A DNA stretch of 64,000 nt, taken from positions 40,490,257 through 40,554,256 of the forward strand of contig JAHRHZ010000009.1 of assembly GCA_024137785.1 (NCBI GenBank), read 5' to 3'. Below, piece after piece: positions 1 through 64,000 of the stretch (its first letter is position 1; every line of letters starts with the position of its first letter). The DNA comes from Ginglymostoma cirratum (Eukaryota). Made by a program: the position numbers and the translations under genes. The notes beneath the pieces are model-generated. The model was given only the letters and a program-made list of their open reading frames with translations. It was not told the DNA's origin and did not search any database.

Positions 1-2
1 CG

Positions 3-698
3 CCCCGTCCCCGCAACAATAACCAAAAAAGAATCCCCCTCGTCCTCGCATACCACCCCACCAACCTCCGGATCCAACGCATCATCCTCCGACACTTCCG
101 CCATCTGCAATCAGACCCCACCACCAAAGACATTTTTCCCTCCCCACCCTTATCTGCCTTCCGGAGGGACCACTCCCTCCACGACTCCCTTGTCCGCTCC
201 ACACTCCCCTCCAGCCCCACCACACCCGGCACTTTTCCTTGTAACCGCAGGAAGTGCTACACCTGCCCCCACACCTCCTCCCTCACCCCAATCCCAGGCC
301 CCAAGAAAACTTTCCACATCAGGCAGAGGTTCACCTGCACATCTGCCAATGTGGTATACTGCATCCGCTGTACCCGTTGTGGCTTCCTCTACATCGGGGA
401 AACCAAGCGGAGGCTTGGGGACCGCTTTGCAGAACACCTGCGCTCAGTTCGCAACAAACAACTGCACCTCCCAGTCGCGAACCGTTTCAACTCCCCCTCC
501 CATTCCTCAGATGACATGTCCACCCTGGGCCTCCTGCAATGCCACAGTGATGCCACCCGAAGGCTGCAGGAACAGCAAATCATATTCAGCCTGGGAATCC
601 TGCAGCCCAATGGCATCAATGTGGATTTCACAAGCTTCAAAATCTCCCCTCCCCCAACCGCATCCCAAAACCAGCCCAGCTCATCTCCACCTCCCTAA
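3..698 (+). CDS. C-terminal part of PLE polyprotein (RT thumb/linker + GIY-YIG endonuclease), truncated by the window edge
   Basis: Manual translation PRPRNNNQKRIPLVLAYHP...NVVYCIRCTRCGFLYIGETKRRLGDRFAEH...QPNGIN with no stops; contains track ORF 351-698. Confidence 0.85.
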   Translation, partial: PRPRNNNQKRIPLVLAYHPTNLRIQRIILRHFRHLQSDPTTKDIFPSPPLSAFRRDHSLHDSLVRSTLPSSPTTPGTFPCNRRKCYTCPHTSSLTPIPGPKKTFHIRQRFTCTSANVVYCIRCTRCGFLYIGETKRRLGDRFAEHLRSVRNKQLHLPVANRFNSPSHSSDDMSTLGLLQCHSDATRRLQEQQIIFSLGILQPNGINVDFTSFKISPPPTASQNQPSSSPPP

Positions 699-949
699 CC
701 TGTTTTCCCTCTCACCTCAAGCCACACCCCCATCTCCTATCTACTAACATCATCCCGCCCCCTTGAATTGTCCGTCCTCCCTGGACTGACCTATTTCCTC
801 CCTACCCCCCTACCTGCACACACCTTTACTGGCTCCATCCCCGCCTCTTCGACTTGTCTGCCTCCTCTCCACCTGTCCTCTCCTCTATCCATCCTCTATC
901 TGCCTCCCCCTCTCTCCCTATTTATTTCAGAACCCTCTCCCCCTCCCCC

Positions 950-985
950 ATTTCTGATGAAGGGTTTAGGCCCGAAACGTCAAGT
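950..985 (+). ncRNA. Minimal type I hammerhead ribozyme motif in PLE terminal repeat
   Basis: ATTT-CTGATGA-A-GGG(TTTAGG)CCC-GAAAC-GTC-AAGT: intact core, 3-bp stem II, 4-bp stem I (one G-U), palindromic ACGT as stem III. Predicted cleavage after C981. Confidence 0.8.
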
Positions 986-3900
986 TTTCCTGCTCCTGTG
1001 ATGCTGCTTGACCTGCTGTGTTCATCCAGCCCCATGCTTGTTATCTCAGATTCTCCAGCATCTGCAGTACCTTTTATCTCTGCTACTGTCAGCTTCCTGT
1101 TGCTTTTTATTCTCATGTGTTCTGCTTCCTTTCAATTAAACTGCACATTTTTCAAAATTGTATTTAGTTTTGTTGAAATTCTGGAGTCTTAGGATATCAT
1201 GAGTTTTAATGAAGTTCTTCCTCTCACCACCTTACATTTTTTAAAGAATTCCTGTAGTGTATGTGAAAATTAATTGTAGATTTCTTCGCAGGTTGCTGTA
1301 TGATTTCACAACTCTATTCATTGTCCATTTGCACCATTTCAGAGCAACTTTTAGTTACTTCTAGAATTAAAATACTTTTTATGACTCATTAAACTTCTCT
1401 GTAGCCTAGAATCACTGCTCGTGGTTTTATTGTGCAAACACTCTTATTATGACTTATGGACAGGAGTAAGCTGTTCAGGTCGAGAGATTCCATTGCAAAT
1501 GGATTAATAATCTTGGGCATCTCCAATCTAATGTAAATTATCATGCAATTTATAAAATATAAAGAGTGTTTTAAAAATGCTATTAAGAAAACAGTGCTTA
1601 ATTTGATGAAACAGACAGCCCTCTGATCTACACAAATGACAAGTGCACTCTGCTTCCATCTCTGAGCTTATACTTTCTTTGTGTCTTGTGAGCCCCTGCA
1701 AATGTTTTGCAATTCTCAGTTTGAGAATCACTGAATAAATGCAAGGACAATTTCTATCTGCCTTGTTACAGATACAGTTTCTTTTGAATATACATCAGTT
1801 CTGTGGGCTAACAATGTTAAAAGATTCACCATTCACAAAATTTTGTCCATTCACTTCGTCTGTGTATAACCCGTTGTTACTTCTGCTTCCACTTATACAA
1901 TGTAATATTCCTCTCAATTTAGAGTGTTTTGCAAATGTGAATACATAACTCTAGTCCTCCAGCAAAACCTTCAGAGATAGTACCAAATTTCTGTCCATTC
2001 TTTTCCTGGCATTAAGCTAGATTGTTTCAAATGAGTTAGTATCTTAACTAAACCAGCAGCAAGATAATTTGATCCAAATGCATTGAACCATCACACAATA
2101 ACACTGATTTAATAATTTCCAAATATCCTTCTTTCTGGATTTCCAGAAAATGTCTGCAATAAAAAAAATTACCCGAATGGAAAGAACAGTAAAGATCCAG
2201 CGATACTTGGAAATGAAGGTACTGGGTGTTCCAGAGTTCCATTTTGAAATGTACAAGATGAGTTGGGCCAGTGTGGGTCATTCACAAGTTTTACTGTTTT
2301 TTCCCTTCTGGGTAAGTTTTAGTTTTTCTGAATATATTGTTTATCCAATGGACAGAGAATCACAAATTTAATTTGTTTTTCACATTTTCCTTCATCTGGT
2401 TTTCCAATTCCTCTTTTATAACAGGGATCTTTGTCTAATTTCTAATGACAAAATTTTTCTACTGTGAATATCACTGACCAATTGAATTAAATTCCATGAA
2501 ATTCACAATTATCTTTCCTATTGCTAATTTTGTCTTAAGTATAGCACTTTCTTTTCTTCAATGGCACCTTTTTGATGTTTGTATTAGTCTCAGACACTCA
2601 TCTTGATATCTTCTGTTCTTTAGCACCTATATAACAGTGATATTCAAAAATTTGTATGCTATCAGCAGTAAGATATTAATTTGACGTCGTCTCATTTCCC
2701 CAGGCAACTTTTGGAGTTAAATTGGTTAATATACAGAGGAGACATTGACATGCTTTACCCTTAATGAGAACTTAATAGGCATTACTTAAATCCAAAAAAT
2801 ATAAGTCTACTCCTGTCTCTCTTCCAACTTCATCACATTAATATTACACACTCTGAATATGGCATTGAAGCAGCAGAGAGTCACTGACACTTTAACATGG
2901 GCAGAACCAATTTACAAACTGTTGGGACCCAAGGCACCAAGACCATTTGTAGCCCTTGTACTCGTCTTACACATTATCAGCTCCAAACACTGCCAATCCA
3001 TTAAAGCACAAATGTATAATAATTTGCATGAATAAAAAGAATGTTTACACACTGTGCAGATAATAAAGAAATCATATCTCCATTAAATTAAGTTGCTAAC
3101 TTGACTGGGTCTCAGGCAGGATCCCCATATTTGGCAGAAGCTGTAGGCATAGATCCAGCATGCCTGAACGTGAAACAGCTCTTGAACAAATGCAAAAACA
3201 TAAAAATTGTTGTGAGGAACAGTTGTAAATTTCTAATACAGTCCTTAAATTTGTTTATTGCATCAGCATTGTAATTTCTATCTGGGAATATTTTCAGCTA
3301 TTTTCAGCCCTTTTAATAGGCCTTGTAGTATATAACTGTGGTTTTCTTTTTACATTTAAAAGTTTATATGAGTGTTTAAATATGACAATTTCCTGTCCAA
3401 AACAAAAGAGGAGGATTAGCTCAACACATTTAATTTTGAATTACCTTTATCATTTGAAGCCTTCTACTGGTAGATCTTTGGACAAAACCTGCATTTAATC
3501 CATTATGTATTTTCTCAAGATTTTAGCGACTGTTTCCATGACAGAATATAATACAGTGACTGAATATTGATCCTGTAATTGCAATTTTACAAATCATTTG
3601 TGGATCAAATCTGTAAATAGTCTCCCATACAATAAACATATTGTTAAGAATTAGTACCTAAATCCAGTTTTAAAAGGAATGCATGATCTTTGATGCTAGA
3701 TGATCAATACATTCCATAATTATAACATGTACCTCAATTGCAGCCAAATTTACTTTCACATTCACCATCAACTACAGAACAACCAGGTTAGGTCTGAAGG
3801 ATAGTTGGCCTCATGTTCCAATTGAGCAAGTCTTTGTATAAAGCTTCAACTTCAACATTAAGTAGAGCCCGTTCTCATTAGAAGCCAGAATTCATTTGAT

Positions 3901-4149
3901 GTAAAAATCAGGCTCACATTTAATTCAACTCAGAAACAACGTAACTCCGATGTGATTTTGGATGGATCATTTGCAAAGCAAATTGAGCAGTCCAGAAATG
4001 AGTCCTGGCCTATTTTAACTAACAGCCTGATTTAAATTCCACCATTTATGTTCTTGGCAGAATATTGACTCCACCAGACAGGTAACGTTCAAATCACACC
4101 TGTCAGGTTCATTTCATGTTATCCCACATATAAAAGTTCAGCATCCAAG

Positions 4150-4490
4150 AAGCTAAATCCTCTATGGGGGAATCTTGAACCTTTAACCTTTACTGGCAGC
4201 ATAAACGTGACTGTCAATGGGCTGTTTATTATATTAGCTGACTGATTTCTGCTGCTTTGAAGGGTCAGGATGCAATTTTTCCACACAGATGCCAGTAGAA
4301 ATCTTAAACTCTCTCCCTTGAACATCAATGGATAACGGATCGATTTAAATTTTCATGATGAAGTTCAATAGATGTTTATTGGGTAAAGAATCAAAGGATA
4401 TCGGGAAAGATTGATACTTAGTGTATCATGATTTCATTGATTTGAGGAACAGGTCTAAAGTGCAGAATGACTTTTTTTTTCTCTGTTCAT
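4150..4490 (+). mobile_element. Decayed CR1 LINE 3' end
   Basis: TTTTTCCACACAGATGCCAGTAGAAATCTTAAACTCTCTCCC (FFTQRVV..WNSLP-like) and CR1-type 3' UTR, similar to 36300-36617. Confidence 0.55.
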
Positions 4491-4551
4491 CTATTATTAA
4501 TCTTTAAGCTTCAGCTGCTATTGTACTTAGAAGCCTCAGTGATTCTACAAA

Positions 4552-5160
4552 GGAATGTAGGACATAGAAGCAGGAGTAGGCCATTCAGCCCGACAATGCC
4601 ACCATGGCATTTGTTAAGATCATGCCTGACCTATGTGTGCTCAGAACACCACTTTGCTATCCATTCTCGTAACCTTTGACACCCTGTGTATCAAAAGTCT
4701 AACTCATTGAACAATGAATAGATTCAATGACTGAGTCTCCACTGTTTTTGAAGGAAGAGAATTCCAAATAGTAATGACCCTCTCAAAGAAAAAAATCCTT
4801 ATCACCATGCTAAAGTGAGATCATGTCGAAAAGAGCCTGTTCTCTTATCAGTGCTAGAACATACTGCTGTGAGAAATTGTCTTGAGTATACTCAATGGCC
4901 TTATTTTCCAAGCTATCTTTGTCAATCTGATTGTATCTAATCTGCATGTTGATTAAAGTCACACATTTTTTGTATTTATCATTTATTTCATTCTGGACTC
5001 TTTGACCTACTATGTAACTATTATTTGATGGCCTGTAAACTACTTCCACGAGTGTCGTTTTTCATTTCTTATGTCCACCCACATTGATACAGCACCTTGC
5101 TCTTTTCAGATAATGTCATGTCCCACTACTGTATTAATGTCATCCTTAATTATCACTCCA
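4552..5160 (-). mobile_element. Decayed CR1 LINE (3' tail joined to endonuclease-region remnant)
   Basis: CATAGAAGCAGGAGTAGGCCATTCAGCCC tail; minus ORF EVVYRPSNNS...QYV...REQALFD resembles the CR1 APE domain. Confidence 0.6.
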
Positions 5161-6682
5161 CCCTGAAGAGAGAAGATATGTCACTAGAAAAGTCTCAAAT
5201 GCTTTAATTCTGTTTTTTTTTTGTTTTTCCTTTGCAGCCAAAACTATAAGAAATGTATCTTCTAATTCATTGAGGAAGACTGTTTGGCTCTTCTTCCATG
5301 GGCTCCACCTTTCTAAGCCTTAAATGTACATTGGTAGCCTCAGATCAGGTAACATTATGGTTGCATTGTTGGTCAGTTGCAACTTGCAAATAGTTTTGGG
5401 GGTAAATTAGCCCGAGCACGTATATCAGATCCAGACATTCACATAGTCTAGGCATCACACTGCAGTAGCCAGAGATAGTTGTAATCCATAATCTGTGTGA
5501 CAATGACAGGCTAGTTAGACAGACCAAATTCTCCTAATTTAGGGAATAATCAGCAGGACATAGCAAATCAAGTTATTTACTCATGCAATGTGAAGTAGCT
5601 TTTTAACAAGGTACAGCAGGATATTGGAGTAACATAGGGAAATATCCAGCATCTGTATGGATACACCTTGAAAGTTTGATGGGAAAAGGAATAGTATAAC
5701 AGTCAAAGATGTGATTACATTGTCTGAAGCATCATTTTGCTCTTTTGCTTGCCTACTGCGGTAATAGAGAAATACTGTTGAAGCCGGTGTCATGATTTTT
5801 CAAAACAGTGAAGAACCAGATATTTAAAAAAAAAAACAGGCTAATAGCTCAAATAATCACTGAACTTGTGATTAATTACTAATAATACACTCATGGATAC
5901 CATTAAAAGAAGCTGAGAACAGGAGGTCAAGTGAAGCATTTAATTTGTAATCTCAATCTTAAATTAGCTTTTCAATCCTAAATTCCCCAGTACAATGCAG
6001 GCAATTTTCTATTAATACTTAACACAATAACAATCAGGGAACTGGCATATACTTAGATCAATGAAAGATAGGTTATCTTTCTCTTATTTCTATTTTTAGC
6101 CTATGATTTTCGTACTAAAGTTATATTCCTCTATTTGTACTGTTAGTACTATATCAGTGCAGAACAAATTCAGAACCGTCAAAAAATACACCAAATATAC
6201 TTAGGTAAAAAAATAGTGACTGTACTACACTGTTTCCAGTGATCCTGGTCCATGACAAAACTGAAAGGGTAAAAATAAACATGGGATAAGGTGAATAACT
6301 TGTACCCCACACTCTGCACTCCCAACCTGGGCAGCTCCATTGCAAAACAGTGTTGGGCATTTTCTACGTCCATAAAACATTCTGTGGAATCAGGCTGTCT
6401 TCCTGTTAGCTCGTGGTACATAGGTCCTCAATAGTCATGAACTATAGTCTGGAGGTGGGACCTTTTGAAGACTAGATTGAAAAGACCTGACCTATGTCCA
6501 TTTCATGTTTCCAATGCCCCCTCCATTGCAATTCAAATGCACCTACTCATAACCTCTTATAGGTCCAAGGTCAATTTAATGCTAACCCATGTAATCTCAA
6601 CGAGCCCTCACGCTGTCCTTGCCAACTCATTGTCCTTCTATGCCCAATCACTCTAGGGAGGTATCTATATAAGCACTTTTAC

Positions 6683-6775
6683 CATAGAATCCCTACAGTG
6701 TGGAAGCAGGCTATTTGGCCCATCGAGTCCACATCGACCCTCCAAACAGCATCCCACCCAGATCCTACGCTATCT
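6683..6775 (-). mobile_element. HE1-like SINE/CR1 3' tail fragment
   Basis: Reverse complement matches 21645-21720 (GGGCCAAAGGGCCTGTTTCCACACTG). Confidence 0.65.
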
Positions 6776-6788
6776 CTATGTTTGTCTA

Positions 6789-7435
6789 TGTGATCATACT
6801 ATGGCTTTAAGAGATGCATTTTGTCCTGCTTTTTTTTAAACTGAAGAAATGTTGAGACAGAGGTGTCAAGCAGTCCACTCAAAGCTATTAAAGTAAACTG
6901 CCTCTGAAGGCTTTTTCTTTTTTAAAAGTTGGAACAATAGAAGCAGCTTGAATGGGTGGGATCAAACTCCCACAGAACAAGAATTTTGAGTTTTAGCTTT
7001 CTGCAGTTGCTACAGTCTTGAAGCTGGATGTAGAAGCTATTATTCCACTCCCTGTTACAGTTAAAATCTGTGCATCTCTTCCTGATGTTAGAATTTCACA
7101 TGAGACAATCTACTTTACTGAATTTGCCTTTGCCAAGGGTAGGTTTATGGGATGTTTCTATATTGGAACAATAAATCAGTCATTGTAACATATGTACCTA
7201 ATTTTGTTAAGCATTTTGATAGGGTTACAGTTAAACCTTTCTTTTCTTTTTATTTTCATTTTATCTGCATTTTAATTGTGGTGTAAAATAAAGTAGTTTT
7301 TTTTTGCTTAATGTCAAGTAGTTTGACTAATCAAATTGCACCTGGAATACAACACCTTACACATTCCTTTAAAATGAGAAAAAAGATAGAGTCTAGACTA
7401 TCTTAACATATTTTGAGGGGGTTTGGTCCATAACA
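6789..7435 (+). mobile_element. Solo LTR, same family as the LTR at 15769-16420
   Basis: TGTGAT...ATAACA termini, AATAAA, shared blocks (CTGAATTTGCCTTTGCCAAGGGTA, CACCTTACAC, TTTTGAGGG..TTTGGTC). No clean TSD seen. Confidence 0.75.
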
Positions 7436-8469
7436 TTAAGAGACCTGATTCTCCTAAATGGATTTTGTTGAGTTAGATTGTTCATAGTAATATGGGGAAA
7501 TGCTGACTTTACTTGATTGACATCTGTATGAGATTACAATACTTTCAATGTGTGTAATAACTCAGGAAACCAACTGGAAATACGTTGAACACAAAAATAG
7601 AGTTTTAATTGTAGTGTACAAAGGCTAGACCCAGCCAGAGACAGACAGTTCTGCAGATTCATCCCTAGGTCTGTTTTATTATTTTGGGTGTTGCTATTTT
7701 CTATTCCACCAGTTCAAAAGTGTTATTACACATCTCTGGAACAGATAGGACATGAATATAGGCCTTTTGGCTCAGAGGTAGGGATGATACTAGTGTGCCA
7801 CATGAGCCCTCTCATATATGCTCAAGTGAAACCCTAATCAATTTCCTCATCTGCATACAATTAAACCCAACTGATATAAAATTACTATGATCTGGATTCA
7901 GAATTTTAATCTCAGTTAGTCAAACTTGGAGATGATTGTCAACAGAGTAGAGAGTGACATAATTGAATGGAGGTGTTAAGGGGTTTTCGGAGAATCTACA
8001 TCATCTATACAAGTGATAAGAACTGAGGCAAATTACATTTAACACGTTGAAAAGAGTACACATTGAAAGAAACACTGGAGACGAGTCTCACGCAATGAAC
8101 TAGCTCGTCAAACGAGAAACTTAAAAAGATATGGGAACTAGAGTATTTTTCACAATATTCTTTTCCAGTCATTTCAGAGCAGTAATTGACAATGCTAATC
8201 ATGAAAGTCTAAATCATCTTCACCATGAAAACATTTTCAGTTCATTTGATATCTTCTTTTTAACAATTAACATAAAACATACAAAATTACACACAAATTA
8301 CATTCATTGCTCTCATGTGAAATTGTTAAAAGCAAGTGTTGGAAAGGATTGACAACAACTCATAACCATGAATCTATTTGTATGCTTTTGTTTGCCTGCT
8401 TCTATCAAATGACATTACTGGCTCCTGTGTATTCGATCACTCATCACTTAGTCAGAACATTGCACAGAT

Positions 8470-9340
8470 AATGATTTATCTAAATCCCGATTCCTTCAAT
8501 CTGCAAAGTCTCATGGCTTACACAAAGATTATAGAACAGCTATTAAGTGAGCTTTGTTTGCCAATGACTAAGCTCTCATAGTAAACATTCTGGAGGATAC
8601 CCAACAGCTTTTCCTTACTTTGTCCAAGTCTCAACATATTTCAGTCTTATCAATGAATCTGAAAAAGACAGATTCTGGACCAAGCTGCCTTGGCAACAAA
8701 ATCTAAAGGTATCATCATCATCATTATCACAATGCACAATCCAGCCCTCAGTACTATTCAGAAGTTCAACTAACTTGGGTGTATCATCATCATATTGGAT
8801 GATGAAATTTCCCATTCAAACCCTTCTCCATGCTGTGAGTCACACAATGAAACAGATACATTCCACCTTCACTGCTTAAGATTTGTCAGCAACATTAAGT
8901 GACTGGACAAAATCTCCAGTATCAAAGTTCTTGTAAGCTGCTTCATTCTTGGTTGAAACAACATGTGCATCCGAATTTAGCTTTGCAAAACAAAACAGAC
9001 CATTTGATTGGCCAAGTTGTTCTGATGAAGGAGTTTTGCATATCAATGTTAGTAATCCAGAGCTAGTTCAGCACAGGAACCTTCACCATGTGACAACCCA
9101 ACCCAGATACAGTTTCAGAACTTTTAAGTTGGAGCTCAATATGTGGGAAGCGCAGTCCTGGCTAGATACAAATGGAGAAGTCCATGTCATTAAACAATTT
9201 CCACATTTGATGAGAATAGCATCAGATCTCTGCAAGACAGAGAAAAACATCGCAAGGCCAAGGCTTTCACTGACATGTAACATTTGTGACTGAATCTGCA
9301 AACCAAAAATTGGTTTAGCAGCATATTTGAGATGATGCTA
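8470..9340 (+). mobile_element. Ancient RTE-clade LINE remnant (RT C-half to C-terminal zinc finger)
   Basis: FNLQSLMAYTKIIEQLLSELC resembles RTE FNLRRLKAKTK..RELLFADD; terminal LTCNICD*ICKPKIGLAAYLR resembles the RTE C..C...C.S.IGL..H.R finger. Confidence 0.7.
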
Positions 9341-12158
9341 AACCGGATGATGAATAGTTATACTCTGAGTTAAACACTCACCCATTGAAACAACAGGAAA
9401 ACCTCTTTGATTGATGCCTATAGTATGTTTCCAAACATATCAGTATTGACCCTTATCATGTATTGCATCTTGAAACCCAATAGACCACGTAACAAGTAGA
9501 AGAATACATAAGAGACACTTCAACATCACTTATTGCTTATGTGCTGAAGGTTCCCTTGCTGATGCATTGTCATATAATACATTATATTAGAATCTATATT
9601 CAATTTCAATCCATTAACATGTGGGTAGATTTTCTTGCTACGTAACTAGAAGGTAATCTGTTAGGCAGATTGCTGATGCTTTATGTAACCCATCCAAGTT
9701 TTGATTCAAATGGAGGATAGTGATCCCCTGGATAATGGAGGTGTACATAAATTCTCTGATAAGTACCATATTGGCCCAAATGTAACACGTGGTATGTTAA
9801 ACACAGCATGGAAGTTGATAAATTCACATTACAGTGTTTCCCATTGATCTTCATCTTCAGGAAGTATCATTCAGCAGAATACCAAGAGCTATTATGAACC
9901 TTGAGTAGAATAGAAATTAGATGGACACTTAGGCCTGAAAGTTAACCCAATTCACTTGCTTGGAGCAGGGTAGCTTTGGGTTAGGTATCCATAATATACC
10001 TTCTCCAATTGTAACCTTCATTGAAATTATATAATTAATACAAAAGTATGACTGCGCATGTAGCAGAATTTTGATACTTTGCCTAAAGCTCAGGTATCTC
10101 TTCATAAGGATTTCAAATACATTTTTAGTGATAATTTCTACAACATTGCAAAAAGGAAGAAAGAATGTGAGTCTCAGTAAAAATAGATGAAAAATCTTCA
10201 GTCTGTCTTGCTTATCTGTCAATAAACATCTAGAGCCCAATTGTGGGTTTCTGAATTTTGTCAGGTATCTGTACACTAATGTTACGTTTGCTCTTCTGTC
10301 AAGCAAGACTCTGCAGCAGAAGGCAATTCTAGGAATATTTTCACTTTATTAAATGCTACACCCAGAAGTAAATAAGATCCCATAGGATTGAGTTTAAGAA
10401 TTCACATTCAGGCTACAGAGCTTTGTTCACCAACAGCACATATTAAACATTCAGGGCCAGGGGTCAATGAGATGTTCATCTATTAATCTTAATGGGCGGA
10501 AAATCTTGCCTGATCCACTGGCACAAATTAACATCATGAACTTCATGCTGGGATCACAAATTGACAAATATATAAATATTTATCTATATACGTATAAATA
10601 TTATTGAATCATACAAAATGTATAATGCAGAAATAAACAAGTTGGTCCAACTGATTCATAGTGGTGGTTTTTCTCCATTTGTGCTGCTTTACTCACTAAT
10701 TCAGGATCAGGAATATAGTTATATAATCAATGAACTCTTGATATTTCTCTTTACAAATGAAAACTTTGTTACAAATCTAAATATTTGTCTTCTTTCCTCT
10801 TTTAAATTCACATCATAAGTGGACACAATACAGCATATTATATGAATGCTCCCAAGGAATGTATGTTCTTGTAAATGTTAGTGTGTGCCAAATGTTAAGC
10901 ATGATTAGTAGAAAAGAAAGAACAAATTTTTGTTTTATCCGTTGTTATTCTTCCAAGATAGTTCACTAATCTTTGATGATATTGTAATATAAAAAATGCT
11001 TCTCTTCATCACTAAATCTCACCCTCAGTCCTGGTCTACCATTGCATCCAGCATCTAATGTGAAGGCTGTACGGATTTCTTTGTCACTGAGATTCAAACC
11101 ATCAAACCCTATAACACATCCATACCCAACAAAGACGGCCTACGGGCCCTCAGACTTTTCCTGTCCGACAGACCCATCCAGTCCACCCCACCAATACCCT
11201 CCTCCACCTTGCTGAACTAGTCCTCACCCTCAATAACTTTTCCTTCAACTCTTCCCACTTTCTCCAAATCCAGGGGGTTGTCATGGGCATTCACATGGGC
11301 CCCAGCATCATCTGCCTGTTTTTAGGTCATGTTGAACAGTCCCTCTTCAGTACATACACTAGTACTATTCCCCAACTTTTCTGCTGTTACATTGATGACT
11401 GCAAAGGTGTTGTATTCTGCACCCGGGCTGAACTGGAGCAGTTCATCAACTTCACTAACAACTTCCACCCACCCTCAAACTCACTTGGTCCATCTCAGAC
11501 ACCTCCCTCCCCTTTTTTGACCTCTCTGTATCCATTCCTGGTGACAGCTTATGAATCAAATTTACCATAATCCCACAGACTCCCATAGCTGCCTAGACTA
11601 CACCTCCTCCCACCATGTATCCTAAAAAATTTCCATCCCATTTTCCCAATTCCTCCATTTCCATTGCATCTGCTCTGAGAAGGAGACGTTCCACTCCCAA
11701 GCATCCAGGATATCCATCTTTTCAAAAGACACTCCTTTCCTCCTTCTGTCATCCAGACAGCCCTCCATTGCTCCTCCTCCATCCCGTGCTCCACATTTCT
11801 TAACCACTCCCAAACATAATAAAGATAGGGTCCCCTTTGTCCTCACTTTTCAACTCACCAGCTTCCGTATCCAATGTATCATCCTCAAACACTTCCGCTG
11901 ACTCCAATTAAACCCCACCACTTTGAACATCTTCCACTCCCCACCCCTCTCTGCCTTCTGCAAGGCCCATTCCCTTTGCCACTCCTTAGTTCACACCACA
12001 CTCCCCATCAAACACTCCAACCCACCCAGTACCTTCCCTTCCCCGTAACTGTAAAAGATACAACACCTGCCCACACAGCACCTCTCCCACCTCCATTTAG
12101 AGCCCTAAACAGTCCTTCCAGGTGAGGCAGAGCTTCACCTGCATCTCATCCAACCTAG

Positions 12159-12747
12159 AGATAAAAGGTACTGCAGATGCTGGAGAATCCGAGATAACAA
12201 GCATGGGGCTGGATGAACACAGCAGGTCAAGCAGCATCATAGGAGCTCCTATGATGCTGCTTGACCTGCNNNNNNNNNNNNNNNNNNNNNNNNNNNNNNN
12301 NNNNNNNNNNNNNNNNNNNNNNNNNNNNNNNNNNNNNNNNNNNNNNNNNNNNNNNNNNNNNNNNNNNNNNNNNNNNNNNNNNNNNNNNNNNNNNNNNNNN
12401 NNNNNNNNNNNNNNNNNNNNNNNNNNNNNNNNNNNNNNNNNNNNNNNNNNNNNNNNNNNNNNNNNNNNNNNNNNNNNNNNNNNNNNNNNNNNNNNNNNNN
12501 NNNNNNNNNNNNNNNNNNNNNNNNNNNNNNNNNNNNNNNNNNNNNNNNNNNNNNNNNNNNNNNNNNNNNNNNNNNNNNNNNNNNNNNNNNNNNNNNNNNN
12601 NNNNNNNNNNNNNNNNNNNNNNNNNNNNNNNNNNNNNNNNNNNNNNNNNNNNNNNNNNNNNNNNNNNNNTGAACACAGCAGGTCAAGCAGCATCATAGGA
12701 GCTCCTATGATGCTGCTTGACCTGCTGTGTTCATCCAGCCCCATGCT
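12159..12747 (-). mobile_element. PLE terminal-repeat fold-back insertion (hairpin 1)
   Basis: Palindrome centred on AGGAG|CTCCT; 15-bp TSD TCTCATCCAACCTAG at 12144-12158 and 12748-12762; spans a gap. Confidence 0.85.
12270..12669. other. Assembly gap (400 N)
   Basis: Run of exactly 400 N. Confidence 1.
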
Positions 12748-14899
12748 TCTCATCCAACCTAGTCTATTGCATCCGGTGCTCCTGATGTGGTCTTCTCTAC
12801 ATCGGTGAGAACAAACCTAGAGTAGGTGACTGTTTCACCAAGCATCTTCGCCTGGCCTGTAACAGCCAGCCTAACCTCCTGGTCACCACCTATTTCAATT
12901 CCCCGCCCCACTCCCCCTCTGAAATGTCCATCCTCGGCCTCCTCCAGTGTCACAGCGACTCTCAACATAAATTTGAAGAATAACACCTTATCTTCCGCCT
13001 GGGCACCCTACAGCCTGGAGGGCTCAACTTTGAGTTCTCCAATTTCAAAGAACTTTCCCACTTATCCCCCGGCTCCCCTTCCAGCTCCACTTCCTCCCTT
13101 CCATTCCACCTTCTGACCCTCTCTTCTAGTCACCATCCGGATTCATCCCTCCCACCAACCAACCAGGCCATACCTACTACCAATGTCCACCTATCACCTC
13201 CATTTTGCCTCCACCACTTCACCTCCTCTCTTCACTGTTGCTCTCCCTAGCCCCACATCCAGTCCTGGTGTAGAGTCATATGCGAAACCTTGACTGTCCC
13301 TTTCTTCCAGATGCTTGCTGTGTTCTTCTAGCCTCCTGTTTGTCTACACCAAACCATTCTGTCTTTCTCTTGTCTTTATACTCCCACCTGTTCAGGTCAG
13401 TGATACTATGGTTACTAATGTAACAAGCTAAATCTCATTCAACGCTTCCCCTGCCTAGATTTATACCTTTGTCTTTCTCTGGTTTCTGTCCTATTTCCCA
13501 TGACGCTTTCTCTGGGTTCATCTTGTCCATGAAACTCACTTTTTGCTCTTTTCAATCCCTTCCTACGGATGCATTGGCCAACTGGCCGTTTCCCAGTTCC
13601 CATGCTCATTCACACTCTAAGAGGTTCTTTCTTTTCAGGTACTATCCTCTGCGTCTCTACAACTATTGTCCTTTGTGTGTCAAAGTCCCTAAACATTTAT
13701 CACTATCATATTACATTTGGGTCCAACATTTTCTGCAACTTGCCCATTTAATGTTCTTCCATTGACATTGCAACAAAACTGTGTTACCCAACATTTAAAA
13801 TGAATTCCGCTGTAACTGTGACCACTTGGTATGTGAGCCTTTCCCATTCTTCTTGAATTCTCTGTAATTTTCAACATGCTGAACAACACTGTTCTCCAAT
13901 ACCTTACTGAATAATTTAGTTACATCAATCGACCCTCATGTTCTAAGTTAATCTGCTTCCAATAAAAGCTTCTTTTTCTGCACCAGCATGGTTAGATTTG
14001 AAGTATCCCAATAACCAACTATGGGTTTGAGCCTATTTCTTATCTTTAACTTGCACTGCAACCTCTTCAGCCTTACTAACCATCCTGCTGGAATTTCCTG
14101 GAGATGTGTTATCAAGTCCAAGCTGTCCGACAGCCACTTAAGCTTAAAAATGATGTAAAAACTCAGCCTTTCTCCAAAACTTGTCTAACACACTTCCCAT
14201 CTTTGTCTCATCTTTGCTAATTGTGTGTTTGTTGGATAAACCCTAAACATTGGAACTGCCACCTAAACCATTCTGCCTTTTCACTTCTTATTCATCCTTT
14301 AGGACCCATTGCAAAGTTATTTTTCATAGTCATTTAGACTCTACTGCTAACTGAGACCTTTAACATTGGCTCCATGTCAATTTTTATTAGATTATGCTTT
14401 AGTGAGGAATGACAGGATGCTTATCTACATTAAATGTATTTCATAAATGCAATTCACTCTTGTTAATAAGTCAAGACATCTGAGTGGTTGAATATCAGTG
14501 GGATCCTTGACACATACGTAAAAATCGTTCATTATTGGAATCAATAGTAAATAAATCAGCAAAACAACATAAAACTGCACTGATTGTAAAGCATCTGTTA
14601 AGATGTAAAAGACTTGTTAAATTACGATCAAGTGAAAATTAAGTAGAATTATAATAAGTGGGCATGGAAAATAAATATAAATCTCAAAAATTCAGAGAGA
14701 TTAGTTGTATTGAAATTTGAATGTTTTATGAAAAATGCATATATGCAGTGATTTACATGACTACTAACTATTTTAAAGCACTTACAGGCATTGGAGCACT
14801 TTAAGATTATAATCACTTTGCCATGTAAGTAACACAGTAGTCAATTTTGAACACAGCTAAAACCTACAAACATGGCTGGAAAATCTCTTTCTGTCATGC

Positions 14900-15750
14900 T
14901 GATTCATACATCTGCTCAGATGAGGGCAAATGCAACAGACACCTAAAGGTTTTGAAGGACACTCTTATAAGAACAGGATATGATGCTCAACTCATCAATC
15001 ACCAGTTCTGACATGCCACAGCAAAAAAATGGCAACAACATCCCCAGAAGACAGACACAGGATTTGACCAATAGAGTAGCTTTCATCATCTAGTACTTCC
15101 CTGGAATGGAGAAACTACACCACGTTCTTCGTAGCCTTCAACATGTCGTCAATGATGGTGAGCATCTCACCAAGATCTTCCCTTTTTCTCTACTGCTGTC
15201 CTTGAAACAAATTGCCAAACTTCAGACAGACCATTGGTCACAGCAAACCACCCAGCCTTCAGTACAACACTGACCACAACACCACACAAGTGATGGCAAT
15301 TTCTGCAAGACATGCCAGATCGTCATGTATCGTACCATCACACATGGGAACACCACGCACCACGTACAGGGCAGATACTCATGTGACTCAACCAATGTTG
15401 TCTCTCTCATACACTGCTGGCAAAGATGCCCTGAGGCATGGTATATTGGCAAGACCATGCAGATGCTACAACAACGAATAAATGGACATGATGCAACAAT
15501 CGCTCAACAGGAATGTTCCCTCCCAGTGGAGGAACACTTCAGCGGCCAAAGGCATTCAGTCTCTGATCTTCAGGTAAGCGTTCTCCAAATCAGACTTTGA
15601 GATACACAACAATGCAGAATTGCCGAGCAAGGACTGATAGCCAAGGTCATTACCCATGAAGATGGCCTCAACCATGATCTTGGGCTTTTGTCATGCTATA
15701 AGTTACCCCACCACACTGTTCTGTATCTGTAAAATCTTCCTTACTGTCCT
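14900..15750 (+). mobile_element. Third PLE family, 3' fragment with GIY-YIG domain
   Basis: ICSDEGKCNRHL...TGY, C...CKTC linker, NVVSLIHCWQRCPEAWYIGKT..LQQRINGH, VEEHF, GLN; several stops. Confidence 0.85.
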
Positions 15751-15768
15751 GTTTTGAGGATTGAAGAA

Positions 15769-17172
15769 TGTGATGGGTACTGTGCCTTTCAGAGGGATTG
15801 GTTATATGCTGTTTCTTTCGCGCAGTAGAGTTATCACCCTGGAGAAGGAATGTCTGCTCCTGAAACAGTGGACAAAGAGCTTTGAGCTCCGAGTGTTCCT
15901 TTTAAGACAAAGGAAGCATGAGGCGGTGAAGTCAGGCTCACACAGATCTAGGGTTTATTTTTGCTTTCAGTTTGAGTTGGGGTTTGAAGCTGATAGATAC
16001 AACTGTCTGTCTCTGCTGAAGTAAAATGCTTGAGTTCTCTCTCTGCTGCAATATTTTTTTCTTTCGGTGTTCCTTCCGCTTGTACTGGAGGAGAAGGTAC
16101 GTGAGGGGAATCCATTTTGCTGAATTTGCCTTTGCCAAGGGTATGTTTACAGGATCCTGCTATGTTGGAACAGTTTATGATTAGGAATTAAATAACCTAT
16201 GTTGTTTTGTTAAGTATTTCAATAGAGTTAAAGTTATACCAATTTATTTACCTTTGTATTTTTACTGTGGTGTCAGAATAAAGTGTGTTTTGCTTAAAGT
16301 TTGACCAATTGAATCACATCTGGAACACAGCACCTTACACTTGCCTTTAAATAAGATGAAAGTTCGGGTCCAGGCCATCTCCTTGATAAATTTTGAGGGA
16401 GTTTGGTCTGCTCCATAGCAAACTGGGGACTCTTGTCTGCATCAAAATCTCTAATTCCAGATTGGATTTAGGATTATTGGATGCAAAAGTGAGTGGTTAG
16501 TGTTGGTGTTCTCTTTTCAGATGTTGCATCTGATTGGTTTAAATAGGGTATAACAATGGCTCTTTCAGGGGCTAAGAGTTTCCTCGGTGAGGAAGACATC
16601 ACTTGGGATGGTTTACACAAGTTCTCGGAATTGGCAGACAAGCTGAAGTTGAGGTTGCCTGTGACTGTGAGGAAAAAGGAGGTAACTGCAGCAATAGCTC
16701 AGCTTTTACAATTGCCAGGAATGCAGTCAGAATCATTGAAAAAAAGCTAAATTTTAATTGCTAATGAAGCAGTTTGAATTTGAGTCAAAAGAAAAAGAAA
16801 TAGATTTGGCAGAACAAAAAGAAAAAAAGAGACAAAAGTGAAAGAGAAAGTTACTTGCAGTGGAATAAAGAACCAAAGGAATTAAAACAGCTTGAATATG
16901 AAAAGGAAATGAAACAGTTTAAATTATGATTAAAAACAGAAGGGATAAAAAGAGAGAAGAAAGAGAAAGAGAGTTTTTGAACTTCAGAAGCTGGCAGTGA
17001 AAAGTAAAAGGTGATTTAAAATGGTAGAGGTTGAGGTAAACGGTGGGATTGGTGATTAGGACTGTGACGAAGAGAAAATGCATCATAGTCAAAGACATGG
17101 CAGGGATCCGTTTAAGTATATCCAAGCATGACCAAGGTTTGAAGAGAAGGACATAGAAGCCTTTATCAATTC
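15769..17172 (+). mobile_element. Truncated LTR retrotransposon (Gmr1-like Gypsy): 5' LTR 15769-16420, PBS, gag N-terminus
   Basis: TG...CA LTR homologous to 6789-7435; gag MALSGAKSFLGEED..., an E/K-rich coil, then FKYIQA*PRFEEKDIEAF. Confidence 0.75.
16424..16442 (+). promoter_or_regulatory. Degenerate primer-binding site, tRNA-Pro-like
   Basis: TGGGGACTCTTGTCTGCAT three bases after the LTR end, versus canonical TGGGGGCTCGTCCGGGAT. Confidence 0.5.
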
Positions 17173-17944
17173 ACTTGTGGAAGTGAATATGTACCCAAAG
17201 AAATTTCTGCTCTGTGTGGAGATGTCATGGACCTGAACTGGGCTGAGGAATTCAGAAACATGACAACAATCTCAGCAGGTTTACCTCATAATTGAGAGAC
17301 ACAGGATGGTATAAACATTCAGTTACCTCAGGAGCCATCTGAGGATGTATTGAAGCATTGTAGAGAGGGACATGTTAAGGATGTGATCACATTGCTCTCA
17401 AATTTACTTTCTCAGAAGGAATGGGACAATGTGAAGAAACACCCCTGCAAGTACCCATCCTTTCAACAGGAATCCCAGATGAACTGGTCTTCAGCAAGAG
17501 GAGAGCATTTTTATCAGCATTCCTAGGGACAACATGTTCCCAGACAGAACGAACAAAAATTTCCGCCAGGCAAGGAAAACGAAAGGACCTGGAGCAGGTG
17601 ACAGTAGCGAATATGCACCTGGTGAAAGGACACTTTGTGTTTAATTAATATATTGAGAAGGGTTTAAACTAAACCCAGGGAACTTCCATCAAACTGTGCA
17701 TTCTCTTTCACTTCTAATTTGTGGATTCCTCCCTATCTGAGACTGTTAATGTTGTGATCAGTAATCTAGACATTCCCTGACTTTAAAAATTTACACTTCA
17801 TTTATTGGTCTCAAAAAAAAGTTACACACAATCCTGATTCAGAATTGACCATTGCAGTTTTCTCATGTAAAATACTTGTTCCATTCGGGATGTTCATTTG
17901 CTTTTGAGATAAAAGAAGCCTGATTCCAGGTTAAAACTTTCCAG

Positions 17945-19885
17945 AGACTGTATGTTCATTTTAAGGTGAAGGGTAAGGCTGGTAGGTGCAGGGAATGCTG
18001 GATGACTAGAAATTGAGGTTTTGGGCAAGAAAAAGATGGAAGTATATGTTTGGTATAGACAGCAGGGATCAAGTGAATTCCTAGAACATAAAGGCAGTAG
18101 AAGTATGCTTAAGAAGGAAATCAGGAGGGCAAAAAGCACATCATGACAGACCTTCAGAGTTCCTTAAAATCAGTAAGGCCACCTATGTGTGGAACCACAG
18201 GAGATGGGGGAGATACTAAATGAATATTTTGCATCTGTGTTTACTGTGGAGGAGGATATGGAAGCTAGGGAACTCGCGGAAATAAACAGTGACATCTTGA
18301 AAAATGTCCATATAACAGTGGAGGCAGTGCTGCACATCTTAAAACGTATAAAGATGGATAAATCCCTGGACCTGATCAGGTGTACCCTAGAACTTTGTGG
18401 GAAGCTAGGGAAGCGATTGTTAGACCCCTTGCTGAGATATCTGTATCATCAATAGCCACTGCTAAGTTGCCAGAGGACTGGAGATTGGCTAATGCGGTGC
18501 TACTATTTAAGAAAGGTGGTAAGGAAAAGCCAGGGAACTATAGACTGATAAGCCTAACATCAGTGGTGGCCACGTTATTAGAGGGGATCCTGAAGGACAA
18601 GATTTACATGCATTTGGAAAGGCAAGGACTGCGAAGGGATAGTCAAGATGGCTTTGTGTGTGGGAATTTGTGTCTCACCAACTTGATTTAGATCTTTTTT
18701 GAAGAAGTAACAAAGAGGATTGATGAGCATTATGGTAGGTGTGGTCTTTATGGACTTCAGTGAGGCGCTCGACAAGGTTCCACATGGTAGACTGGTTAGC
18801 AAGGTTAGATCACATGGAATACAGGGAGAACTACCCATTTGGATAAAGAACTGGCTTGAAAGTAGGAGACAGAGGGTGGTGGTGGAAGATTGCTTTTCAG
18901 ACAGGAGGCCTGTGACCAGTGGTGTGCCACAAGGTTCGGTGCTGGTTCCAATGCTTTTCGTCATTTATATAAATGATTTGGATGTGAATATGGGAGATAT
19001 GGTTAGTAAGTTTGCAGATTACACCAAAATTGGTGGTGTAGTGGACAGCCAAGAAGATTACCTTAGAGTACAACGGGACTTTGATCAGATGGGCCGAGGA
19101 ATGGCAGATAGAGTTTAATTCAGATAAACTTGAGGTGCTGCATTTTGGAAAGGCAAATCAGAGCAGGACTTTTACATTTAATGGTAAGGTCCTGGGGAAT
19201 ATTGCTGAACAGAGAGACCTTAGAGTGCAGGTTCATAGTTTGCAGGTAGACAGCATAGTGAAGGTGGTGTTTGGCTTGCTTGCTTTTATTGGTCAGTGGA
19301 TTGAGTATAGGAGTTGCAACATCATAATACATTGGTAAGACCACTTTTGGAATTACCATGTTCAATTTTGGCCTTTCTACTACAGAAAGGGTGTTGTGAA
19401 AATTAAAAGGATTCTGGATTTAGAAGGATGTTGCCAGGGCTGGAGGGTTTGACCTGTAGGGAGATGATGAATAGGCTGGAGCTATTTTCCCTGGAGCATT
19501 AGAAGCTGAGGGATGATCTTAACTAGTTTATAAAATCATGAAGGAACATAGATAGGGTGAATAGCCCAGGCCTTTTCCCCAGGATTGCAGAGTCCAAAAC
19601 TAGAGTGCATATGTTTAAGATGAGAGAGGAATGTTTTAAAAGGTGCCTCGGGGCAATCTTTTCATGGAGAGGGCTGTGAGTATATGCAATGAACTTCTAG
19701 AGAAAGTGGTGGAGGCTGGTATAATTACAACCTTTAAAATTGATCTGGATCAGTACATGAATAGGAAGTGTTTAGAGGGATACGGGCCAAATGCTGGCAA
19801 ATGGGGCTAGATTAATTTAGGATATCTGGTCAGCATTGACGAGTTGGATTGAAGCGTCTGCTTCCATGCTGTACAGCTCTATGAC
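17945..19885 (+). mobile_element. CR1 LINE, 5'-truncated, degenerate RT
   Basis: LNEYFASVFT, PEDWR.AN...FKKG...PGNYR..SLTS, SGVPQGSVL, SKFAD.TK motifs; CTCTATGAC tail. Confidence 0.93.
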
Positions 19886-20859
19886 TGTGACAACTCTGAC
19901 CAGAATGTCATGAATGAATTTGCCCAGGTGTCCCACAATACCAAAGCAGCCAAATCAATACAAACACAAGTCTGTACCAAAACAAAACATTCCCATTTTA
20001 TTAGGAACAAAATTACAATAATTTCTAATACTAAACATGCTAGCCCTAATCCTACTTGGCCACTATTGTTACAATACTTCCCAAGTCTCTTGTAAATTTG
20101 CACAGTCAATCTCTGAGGCTCTGTGAAACTGCTTTCTCCTTCTCTGTCTCTGCCTGTTGCCGCGCTGGTGTCCTCAAAAGGCCCCAGACAATTCCAAGAG
20201 CAGTTCTAAGATAGGTTCCAAGAGAGCAGTCTGCAGGTGAGCTCTGTTTTTATAGCTTATAGATGGTTTTCTGGAACTTTCTGTAGTTCTGACCGATCTA
20301 GGAAATGCACTTAACAGTTTGAAGCATGAGTCAATCATTTAGATGGCATGCTATTGTCACATTTCTTTGTGTAGCAGGACCTGGTGCCTTTCTGTCTGGG
20401 CTGCCCTTTGTTTAGTGGATAAATTGTTGGGGGTGAGATAACAGCGTGGAGCTGCAGGGACACAGCAGGCCAGGCAGCATCAGAGGAGCAGGAAAGCTGA
20501 CATTTCAGGTCGGGACCCTTCTTCAGAAAGAATAGAATTTCTGAAGAAGGGTCCCAACCCGATACATCGACTTTCCTGCTCCTCTGATGCTGCCTTGCCT
20601 GCTGTGTTCCTGCAGCTCCACGCTGTGTTATCTGACTCCAGCATCGACAGTTCTTACTATCTTTGAGTTGTTGGGGGTGTCTGTGCAGACTAACTGTTGT
20701 CTTTTACATTATGTTAATGTCATTAACACTTGGCTGCTGTGTTCACACTGTGTCTGGTGTGTGGGTTTTCTGATTTCAGCGTTTCACTAACGTACTGAGC
20801 ATTCCTTGCTGTTTGGCCAAGTTGGCAACCTATGTTTTAGCAGCCAGGAGGCTGCTACA
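19886..20859 (-). mobile_element. Possible solo LTR (unknown family) hosting hairpin 2
   Basis: TGTGAC...CTACA termini, minus-strand AATAAA near 19995 and TATA-like box near 20250; no TSD found. Confidence 0.3.
20436..20667 (+). mobile_element. PLE terminal-repeat fold-back insertion with two head-to-head hammerhead motifs (hairpin 2)
   Basis: Inverted arms around TTCTTCAGAAA-GAATAGAA-TTTCTGAAGAA; 12-bp TSD TTGTTGGGGGTG at 20424-20435 and 20668-20679. Confidence 0.9.
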
Positions 20860-21175
20860 ATATTAAGAAGAGATCCGAATTCTACTTAGAGGGAAATACA
20901 CAGCAGGATTTCAAGTTTTAAGATCTCCACTGTAACAAAAAAGCTAAAATCAGCATTGTCCAGCCATTAGCCAAAGGGCAATTAATAAACTAAACTGCAC
21001 TATAATAATTCCTTAATAGCCTTTCAATACACTTGAAAACTTCTTGCTGCACTTGTACATTATGATACATTCTCCACAAAATTGCAATCACTGCAGGAAA
21101 CATTTGAAAGTTAGTCTCAGCTTCCAAACAGCTTGCTTCCCTCTGTTTTACTGAGTCATTCATCAAAAAACAATT

Positions 21176-22115
21176 TAGATTCAAACAGTTCTACAGCATG
21201 GAAACAGACCATTTGGTCCAATTCATCCATGCCAACCAGACACAAAGTAACCTAGTCCCATTTGCAAGCATTTGGCCCACAACCCTTTAAATGCTTCCTA
21301 CTCATGTACCCATCCAGAAGTCTTTTAAAAGTTGTAATTTTACCTGCCTCTGCCACTTTGTCTAACAGTTTGCTCAATACAGCACCACAAGCATGAAAAA
21401 GCTACCCCTCAGGTTCCTTTTAAATCTTTCCCCTCTCACCTTATACCCTCCAGTTTTGGACTCACTTACCCTGGGAAAACACTCCCTGTGGAGTTTGCAC
21501 ATTCTCCCTCTGTCTGTGTGGGTTTCCTCCAGGTGCTCCAGTTTCCTCCCACATACCAAAGATGCGCAGGTTAGTTGGATTGGCCATGCTAAGTTACCCA
21601 TAGTGTTCAGGGATGTGTAGATTAGGTGGGTTATAGGGGGATAGGTCTGGGTGGGATGTTCTGAGGGTCAGTGTGGACTTGATGGGCCAAAGGGCCTGTT
21701 TCCACACTGTCAGGATTCTTTGATCTATGAAAAAGACCTTGGCTATTCACCCTATCCATGACACATGATTTTATAAATGTCCAAAAGGTCACCTCTCAGC
21801 CTCCATCACTCCAGAGAAAATACCCCCAGCCTATTAAGCCTCTCTCTATAGCCCAAACACACAAATCTTGGCAACATCCCTGTAAATCTTTTCTGAATCA
21901 TTTGAAGTTTAACAACATCTTTCCCTTAGGAAAGAGACTAGAATTGAACACAATATTCTAAAAGTGGTCTAACATATGTGCTGTAAAGTCGCAACATGTT
22001 GCCCCAATTCCTATACTCAATGCACTGACCAAGGACTGCAAGTATGTCAGAGGCCTTCTTCACCACCCTGTCTATGAGCCACTCCACTGTCAAGGAACTT
22101 AGCATCTATACCCCT
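21176..22115 (-). mobile_element. CR1 LINE 3' portion, interrupted by a SINE
   Basis: Reverse complement parallels 19250-19885 (GGCTATTCACCCTATC, CCTCAGCCTCC, AACAGACC tail). Confidence 0.85.
21487..21730 (+). mobile_element. HE1-like V-SINE, 5'-truncated
   Basis: V-domain TGTGGAGTTTGCACATTCTCCC..GGGTTTCCTCC.GGTGCTCC.GTTTCCTCCCACA plus CR1-like tail. Confidence 0.85.
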
Positions 22116-22584
22116 CATCTGAGAATCTCTGGACTGACTTCAAGGAGGAATGCTCACTCAAAGGATACCCTCTTCAAGCCTCGCCAGTGCAACGCTTCCA
22201 GTGTTCTTAACTCTCTTCAGATTTATTCTTTTCAACCAGTGGACAAATTTCCAGCATTCTACCTGGCAGGAAACAATCCCTTCCCACCTGTTTGCAGTGG
22301 CTTTTGTTTTCTATTTTCTTTCTCTCTTTCTCTCACACTCTCCTTTTATCTCTGGGTCCCGGACTTTTAATCTAGAACACCTTGGAGTCTATAAGTCTGC
22401 AAACCGCAAAGCCAAATGCTCGGACCTATCTCCTCACATATTAAAGCTGGCACACGGATTTCAATATCAATTAGTCGAGGCATCCGATTCCCCTAAGTAA
22501 TAGCTTATTGCTATATAGAGCTAGCCACAGATCACATCCCTCTTCATAACATCATTTTAACCTTGATTTAAAAAGGCAACTCCA

Positions 22585-24165
22585 GGGATGGCATTTTTGC
22601 AGGAGGGTGGGTGGGAGGAGGTGTATTCCAGGTAGCTGTGGGAGTCAGTGGGCTTGAAATGGACATCTGTCTCTAGGTGGTTGCCCGAGATGGAGACAGA
22701 GAGGTCCAGGAAGGAGAGAGAAGTGTTGGAGATCGTCCAGGTGAACTTCAGGTTGGGGTGGAAGGTGTTGGTGAAGTGGATGAACTGTTCGAGCTCCTCG
22801 TGGGAGCACGAGGCGGCGCCGATGCAGTCATCAATGTAACGGAGGAAGAGGTAGGGTTTAGGGCCAGTGTAGGTACGGAAGAGGGATTGTTCCACGTAAC
22901 CTACAAAGAGGCAGGCATAGCTTGGGCCCATGCGGGTACCCATGGCCACCCCCTTTGTCTGTAGGAAGTGGGAGGAATTGCAAGAAAAGTCTATTCCCAA
23001 TTCCTTCGCCTCCACCGCATCTGCTCCCAGGATGAGACATTCCACTCCCGTACATCTCAAATGTCCTCATTCTTCAAGGACCGCAACTTCCCCCCCCCCC
23101 ACACAGTGGTAGAGAACACCCTCAACCATGTCTCCCGCATTTCCTGGAACACATCCCTCACGCCCCATCCCCGCAATAATGACCAAAAAAGAATCCCCCT
23201 CATCCTCACGTACCACCCCACCAACCTCCAGATCCAACGCATCATCCTCCGACACTTCAGCCATCTGCAATCAGACCCCACCAAAGACATTTTTCCCTCC
23301 CCACCCTTATCTGCCTTCCGGAGGGACCACTCCCTCCACGACTCCCTTGTCCGTTCCACACTCCCCTCCAGCCCCACCACACCCGACACTTTTCCTTGTA
23401 ACCGCAGGAAGTGCTACACCTGCCCCCACACCTCCTCCCTCACCCCAATCCCAGGCCCCAAGAAGACTTTCCACATCAGGCAGATGTTCACCTGCACATC
23501 TGCTAATGTGGTATACTGCATCCGCTGTACCCGTTGTGGCTTTCTCTACATCGGGGAAACCAAGCGGAGGCTTGGGGACCACTTTACAGAACACCTGCGC
23601 TCAGTGCGCAACAAACAACTGCACCTCCCAGTCCTCAGATGACATGTCCATCCTGGGCCTCCTGCAATGCCACAGTGATGCCACCCAAAGGCTGCAGGAA
23701 CAGCAAATCATATTCAGCCTGGGAACCCTGCAGCCCAATGGCATCAATGTGGATTTCACAAGCTTCAAAATCTCCCCTCCCCCAACCGCATCCCAAAACC
23801 AGCCCAGCTCATCTCCACCTCCCTAACCTGTTTTTCCTCTCACCTCAAGCCACACCCCCATCTCCTATCTACTTACATCATCCCACCCCCTTGACCTGTC
23901 CATCCTCCCTGGACTGACCTATCTCGTCCCTAACCTCTACCTACATTCACCTTTACTGGCTCCATCCCCACCTCTTCAACTTGTCTGCCTCCCCCTCTCT
24001 CCCTATTTATTTCAGAACCCTCTTCCCCTCCCCCATTTCTGATGAAGGATCTAGGCCCGAAACATCAAGTTTTCCTGCTCCTATGATGCTGCTTACCTGC
24101 TGTGTTCATCTAGTCCCATGCTTGTTATCTCAGATTCTCCAGCATCTGCAGTACCTTTTATCTCT
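22585..24165 (+). mobile_element. PLE (same family as 1-1081) with inverted 5' RT segment 22585-22990
   Basis: Minus strand GVAMGTRMGPSYACLF..RYIDD..SCKNAIP; plus strand YSQFLRL...GIY-YIG; hammerhead at 24035-24070 (GTC mutated to ATC); 29-bp deletion near 23633. Confidence 0.93.
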
Positions 24166-24322
24166 CAGCATCTTATCACCCTGCCATGTGTAACAGCTGG
24201 AATTTTATAGGTATGCAGAGAGGACATGTCAAGAATCAGGTGGTATACATCTATTCCTGTATTGAAGTAAGTTCCATATTTAAACTTAGATAGTTTGAGT
24301 AAGTTAAATTTACAAGATTGGT

Positions 24323-24558
24323 TAAAATAGCTCTACAGAAGCCAGTATCCCATCACCAAATCACCCTTTATTTACACATGCATTGTACTTGACACTTGTT
24401 CAATTTCTTCAGAGCAAGCCATCAGGGTCAACAGAACCTCTAACAATTCTATTTATGTCTATCAGTCAGGGGTCCCTGATTGGACCAGGTTAACAGCACC
24501 AATCAGGGAACTGGTACTTTATGAGATCCACCTGGCTGACTTTGTTGTAATCATTACT
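24323..24558 (-). mobile_element. Solo LTR of the Gypsy family at 60544
   Basis: Reverse complement aligns with 60544-60764 (TTCCCTGATTGG, TGTAAATAAAGGGTGA); 5-bp TSD TTGGT at 24318-24322 and 24559-24563. Confidence 0.85.
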
Positions 24559-24859
24559 TTGGTCTCTGGCTTATTGAGCTGTCTGAGTACATAAAAGCTC
24601 TGAAGACTTATTGAAGGTAAAGTGCTGAAGTGTTAAGGATTTCTAAGGTTAATAGCAAACATCAGTAATTTTCTGCAATAGATGCTCCAAGGCTTCCCCA
24701 ATGATTTATTTCTCTCTGTAAAAATATCAATATTCTTCAATTATTCCAGTCTAACATAAGCCGAGGCACTGCTGGATTGTGACATAAGTGTAAACAAGGA
24801 AAGGATTTTTTTGAAATCTCTTCTCAGGGCACAGTAAGATACGTATGTCAGTAGCTATT

Positions 24860-26360
24860 CATCATCAGCCTTCTCTTCAACATAACAGCCCTTGTGAACT
24901 GTGACCTCATCTCTAACCTCCATTTCCTATCCAAAGCCCTTGAGTGTATTGCCACTGTCCTAATCCATGGCCACCTTTTCCAGAGCTCCATGTTTGAATC
25001 CCTTTAACAACATTCCACATCCCATCATTGTACTGAAACTGTCCTTACGAAATTCAGAAATGAGAACCTGTGGACAGTATTTAATGAACTCTCCGCAAAC
25101 CCCCAACCCCACTCCCACCCCCACCACTGCATTCCTCTATGCATGGGAGCAGGCCAAGAGGTGATGATGTGCTTAGTCAGATAAAAAGGCACAGGTTGCA
25201 TGTTGCCTTCCTGACTCCCTCAGTTCAGTCGACAGTGTCAAGCAGCATGGTCAAACCAAGAAGTATTTCCTATGTGGCCTATCAACAGGACATGAAACTT
25301 GTTGAGGGGAAAGGAAAATAGCCTTTCCGTTGGATGACCAACTTAAGTCAGGACTCTCCATGCTTACTCCTTATCACAGATTTCCTGCAGTACTAATAGT
25401 GAGCACTTCTCCTGGTGGTCAGCTGATCTGAAGAACTCCTGATATCTGAATGTTTAGGAGCCCTTGAAGGCAGGGTCATCATTTTGAAAGTGCTAGGCAT
25501 CCAGATGGTGGGCAGGCAAGTGTCTGGTTAGTAATTACACCTCATTCAGGCTCTCAGAAGTTGCTGCAGTGGCATTGCAGCCAGCTTTGAAGCTACTGGA
25601 AGGGACCAACACTGCGACCATTAAATACAGCCCTACTTGACTATGACGCTTCCTCAGCGTTTTCAATGAGGCTGCAGCCTCGATATGTTGGACCACACCA
25701 GGCCTCTCTAATTATTAATACTGCTGTGCTGTTGGTTGCACCTGTTTTCACTCTTACCTACTGAATCATAGTCAGAACAACACTTGCAATGGTTTCTCTT
25801 TCTAATCCCATACCATCACCACTAGTGACCACCGAGGAACTACATTGCTCCCTTCTATTCCTCATCTACATGAATCCCCAAAAAAGCACTAATAATACTG
25901 TTATTTTTAATCTCGTCGCTACCATGTATAATTCCTTCTCTGTTGCCAAATTTGCAGAAATTTGCTGCCATTAACTACTGTCAAGAATCCTTAGGCTGAA
26001 TCCCATTCTCTAACAATTGTCTCTAAGGTAGCTACCAACTATGAGAAAATTAGAAGTTAAATAATTGAAACAGTCTCTTCCTGACTGGCTCTTGTTGGTC
26101 ACATTACACACTAACAATACTAGTAATCTCAATTACATCTCTTCTTTCAACACATCCATTTCACATTCCTTATGCTTCCTCTATTCTTGGCTATTAATCT
26201 ATCCTCTTTATGACAACACAAAGATAAAAGCACCAGATATTATGAATTAATTAACCAACTTTTCGCATCTCTTAATACCTTTGCTTGTTGTCATACCTCT
26301 GTGAAGTATTTCCCACCGTTGAGGCATACATTGTGGAATGTTTTATAAAATGCTTCATGT
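24860..26360 (+). mobile_element. Ancient L2-type LINE remnant
   Basis: ISNLHFLSKALE..SMFESL (NYRPISNLPFLSK-like), AAFD..DH-like block near 25670, L2-like tail near 26300-26360. Confidence 0.6.
25072..25633. mobile_element. Non-autonomous TIR element, probably Harbinger-derived, inserted in the L2
   Basis: 15-bp TIRs GGACAGTATTTAATG / CATTAAATACAGCCC (13/15 match); L2 sequence resumes on both sides. Confidence 0.55.
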
Positions 26361-26709
26361 TGGAAAGGGTGAAAGGGTTAATGCCCATGTTACATTGTCT
26401 CCGCTCATTCTGCTAATCTCACTCAGTCTGTGGTTAAATTGAAGGAGTTTCATTCTAGCTTTTGGAGGGGCAGGATATATCAGTACAATCTCCCTAACAC
26501 CCTGGTAATTATATCTGACCAAATATATTTGTATTAATTGCTAGACACAATAAACCTTCATGTTAACCAAGATCAGTACTCTTCGTGTCGATACTCCACA
26601 GTAATGAATGTTCCATTGATAATCATGAGATAGACTCAAGGCAAAACAAAGATAAAGACAAAGGAGGATCGATAAAAATGAACTACCTCATATAGACTTT
26701 ATCCAGTAC

Positions 26710-28500
26710 CATAGAAACATAGAAACATAGAAGCATAAAAGATAGGAGCAGGAGGAGGCCATTTGACCCATTGAGTGTGGTCTGCCATTCTTCACGATCG
26801 TGTCTGATCATCCAACTCAATAGTCTACTCCTGCATTCTCCCCATTACCTTTGATCCCACTCACCCAAAGTGCCAAATCCAGTTACCTCTTGAATACATT
26901 AAATGTTTTGACATCAACTAAATTCCACAGGCTCACCACTCTTTGGGTAAAGAAATATCTCCTCATCTCCATCCTAAATCGTCTACCCTGAATCTTCATA
27001 TTGTGACCCCTGGTTCTGGACACACCCCCATCGGGAACATCCTCCCTGCATCTACCCTGTTCAGTCCTATCAGAATTTTATAAGTCTCCATGAGATTCTG
27101 TGCGCACCCCCCCACTTTGTCTGAACTCCAGCAAAAACAATCCCAACCTAGTCCATCTTTCTTCATATGTCAGACCCACCATCCCCAGAATCAACCTGGT
27201 AAGCATTTGTTGCACTTCCTCGAGAGCAAGTGCATCCTTCCTTTGAAAAGGAGACGGAAACTGCACACAATACTCCAGGTGTGGCCTCACCAAGGCCCTG
27301 TGCAACAATACATCCCTGCTCCTGTACTCGAGAACTTTTGCAATGAAGGCTAACATACCATTTGTCTTCTTTCCGACCTGCTGCACCTGCATACTTACCT
27401 TCAGTGATTGGTGCACAAGGACGACCAGGTCCCACTGCACACTTCCCTCTCCCAATTTACAGCCATTCAGGTGGTAATCTTCCTTTTTGTTTTTGCTTCG
27501 GAAGTGAATAACCTCATATTCATCCAAACTATACTGCATCTGCCACTGATTTGTCCACTCACTCAACCTGTCAAGGTCATGCTGAAGGATCTCTGCATCC
27601 TCATCACAGTTCACCATCCCATCCAGCTTGGTGTCATCTGCAAACTTGGAGATGTTACATTTTGTTCCCTCATCCAAATCATTAATATCTATTGTGAATA
27701 GCTGGGGTACCAGCACCAATCCCTGTGAGACCCTCGATTTACTGCCTGCCAATCCAAAAAGAACCCATTAATTGCCACTCTTTGTTTCATTTCTGTCAAC
27801 CAGTTTCCTATCCATCTCAATATACTTCCTCCTATCCCATGCACTTTAATCTTGCACATTAATCTCTTACATGGGATTTTGTCTAACACTTTCTGAAAGT
27901 CCAAATGTACTACATTGGCTGGCTCCCACCTGTCAACTCTACTAGTTACATCTTCATAGAATTCCAACAGATTTATCATGCATGATTTCCATTTCCTTTA
28001 TTCATTCATGGGATGAGGGCATCTCTGGCTAGGCAGCATTCATTGCCCATCCCTAACTGCCTAGAGGGTAGTTAAGGATAAGCCAAATTGCTATGGACCT
28101 GGAGTCACATGTAGGCCAGACCATGTAAGGATGTCAGTTTCCTTCCTAAAGGACACTAGTGAGCCAGGTGTGCTTTTCCGACAATCGACAATGGATTCAC
28201 AGTCATCATTGAATTTTTAATTCCAGATATTTATTGAATTCAAATTCCACCATCTGCTTTGGGAATTTGTACTGGGTCCCCGGAATGTTGTCTGGTCTCT
28301 GGATTAACAGCCCAGCGATAATACCACTAGGCCATCGCCTCCCCAGTAAATCCGTGCTGACTCTGTCTGCTCCTGCCACTGCTTTCTAAATGCTCTGCTT
28401 TAAAATCCTTGACAATGCATGCGGGAATTTTCCCCACTACCAATGTTAGGCTCACTGATCTATAATTCCCTGTTTTCTCTCTGCCTCCCTTTTTGAATAT
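26710..28500 (-). mobile_element. CR1 LINE RT and 3' end, interrupted by a SINE
   Basis: Minus ORFs with GNYRSVSLT, LDFQK..DK, SKFADDTKL, LVRPHLEYCVQF; (CATAGAAA)n tail at 26710. Confidence 0.93.
27997..28344 (-). mobile_element. tRNA-like SINE sharing its 3' tail with the LINE at 37650-40633
   Basis: Homologous to 30192-30522, 34839-35207 and 49265-49582; tail TAGGGATGGGCAAT.AATGCTG. Confidence 0.8.
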
Positions 28501-28529
28501 TGGCCAAGGTGGTAAAGACCACAAGGTAC

Positions 28530-28925
28530 CAGCAATTGTCATTTGTGAAAATACCAGACTTAGAGCTAATGAAGTATTTTTACTAGGCATAGCCATTTTT
28601 TCAACACAGGGCACATAGCAGCTAATTTTCACACTGCAAACTCCTTCAAGCAGCACTGTGATAATAATCATATAATCTGCAAGATTTTTGTAACATCAAT
28701 TTTGAGATAAATATTGCCCTAGACAGTGGAAATAATTCACCTGGTCTTCTCCGAATCTTTTACATTCACCCAGTCAAGCACATGAGGTGATACCTTTCCT
28801 ATATTGCAGTGCTCCTTCATTACTACGCTGGAGTTTCAGCCTTGATTTTTGAGTTTAACTTCCAGAGTGGGACTTGAACTCACTAAAATGTAATTAAGCA
28901 ATGAATATATCACTTACTGAGTCAC
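28530..28925 (-). mobile_element. Deu-domain-like SINE (AmnSINE1/SacSINE1-like), old
   Basis: GCAGTGCTCCTTCATTACT..CTGGAGTTTCAGCCTTGATT..GAGTGGGACTTGAAC blocks; similar to 51080-51450. Confidence 0.6.
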
Positions 28926-29038
28926 AAATAGCACTGAATAAATAGTAATAGGAATGTCAGATTGGAGCAAGACTATTAAGCAATGAATGGGTCAAGATGG
29001 TGAATTGACTGACAGAGAAACAGTCATGTTGAGTATCT

Positions 29039-29573
29039 GAGATAACAAGGTGTAGAGCTGGATGAACACAGCAGGCCAAGCAGCATCAGNNNNNNNNNNN
29101 NNNNNNNNNNNNNNNNNNNNNNNNNNNNNNNNNNNNNNNNNNNNNNNNNNNNNNNNNNNNNNNNNNNNNNNNNNNNNNNNNNNNNNNNNNNNNNNNNNNN
29201 NNNNNNNNNNNNNNNNNNNNNNNNNNNNNNNNNNNNNNNNNNNNNNNNNNNNNNNNNNNNNNNNNNNNNNNNNNNNNNNNNNNNNNNNNNNNNNNNNNNN
29301 NNNNNNNNNNNNNNNNNNNNNNNNNNNNNNNNNNNNNNNNNNNNNNNNNNNNNNNNNNNNNNNNNNNNNNNNNNNNNNNNNNNNNNNNNNNNNNNNNNNN
29401 NNNNNNNNNNNNNNNNNNNNNNNNNNNNNNNNNNNNNNNNNNNNNNNNNNNNNNNNNNNNNNNNNNNNNNNNNNNNNNNNNNNNNNNNNCTGATGCTGCT
29501 TGGCCTGCTGTGTTCATCCAGCTCTACACCTTGTTATCTCAGTCTTCAGCATCTTCAGTTCCTACTATCTCTC
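29039..29573 (+). mobile_element. PLE terminal-repeat fold-back insertion (hairpin 3), centre lost in a gap
   Basis: Perfect inverted arms 29037-29089 and 29490-29542; probable TSD CATGTTGAGTATCT / CATTTTAAGTATCT (12/14). Confidence 0.85.
29090..29489. other. Assembly gap (400 N)
   Basis: Run of exactly 400 N. Confidence 1.
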
Positions 29574-29798
29574 AAACATTTTAAGTATCTACTTTGGTCA
29601 GTGATATCCTGTGACTTTTTTTTTGCCAGAGGACTTTCCAAATCATTGCATTATACGTATTAACACTTTATAGTTAAGGAAATTCAAGCATATATGAGTT
29701 ACATGTCTATTTCTAGTGCTCTGAATTTCCATTTTGCTGTAGGCTCTTTACCATGGCTACATGAAGCTAGCAAACACATTTCTCAATGAAAGAGTGAG

Positions 29799-31560
29799 GG
29801 GCTGAATTTTACATTGGAAAAGTGAGACTGCCACAGTCCACAACTGTTTAAATTACAATGTCATGATGCCAGCTCACAAACACTGAGTCATCATAATGTG
29901 GTAAGTTGGCAGGCAGGCAGGTCCAGAAATTGGCAGGTCACTCGTCCTTTTTAAATATCTTACCTGTAGACTTTTAAACTCATTTGGAAACAAATTGTTT
30001 GCATTAAATCATTGTGCTCACCATGATGCAGTGGGTGGATGGAATCCAAGGTATGTGCAAGCTAGGGTTTTTTAAAAACATTTCAAAAGGCAGATGTAAA
30101 AGTGGCAAGTGGGACAATGGTTGACTTAAGCAGAAGAAACTGTTGCTGAAGCTGGGAGATTTTGCACAAATTTTGTCTTACATTGCATACTGGGGAGGTG
30201 ATGGTCTTGTGGTATTATTGGTACACTATTACTATTCTGGGGACCTGGGTTTGAAACCACCATTGAAAAATTTGAATTCAGTAAAAGTCTGGAATTAAGA
30301 GTCAAGTGGTGATCATGAAACCATTGTCAATGGTAAGGAAAAACCTATTTGGTTCATTAAACCCTTTTATAGAAAGAAAGTACCATCCTTACCTGGTCTG
30401 ACTTACATGAGACCCCAGACCCAAAGCAATGTGGTTGACTCCCTACTGCCCACAAGGCAATTAAGGATGTACAATGAATACTAGCCGAGCCAGTGATTCT
30501 TACCTCCTGTAAATGAATAATAATGAAAAGGTAAATCGGGGAGCTGCCTCAGAAAAAAGGGCACAAAAAAGTAGGATTCTCCTCAATATTGAGCACTGCA
30601 CAACAGGTGCCATATGTCTCTATCATCTGTGGGAACTGTCTATTCTCTTAGAGGCACATCCTTCAGTGACAATGAGAGGAAGACAAGAAGGAGAAGGTGG
30701 AGGTTAGTTGACCATAAATTTATGCTGTCAGAGGTGCAGGAAGGTGTGAGGCTTCAGAAGGAGACATCAGAAAGCAGGCAAACAGCACAGGCATTTGTAG
30801 ACAGGCTCAGGATAACCCATCTGAAGATGCTAGAATGATGGTGCCTATCTGCAACTGTAGATGGAGACAGACACATCTCTGTGACACAAGCTTTCCAGTG
30901 AAATAGCCTTGAACTGAATGGGTGACCACACGATCCCTAAAGCCTTCAAAGTGTTTGTGTCTTTAAAAATCTTCAGTTCCAGCTCATTCTGGCCAACACA
31001 AGGAGACTGTAGTGACATCACCCAGCCAATCGTCTATTATTAATGATTTTCATTAACACTTTCACTCATGTCATGTTTAAGTATACTTGCCATTAAATCT
31101 CTTTTACATCAGTCAACACTCATCAATGGGAACGAGCCAGAGGATTTGCAGCCATGACCAAATTCCCACTGGTACAATTGATTGCACCTACATAGCCATA
31201 AAGGTACCAGCGGCATTTATAAACATAAAAAAGTTCCACTTAATTAATGTTCACGTTGCGTGCAATCACAATCAAAGAGTAATGCGCGTGTCTGTGTGTT
31301 AACTGGGAAATTGCCATTGCATACATCCTTAGATGCTGTCAGCCAGCAAGGACATTCACCAGGCCAAAACCTTGGGATGGCTGGAGATCCAATGACAAAT
31401 GACAGCTTTTAAAAAGGTGGTTAATTACCTCAGTAAGGAATCCACAAATCCCGAGTGGGTATTGTGATAGTCACACATCAATCAAGATCATCATCTTCCA
31501 TTCAAATGCAATGTAAATATCAGGACAGATCAGATGTCTCACTTCAATATGCATCAGTCA
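29799..31560 (+). mobile_element. PIF/Harbinger DNA transposon remnant (DDE transposase pseudogene)
   Basis: GTIDCTYIAIKVP..FINIKKFHLINVHVACNH matches Harbinger GAIDCTHI..NRKGFHS.NVQ..CD; candidate TIR GGGCTGAATTTT at 29799. Confidence 0.75.
30192..30522 (+). mobile_element. tRNA-like SINE (same family as 34839-35207)
   Basis: GGGGAGGTGATGG..GTGGTATT head, GGTTTGAA B-box-like motif, CCTTACCTGGTCTG body. Confidence 0.8.
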
Positions 31561-31579
31561 GATTTTCTCTTAACATTGT

Positions 31580-32220
31580 ATCCAATCTGGAAGCATTGGC
31601 TCTGGATGCCTAAGGATGTGAATCTTTGATGACTGTGACATCTGTGCTGATACCAAGATCAGCGTGTGTAAGGCAGTCATCCCTCTTACTCCTCTAAATG
31701 GCTCCAAAACTTGGACTACACATAGACAACATTTCAAGGCCCTTAAGATGTACCATCGACACTGTTTAAGAAGGATTCTATGCATCAACTATAAGGACAG
31801 GTGTATCAACATCAGCGCCCTTGAAGCAGTCAATGGTACCAACTTCAAGACCAAGATCATCAAAAACCAACTCTGCTAACACATCCACATGCTTAGGATC
31901 CCTTGCTTCTGACTGTCAAGGCAAATCTTCATCCCCCAGCTCAAAGAAGGTGCTCAAATGAGGGGAAGTCAAAGATTTCCTGAAGACTTCCCTCAGGAAA
32001 TGCAATATAGATGGTAACACATGGGAGATGCATGTTCAGAAGAAACCAACTTGTAGGAATTTCCAGTATGCAGGAACACAATTCTTTGAGAACACCTGTC
32101 ATCAGGAGGAGGTATAGAAAAGGAACCAGAGAAAGAAATGGTAATGACTTCAAGGCTAAAGACCAATTCATGCCAAAGCTACCAGCTGCAAGTTTCCATC
32201 CAAGGTGTACATTGTTCGGC
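31580..32220 (+). mobile_element. RTE-clade LINE fragment
   Basis: TKISVCKAVI...NGSKTWTTHRQHFKALKMYHRHCLRRIL resembles RTE TKISVYRAVV..LLYGSETWT...FHQRCLRRIL. Confidence 0.8.
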
Positions 32221-34059
32221 ATCACTGTCCCTTCATCATCTTTGGAACACCCTCTCTCATGGCATCATATCTACACCCCACAATGGACTGCAGTAGCTCA
32301 AGAATGCAGCTCACCCACACCTTATAGTTATAGAGTCATATGGCACAGAAGACCTTCAGTCCTTCGAGTCTGCACCAACCCACCTATACATAATCAAGGG
32401 CAATTAGGGATTAGCAATAAATTCTGGTCCACCCAGCACTATCCTAAATAAAAACAAAACTCCTTAGGCCATTATTACCAGTCCCATAAACCAAAATTTC
32501 AAGAAAAAAACATCGACAGATAAAGATTCTGAAATTGACCTTTGTTATTTCAGGACTTTATTTTATACAATCACTGCACAGTAACATGGTTCCATTAAAA
32601 TAAAATATTTATCTAGTCATAGCAGATGTATTGAAATGACTGAATCCCTTTTTCTGAAATTTGTCCAAAGGAATGCATTACCGGAAAGACTTTTACCAGA
32701 AAATTACTTATTATCAACCTTTAACATCATGTATCACCATTTTCCAAAAGTAAACTAATCAAAGATTTTGTGCATTATGTCAAACTATTTGAAGTATTAA
32801 TAGCACAGTTAAATTAAATTTTAAACACAGGCTTCAGAATTAAAATAGTAATATTCTTCAGCACATTTAACAAACCTTTGATAACTTTTACAAGATTAAA
32901 TTGATTCTATTTATATAAACATCCCGATTTATTCAATGTCCTCTATAATGTGCCACTGGCTGTCATGAAATCAAGTTTTGCAACGTAATAATACACTTTT
33001 TTTTCAGTAATCAGGTGTCATCACAAAGAAACCCAAATGTAAATCACGTTCTAATTATATTTGATCTTGGAAAATGTAACCCGATCCTGGAAATCTCTTG
33101 TCTTACATGCAATCTTTACTCTGAGTCAATCAGATCAGACATGTTGCACGTGGAAAGGTGGAAAATAAGAAAGATACCCGAGGCTGAGTTAGCTGGTAGA
33201 TTGATTAGTAGTTTAAGGCTCATGCTAAAAGTTTAGAGGCATATTTTCAAATGTAAAGCCACCAAATTGCTGCTTAGCTATTTTAAGTAATGGACAATCT
33301 GCTATTCCAACTGTGGGTTTCAGAAGATTTGTCCATTACAATTTCTCAAAAGGAAGAAAGACAACTTGAGCCATAAGACTCCAAAAGTGTCACAACTGAC
33401 AACAAAATTATGCTAAAAAATCTGAAGCCTATGCAACATGCACATGTCAGGAGAAAATACCAATTTATTTGCTCAGTGACCTTTTTTTAGAAAAGAATCT
33501 TCCTCCAATCAGTTATTTTTTGATGAAATTACCATATATGCTTGCATTTACACCAAGAGATATGTGGCAGCCTTTGCATGTCAAAGGCACACTGGCCATT
33601 TACATATAGGGAAAAGTGCATTGCCAGAGTCATCATGCAATAATTAAAATGAAAGTATTAAAAATTTGATGTTCCAGGGACCATGTTGTTTATTTTTACA
33701 AACCTTTGGCATTTAGGAAATATAAGTGTGTTGCTGTTTCAACTGAGTCATTAGTTATTAATTCAAACTCCATGTCTCGTAACATCTTGGGGCATTCTGT
33801 ATTTGGAGTGAGCAATCTGATCTGTTGTCAGAAGCTTGGGGTTTAGAGAAAGAGGTCAAAATCAGTTAGAAAATGCAACAGCTTGAAGAGTGCATCCCAC
33901 TGACAATGCCAACTCACCAAACTAATTCTGTTACATTGCACCCAAAATAGCCAAACCTGGTTCAAGTTCTTAATAAATTTTTGAATAAATTGTGCTTAAA
34001 GCTGTTACATTTTTTATTTGTTTTTGCACTAACAATACAGTGAATCCAACAGAAAGCAA

Positions 34060-34400
34060 TTTCTCCAGCATCTAGATATATAACCCTACCTGGGATTCAT
34101 CCTAAAAGCAATTTTCAATGAGGATTCCATATTCCACAGATAACATCCAAAATGAACAGGATTCTTAAATTTCTGAGGAGGAATGTAACAAGAGTGCCAG
34201 AGCTACAGTTTAACAAATGCACACCAATACTGGAGTATACAGGGATTTATTTTTGGGATATTTATGTACTGACAGATATAAATAAGATTGAAGTCAGCCA
34301 AAGACATGCTACATGATTTTGCATGAATCAGTTGACAAAGTTCACCAATGTCTTGATCAAAAACTTGCAATGGGAATTGCTAAAGTAAACTTCTTGCCCC
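34060..34400 (+). mobile_element. Very old Jockey/CR1-group LINE RT C-terminal remnant
   Basis: YLG..., NRILKFLRRN, PILEY, DINKIEVSQRHA resembles LGFLRRN..RPILEY..WDP..IEKVQRRA. Confidence 0.55.
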
Positions 34401-34838
34401 CTCCCAAGCACAATCCCACAAAGGAAAAGATGCTGCAGGAGATAGTCACAGGAACATCACTTGAAATTGTCAAGATTCTTCTCTAGTTTATTTCCATTTA
34501 AATGTTCTCACTATCAGGGCAGCTATGTCAGCAGATCATGCCCATTTTAGTCAGTGCTGCTTGCCTGTGCTGGTGGAACAGAGAGATTTGTCTGTAATTT
34601 CAACATAATTAAATTTGGAAGGAGCAGAAGCAAAGCTTGTTTCTAGTTCAATTTCTGGTGAACAAATTTGTCGTTTGCAAGGCTGTTATTGGCCTGAAAG
34701 CAGAACCTATAACTATATTCATAGATCCAAACCACACCTGGATGCTAACGATTCCAGACTGAGTGCAATAAAAGCCCCACCTTGTCAACCACTTGTTATA
34801 TAAAGACCAAAGCTCATTCAAAATCAACACTGCTAGTT

Positions 34839-35207
34839 GAGGAAGACGATCGCCTAGTGGTATTATTAATACCACTCTGGACTATTAATCCAGAGACCCA
34901 GATAATATTCTGGGTAGCCAGGTTTGAATCCTGTTATGGCAGATGGTGGAATTTGAATTCAATAGGGAAAATATCTGGGATTAGGAGACTAATGATGACC
35001 ATGAATCAAATGTCAGAAAAATCTCAGCTGGTTCACTAATGTCCTTCAGGGAAGGAAATCTACCATCCTTGCCTGGTCTGGTTTCCATGTGACTGTAGAC
35101 CCACAGCAACATGGTTGACTCTTAACTGTTGTTCTGGACATTTAGGGATGGGCAATAAAAGTTGGCATAGCCAGTAACACCCTCATCCCATGAATGGACA
35201 AAAAAAA
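34839..35207 (+). mobile_element. tRNA-like SINE, full length, with LINE-derived tail
   Basis: A/B-box-like head (CCTAGTGGT..GGTTTGAATCC), tail TAGGGATGGGCAATAAA..CATCCCATGAATG + A-run. Confidence 0.82.
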
Positions 35208-35585
35208 TGTTACTGAATTGACTTAGAAATATTGGCTGCTGAATGTGAGTTCTCATCTTCATACTTTCTCTTTTCTGTGTGATATGTCAATGTCCTATTA
35301 AAAGATAGCCCAAAAATATTTAATATTACTGAAATAGTCAAGCCATTAGACTCATTGAAATACTTCCTCAAAACCTCAGAGCCCTTTACAATTATGCTAA
35401 CTGCTCCCCTTATCTCAATGGTGCTTACATTCTTTCTACTGTAGCAGATCAAGATTTCAAAGGCTGCTCTCCACTGAAGTGAATTGATTCAGCCAATAAC
35501 TACATCTGCCCCATCTTCAGATATGAGGACAGGATGCTGGAGGCTCCTAACTTCACACCACTCTATGGAAGTGTATATTTCAGGA

Positions 35586-35665
35586 ATAAAGGCAAAATGC
35601 TGCAGATGCTGGATATCTGAAGAAAACACTGAGAATGGTGGAGAAACTCAACCGATCTGGCAGCA
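35586..35665 (-). mobile_element. Old PLE terminal-repeat fragment
   Basis: CTGCAGATGCTGGA.ATCTGA block shared with the hairpin arms; a similar single arm lies at about 52795-52880. Confidence 0.5.
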
Positions 35666-36299
35666 TGTCTATCTCCACTCTTTGCCAGAACATACAGACT
35701 ACAATCATTGGAAAACATGGCAGGTGAATATTTCAGGTTGCCACCTAATGGTTCAAGCAAGCACATCTTGAGAAGATTGATGTATTGCTTGGTGAAGGCT
35801 CTGGTAAGCATATTGCTGTCACTATAACAACTGTGGGATGCATTTTATAGTGTATGTACAAAGGTAACGAGGCATCATCTTAGGGGGCAGCCCCTATTCC
35901 CTAGAATTCATCCACAGGGGATAGAATGGGATAGGATGGATTAGAATTGGGCAGCTTGATTGAATAGATGGAAGTTTCCCAAAGATAATGTGCAAAGACA
36001 TGCAAGAATTTTTTGTGACTATTCCTTAAAAGAACTAAACTCCCTCAGCACTGACTTTCTGACATGCCTGGTTAGCTTCGCCTGAACCAGTACATCCACC
36101 ATCACGTTTAGTCTTTCCTGTTTCCTCCAGGATCAGGTTTAATAGACTTGTGCTCCTAACTGCTAGACACCTTGCAATGCCTTGATAACATTTATGTTTA
36201 ACAGTATAAATCCCGTTCGCTTCTTGTTGTGTAGGTGATGTTGCTAAGAGGTTTAGTTCAATGCCCTGAAACCCATGCAATGTCAGTTATATTCAAAGG

Positions 36300-36617
36300 C
36301 ACTAGTTGGAGAGACTAGGACCCAGGGCATAGTTTCAGAGTGAAAGGATGACCCTTTAGAATTGAGATGAAGAGGAATTTTGTCAGCAGTTAATCTGTGC
36401 TACTCATTGCCACAGGATTGTGGAGGCCAAGTCATTGAGCATATTTAAGACAGAGATAGAGAGGCTCTTGATTGATAATCAAGGGGATCAAGGGTTACGG
36501 GGTGAAGGCAGGAGAATAAGGTTGAAAAACATAGCAACCATCATCGAAAGGCAAAGCAGTTTCAATGGGCTGAATGGACTAATTCTACTCCTGCATCTTA
36601 TGATCTTATATGGTCTA
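36300..36617 (+). mobile_element. CR1 LINE 3' end
   Basis: GAGATGAAGAGGAATTT..CTGTG..CTCATTGCCACAG..TTTAAGACAGAGATAGA; TCTTAT repeat tail. Confidence 0.8.
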
Positions 36618-37649
36618 AGTCACTCAGATGCTAGTGATTTCACTTTTGCTTCTGCCTGTTTTCTTGATGAGCTCCTGTAACACTTCAGCATATGCAAAAT
36701 CACCATTCAGCAATGTCAAACAGTTCAAATAAATGTTTGTGCAATTTTCTTGCCCACTGACCCACCTTTGTTACTACTCATACCTCTACGAACTGGACCA
36801 AAGAGCTAACTGCTCTGGATTCTTGGCTACTTCTGCAAAACTAGCATTTGAATTTGGAGCTTACATTTTAGCCTCAATGCTGAAGAAATATTTAATATCC
36901 ATTGTTCTGGTTGCTGTCTACAGGTTTTCTTGCACTGTACAAGATGGTGGAGGGAGGAAACCAAAGCAAGATTTCTGGTCATGCCATGAAGAGGCCATCT
37001 TATTCATTATCCCACTTCTGCTCTGTCCCAGTTGGGTGGAAAATTCCAGCCTTAGCAATCATTCGATTGTGGTAACCAAGATCAAGTTGCAGAGCCCAGA
37101 CATGATCCAATATTATCTTCAAATGCATTATAAATGGATGATGGTTCCAGGTCATTGAGTACATTTAAGTAAATAAAACACTTGAATAATTTTTTAATTA
37201 AGGTATTTTGTTCAAATGATGGTAATTAAAAAGAAAACATCAACAGCTTTGAATGGTTGAAAGTTGTGAGACCTGGGAATTGGACACAATGTTTACTTCT
37301 AAATATTTTCTAACTGTGCTCAATTTTGTGCCAGGAGGCTAAAAACGAACAATGTTAGAGAGCTAAAATGTGGTTGAAGGGCATTTTGTAAACCATGTTT
37401 AATCACAGATGAATCATTATAGGTTGGTTATAACTGTCGCCATCATAGGGCATATTTTGCAACTTGAACTCAAAATTTGGGCAATGTGTGAAAAGGTGAC
37501 CAATTCATTTCCACCCATTGTCCCCACTACCTCACTCATCTTCATCAAAATAAAAACTCCATCAACTCCTGTGCAAGAACAATTTCCACCAACTCTTGGA
37601 GAGAAAGGTCCACTCTTTAACATTTCCTTCCCATCAGTCTACTGTCGAT

Positions 37650-40633
37650 CATCTGTAAAGGATGGAAGGTGTCATCAACAGCACAATCAAGCAGCATCTG
37701 CTCAGCGATGCCCAATATGGGTTCCGCCAGGACCTCTCAGCTCCAGACTTCATTACAACCTTGATTCAAACATGAACCAAAGAGCTGAATTCCAGAGGTG
37801 AGGTGAGAGTGACAGCCCTTGACATCAAGGCCACATTCAATCAATTGTGACATCAAGGCGCCCTTGCAAAACTGGAATGAATGTACATCGGGAGTAAACT
37901 CTCCACTGGTTGGAGTCATACCTGGCACAAAGGAAGATTGTCATGGTTGTTGGAGGTCAGCCATCTCAGCTTCAGGATGTTTCTGCAAGAGTTCCTCAGG
38001 TTAGTGTCCTAGGTCCAACCATCTTCAGCTGCTCTATAAATGACCTTCTCTCCATCATAATGTCAGAACTAATGATATGCGCTGATGATTGTACAGTGTT
38101 TAGCACATTTATGACTCCTCAGATACAGAAACAGTCCATGTTCAAGTACAACAGGATCTGGACAATATTCAGGCTTGGGCTGACAAGTGGCAAGCAATAT
38201 TCAAGCAACTTAAATGCCAGACTATGACCATCACAAAAAAGAGACTAAATAACCACTGCCCAGTGACATTCAATCATGTTACCATCACTGAATCCCTCAC
38301 TATCAACATCCTGGGGGTTACCATTACCAGAAACACATCTGAACTCGTCACACAAATGCAAAGACTACAAAAACGGGTTAAAGGCTAGTAATACTGCAGC
38401 GAGTAATTCACCTCCTAGTGCCTCGCCACAGCCTGTCTGCTAACTACAAGGTATAAATCAGAAGTGTAATGGAATACCCCCCATTTGTGTAGATGGGTGT
38501 GGCTCCAAAATCACTCAAGAAGCTTGACAACATTCAGGGTAAATCAGCACGCCTGATTGGTAATCAATCAATCAAGGAATCAAGCAAGGGAATCAAGGGC
38601 TACGGGGAGAGAGCAGGTAAGTGGAGTTGAAATGCCCATCAGCCATGATTAAATGGCGGAGTGGACTCAATGGGCGAAATGGCCTTACTTCCATTCCTAT
38701 GTCTTATGGTCTTATGGTACTATGTCCACAAGCACTCACTCCCTCCACTACCAGCACTCAGTAGCAACAGTACATATTATCTACATATGCACTGAAAATT
38801 TTTATCAAAGATCCCCAGATAGCAACATCCAAACTCATGACCATGTCCATCTGAAAGGACAAGGGCAACAGACAGATAGGAACACCTGTTGGGAGTGCTG
38901 CCTGGTTCACTGTTTACTAGCTCCCTAGTTCTGACACTGGGTTTATGTGTGTGAGATGGTATGGTGGAAAAACACCCGAGGCAGACGTTTCAGAGGCCAA
39001 GAAAACTCTGATTTTATTAAACAAACAAGCAAAATTGATATATTGACAAAGCAGGAAAGTGAATACCAAATTGAAATCCCACCTGTGTCTGACTGAGACT
39101 GTCTCCCAGTTCATTAAATACTGTGGGTAAAATGAATACAATGAGTGACTGTTAGTGTACTAATAGGGGAAAAGAGAGAGAGAGAATTACCTGCTCTAAT
39201 CCACTTCCCTTCCTTAGAGGTGCCTTACACCATTAACCCCAAAACCCGCCTTCCCTGTCTATGACTAACCCAGCTGAGTTAGAGGTTTCGACGATCTTAA
39301 GCTCACCCCTGGTGTGAAAACAGCTATTTTGACTGGTTCTGTTCTTAGATGCTTGCCATAGCTGCAAGCGCAGAGGGCTGCAGCTACCAATAATCGTCTG
39401 TCGGGCGGTGTCTGTCGATGCAGTTGGATGCGTGGGACTAGCCTGGTGAGTACCCTGGTTTTTCTCCTCCTCCTGGCTGTTTTTGCGAGCTGGTTGCTGT
39501 TGCGGCTGAGGTTGAATGTTGCTGGTGTTCCCCTGGTTGGTGTGTCGTATCTCGGGATGTCTTCAGTCGTCCCCGGGCGTCGAGTGGAGGTTCGAGATTA
39601 GTTTTCAGTGGTTGGTCCTGCTGAACTGGTTTCGCGGTGCCCCACTCACAGTGCAGGATTCTCGCTCTCTCTTCGAGCTTCTCTCTCCTTTTCCTTCGCT
39701 TTTCACTGCACCTTCCACTTCACTTTCTCTCTGTTGTGCTGGTCTCGGGGTCTCCAGTTATACCTCACTGCAGCCCCCTCTTATCTCCCGCCAAATTTGT
39801 GAGCAATTGTTCATCCTTTCAGGGCTGAAAAGGTTTCCTGAGCAATGGAATGGGTGAGAATCATTTTTTGATTGAAATGGATGGTTTTGATGGGTTTGGA
39901 ACGTCCGGTATTTCCTTTGGATGGGTGTCAATTCAGTTCCCATAGTGGTGTGAAGGTTACAAGGTCAAACAGGTTTGCATGTAACACAATGGCGTGGAAT
40001 GTTCAGTACCTTTGTGCCTGAGCACTGGTTTGGAATTGAATGGGTTGATACCTGTGTTGGCTCCACAGGGTCAGAAATTGTTGAGGTTGTTTATTTCCTG
40101 TAGATTGGCTTGCATTGTTTTTAGCTGAGGCATGAATGGTGGGGTGGGGTAGGGAGGTGGTGGTGGCGGTGTTTCCTTCGGTTTCATTTAGCTAACCCTT
40201 GTCCCAGACATCTACCCCTGGGCTTGCATATTCCCCATTCTGTCCCAGTCAGCCCCTTCCTGGCTCAGTTGCAGGTTCTCAGAGTCCCAGTGACTTTAAT
40301 CCAATGTACTATAATTCCCATAACTTCTGCCTTCAGACGGTTTTTAAGTCCAGGGTATGTCCAATAACTGATGGGGATTTTTGCCCCCCCTTACACACCA
40401 CTCCCTGCAATTTCCCCTCCAAGCCATTCACCATCCTGGATTGGAAATATATCACTGTTACTTCACTGTCAAAATCCTGGAATTCCTTACCTAATGGCAT
40501 TGTGGGTCAACCCACAGCAGGTGGCCTGCAGCAGATCAAGTAGGCGGCTCACCACCATTTTCTCAATGGCAACTAGGGACAAGCAATAAATGCTGGGCCA
40601 GCCAGCAACATCCCATAAGAAAGAATTTTAAAA
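37650..40633 (+). mobile_element. Jockey/CR1-group LINE RT and 3' end, split by a CR1 tail (38563-38714) and a solo LTR
   Basis: QYGFRQ, ELNSRGEVRVTALDIKA, VPQVSVLGPTIFS..INDL, CADDCTVF, SWNSLPNGIV; tail shared with the SINEs. Confidence 0.85.
38887..40395 (-). mobile_element. 1.5-kb solo LTR of unknown LTR retroelement/ERV
   Basis: TG...CA termini, exact 4-bp TSD CACC (38883-38886, 40396-40399), minus-strand AATAAA near 39013; host LINE is contiguous across it. Confidence 0.8.
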
Positions 40634-40668
40634 ATCTTGGTGGTCACAGATGAATTATGAATTGGGTG

Positions 40669-41514
40669 GGAAGCTGAAAGAACACAGCAGGTCAGGCAAC
40701 ATCAGAGGAGCAGGAAAGCTGACATTTTGGGTCTGGATCCTTCTTCAGAAATGCTGAATTTCTGAAGAAGGGTCCAGACCCGAAACGTAAGCTTTCCTGC
40801 TCATCTGATACTGCCTGGCTTGCTGTGTTCATCCAGCTCCACACCTTGTTATCTCAAACTCCAGCATCGGCAGTTCCTATTATCTCTGAGTGAGTTATAA
40901 CCCCACTGCTAAGCCTCTTCTAAGAATGCCTACCTTGAAAAAGTTACCCTCCTCCCTCCAGAAAGACTTCAGTGGATTTCTCTCCCACAGCAACCCTTTG
41001 GTAATCTCTTCGGCCCTGAAACTGCTCGACCACATCCTGAAGCAAACCAGGTACTACAGCCACATTGCCTTTCTCAGTGCCTGCCTACAGAACCGGATTA
41101 ACCCCAATGGACTGCAATCTACATTCAGGCATTCCCAATTTGGCCCCAACCGCAATGACCGCTACATACAGAACACTCAGATCCTCCAAAAACCTTTTTC
41201 TCTGCGACTCCTCAAGCACACACTCACAGCAATGCACCGGCATCTCCTGGCACTACAATCAAGCCTACCTCAGCTCAGAGCCTCCCTCTCCCAGGCCTGA
41301 AAAGGACCTCTCCTGTTTTTCATTCTTCTCAGGATCCACAGCCTCAACTCACGATTCTACTTCACCCTGTGGGACATTAAAAACCCATTTCTGAAGAAGG
41401 GTCCAGATCTGAAATGTCAGCTTTCCTGCTCCTCTGATGCTGCCTGGCCCACTGTGTTCATCTAACTCCACACCTTGTTATCTCAGACTCCAGCATCGGC
41501 AGTTCTAATATCTC
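40669..41514 (+). mobile_element. Internally deleted mini-PLE: inverted repeat + repeat + ORF 5' end + repeat
   Basis: Hammerhead motifs at about 40715-40751 (-), 40758-40795 (+) and 41387-41423 (+); TSD TGAATTATGAATTG(G/A)GTG at 40651-40668 and 41515-41532. Confidence 0.9.
40926..41385 (+). pseudogene. N-terminal domain of PLE ORF, truncated, with an in-frame TGA at 41298
   Basis: MPTLKK...SHIAFLSACLQNRINPNGL resembles the PLE N-terminal H..FL..C....P.GL motif; the frame stays open after the TGA (KGPLLFFIL..IHSLN). Confidence 0.7.
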
Positions 41515-42229
41515 TGAATTATGAATTGAGTGCCCGCTATTGAAGTCATCTGCTAATTATTTTCATTGAAATTATTATGATAAACCTGTGATTTCTGTAA
41601 TGGGTGTTTAATCCGCAATGCCTCAAACACCAAGTTGGAAATCTACCCCACTGCTTCCTGTGTTTATTCAAAACAAAACTGGAAAAGTGAGTTAAATTGG
41701 AACAAGGTAAATTAAAAAAAAAACAGTTCTTGTTAATTCTGTATATGTGAGAGGCTTTGAAATAATTAATGAAACAATTATCAGGTTAGTAATAAAACAT
41801 TAACTCAGAATTGCTCCCTCTAACACTTCTACAATAAATTAAACCAAGCCTTGAGCAATGTTCCCTTTCTTTTTCTTAAATGCAATACCTGCACAATAAA
41901 AGTGTGTAAAGTGGATGCTTTAAAACTGTTAAATCAGAATGCATGCATCATGTTATTTTAATCATCTTAGTTGTCCAGTTAAGCTTGAATTTTATATTAA
42001 ATGGTCACATTGTACTGAACAGGTTGAGATATGATTCTGAATGCAGATCCATGCCATCAAGCAGTGTCAACAAGTGGGAGCAATTTGGCAACATTGTCCA
42101 GAGCATGTTTCCAGAGCATCTCAGTTCATCTTCTACAGAAACATTCATCGTTGCCTTTACATTCACCAAATTTGTCTATTCCAATATGCTTTTCATTGCC
42201 TTTCATCTGTCACCTAAATAAATGTTAGA

Positions 42230-42680
42230 TCAAATGGAATTTTGTTGTCTTATCCTATATTATACCTGTCCCCTTCACTTGCCATCCTGTGCTCGCTGAT
42301 GTACATTGGTCCCTGGGTAAGCAACACCTTGAGTTTTAAAGCCTCAGTCTTGATTTCAAATCCTTCCATGTGCCCAGGCTTCTTAAAATCAGTAGCATCC
42401 TGCTGTTCAACAACTTCCCAGGTAATTGTGTTCTTTTGGATCTGACCTCTTGTATATCCCCAACCTTAATCGCTCCAGAATTGCTGCTTGGAATTCCCGT
42501 TCCTAAACATTTGGGTTTCTCTCTCTATTCATTTAATATACTCCTTAAAAATCTCTTTGACAAAGCAAGTGACCTGCTCTAATATCTAAAAGTGTGGCTC
42601 AAAGTCATGTTTTTCTCCATACAGCACCTGTGAAGTACATTATAACATTGTATTATGTTTTAGGCGTTATATAAATACAG
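42230..42680 (+). mobile_element. L2-type LINE 3' end
   Basis: PVLADVHW..FK..L.FKS motif and tail TGTGAAG...GGCGTTATATAAATAC. Confidence 0.65.
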
Positions 42681-42683
42681 TGT

Positions 42684-42912
42684 CAACACAGTGTGGAGCT
42701 GGAGGAACACAGCAGACTAGGCAGCATCAGAGGAGCAGGAATGTTGATGTTTCGGTTCGGGACCCTTCTTCAGAAATGGCCTTTTCTGAAGAAGGGTCCC
42801 AACCCGAAACACCAACTTTCCTGCTCCTCTGATGCTGCCTGGCCTGTTGTGTTCCTCCAGCTCCACTCTGTGTTATCTCTAACTCCAGGATCTACAGTTC
42901 TTACTGTCTCTG
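42684..42912 (+). mobile_element. PLE terminal-repeat fold-back insertion with two head-to-head hammerhead motifs (hairpin 5)
   Basis: Inverted arms around CTTCAGAAA-TGGCCT-TTTCTGAAG; 15-bp TSD ATATAAATA(C/T)AGTGT at 42669-42683 and 42913-42927. Confidence 0.9.
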
Positions 42913-43329
42913 ATATAAATATAGTGTATTTTCTGAAATTACATAGCTTGCAGAATCTGTCCTTTACTTTTTAGGGCATATGGCAGCATCTCACTGCCCT
43001 TGTTTTTACACATGATTAACTGCATTACTGTCTCAATCCTTTCTTTGCTATAGCGTAAGATTACTTCTAGGATAATTTGTCTTATATTTTGGTAGGCAAT
43101 AACTACATTCTCATAAAAATTGTATATAAATTATTTCACAAAGCAATGACTCCAAAAATATACATTTGCAGTTTGTAAGTTTTATGTTATCACATGTTAA
43201 TAAGTTTCTTTACATCATATACAGATATAAATTTTCATGCCGCAAAATTTGTAAGTTCCTCTTTATTCTTTGATGATAGCATATCACATTAATTAGGACT
43301 CTGTTAGCTCATTACAAACTATGCTTAAC

Positions 43330-43770
43330 TATGTTTTCTTGCCAGGGTGAATGCAGTTCCAACAATACCCAAGAAATTCATTAACATCCAGGATTAAGTA
43401 GACTCATTGATTGGCACCAAATCCACCACTTCAAACGTTCACTCAATCAAATGCTGATTTGTAGTATGAGCAGTGCATGTAATGTACAAGATGCTCTGGA
43501 CCAATTCACCAAAAGATCTTCTTACAGTATCCCCAGAAGGAACAAATGGAAGAAATGCTTGAGAACATCACCAGCAGCACTTTCACCTCTAGCTGCTCAT
43601 TGTCACGATTTGGAACTAGATCGAATTCCTTCACTGTCACCTCGTCAAATCAATGGAACTCCCTTCTTATGTATACTACGGGTATACACATAAACTAACC
43701 ACAACTTGATCCATTGTATTTAGGAATGGGCTATGAATTCTGGCCTAGCTAGCAATGCCAATAGTACAGC
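43330..43770 (+). mobile_element. Decayed 3' part of the LINE family at 37650-40633
   Basis: CATCCAGGA..TTGATTGGCACC, TCCTTCACTGTC..TGGAACTCCCT, TAGGAATGGGC.ATGAAT tail. Confidence 0.6.
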
Positions 43771-46519
43771 TAAGAAATTCCAACAGCGGTCCAAAAGACT
43801 ATTTTCTTGCTATTTCAGGCAAAAAAAAATACACAGATACATTTCGATAACCTCCGCTCTAGAATTCTGGACAGCGCTCTCCAAATTGGGGAGACCTCTC
43901 CAGGAATCGTCACCAGCAGTGGACAGGATCATTGTCTGAAACCTGTTCCCTTTTACAGCTGTTAGTTTCCCATGTTCTGAGAAGTAAATGTCCAGCAACA
44001 CAGCCAGACAGTTTGGCAACCATCATAAAGGATATGTGTGCGAAGTCAATGTGAATGATAGAGTGTCAGGTAGGTGAGGGAGGGTAAAGTGCCAATAGGT
44101 TGAGATGGGACAGGGTGCCAGGTGGGTTAAGGTATGAAGTGGCAGGCAAATGAAGGATTAGGAATCCAGGTAGGAATTGTGATGTTGGGCTGGGAAGAGT
44201 GGGTCAGGTTGTTGGGAGAGTTTAGATCTGGGAGGTTTCACTCTTGGCAGCAATTTGGGTCAGGAACTGAGGAAGTGGGCGTATTGGATCTCAACTGGTA
44301 GATAGGGAGGGGTGGCATCAGATTGAGTCTCAGAGACGTAACGGCTCCTATATGAATGAATGTCACGAGAGGAGGGTATGTTGTTTCAAATCCTTGAGGG
44401 GAGAGAGGGAATCGGGTCAAGTCCCAAGGGGTGGCTATTGGGTCATATCTTGAATTAGGGAGGATCAGTTTGGGTCTCCAGTGTGTAGAGGGTGTCAGGT
44501 TGAGTTTTGGGTTTGGTAGTTGATGTTAGGTCATGATCAAAGGCGGTGGGGTCATCCCCTGTGGGGTGTGTTGGATCCAGCTGTGTCAGGTTGTGCTAAG
44601 TTCAGTGGGGTCAGGAGTGAGTAGGAGGGTGAATGTGTGGTTTAGGTGATCAGAGGTAAGTCAGTGTTCAATATGATAATTTCCCAGGCTTTAGGGCAGA
44701 TTTTAATTCTTCAACTATTCTACATAACCAATAATCTTAGATGAGTAGGAGCCATTTAAATTCTCCAATATTGAGGAGCTTTGTTGGAGGTTTCCAAACG
44801 TAGATGTATTGACAAGTGAATTTTCAATGCCCCAAGCAATTCCCTCAGAGTTGGCTGCATCAGAATTTCTGTAAGGTCCTGGGATGTAACTGCACTCTAT
44901 GCTGCTGCAATAACTAGATGGAGTTTGAAACCTTCTGTCCAGAGGGTTTCTATTCTCATTGCTTCTATCAACTAGTGTTCAACATAGAGGATATTGCGTT
45001 CAACTGCTGAGAGAGAGCAGAGTAGGTGATAATCAGCAGAAAGCTTCTCTCCTCACTCGGGTCTTGACACAATGAAACCTGATGGGACTCTAGAGGTCAT
45101 TTTAGGATTCCCAAGACCAAACTACTAGGGCCCAGGATTAAAAGAAAGAGTCCCAGTGCGTCTTCCTCCTGACTGTACATCACTGCATCATTCCTTCTGG
45201 TGGGTCTTTCCTGCCAGTAGGATAGGACATATTCAAGTTTAGTAATGGAGGGACAATGTAAGTGAGGTATGAATATGTGGCTATGACTATGCTCAGGTTG
45301 TAATTAGTTTAGTTTGTAGGACAGCTCCTTCAATTTTGACACAATACCCTGGATGTTAGCAAGGAGAACCTTGCAGCACCAACTGGGCATGGTATGCCAT
45401 TGTCATTTCAAATTCTGGGTTCAATGGCAGATGTGTAATCTGGTTTGATTGCTTATTGACATTTGCATCATTGTATGACAGCTTATTAGGTTATTCCAGA
45501 ATCAATCGCATTGATGTGTGTCTAGAGCCACACGTAAGCCAGACCGCAGTAAAGCCAACATATAGCTTTCCTTAAAAAAACTAAGTGGGATTGTACAAGA
45601 ATCTGGTAATGCACTAATGGATGTTCCTCAGGCTAGTTTCTTGTTATAGATTTAATAATTAATCAAACTTAAATTCTCCAACGGTTATTGTGGGATTTGA
45701 GTTCACATCTCCAGATAATTAGTCCAGTTGCATACTATATTGGTATTATTCCATTAGTTTAATAGTACCTTCCTCACAGTCCCCTCCATCACTATCTCTC
45801 CCAAATCAGCCTCACCACACCCCTACCAGACCCCAGGTTTCATGTCTCTTTTTTGCCTTTCAGTACCCCACTAGCCCATTTCCAGCCATCCCTTTCCCTG
45901 TGGGGACACTGCTCATTAAACTTCACTTTCTGCCCCCTAAAACCTAACATTACACCTTAATGATACCCATATTGTTAAAACTGCAGAGGATGGGAAACTT
46001 CATACGGACATAGACATGAAACCTGGAGCAGGGAGATAAATCACGAACCCTGGTGCTTCTACTATTTTGTGCGCCTCTTATCCATACCATACATCCCAAC
46101 CATCATCCACCCTACCAACTCCCCTAACCCACATCCTTCAGGTGCACAGAATTGGGAACCATGAGCACAGTGTGATCAAACTGTTTATTCGATGATTAGC
46201 AAAACTTTATAGATTTTGTATTCAATGCCTCTGTTTATAAAGTCGTCCGAAAGCTCAAGTTTCAGTATGATGCATCTTAACCATTGCTTTATTACACAAT
46301 ACACACAACTGAGTCATTCACATTGTGCAATTAGCTCTGCTTTTTTGAATCTGACCCAATGGAATATCCAGACAACCACATCCAAAACAGTTTGGCTTTG
46401 TTAACAGAAAAGTTACATTTTGCACTGAGCAAATAATATTTTTCTGATTATAAATTGAAACTAACAATATTTAGAAATGTCTAACATGAAGCATGTATTG
46501 GAAGAGCAAAGTGCTTTTA

Positions 46520-46712
46520 TTGCTAGAAATCTGCAACATAAATAGAAAGCATATGAAATACATAGCAGGTTAGGTGTATCTGTGGGCAGAGAAACAGATT
46601 AATTGCTTTTAACCAATGACCAGCAGTAGTTCTGACAAACGGTCACCAAAAGCAGTTTTGCTCTGCACAGATACTGTTGATTCATTGGGTATTTCCAACA
46701 CTTTCCTTTTCC
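46520..46712. mobile_element. Old, decayed PLE-derived fold-back element
   Basis: Arm GAAATAC..GTATCTGTG..CAGAGAAAC versus arm CTCTGCACAGATAC..GTATTTCC; central TTCTGACAAA..GGTCA remnant. Confidence 0.5.
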
Positions 46713-47106
46713 ATTGGACCATATATATTCCCCTCCAAAAAGCACTCAGGCTTCTTGTGAGCCTTCCATTCCCATTCAGCAAAAGAAAATCAGCAGCAAC
46801 TCCCTGAAATCTGATTTAACGTAACATTATGGAGTGAAGAAAATTATAAACAGCTTGCCAAGCAAAGAAAAACACCATGTTGAAGAGATACATTGATATG
46901 CTTTTAAATATGAATAATTAATGAAAGCAATTCATTAAGTACAAGTCAGCAGAACTAACAAATAAAATCTTTTGAGCTTTTCATAGAAGAAGCAAAGCTA
47001 GAGTGACTGACTAGGTCTCAGATCCTGGTCACTTTGGTCTAATTGGGATCATGTGAAGAAGTTGAGTTTAACTTGTGCTGTCCCCTGGTAGTGCAGTGAA
47101 TAGTGG

Positions 47107-47670
47107 AGATAAAAGGTACTGCAGATGCTGGAGAATGCGAGATAACAAGCATGGGGCTGGATGAACACAGCAGGTCAAGCNNNNNNNNNNNNNNNNNNNN
47201 NNNNNNNNNNNNNNNNNNNNNNNNNNNNNNNNNNNNNNNNNNNNNNNNNNNNNNNNNNNNNNNNNNNNNNNNNNNNNNNNNNNNNNNNNNNNNNNNNNNN
47301 NNNNNNNNNNNNNNNNNNNNNNNNNNNNNNNNNNNNNNNNNNNNNNNNNNNNNNNNNNNNNNNNNNNNNNNNNNNNNNNNNNNNNNNNNNNNNNNNNNNN
47401 NNNNNNNNNNNNNNNNNNNNNNNNNNNNNNNNNNNNNNNNNNNNNNNNNNNNNNNNNNNNNNNNNNNNNNNNNNNNNNNNNNNNNNNNNNNNNNNNNNNN
47501 NNNNNNNNNNNNNNNNNNNNNNNNNNNNNNNNNNNNNNNNNNNNNNNNNNNNNNNNNNNNNNNNNNNNNNNNNNNNNNNNGCAGGAAAACTTGACGTTTC
47601 GGGCCCGAAACGTCAAGTTTTCCTGCTCCTATGATGCTGCTTGACCTGCTGTGTTCATCCAGCCCCATGC
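47107..47670 (-). mobile_element. PLE terminal-repeat fold-back insertion (hairpin 6)
   Basis: Centre TTGACGTTTCGGG|CCCGAAACGTCAA; TSD TGCAGTG(A/T)ATAGTGGA at 47092-47107 and 47668-47683; spans a gap. Confidence 0.88.
47181..47580. other. Assembly gap (400 N)
   Basis: Run of exactly 400 N. Confidence 1.
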
Positions 47671-47821
47671 AGTGTATAGTGGAAGAGAGTTTCCTTTCAA
47701 CCTGGATTTTCCTCCTCTCCTGGCTCACTGTGAATTGATTTTAGAAAGGAAGGAGAAGGGGAGCAGCGTGTCTACAGATGCTCCGACAACAAGCGCGAGT
47801 GCACGCGTACACCTGTGTAGA

Positions 47822-47840
47822 TGTGTGTGTGTGTGTGTGT
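47822..47840. repeat. (TG)n microsatellite
   Basis: TGTGTGTGTGTGTGTGTGT. Confidence 0.9.
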
Positions 47841-49039
47841 CTTTGTGAATGAACAAATAACTGGCTTACTCCCAGTCTTGGTGTTCTTGCACACACTGCT
47901 CTTTCTTACAGACGTACTGTAAACAAACACTTTTTTACTCTCTCTCTTGCACATACTCACATGTGCACACTCTCATGCTTGTGATGCGATCAGGGGTGTA
48001 GAACCATGAAGAAAGACTCAGAGACCATAATCAGCCACCATGGGACATCATTGAGTGAAAAAGAGAGAGGGAGGGAGGATTCAGGACATAGATTCAGGAC
48101 AACTGTGTCAGTGGGAGTTTCATACACAATGTGGGAGAGGTTTATGCACAGACTTCTAAGACAGCAATAATGTGCTTCATCTCACCACATTGTGCTCTCT
48201 CTGCAGAAGCCTTGGCCACAGTCTGTGAATCACTGCATGAACTAAACTAAAAAGAAGGGCCTGAGGAATCTGGCACATCCTACTCAGCGAATTAACGTAG
48301 TTGCTCAGGACTCCACATATCCTGATTCATAGGCAACTTGGCCAATGAGCCCAGGACCTCCTAGAAGTCATGTTGATAAGCTGTATCTGCTCTCTCCCCT
48401 CCCAGACCCTGCATTGAACACATTGTGGACCCAATAAAGGTTGATTTATATAGGCTGTAACAGAAAATGAAAAACTCTATTTGCCCCTTCTGATCTACAA
48501 TATAATCCTTAGCATTGGGTAGTGTAAGGCTTTTACCAAACACTGTTTGTTATAAATATCATTATTATGTCAGGGCACATACTCATATTTACTCATTAAT
48601 TTCAGACTGTATTTACTAGTTATGTCAACAAACTAATAAATATCAGTTAATAGTATCAGAAAGAGAATTAGGATGTCAGTGTTTCATACATGAGAAACTG
48701 CATTTCATTAATAAAAGAGCTGCAAGTGGCAAAGATAAGACTAATTCATATGGCGTTAATTGAAGTTCAGGGATAAAGAGTGTTTATAGTGTATTACTGA
48801 GTTACATCCATAATCTTTATGTGTGATAATTGGCAGCAACTAAGTGCTAATGCAATCACACTCTTGATACTAATAATTTAGTTGTAGGTTGTGCAAATCT
48901 ATTTGTATTCACAATGTATTTTATAATGTAAATGATGGTAGGAAGCCTGATAGAGATGACCCAGGCCATTCAGATACTATTCCCCATGAGGGTAGCAGGA
49001 AGCTCTCCCATTGATTGTGCAGCGAGTTGAACACAGAAA

Positions 49040-50110
49040 ACGGTTGAATGATCGACTGAGCTCCATAATAATGAGGTGCTGCCTACTCAATGCAAGCTGA
49101 TTCTCAGAGGACAGGTGCCTTAGCGCCACATGGAATGGATGGCAGCACTACATGCTGCAATGTCCTAAAAGTTGCACTGCAGTCCAACAGTAAGCCACTT
49201 AGGCTCAGATCTGAACATGCCTATACATGCTTATAAACTGTTCATGTTTCCATTGTGATCACACTTTTTTTTTGTATTCCTTCATGGGATGATGGCATCG
49301 CTGTTTAGGCCAGCATTTATTGCCCATCCTAGAGGGCAGTTAATAGTCATACACATTGCCGTGGGTCTAGAATCACAAGTAGGCCAGACCGGGTAAGGAT
49401 GGCACTTTCCTTCCCTAAGGGGCATTCGTGAACCAGATGGGTTTTTCCTGACAATAGATTCATTGTCATCATTAGATTACTAATTCTGGATTTTTAATGA
49501 ATTCAAATTCCGCCATCTGCTGGATTTGAACTTAGGTACCTCAAACGATATCTGGGTCTCTGAATTAGACTAGGCCATTGCTTAATCTTTCTCTTTGTCT
49601 TTCTGTAAGACAAGATCACCCAATATAGGAAGGAGTGAGTCCAGACTTGTAGAGGCCTGTCATGTACACATTGCCTTCCTCCTTTCAAAAAGCAGGGCTC
49701 AGGCCTGGCAGGGTGACTATGCCATGACCAATGTGGAGACAGGACTCTCTGGAAGTTACTGAGAAATCCTCCAGTCTGTTCTACACAGGCATAGAAACAT
49801 TTTTTTACATAGGGGATTCAGCATTTTCAGCATATAATTATTTCTCTTCTTCTCCACATGAACTTGTGGTAAACAGGAGAGGAAGAAGCAGTTGATACCA
49901 GAATCTTACCCAGCAGCAGCAGCATATCAACGAGGATGGTGTCTCTAAAATCTTAGTTAATGATACAGCATGGCATTCACCTGAACCCTCCTCTAGCCCA
50001 GAGAAATTCACCTCAGTGAGTGCATAAACTCAGGTAGGCTATAGATGGCAATCCAATGAGCACATCACTGACCTGAGTCCACAAGTTCAAGAGGAAGTAG
50101 CTGGTATTTC
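49040..50110 (+). mobile_element. Possible Harbinger Myb/SANT-like second-ORF remnant
   Basis: After an acceptor-like tract at about 49590-49607: DKITQYRKE*VQTCRG....LPPF resembles K.AHNRRE..QTGGG....LTPFE. Confidence 0.4.
49265..49582 (-). mobile_element. tRNA-like SINE (same family as 27997-28344)
   Basis: TTCATGGGATG..GCATTTATTGCCCATCC..AGGCCAGACC.GGTAAGGATGGC..TAGGCCATTGC. Confidence 0.82.
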
Positions 50111-51079
50111 TTCAGCACTGGTTCCTTAACACTCAGTTGCAAGAAAGCCCAAAGAAAAGCAAGATTGTAATGTAATGTAACACCATTCCTTTCAGAAGAT
50201 CCACAAAGCCAGTTCATTGATGCACACATTTATCATTCTACTTGAAGTTTGCCCTTGAAACCTGCTCCTTGATGCTTTTGTTCAGGAGTGGACCTAGCAA
50301 TGTTCCTCCCTGATGTCCTCCACAACATGCAGCATGGCAAGGTATATATGGTGTGAGACCAGATGATAGGTGCTTATGATCAAATGTTCAGGTATATGGA
50401 GAGAGTGAGCTTTCAACAGCATGCTTAAAGCATGCCAGTTCACCTTCCCATGTGCAATAGTCAGCTTCTGTTCAGGGATGCTGCAGCAGAACTAAATTTT
50501 CCTTGAAATATAAGTTCTGCAACTACACTTCACTCTTCCCCTCACCTGGCATGAGCTTCCAGCTGGGATTGCAGAACTTTCAGTCCTTATATGATCTCCC
50601 TCCACCACCTGGTATCCTTAAGTCTGGCATCTCTCTCCTTTACACTATGCCTGCAACTGTACCTCACAGGTCATGAGATTCCAATCAAAAGACACATTTT
50701 ATGATATAGCTTTTTGCCTTGCAATTTGGAAAATTTTCAAGAAATACAAATTGAAGGGGAAAGTGAATATTTATATTACATGAGACAAGTGCAGTTTGGC
50801 TGCAAAGTGGACACTGCTTGGTAGAGTTGTTGTCATGGAGAATGCACCCATTAATGCTGATTGATAGTTTTTCACATCGGAATGTGTAATTTCTGATTAG
50901 TCTCCAATGGCATTGCTACTGGATAGTGCCATGATGGCTATGGACTTTGATGTTTTCTGCTTTTTGGTAATATTTTAGTGTATAAACTTACAAAGCACTT
51001 TATCATAATTGCGACAGATTCTAATGTTAAAAAATTTAAAACTATTAAAACTACTCCAGCACAACAGGTTTTGGAAAAA

Positions 51080-51450
51080 AGGCAAAAACTTAGATAGATT
51101 TGGCACCTTTCATGATTGCAGGATATCTCAAAGTACTTCAAAGCAAATTAATTATGTAAAAAACATAGTCACTGTGCAAAGACAGATACAATGGCAACCA
51201 CTCTAAGCAGAGCAGATTCCACACAAGATTCCACACTAGTTAACCAGATCATCTGTTGTTGTGTTGTCGGTTCAGGGAGATATGTTGGCCAGAACACTAT
51301 AAGAACCTTTCTTTTTCAAATAGGAATGTGGAAACTTTGATATTCATCTGAAGGGCAGATATCATCCAGTACTAACAGCTAACTCAAAAGGTGATAACCC
51401 TGACATTGCAGCAATTCCTCACTACTATGTAAAAGCTTCATCCTAGGATT
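51080..51450 (-). mobile_element. Deu-domain-like SINE, old
   Basis: ATGTTGGCCAGAACAC..TTCAAATAG..TTCATCTGAAGGGCAGA..TGACATTGCAGCAATTCCTCA blocks. Confidence 0.55.
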
Positions 51451-52323
51451 CAAGTCTAACAGCTCAGGATGATATTGGATTCTTTCTGTTTGTTGCATTT
51501 TTGCACTGAATTGTTTATTAATTATGCATCTTTTGCCTTCTGTTTCCTGGCTCCGTCTATGTTATTTACCTCTAATCACCCTATGTTTTGTTTTGGCACC
51601 TGATTCCACACCCACAAACTTTATTTTCAAAACTGGACTAAAAATGCTTGTAACTACTTTTTTAAAGGTCGGTTTCAATTTTGCATTTTTACACCTTACA
51701 CTTTATTGATTTATTCTTAGTTTCTACAGTTGTCGGTCTTCAAAAAGTATGAATTAATTATAACATTTTGAATACCCATGTGAGCACAAAGAAAGGTCCA
51801 CAAAATCTTCAAGTATCTAACCTGAATTATGTATATCACGTGGCGTATTTAATAATAGCAATGATCTCTGGAAATAACAGCCAGCGCTCTCGCTTGTCTT
51901 CCTCTATCTCTGTGAACTGAGCTGAAATATTTCAACTCTACATACTTATACCTCCCCTTCACATAACTCCAATCCTCCCATTACTCCACTTCCTTAAAGG
52001 TAATTTTATCATTTTCTACTTTAACAGATTCTGCAAAAATAAAGACCTGATTCTAGCAAGACCAAAATTGCAATAGAAGTCATACCCAGACATGCTTGCA
52101 TCACCTGCAGAGTGAGTAGAAATTCATGCGGCGATAACAGTGAATTGCATTTAGGTAGTGGTTTAAATGTACTAATGTCTCTGAATGTCTCTTAAATGTC
52201 TCTGAAATGTAAGTATGCAAGCTTTGATGTTGATAACAGACATAGTACAGGTGATCATAAGTTGGGCAAGAGTCGAAGACCACAGATGGATAAATAGGAG
52301 GTGTTCAGTAAAGGAATTTCATT

Positions 52324-52612
52324 CACAAAATCCCTAAAGTGCAGATAGAGGGCATCCAGCCTTCTTCAGAATATCCCACCCTAATCCTGTAACCCAACAT
52401 TTAACATAGTTAACCGACCAAGCCTGCACACTATGGGCAATTTAGCTTGGCCAACCCACCTAGCCTATGCACCTTTGGATAAGCAGATAACCTGGAGGAA
52501 ATCACGTGGGGAGAACTTGAAAACTCCACATAATTGCCCAAGGCTGGAATCAAACTTAGGTCCCTGGTACTGTGAGGCAGTAGTGCTAAACACTGAGCCA
52601 CAATATCATCCC
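52324..52612 (-). mobile_element. HE1-like V-SINE
   Basis: CTATGGGCAATTTAGCTTGGCCAA..AAACTCCACA..GTCCCTGG..CTGTGAGGCAG..GTGCTAA.CACTGAGCCAC (tRNA head on minus strand). Confidence 0.85.
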
Positions 52613-53069
52613 GTATTCCTTGGTACCCACAAGGTTGAAAATAGATTTGCCAATGATGGGACAAATAAAACCAAGAATGTACAAGAGGACTAAATTGGAC
52701 AAATCCTCAGAGGTCTTTTAGGGCTGGAGAATGTTGCAAAAACAGAAAAACTGATGATTCCAAGAAGGAATATAAAAACAAAGCTAAGAACTTTCATAAC
52801 AACAGAAAGTGCTGGAGAAAATCAGCAGGTCTAGCAACTGTGGAGAGATAAATAGAGTTCACATTCAAGTCCAAAATGACAAGAGATTTAAATTTGAAGT
52901 GTCATTAGGCCAAGAGCCAGTGTAGGTCAGTGAGTACAAGGATGGTGGGATCATAGAGATTAATGTAAGCTTGAGGAAGACAGCGAAGTTTGGATGAGCA
53001 CTAGTTGACAGAGGATGAAAGATGGGAATTCAGCAAAGAAAACATTGAAAAAAATCAAGTCTGGATGTA

Positions 53070-53480
53070 TCAAGTCTGGCAGGCTTCCTAGCATTTGATT
53101 TGCTCTTGTAACAGTATTAATATAGCTCGTCCAATTCAGTTTATGGTCAATGTTAAACCCCAAGATGTTGATTATGGGGATTTCACTGATGAAAATACTA
53201 TTGTCTGTCAAGGGGCAACAGTTGGATTCTCTCTTATTGGAAACATTTATTGTTTGGCACTTGTATGGTGTGAATGTCACCTGTCACCTGTCAGCTCAAG
53301 CCTGGGTATTGTCATTTGACAATGACTTGCTTTATTATATGAGGGCTCATGATGATGCTGAATATTGTGCAACCATAAGCAAACATCCCACTCATGACCT
53401 TATGATGGAAAGGAAGTTATTAACGAAGTAGCCCAATGGTCATGCCTCGGACAGTAGGAACTCCTACAAAAATGTCCTGG
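53070..53480 (-). mobile_element. Fragment of the LINE family at 37650-40633
   Basis: Minus ORF TFTPYKCQT..SNKRESN..INILG..ID.KLNWTSYIN. Confidence 0.7.
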
Positions 53481-54699
53481 AATTAATCTCTTGTCAGTGA
53501 ACTGAGCGATTGATAAGCAGGGTCCTTGTGCCTCTAAATGATTTAGAATGCTTACTTATCTTTTTTGAGGTAATAACATGATTATTGCATTGAGTTATTT
53601 TTGGATGACATTTGTAAACCATCAGGACTTTAATGGCTGATCCATACTTGATTTGTAACTACAGTATAGAAGTATAGATGATCACTTTAATAGTTCCTGT
53701 CATTTTAAAGATTTAATTTCTCTCATTTTCACTTTTTTTGGACACACTGTGCTAATATTACCAGAAATCTATTGCAAGTTTCAAGGAAGGTTTCTCTCAG
53801 TGAGGCCTGGTATGCTATCCTGCGCCATTGTCCCAAATACAGCTCATTAACTATGGACTACCCCATAGGTGCTCAGCTTATCACAGTCTTCCACTCATCA
53901 TTGCCAGGATATCCTAGGACCGCTGGCAGTAGTGCCATATTTGAAACACAGCCTGTATCCGGTGAAGTATTGGTAGTCCAGAGTTGACTTTCTCTCTGCA
54001 TGCAGTGGAACAGCAAACACAAATCAAGGACACATAAGTAGCATAGCTGACACTTCATTGCACATACAAAGTATCACATCAATCACAGTTTATGAAGCAA
54101 GTCACAGAGTTTGCTGGGCCATTTCCTCATCTCACCTTACAACACTCTCTATATCAGTGCTATATTTTCCTCAATGCCCATTATAGCATTAATAAAGCAT
54201 GGTACAGCAATATGTCCACTCCCTTGACCCACGGCTTTTTGAAAACCATGTCCAGCTGCCTGGCCTGGTGCCTGCACTACTCAGCAAAAGGAAAATCAAC
54301 AGTTTTCTGTGCTTTTAAAGTGGTGCTGAGGATGCAAAGTATAAAAAGGCAAGGCAATAAAGTGGGAACAAAGTTACTGAGTATGAAGAGAGACAACTAG
54401 CAGCCCTGAGATGCACCCAAGTTGAATCCATGAGATGGATGCCTGTTCGTGTATGCAAAGTGTCCTGGCAAGACTATTGCAATGAAAGGTGCCAGTGTGC
54501 TCCAAAGTGCAACATTAAAGTGTATATTTGCATTGAAGTGGTTTGGAAATATGCCCTGAGGATGCAATGAGGCTGGTATTTGTTGGATGGAGATACAGTG
54601 ATCACTGCCCATGGAACATGCCAAGACATATTGATGTGTGCGTCCAGGATGGAAGTTCGGAAGAGCAGTGGTGAGCTGGAGTCATCAGGTACCGCTTTG

Positions 54700-55497
54700 A
54701 CTTTTACGTTTGATTGTGAATTCTAATGAAATTGAAATGATAAGAAATTCAGAACTGTGCAGGATTAGAGAGATTTGGGAGTCTTTCTACATTGTTTCTG
54801 ATCAGCTCAAATTTGAGCTAGTATTCATTCATCTGATCAGAGACAACTGACATTAGACTCACTGGACAGTAATTGCTTGGTTTCCCTCCCTCACACTTCT
54901 TAAATAATGGTGTCTTTGACAATTTTCTAATCCAACTGCCCAATTCCCAAAATACAAATCACTAAAAGTTAGTGCACAGGTACAAAAATCAATCAGAAGT
55001 CCAGAAGAATGTAATCCTCCATCTAACTGAGACCAGAATACAAAAGAGAGGAAACTATATAATTGCAAAAACTCTCTGTGTTCACATCTGGAGTGCTGTG
55101 ATTAAATGTAGGCACATCACTGCAGATATGTTATATTGCCCTTGAAGGGGCTATTTCACAAATTCACCAGAATGATACTGGACTATGTTATGTTGTGAAA
55201 AGTTGCACAACTTGGTTTCTACTTGGCTTCTATTTGATTTCAATATCCTTTCATACAGCAGATTTGGGGGTGGGATGTAATTCAATTGTGGTGTTCAGAA
55301 TATTAAAAAGGATTAAATAGGGGCAGTATAAGAAAGTTACTGCTCTGATAAGGGAATCCAGAGTAAGTGGTATGTTCTTAAAATTAGTGATAGGGCATTA
55401 AGGATTGAAACCAGGTGTCATTGGAATCCCTAAAAGGCTTTGAATACTGTCACAATTGAAGTTAGTAAAGCTGAGATCAATAGAATGTTGTTGGATA
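54700..55497 (+). mobile_element. Old CR1 LINE RT C-terminal remnant
   Basis: GAGAGATTTGGGAGT (RDLGV), CATCTGGAGTGCTGTG (HLEYCV-like), TTCACCAGAATGATA (FTRMI). Confidence 0.6.
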
Positions 55498-56101
55498 AGG
55501 AATACCTTCATTGGAAGGGGCACTGAGAATAAGGATAGGCGAGTTATGCTACAGATTTATAGAACTTCAGTGAGACCATTCTTGGATTCTTGCATACAGT
55601 TCTGGTCACCACACATTCAAAAAGACATAGATGCTTTGGAGAGGGTATGGGGGATTTTAGCTATGAAGAAATGTTGCATATACTGGGTTTGTTTTCACTA
55701 GAATGAAGGAGGCAGAAGGGCGACCTAATAGAAGTTTATAAGATTGCGAATGAAGTGGATAGCGTGGAAGGCTTTTCCCCAGGATGATGGAGTCAATTAT
55801 GAGGGGACACAGGTTCAAGTTGCAGGGTTTGGGCAGGTGGGGGTGGAGAGTAGTTTAAAAGAAATATGCAATGCAAGCTTTTCACACAAAGGGTATTGAG
55901 TGCCTGGAACACTTCTCCAGAACAGGTGGTGGAAGCAGACACATTAGCAGCATTCAAGAAATACCTGGAAGAATACACAAATAGGAAGGGAAGAGAAGGA
56001 TACGGATCTATAAGTGAAGTATGGAAGCGTGAATCGTGTTGGTGCAGGCTTGGAGGGCTGAAGTGCCTGTTCCTGTGCTGTATTGTTCTTTTTTGTTCTC
56101 T
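55498..56101 (+). mobile_element. Younger CR1 3' fragment nested in the older CR1
   Basis: FIGRG..YRTSVRP.L..CIQFWSP, FTQRVLSAWN; flanking direct repeat TTGTTGGATA at 55488-55497 and 56102-56111. Confidence 0.82.
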
Positions 56102-56594
56102 TTGTTGGATAGGTGGAGCAAAGACAGATAAATGGGTCAAATAGTCTCTCATTGCACAGTAACAATTTTGTGATTGTGTAATAAACTTGATCAGTCATGA
56201 TCAAAATGAATGCCCTGCAAGAGGGTTAGAGTTAGCCCATCTTTGATGGAAGAGACATTAGCAGGATTGGACTCTCTAATATTGTCAATCTTGCTGTCTT
56301 TCAATGGATGATGTGTAAGGGTACAGTGGAGCAAATATTTGTTCTGAGCACTCGATAAGATTTTTTAGGTTGAGCAGAGAACAGAAAATTGAAGGGCACA
56401 ATCCTGTTAATGTCCCTTCCATTAACGATGTAAATCTGCTTTATTTGTTTTTCTGAAATACCTTGGCTTATTGTTGTGTTTGTATATTCCTCCTAAATAG
56501 TTGCCCACTGTTTGCTAATGTAGCACATTAACGTTTGACTGTTATCTAAAGGTGAAAATTTGTTTGTGATGAAAGCGTCCTATTACCTCCACAC

Positions 56595-56778
56595 ACTAAT
56601 TGCAGGTACAGTTACAATGTTTAAAAGACATTTAGATGAGTTCACGAATAGGAAAGTTATGGAGGGATACGGGCCAGGACCAGGTAGTAGAGACTAGTTT
56701 AGTTTGGGATTATGGTCAGCATGGAGTGATTGAACCAAAGGGTCTGTTTCCACGCTGTATGACTCTATAACTCTATAA
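56595..56778 (+). mobile_element. CR1 3' end fragment
   Basis: Matches 19720-19885 (GAGGGATACGGGCCA..GGGTCTGTTTCC..GACTCTATAACTCTAT tail). Confidence 0.8.
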
Positions 56779-57929
56779 TATGCATATAGACCTCTTGGGA
56801 GGTCTTCATAAAATTCTACACCAAATTGGCCCAGTTAGTTTTCTGCTGCCATTCACTTTTTGGTAATCCAGTTTTGTGGACCCATTCAAAATAAATTATT
56901 CTGTATACATTTCAAGAATACTAGCTATAAGGACTTCCAGAATCTAGATATTTTAATCGAGTTTAAAATATACCACAGTTACATGAATGATATACCAAAT
57001 TAGTTGTAACTTCAATACATCAAAAACGAAGCAACCTATAATTGTTGACTTTTCATTTGCTTCTATTGTAGTAGAAGTTATGACATTTGGATTGTACCAA
57101 CATGTTAGCAGCATAATCACACACCCTAACAAATATGATTTAGGTTTACTTATTTTTACGAAAAGAGAAAATTTGCCCATCGTTTGAAAATGATGTCTCA
57201 GACTCATGTGGGATTGAGCATTAAGAAAATGTATTTTAATATTTTAAGACCAGTAATGCCTGTCATTTAAAACAACTTTATTTTCAGTGTTCCCAAAATG
57301 ATTAATTATTGCTGTTAAAGATGTGCCCTTAGAGACTCAAACAAATTCTGAAAGTGTTTTAAAATCAGTCATCAAAATCAAAGAAAGAATGAGGCTGTAG
57401 GAAGAATGCAACCTACTCAGAGTAGTTACAATCCAGAAGAAATTAATTTGGGTGCAACTACCTTCAAATGAAATGATTTAAATTTTATGCCATATTGTCA
57501 GCGCAGTACTGAATTGTTATTTGCAATTACAAGATACAAGTGCTGAAGTTACCGTAAATTGTAATCATAAACAATCGAATGCAGAATGAAGTGTATGTGG
57601 TCTAAGTTAACCTGTTGCCAGTGACAATGATTTGCGCCAGATTACCTGAGAAATAACATACTCTCAAACTGACAGTACAAATAACATAAAAATTATTGTC
57701 TAGTTCAGGTTAACCAAATCTTTTTCAAGCTCTTGTTTGCATTTTTCCCTTAAATTATTACTGTCCTCTAAGTGACCCTTGTCTGGATTCTTGGCTAAAG
57801 GTTACAAATCAATTGATATGGTTTTTGAACGTTATAGTCTTTCCGATAGCCCTATTTTTACAGTCTACATTTAATTGAAATTTTTCTTTCACATTTTACT
57901 AATAAGCAACTTCTTACAACTACCACATT

Positions 57930-58100
57930 GAGTCAAAGAGTCATACCACTTGGAAACAGACCCTTCTGTCCAACTAGCCCATGATAAGCATAATCTCAAA
58001 TTAAACTGGGATCCATTTGTCTGCTCCTGGTTCATATCCCTCCAAACCTTTCCTATTCATGTACTTATCTAAGGGTCTTTTAAATGTTGCAATGGTGCAC
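57930..58100 (-). mobile_element. CR1 3' end fragment
   Basis: GGAAACAGACCCTTC.GTCCAAC..CATATCCCTCCAAACCTTTCCTATTCATG. Confidence 0.75.
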
Positions 58101-59629
58101 ATATGTGTGCTTGATTCATCTATTTAAGTCTGGATTTAGGAGTGAGCCAATGTAAAGCAGGTAATCTCACACAAGCATAATACTTTCATTGGAGTCTGCC
58201 TATTATCTATCACTAAACACGTTCTTCATGCAGGGTACTTATCCATGAAAGGGAAGATCTGAGGATTTCTCTACATATTTGGATGTTGCTCCTTTGGGAA
58301 CAATGCTAGACAATGGGGTAATCAGTCGGGGTAGAATAAAGGTGTGGGTGATGTTCATGAGCCGTAGGATGGATCAGTAATTAAACATCAGGGGAAGGTA
58401 GGGAGAGAGGTCAGCAAACCTAGATGTCAAGGCAAAGGGAAGGAGATCAGAGAACTTAGAGGTGCAGGGTGACCAAATGGGGTGGTGTGTGGAATGAAGA
58501 TTAGTTAATAGCAAATCTTGAAGTCAGGACTCACAGTTTTGAAAGTAAGAGTGATCAATAAAAAATGTGCATTCAGCCTTGATCAGGGGAAAGTGATTTT
58601 GCAATAAATGACCTCAAATAGGGGTTAGCTTTCTCATTTTTTCTCTGCAAAGAGTGTGGCATCTGCTTCTAACCTATGTAAAGAATACTTTTTGCTTATT
58701 GTTGTTAGTATTTTTACGAGCAACATATTTCCAGCCAGAGGTTTCCAGTCAGAACTTTACAGCCTGAAGAACATCTGAAGAATGACTGTCCTTTAAGGCA
58801 GTTTCTAGTCCATAATATTCTTCTTCTTGTCACTTCACCTTTCCTCGCCACTGGACCAGGCAAATTCTGGCTTGAGAGTTGGCTTCAGTGTTGCACAGAT
58901 ATGTTAGTGGAGGTCATGCTAGATGTCTTACTATTTGGGATGCTTTCTGCTCTCACAGTTGACAGGATATGTTTGGCTATATTCTCATTTCTGCAAGACA
59001 ATGTCACAGCAGTAGACACCAGTCCTGAAGAGATTGAGGCACAGCTAAGTAGGCCATATTTCACGGCAGCCTGATGAAAAAGATTAATCTGGGGCACGAG
59101 GCAATTCAAGTCCCTTCATCTATAGATATTTGCCTAGTCACCCTACAATCTAGGAGTTGGGCTGTCTGTCAAATGCCACCCCCTTGACTTCAGCCTCTTT
59201 GGTGGATGCTCTTAATGGATGACAAGGGTTCCTGATCTGTTTTGTCCTGTCTATGCTTGATGTAACCCACTTTGTTATGTTGAATGCAGCAATATCAGCA
59301 AAAGGTCCAGGGTGTCCTCTTTAGTACGTGCCAGGTTGCCAGAAAGAGCTGTAAATGCTACATTGATTTCAGAATCAAACTTCTTGGAATGAGCACAGCA
59401 TTCCCAGATTGAGCATTGGATGAGTAATACCGGGCAGGGGTAGTTGCTTGTAACGTTTTCTAGTCAGTTACCCTATATAAAATGGCCGGCTTCCTTAAGA
59501 AACTGCCTTTACTTCTGTGGCATAGTCTTTATTGCTTTGAGTACAATCTAATATTGCTACAAGATAGTTTAAAAGTAGAATTATAAACTCTGAGGTGAAT
59601 AGTGGAAGAAGGCCAGCAGGTCATAGACA

Positions 59630-60540
59630 TGTTGGTAGAGTGGGTAGATAGGTAGGTGATGAATGTCACTGCAGGGAAGTCTGAGATGATGTATTTTAGT
59701 AGAAGGAACTTTGAAAGCAAGATAAATAAGGGGTACAATTCTAAAGGGCATCCAGGAACAGAGGGATCTGGGTGTATATATGCACGGATTATTGAAAGTA
59801 GCAGGACAGGTCAAGAGAGTACCAAGTAAAGCATACAGTACCCTTTATTAATAGGGGCATAAAGTACAAGAACAAGGAGGCAATGTTGAATGTGTATGAC
59901 ACTTTACAACTGGAGTATTTTGTACAGTTGTAGGCACCATATTTAAAGGTAGGATGTGAATGGATTGAAGTGAGTACAGACATGATGGGTAAAAATAGTT
60001 CCAAGAATGTGGAACTTCAATGATGAAGACAGATTGAAGAGGTTGAGACTGTTCTCCTCGGAGAGAACAAGGTTAAGAGGTAATCTAATCAATGTTTTCA
60101 AAATAATGTGGGCTGGATATGGCAGGCAGAGAGAAAATGTTCCTGCTAGCAAAGAAAACAAGAACAAGAGGGCCTAAATTTAAAGTGATCTGCAAAAGTA
60201 AGTGTGATGCAAAAACAGAGATAGTAGGAACTGCCGATGCTGGAGAATCTGAGATAACACGGTGTGAAGCTAGATGAACACAGCAGGCCAAGCAGCATCG
60301 GAGGAGCAGGAAAGCTGATGTTTTGGGTCGAGACCCTTCTTCAGAAAAACCCGAAATGTCAGCTTTCCTGCTCCTCTGATGCTGCTTGGCCTGCTGTGTT
60401 CATCCAGCTTTACACCGTGATGTGAAAATAGTCTGTTCTCACTAAGCAAGCAGTTAAGGTATGGGACTTACATTTAAGTACATGGGAAGTACATTTAAGA
60501 GACATTTAAGAGACCATTCAATGGCTATTTGGATAAAAAT
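59630..60540 (+). mobile_element. CR1 LINE 3' part, interrupted by hairpin 7
   Basis: QEQRDLGVY, FINRGIKYK, QLEYFVQL, RLKRLRLFS..RLRGNLI motifs. Confidence 0.8.
60216..60416 (-). mobile_element. PLE terminal-repeat fold-back insertion (hairpin 7)
   Basis: Inverted arms; one full hammerhead on the minus strand and a half motif on plus; TSD GTGATG(CA/TG)AAAA at 60204-60215 and 60417-60428. Confidence 0.88.
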
Positions 60541-60543
60541 AAA

Positions 60544-63500
60544 TGTAGTGATTGTAACAAGGTCAGCCTGGTGGACCTCATAGAATATCATTTCCCTGAT
60601 TGGGGCTGTTAATCTAGTCTAAGCAGGGAGCCTGCCTGACAGATAAAAAGAAGAGTGTCAGAAAATTTGACACTCTGAGGAAGTTGGACCAGTATCAAGG
60701 ACTTTTCAGGTGTAAATAAAGGGTGACTTGCTGACAGGATATGAGCCACTGTGGGGTTATTTCAGTGGTGAGGAGAGTTAAGCACATTCTTGAAGAAACC
60801 TGTTTGCAACTGTCATTTTTGAGTTTGTGGTAAGCAGTTCTGGCATCATACTGTTGTTTGGGAAGCTTGACTCATTTGGCCTTGCCGTTGAAGACTGGGC
60901 CCAGTGTGTGGGAAGAATGTGTTTTTTTTCTGGGCAAATGACATTGGGCCAGATGAAAAGCAATGAGTAATTCTCCCGACAGCTTTTGGACCTGCAGCTT
61001 TTTTGGTTATTAGGAGCCTTACATTCCATGAGACCCCAAATACTAAAACCTTTCAGGAGTTGACAGATTTAGTTAAGGAATATTACAACCCCAAGCCTCC
61101 TCTGATTCTGAGATGCTATCGTTTTCACTCAGCAATTTGAGAACCAGAGGAATCCGAATCAGGATTTTTAACTAGGTTAAGACAACTGGCAGAGACATGT
61201 GACTTTGGTTTAACCCTTAATGAGATGCTGAAAGACCACTTGCTATGTAGGATTAATGATATGACCATGCAAAAGCGCCTAATAGCTGAAGCCCAGCTGG
61301 ACTTCAAACAGGCACTACAACAGGCTTTACCATTGGGAACTGTGGCAAGTGGATCATATGAGTCACAGGATATTCTGATGCAAGTGGACACCCTTACCAG
61401 TCTGAATGAGTTTGGGGAACACTTTTGAGTGCATAACCACACTCAGGACATATCCTGAACAGAGGGACTCAAGGTCAGCCCACTGTAAAATTCCAAAACA
61501 AAGCCAAGCCTCAGCCAAATCTTTAATGTTTTCTTCAGCATCTGGGCTGACAAGCCATTGTAGTTGCTGCCAGTATGTGGACTCGAAACAGCAAAGTAGT
61601 CCTGTGGGACTTAAAGTGGGTGAGAGAGGCCAGTATCCAGGAGAGGGTACAACCCTGGAAAGTCCACCTACATCTGGTTTGGAACAATTAAATTGCTTAG
61701 CAACATCCAAATCAGAACTAATCAAAATAAATACTTCGTCAATTTGTCATCAGGTTCTACTGGAGGCCGGTACCAGTGTGTCCGTTTCAGTGATCACGGA
61801 ACCAGTCTTTAAGAAAATTTACTCTGGACTCCAACCCTCAAGTTTATGGGAGATGTCAGCTAGACTGAGAACCTATACTGGGGACAATTTACAGATTAAG
61901 GATACAATTTTGGTTCCAGTCTCTTACAAGAAGCAGCTGGCTCAGTTACCAGTAATTGAAGTAAAAGGATCATGCCCAAACCTGATGGGCTGAAATTATT
62001 TGAGAAAGATTCACCGAGATTGTCTCAACATTTTTTGATTAGAAAGTGGCTGCCTGAGTGCGGTCTTAATTAAATATCCATAAATTTTTTCAGGAAGGTC
62101 TAGGGACTATCAAAGGAGCTAAGGACACATTTCGTATTGACTAGGAAGTAATTCCATGATTCTGCAAGGTCCAGTGCCATTTGCTTTACAGTCAAAAGTA
62201 GAGGCTAGAAAGTGAAGGAATCATCAAACCAGTCCAGTTTATGTTTTGGGCAATGCCGGTCGTACTGATTTTGGAGCATGACAGGTTGGTTCGCTGTTGC
62301 AAGGATTTTAAACAAGTGGTAAACTGCATTTCACAGCTGGATAAATACCCAATCCGTCACATAGAGGATTTATGCTCAGATCTGGCAGGCAGGCTGTCCT
62401 TCACTAAGCTGGACAAGAGCCAGGCATTCTTGCAATTGCAGTTAGATGAGGATTCCTGCAAGTATGCTGCAATTAATAACCATAAGGGTTTGTATCAATA
62501 CATTAGACTGCCATTTAGAGTATTGTCAGCCTGTGTAATTTTTCAGCAGACGGTGGAGAACATTTTTACAAGGGCTACTCCAGGTTGCCATTTATCTAGA
62601 TGACATGTTACTAACAGGGAAGACCAAGAAGGAACAATTAGAGAATTTGGACATAGTCTTTAAGCATTTCTCCCAGGTGGGCGTATGCCTAAGAAGGGAG
62701 AAATGTGTGTTCGAAGTGACCTACATAGCCTACAGCATCAACAAGACTGGATTACATGTGTTGGAAGATAGTGAGGGTGATCAAAGGTGCCCCAACTCCC
62801 ACAGCTGTACTAGAGCTTAGGTCTTTCCTTGGGCTGGTGAATTATTATTGAAAGTTCATACATAACCTGTCTCCATCCAGGAACCTTTGCATCAACTTCT
62901 AAAATATGTTGAGCCTTAGAAATGGTTGCGTAGCCAACCATGGCTTTCAGGGAAGTGAATAAACAACTATCGTCCTTTAAGGTGTCAGCACAATATGATC
63001 CCAATCGAGATCCGGTATTGACATGCAATGTCTTCCCATGTGGCGTCAGAGTAATATTAGCTCATAGGTGGCCCAACTGAGGTGAATACCCAATAGTGTA
63101 TGAATCAAGACTTTGGCTAATGCAGAGTGTAAATATATCCAGGTGGACAAGGAAGGTTTGGCAGTCATCTTTGTGGTGATAAAATTCCACCAATGCCTTC
63201 ATGGACATAAATTTGGAATAATAATGGACCACATGCCCCTAAGTGGGTCTACTTAAAGAGGACAAGGCAATGCCACCTTTAGCTTCAGGCCAAATTCAGC
63301 AGTCGGCTCCAATTCTAAGTGTGTTTATTTACAAGTTGGAACATCATCTAGGATCCAAGTAGAAAATGCGGATGCCTCCCACTGGCAGATGCACCAGAGT
63401 CTTTGACAGTTTTAAATTTTCTGCACATACTTCCTCACAGTTGACAATATCAGAGTTTGGATGCAAGAAGATCCAGTACCTGGCAAAACTGAAACAGCTA

Positions 63501-64000
63501 GCGGTGATGGCAGAAACCAAAAAGCTGTCAGAATCAGAATTGAAACCTTTTAGGAGCTGGAGAGACCAGATCACAATAGAGGGTGGCGTATTATTCTGGG
63601 GAGCGAGAGTGATTGTCTTGATGAAAGGTTAACACCAGAAACTGGCTGAACTCAGTCAGGGTCATCTAGGAGATTCCAAAATTATGATGTTGGTAAGAAG
63701 TTATGTCTGGTGGCCAAGCCCTAGATGCAGAGATAGCCATGTTGGTGGTCAGTGCACAGAGTGCCACTAAGGACAAAAATTACTGCAGCAGCTCCTTTCA
63801 TGCACTTTGTCATTGCAGACACCCACTCAAAGTGGTTGGGCATGCATAGAGCTCATTCCACAGACACTGGAATAATGATTGTAAAACTGCACTCATCTTT
63901 TAGAACACATAGTCTCCCAGAGGTTTTGCTCACAGACAATGGACCATCGTTTAACAGCATGGAATTTGAGTATTTCCCAAAGTCAAATGTGATTCAACAT
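60544..64000 (+). mobile_element. Degenerate Gypsy (Mag-like) LTR retrotransposon: LTR 60544-60764, PBS, gag, PR, RT, RNase H, integrase; runs off the window
   Basis: TG..CA LTR; PBS TGGTGAGGAG (tRNA-Ser-like TGGCGACGAG); FGKLDSF..EDW gag; WAMPVV, YPI..IEDL, FTKLD, YIRLPF, YLDD RT; RSYVWWP and TDNGPSF integrase; many stops and frameshifts. Confidence 0.93.

Follow-up and report, generated by a model that had tools for sequence, protein, structure and literature searches.

The closest described systems are insertions of EN+ Penelope-like elements (PLEs) such as Pen2a of Adineta. In passages of PMC3846280 and PMC8557442 these have an inverted repeat placed head-to-head at the 5' end, a repeat overlapping the start of the ORF, a tail of 30-40 bp at one end only, and a TSD around the whole unit. 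The same passages call the making of the inverted ends and the one-sided tail undefined and favour self-priming or endonuclease resolution: self-priming on an antisense template was proposed for head-to-head junctions (PMC3846280, in part), and the tail was ascribed to endonuclease resolution of an intermediate (PMC8557442, in part). According to sections of PMC11167929, both target strands are nicked and extended in vitro by the Poseidon element of Anolis carolinensis, two start sites on the RNA define the tail, and uncleaved RNA is the main substrate.

The window analysed here is a 64,000-nt stretch of Ginglymostoma cirratum DNA (GCA_024137785.1, contig JAHRHZ010000009.1, positions 40,490,257-40,554,256, forward strand). 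At seven sites it contains head-to-head copies of one terminal repeat between direct repeats (Table 1). These hairpins are genuine short insertions, present in very large numbers, of a known Penelope-like jumping gene, and they are the shortest form of the published layout of inverted pLTR, one-sided tail and TSD, sharing with it all the features listed above. It differs in that here the two repeats often stand alone, as units of typically ~110-250 bp present in ~10^5 copies, and the modal TSD is 14-15 bp versus 8-10 bp in the rotifer examples given in parts of PMC3846280 and PMC8557442. An earlier note on this DNA had implied that the layout might be new, but passages of these two papers already describe it. 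The seven insertions counted in that note and their TSDs of 12-18 bp are real, with direct repeats, far above chance, at all seven sites; the insertion at 40669, however, is an 850-bp element and not a short palindrome. Arm lengths were at most ~130 and ~95 nt, and shorter at 12159, 47107 and 60216.

Table 1. Insertions and parent-element pieces in the window, with their flanking direct repeats
Feature	Position	Strand	TSD (left / right)	TSD identity	Structure
Parent element, 3' part	1..1082	+			zinc-finger linker, GIY-YIG endonuclease, C-rich UTR, tailed end; intact minimal hammerhead at 954-981
Young hairpin, CTGATGA subfamily	12159..12747	.	12144-12158 / 12748-12762	15/15	tailed arm left, short arm right; 400 N at 12270-12669; centre well 3' of hammerhead; nested in older PLE copy
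232-bp hairpin, older CTGAAGA subfamily	20436..20667	.	20424-20435 / 20668-20679	12/12	7-nt centre between short arm (left) and tailed arm (right)
Parent-element fragment	22585..24165	+			5' piece (element 1950-2355) inverted, 2356 onward direct
Hairpin	29039..29576	.	~29025-29038 / 29577-29590	12/14 (by eye; missed by strict search)	tailed arm right; visible arms identical around 400 N (29090-29489)
850-bp insertion	40669..41514	+	40651-40664 / 41515-41528	14/14, extendable to 17/18	inverted short arm (to ~40753), repeat (intact minimal hammerhead at 40762-40789), ~490 bp of ORF start, second tailed repeat (41385-41514)
229-bp hairpin	42684..42912	.	42669-42683 / 42913-42927	14/15	short arm left, tailed arm right
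Young hairpin	47107..47667	.	47092-47106 / 47668-47682	14/15	tailed arm left; 400 N at 47181-47580; centre within hammerhead stem II
Asymmetric hairpin, ~200 bp	60216..60416	.	60204-60215 / 60417-60428	10/12 (by eye); CA/TG difference, typical of CpG decay	tailed arm left with whole hammerhead region; short arm begins inside that region

The parent is assigned by its predicted linker motif to the Neptune/Nematis type of PLE: a CX4CxxC motif in window positions 1-690 fits the CX2-5CxxC linker between RT and EN that defines these clades (PMC8557442, in part). The endonuclease motif was recognized in the translation, and PF01541 was matched above the cut-off (E=4.6e-5). Units of ~3.45 kb had the order N-term, RT, EN; the Pfam RVT_1 match, on a 115-aa piece, was weak (E=0.025), and no intact ORF was found, the copies examined having broken frames. 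The traits of EN+ PLEs observed were partial tandems, inverted pLTR, the one-sided tail of 30-40 bp and a variable TSD. The PLE origin proposed in the earlier note was supported, as was its view that the insertions were retrotransposed, not cut and pasted. Our own sorting of the copies gave four subfamilies, in line with its claim of at least two.

The hammerhead motif is real (10 matches versus 0.01 expected), and its four stem II pairs were kept in 93-96% of 503 arms. It resembles the minimal hammerheads of metazoan PLEs, as set out in part of PMC4209133, in its core, in the extra base before stem II and in the near-absent palindromic helix III. It differs in that the two motifs can be 5-30 bp apart and would be zipped into one duplex, whereas the dual motifs of Schistosoma lie 100-700 bp apart on opposite strands; the same part of that paper contains no analysis of ends or TSDs. 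Not all seven insertions show it: no core could be seen in 12159 or 47107 outside their N runs, N hides it at 29039, and the motif was strictly intact in only one arm (40762-40789). An Rfam scan gave no hammerhead family, only sub-threshold matches to miRNA and snoRNA hairpins; searches of a phage collection and for tRNA genes gave no match. Animal non-LTR retrozymes, as described in part of bioRxiv 10.64898/2026.07.22.740005, are likewise hammerhead-bearing PLE derivatives; this identity was rejected, the hairpins being dispersed head-to-head pairs and not head-to-tail tandem arrays.

In random stretches (22 of 66 without readable bases) the density was ~1 hairpin per 25 kb, or roughly 170,000 per genome, so that the earlier figure of ~1 per 9 kb holds for the window only. 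Hairpin sizes graded continuously into long elements, and longer insertions with the same pair of outer ends measured 502, 850, 1311 and 3801 bp.

One arm had been said to run to a fixed end and the other to be truncated. The fixed end (L, the 'tail') was borne out, but the other arm is not cut at random: its end lies at, or close to, a second fixed position (S), 35 nt inside the first. After exclusion beforehand of 34 of 204 hairpin pairs in which an arm ended before column 120 or entered the ORF, a duplication score of at least 9 was reached by 108 of 170 hairpins versus 3 of 508 shuffled flank pairs. Among these 108 hairpins, ~17 of which, by our own count, came from loci chosen by likeness to an S+L query, 101 were S+L, none S+S and none L+L; seven had one atypical end. 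Random stretches contained 34 S and 35 L outer ends. Both S and L are usable as the end of the main copy: full-length elements end at S or at L, and so do lone 97- and 131-bp copies with TSDs. The motif TATCTC-W-GA is common to both ends. The TSDs were staggered and ranged from 9 to 19 bp, with one call of 23, and no base preference beyond 62% A+T was evident at 83 of them. For one hairpin outside the window, all four runs of relatives had the empty site with a single TSD copy, the result expected in the earlier note. At 42684 the relatives' flank contigs run into the arms; no bridging contig was found among them.

When palindrome centres, arm ends and TSD lengths were tabulated as that note had suggested, S+L pairing and a TSD mode of 14-15 bp were accompanied by mostly unique centres (163 distinct among 174). 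Of 67 longer centres, 27 hold an arm-derived 7-mer (1.2 expected). Inner ends cluster immediately 5' of the hammerhead: of those unselected for centre, 43 of 76 lay in a stretch of ~10 nt around the CUGA box, and none of the 76 fell at columns 74-80. No sharp pile-up was evident where the hammerhead would be cleaved; by eye, among the first 100 listed, ~9 stop no more than one base from that site and ~24 run 2-6 nt past it. Any extra G left by a cap at the junction is indistinguishable from the palindrome's own symmetry. Asymmetry went both ways: among 30 asymmetric loci (9 without clear TSD, 2 atypical) the arm shorter inwards carried the tail in 10 and had the short end in 9, which means that in roughly half of them each arm lacks some sequence of its partner.

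The alleles of the two arms mostly agreed. At the test site this held for 703 of 843 hairpins versus 54% expected for independent arms, and loop haplotypes agreed in 72 of 79 versus 34%. The data rule out that the arms generally derive from two independent RNAs (discordance 16.6% versus 46% expected). Disagreement at the test site (140/843) exceeds a mutation background of 7.1% (75/1056), of which, however, single columns reach 15-16%. Three of 79 hairpins differ at two or more linked sites and therefore need two templates or later gene conversion; multi-site chimeric arms also occur. Few CTGATGA/CTGAAGA hybrids were seen (all mixed-base matches together numbered 378, the matched pairs 2623 and 1660), a test that is weak because the subfamilies differ in age. 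Activity of the subfamilies in separate periods would also be expected to produce the allele agreement.

These data are probably best explained by short insertions of the PLE end-repeat, made in one step by enzyme priming from both cut target strands. The steps are inferred from genomic DNA, the in-vitro work being on another clade. The GIY-YIG/RT protein would nick both target strands ~15 bp apart; one 3' end would prime at site L and its counterpart at S, in most cases with a single RNA as template for the pair; synthesis of both copies would proceed toward the RNA 5' end, which likely lies a few bases before the hammerhead CUGA box; and the two DNA ends would then be joined by microhomology or templated end-joining. 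The template would be the element's leader RNA, with both copies running off near its 5' end, and a single RNA for both arms would require the second copy to displace the first. The hairpin would thus be a by-product remade at almost every insertion, at the short end of a range reaching several kb, and the hammerhead a passenger that in most copies would have been reverse-transcribed without being cleaved. Poseidon, in the sections of PMC11167929 cited above, is alike in that its two internal start sites are separated by about the length of a tail and lie ~100-130 nt inside the leader/ORF region, and in that hammerhead cleavage is dispensable; it differs in belonging to another clade without the linker zinc finger, and those sections treat neither hairpin-only genomic products nor S+L statistics.

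L1 twin priming starts from both target strands on a single RNA and leaves an inversion within the TSD. The fragment at 22585 has this form: its inverted and direct pieces meet without overlap at element position 2355|2356, as would be expected if one RNA had served two primers, and no TSD was seen there by eye. The hairpins differ from L1 products, in which the second primer site varies and the pieces do not overlap, by a fixed site and by copies that usually overlap almost fully.

That one cDNA folds back on itself through a short palindrome and templates its own second arm, with host repair later remodelling the centre, appears rather unlikely. Such a fold-back would suit the shared alleles of the arms, the exactly palindromic centres of 12159 and 47107, the joining of ~22 of the first 100 listed asymmetric hairpins at one 4-nt microhomology (by eye) and the passages of PMC3846280 on self-priming. 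As the sole mechanism behind the 'fold-back' insertions of the earlier note it is not supported, given the two-way asymmetry: of 19 asymmetric hairpins, 10 have a short-ended arm that lacks the tail yet carries 5' sequence missing from the tailed arm. Later deletion at the centre after fold-back could also yield this, but in old hairpins the position of the inner ends is mostly unchanged, so that deep deletion afterwards was not usual. Near tail-only arms (L051, L112) and multi-site chimeric arms also stand against fold-back, and the strict S+L pairing is left without a reason. That pairing would be accounted for if an endonuclease defined both ends by cutting a dsDNA intermediate at two points 35 nt from each other before its insertion, as the shared end motif and the PMC8557442 passage on the tail might suggest. 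We consider this improbable, since it accounts neither for the unique templated centres nor for the non-overlapping inversion, and in the sole reconstituted PLE the tail ends are RT start sites (PMC11167929, in part).

Very improbable is a non-autonomous, MITE- or SINE-like family copied as a finished unit. L016 and L017 do share a complex 27-nt centre and private changes between different flanks and are 94.7% alike (mean 87%); L313/L314 (96%) and L319/L320 (86%) are similar sibling pairs, each copy with its own TSD. (L184/L186 and L315/L316 adjoin N gaps and could result from misassembly; L317/L318 share a flank.) The three clean pairs are neighbours, 0.6-0.85 Mb apart on one contig, which fits gene conversion as well, and the number of distinct centres, the continuity of sizes into long elements and a TSD length that varies, unlike that of a DDE target, speak against reading the 'family' of the earlier note as a unit that copies itself. 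Whole hairpins may nevertheless be copied now and then, as the few sibling pairs hint. The stronger proposal that every insertion is primed from two strands at two fixed RNA sites 35 nt apart, that the ~170,000 copies are 'strong-stop' products and that hairpins can be re-copied whole within ~1 Mb as an undescribed, locally spreading palindromic retroelement is unlikely. MITEs have symmetric terminal inverted repeats, a fixed short TSD and a uniform interior; the hairpins are like them in being short, non-coding and hairpin-forming, but their ends always differ by the tail, and with neither a fixed TSD nor a shared interior, MITE identity was rejected. It is scarcely credible that the palindromes are assembly artefacts. 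Runs of exactly 400 N interrupt three of the seven insertions (12159, 29039 and 47107), the centres of which are therefore not fully visible; 56 bp is repeated across the run at 12270, and an arm is touched by 27 of 28 such runs in all fetched DNA, mostly chosen for arms, and by 6 of 7 in random stretches plus the window. These runs look like assembler gaps at near-perfect palindromes. The arms differ by 6-15% and carry CpG decay, the TSDs exceed chance, and relatives have an exact empty site and flanks running into arms, which confines the doubt to the three gapped copies, and there to how long they are and what their inner part looks like.

The copies record the insertion process of a poorly understood element. 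Strict end pairing, two-way asymmetry and arm allele sharing are the statistics, available from ~10^5 tiny independent insertions, that separate the models, and they link the in-vitro result of two strands and two start sites to a genome. No paper on hairpin-only PLE insertions in sharks was found in a search of largely open-access articles, outside Dfam and Repbase. In practice, the hairpins break short-read assemblies and can be mis-annotated as MITEs or miRNA hairpins. They are also candidate sources of dsRNA, and according to part of PMC5625713 the lizard Penelope was, apart from CR1 of chicken, the one LINE-class repeat to be edited massively. Single terminal repeats folded no better than shuffles, and folding of the hairpins was strong (z -21).

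Hairpins, that is, two head-to-head copies (arms) of the terminal repeat of a Penelope-like element (PLE), had been claimed at seven sites in the window, and each proved to consist of head-to-head copies of one repeat at its predicted position (Table). Direct repeats, claimed as target site duplications (TSDs), bordered all seven, five by strict search and two as read by eye (29039, 12/14 matching; 60216, 10/12). The description as short fold-back insertions held for the head-to-head repeat at every site but not for 40669, an 850-bp element with the order inverted arm, repeat, ORF start, second repeat. The hammerhead ascribed to the arms was found only in part: a strict core was kept in one arm, but two sites had none and one was hidden by N. 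Three of the seven sites contained exactly 400 N. At the gap at 12270 the centre (the join of the arms) occurred twice, once on each side of the N run. Arms bordered 6/7 of the 400-N runs in the random stretches and the window; from the sequence, these runs seem to be gaps left by the assembler where a palindrome is nearly perfect.

Features of the window
Feature	Coordinates	Strand	Observations
Parent element, 3' part	1-1082		CX4CxxC linker; GIY-YIG domain (PF01541, E=4.6e-5); C-rich UTR; same terminal repeat as hairpins
Inverted repeat	2163-2320		weak, 31 bp (77%); no relation to PLE arms
Older PLE copy	11133-13015		~68% diverged; young 12159 hairpin inserted in its endonuclease region
Seven sites	12159, 20436, 29039, 40669, 42684, 47107, 60216		head-to-head repeats
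PLE fragment with inverted 5' piece	22585-24165		pieces abut exactly, element positions 2355 / 2356
Fragment of another retroelement RT	27078-27767	-	RVT_1 E=1e-4 (below cut-off); CR1/L2-like by eye
Repeat + ORF start + repeat unit	40669-41514		

Full parent units of ~3.45 kb, in partial tandems, were found elsewhere in the genome; in them the terminal repeat continues directly into the ORF start. By the linker, a defining feature of Neptune and Nematis in the excerpted text of PMC8557442, the parent element is placed with one of these two. The repeat opens with a minimal hammerhead similar to those described for PLEs in part of PMC4209133. The motif had 10 matches in the window (0.01 expected), and its stem II pairs were preserved in 93-96% of 503 arms.

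Both outer ends were in range for 170 of the 204 hairpins collected. A duplication score of at least 9 was reached by 108 hairpins, as against 3/508 shuffled flank pairs, and 83/108 duplications were 12-16 bp long (mode 14-15). One outer end was short (S) and the other tailed (L, ~35 nt further on) in 101 of these 108, S+S and L+L being absent, in loci mostly chosen by centre rather than by ends (some 17 were retrieved with an S+L query). Longer insertions (502 to 3801 bp) also paired S with L, and the random stretches contained 34 S and 35 L ends. The extra L piece is the 'tail' of the passages available from PMC3846280 and PMC8557442. The proposed check for empty sites in relatives succeeded at L076, a hairpin outside the window: its flanks were joined in contigs from 4/4 runs of two related organisms, without 202 bases corresponding to the 186-bp insert and one 16-bp duplication copy. 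At 42684, contigs of the relatives extended from the flanks into the arms and none bridged the site. The hairpins are real and make up a natural collection of data from which PLE insertion can be studied.

If the second arm arose by fold-back self-priming, it would have to be contained in the strand copied. Thirty hairpins had one inward-short arm, and 19 could be typed; this was the tailed arm in 10/19 and the other in 9/19. In the former ten neither arm contains the other, which argues against fold-back, although the same asymmetry could also result from sequence lost at palindrome centres afterwards. Nearly tail-only arms also exist. Since full-length and lone copies end at either S or L, both appear to be primary starts. 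In the partial text of PMC11167929, the purified Poseidon protein of the anole cuts each of the two strands and extends them, starting at two RNA sites that correspond to the tail ends. The exactly abutting inversion at 22585-24165 resembles L1 twin priming, but has no visible TSD, which counts against priming by both target strands.

Inner ends not selected on the centre lay within ~10 nt around the hammerhead CUGA box in 43/76 cases. Because this cluster is upstream of the cleavage site, the template was probably mostly uncleaved. The cluster contains CCATTTC, an initiator-like sequence and candidate RNA start. Distinct centres (163/174), and 7-mers from the adjacent arm inside 27/67 longer centres (1.2 expected), point to independent formation with templated end-joining, as far as sequence can tell. 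Units of repeat, ORF start and repeat were seen at 40669 and at L094, L102, L113 and L117 elsewhere; their varied junction points suggest a template jump following run-off at the RNA 5' end.

At a site variable among source elements, 469 hairpins were G/G, 234 A/A and 140 mixed (16.6%, versus 46% if independent and 7.1% background, single background columns reaching 16%). Loop haplotypes agreed in 72/79 pairs (34% expected) and were unlike at two or more linked sites in 3/79. The low mixed fraction and haplotype agreement indicate that the arms usually come from one source, but subfamily succession over time likewise raises arm agreement. Chimeric hairpins are a minority, formed via a second RNA or later conversion.

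Three pairs of hairpins (L016/L017, L313/L314, L319/L320) had complex centres in common, with differing flanks and a duplication for each copy. Members had the same arm order in opposite orientation, 0.6-0.85 Mb apart; unit copying and local gene conversion both fit. Three further pairs were doubtful, two adjoining N gaps and one with a common flank. The members of this last pair, L317/L318 (G000:C2), lie 212 kb apart, had the centre and unique right flank in common and differed at the left end (S or L); one of them adjoins an N run, and the pair is either a duplication or a misassembly.

Of 66 random stretches drawn, 22 were entirely N; the 44 readable ones (432,016 bases) yielded 17 adjacent hairpins, 4 of which came from an older, related family. 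The density, 1 per 25 kb leaving out hairpins split by gaps, gave a genome estimate of ~170,000 (95% range 100,000-275,000), assuming that unread parts are alike. Exact centre patterns gave 1660 and 2623 matches, some doubled across gaps, and 0 with reversed controls. Arm-to-arm divergence over four subfamilies was 14.7% (13 pairs), 11.8% (100), 8.3% (36) and 6.5% (7), and this product has therefore been arising for a long time. The same S+L hairpins are also made by an older related family, which has a CTGAGGA core (L042, L044, L046, L088 and others).

The hairpin layout has already been published, and the present hairpins are its shortest members. In the literature searched, which lay outside Dfam, Repbase and closed journals, no description was found of PLE insertions that consist of the hairpin alone and reach such a scale; further sources, each available in part, were bioRxiv 10.64898/2026.07.22.740005, PMC8969392, PMC9977147, PMC5625713 and PMC5753468. 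The hairpins, described in the earlier note as MITE-looking but retrotransposed, are not MITEs by the features tested. A retrozyme identity was also rejected by the features tested. Fragments akin to the RT at 27078-27767 recur across the window.
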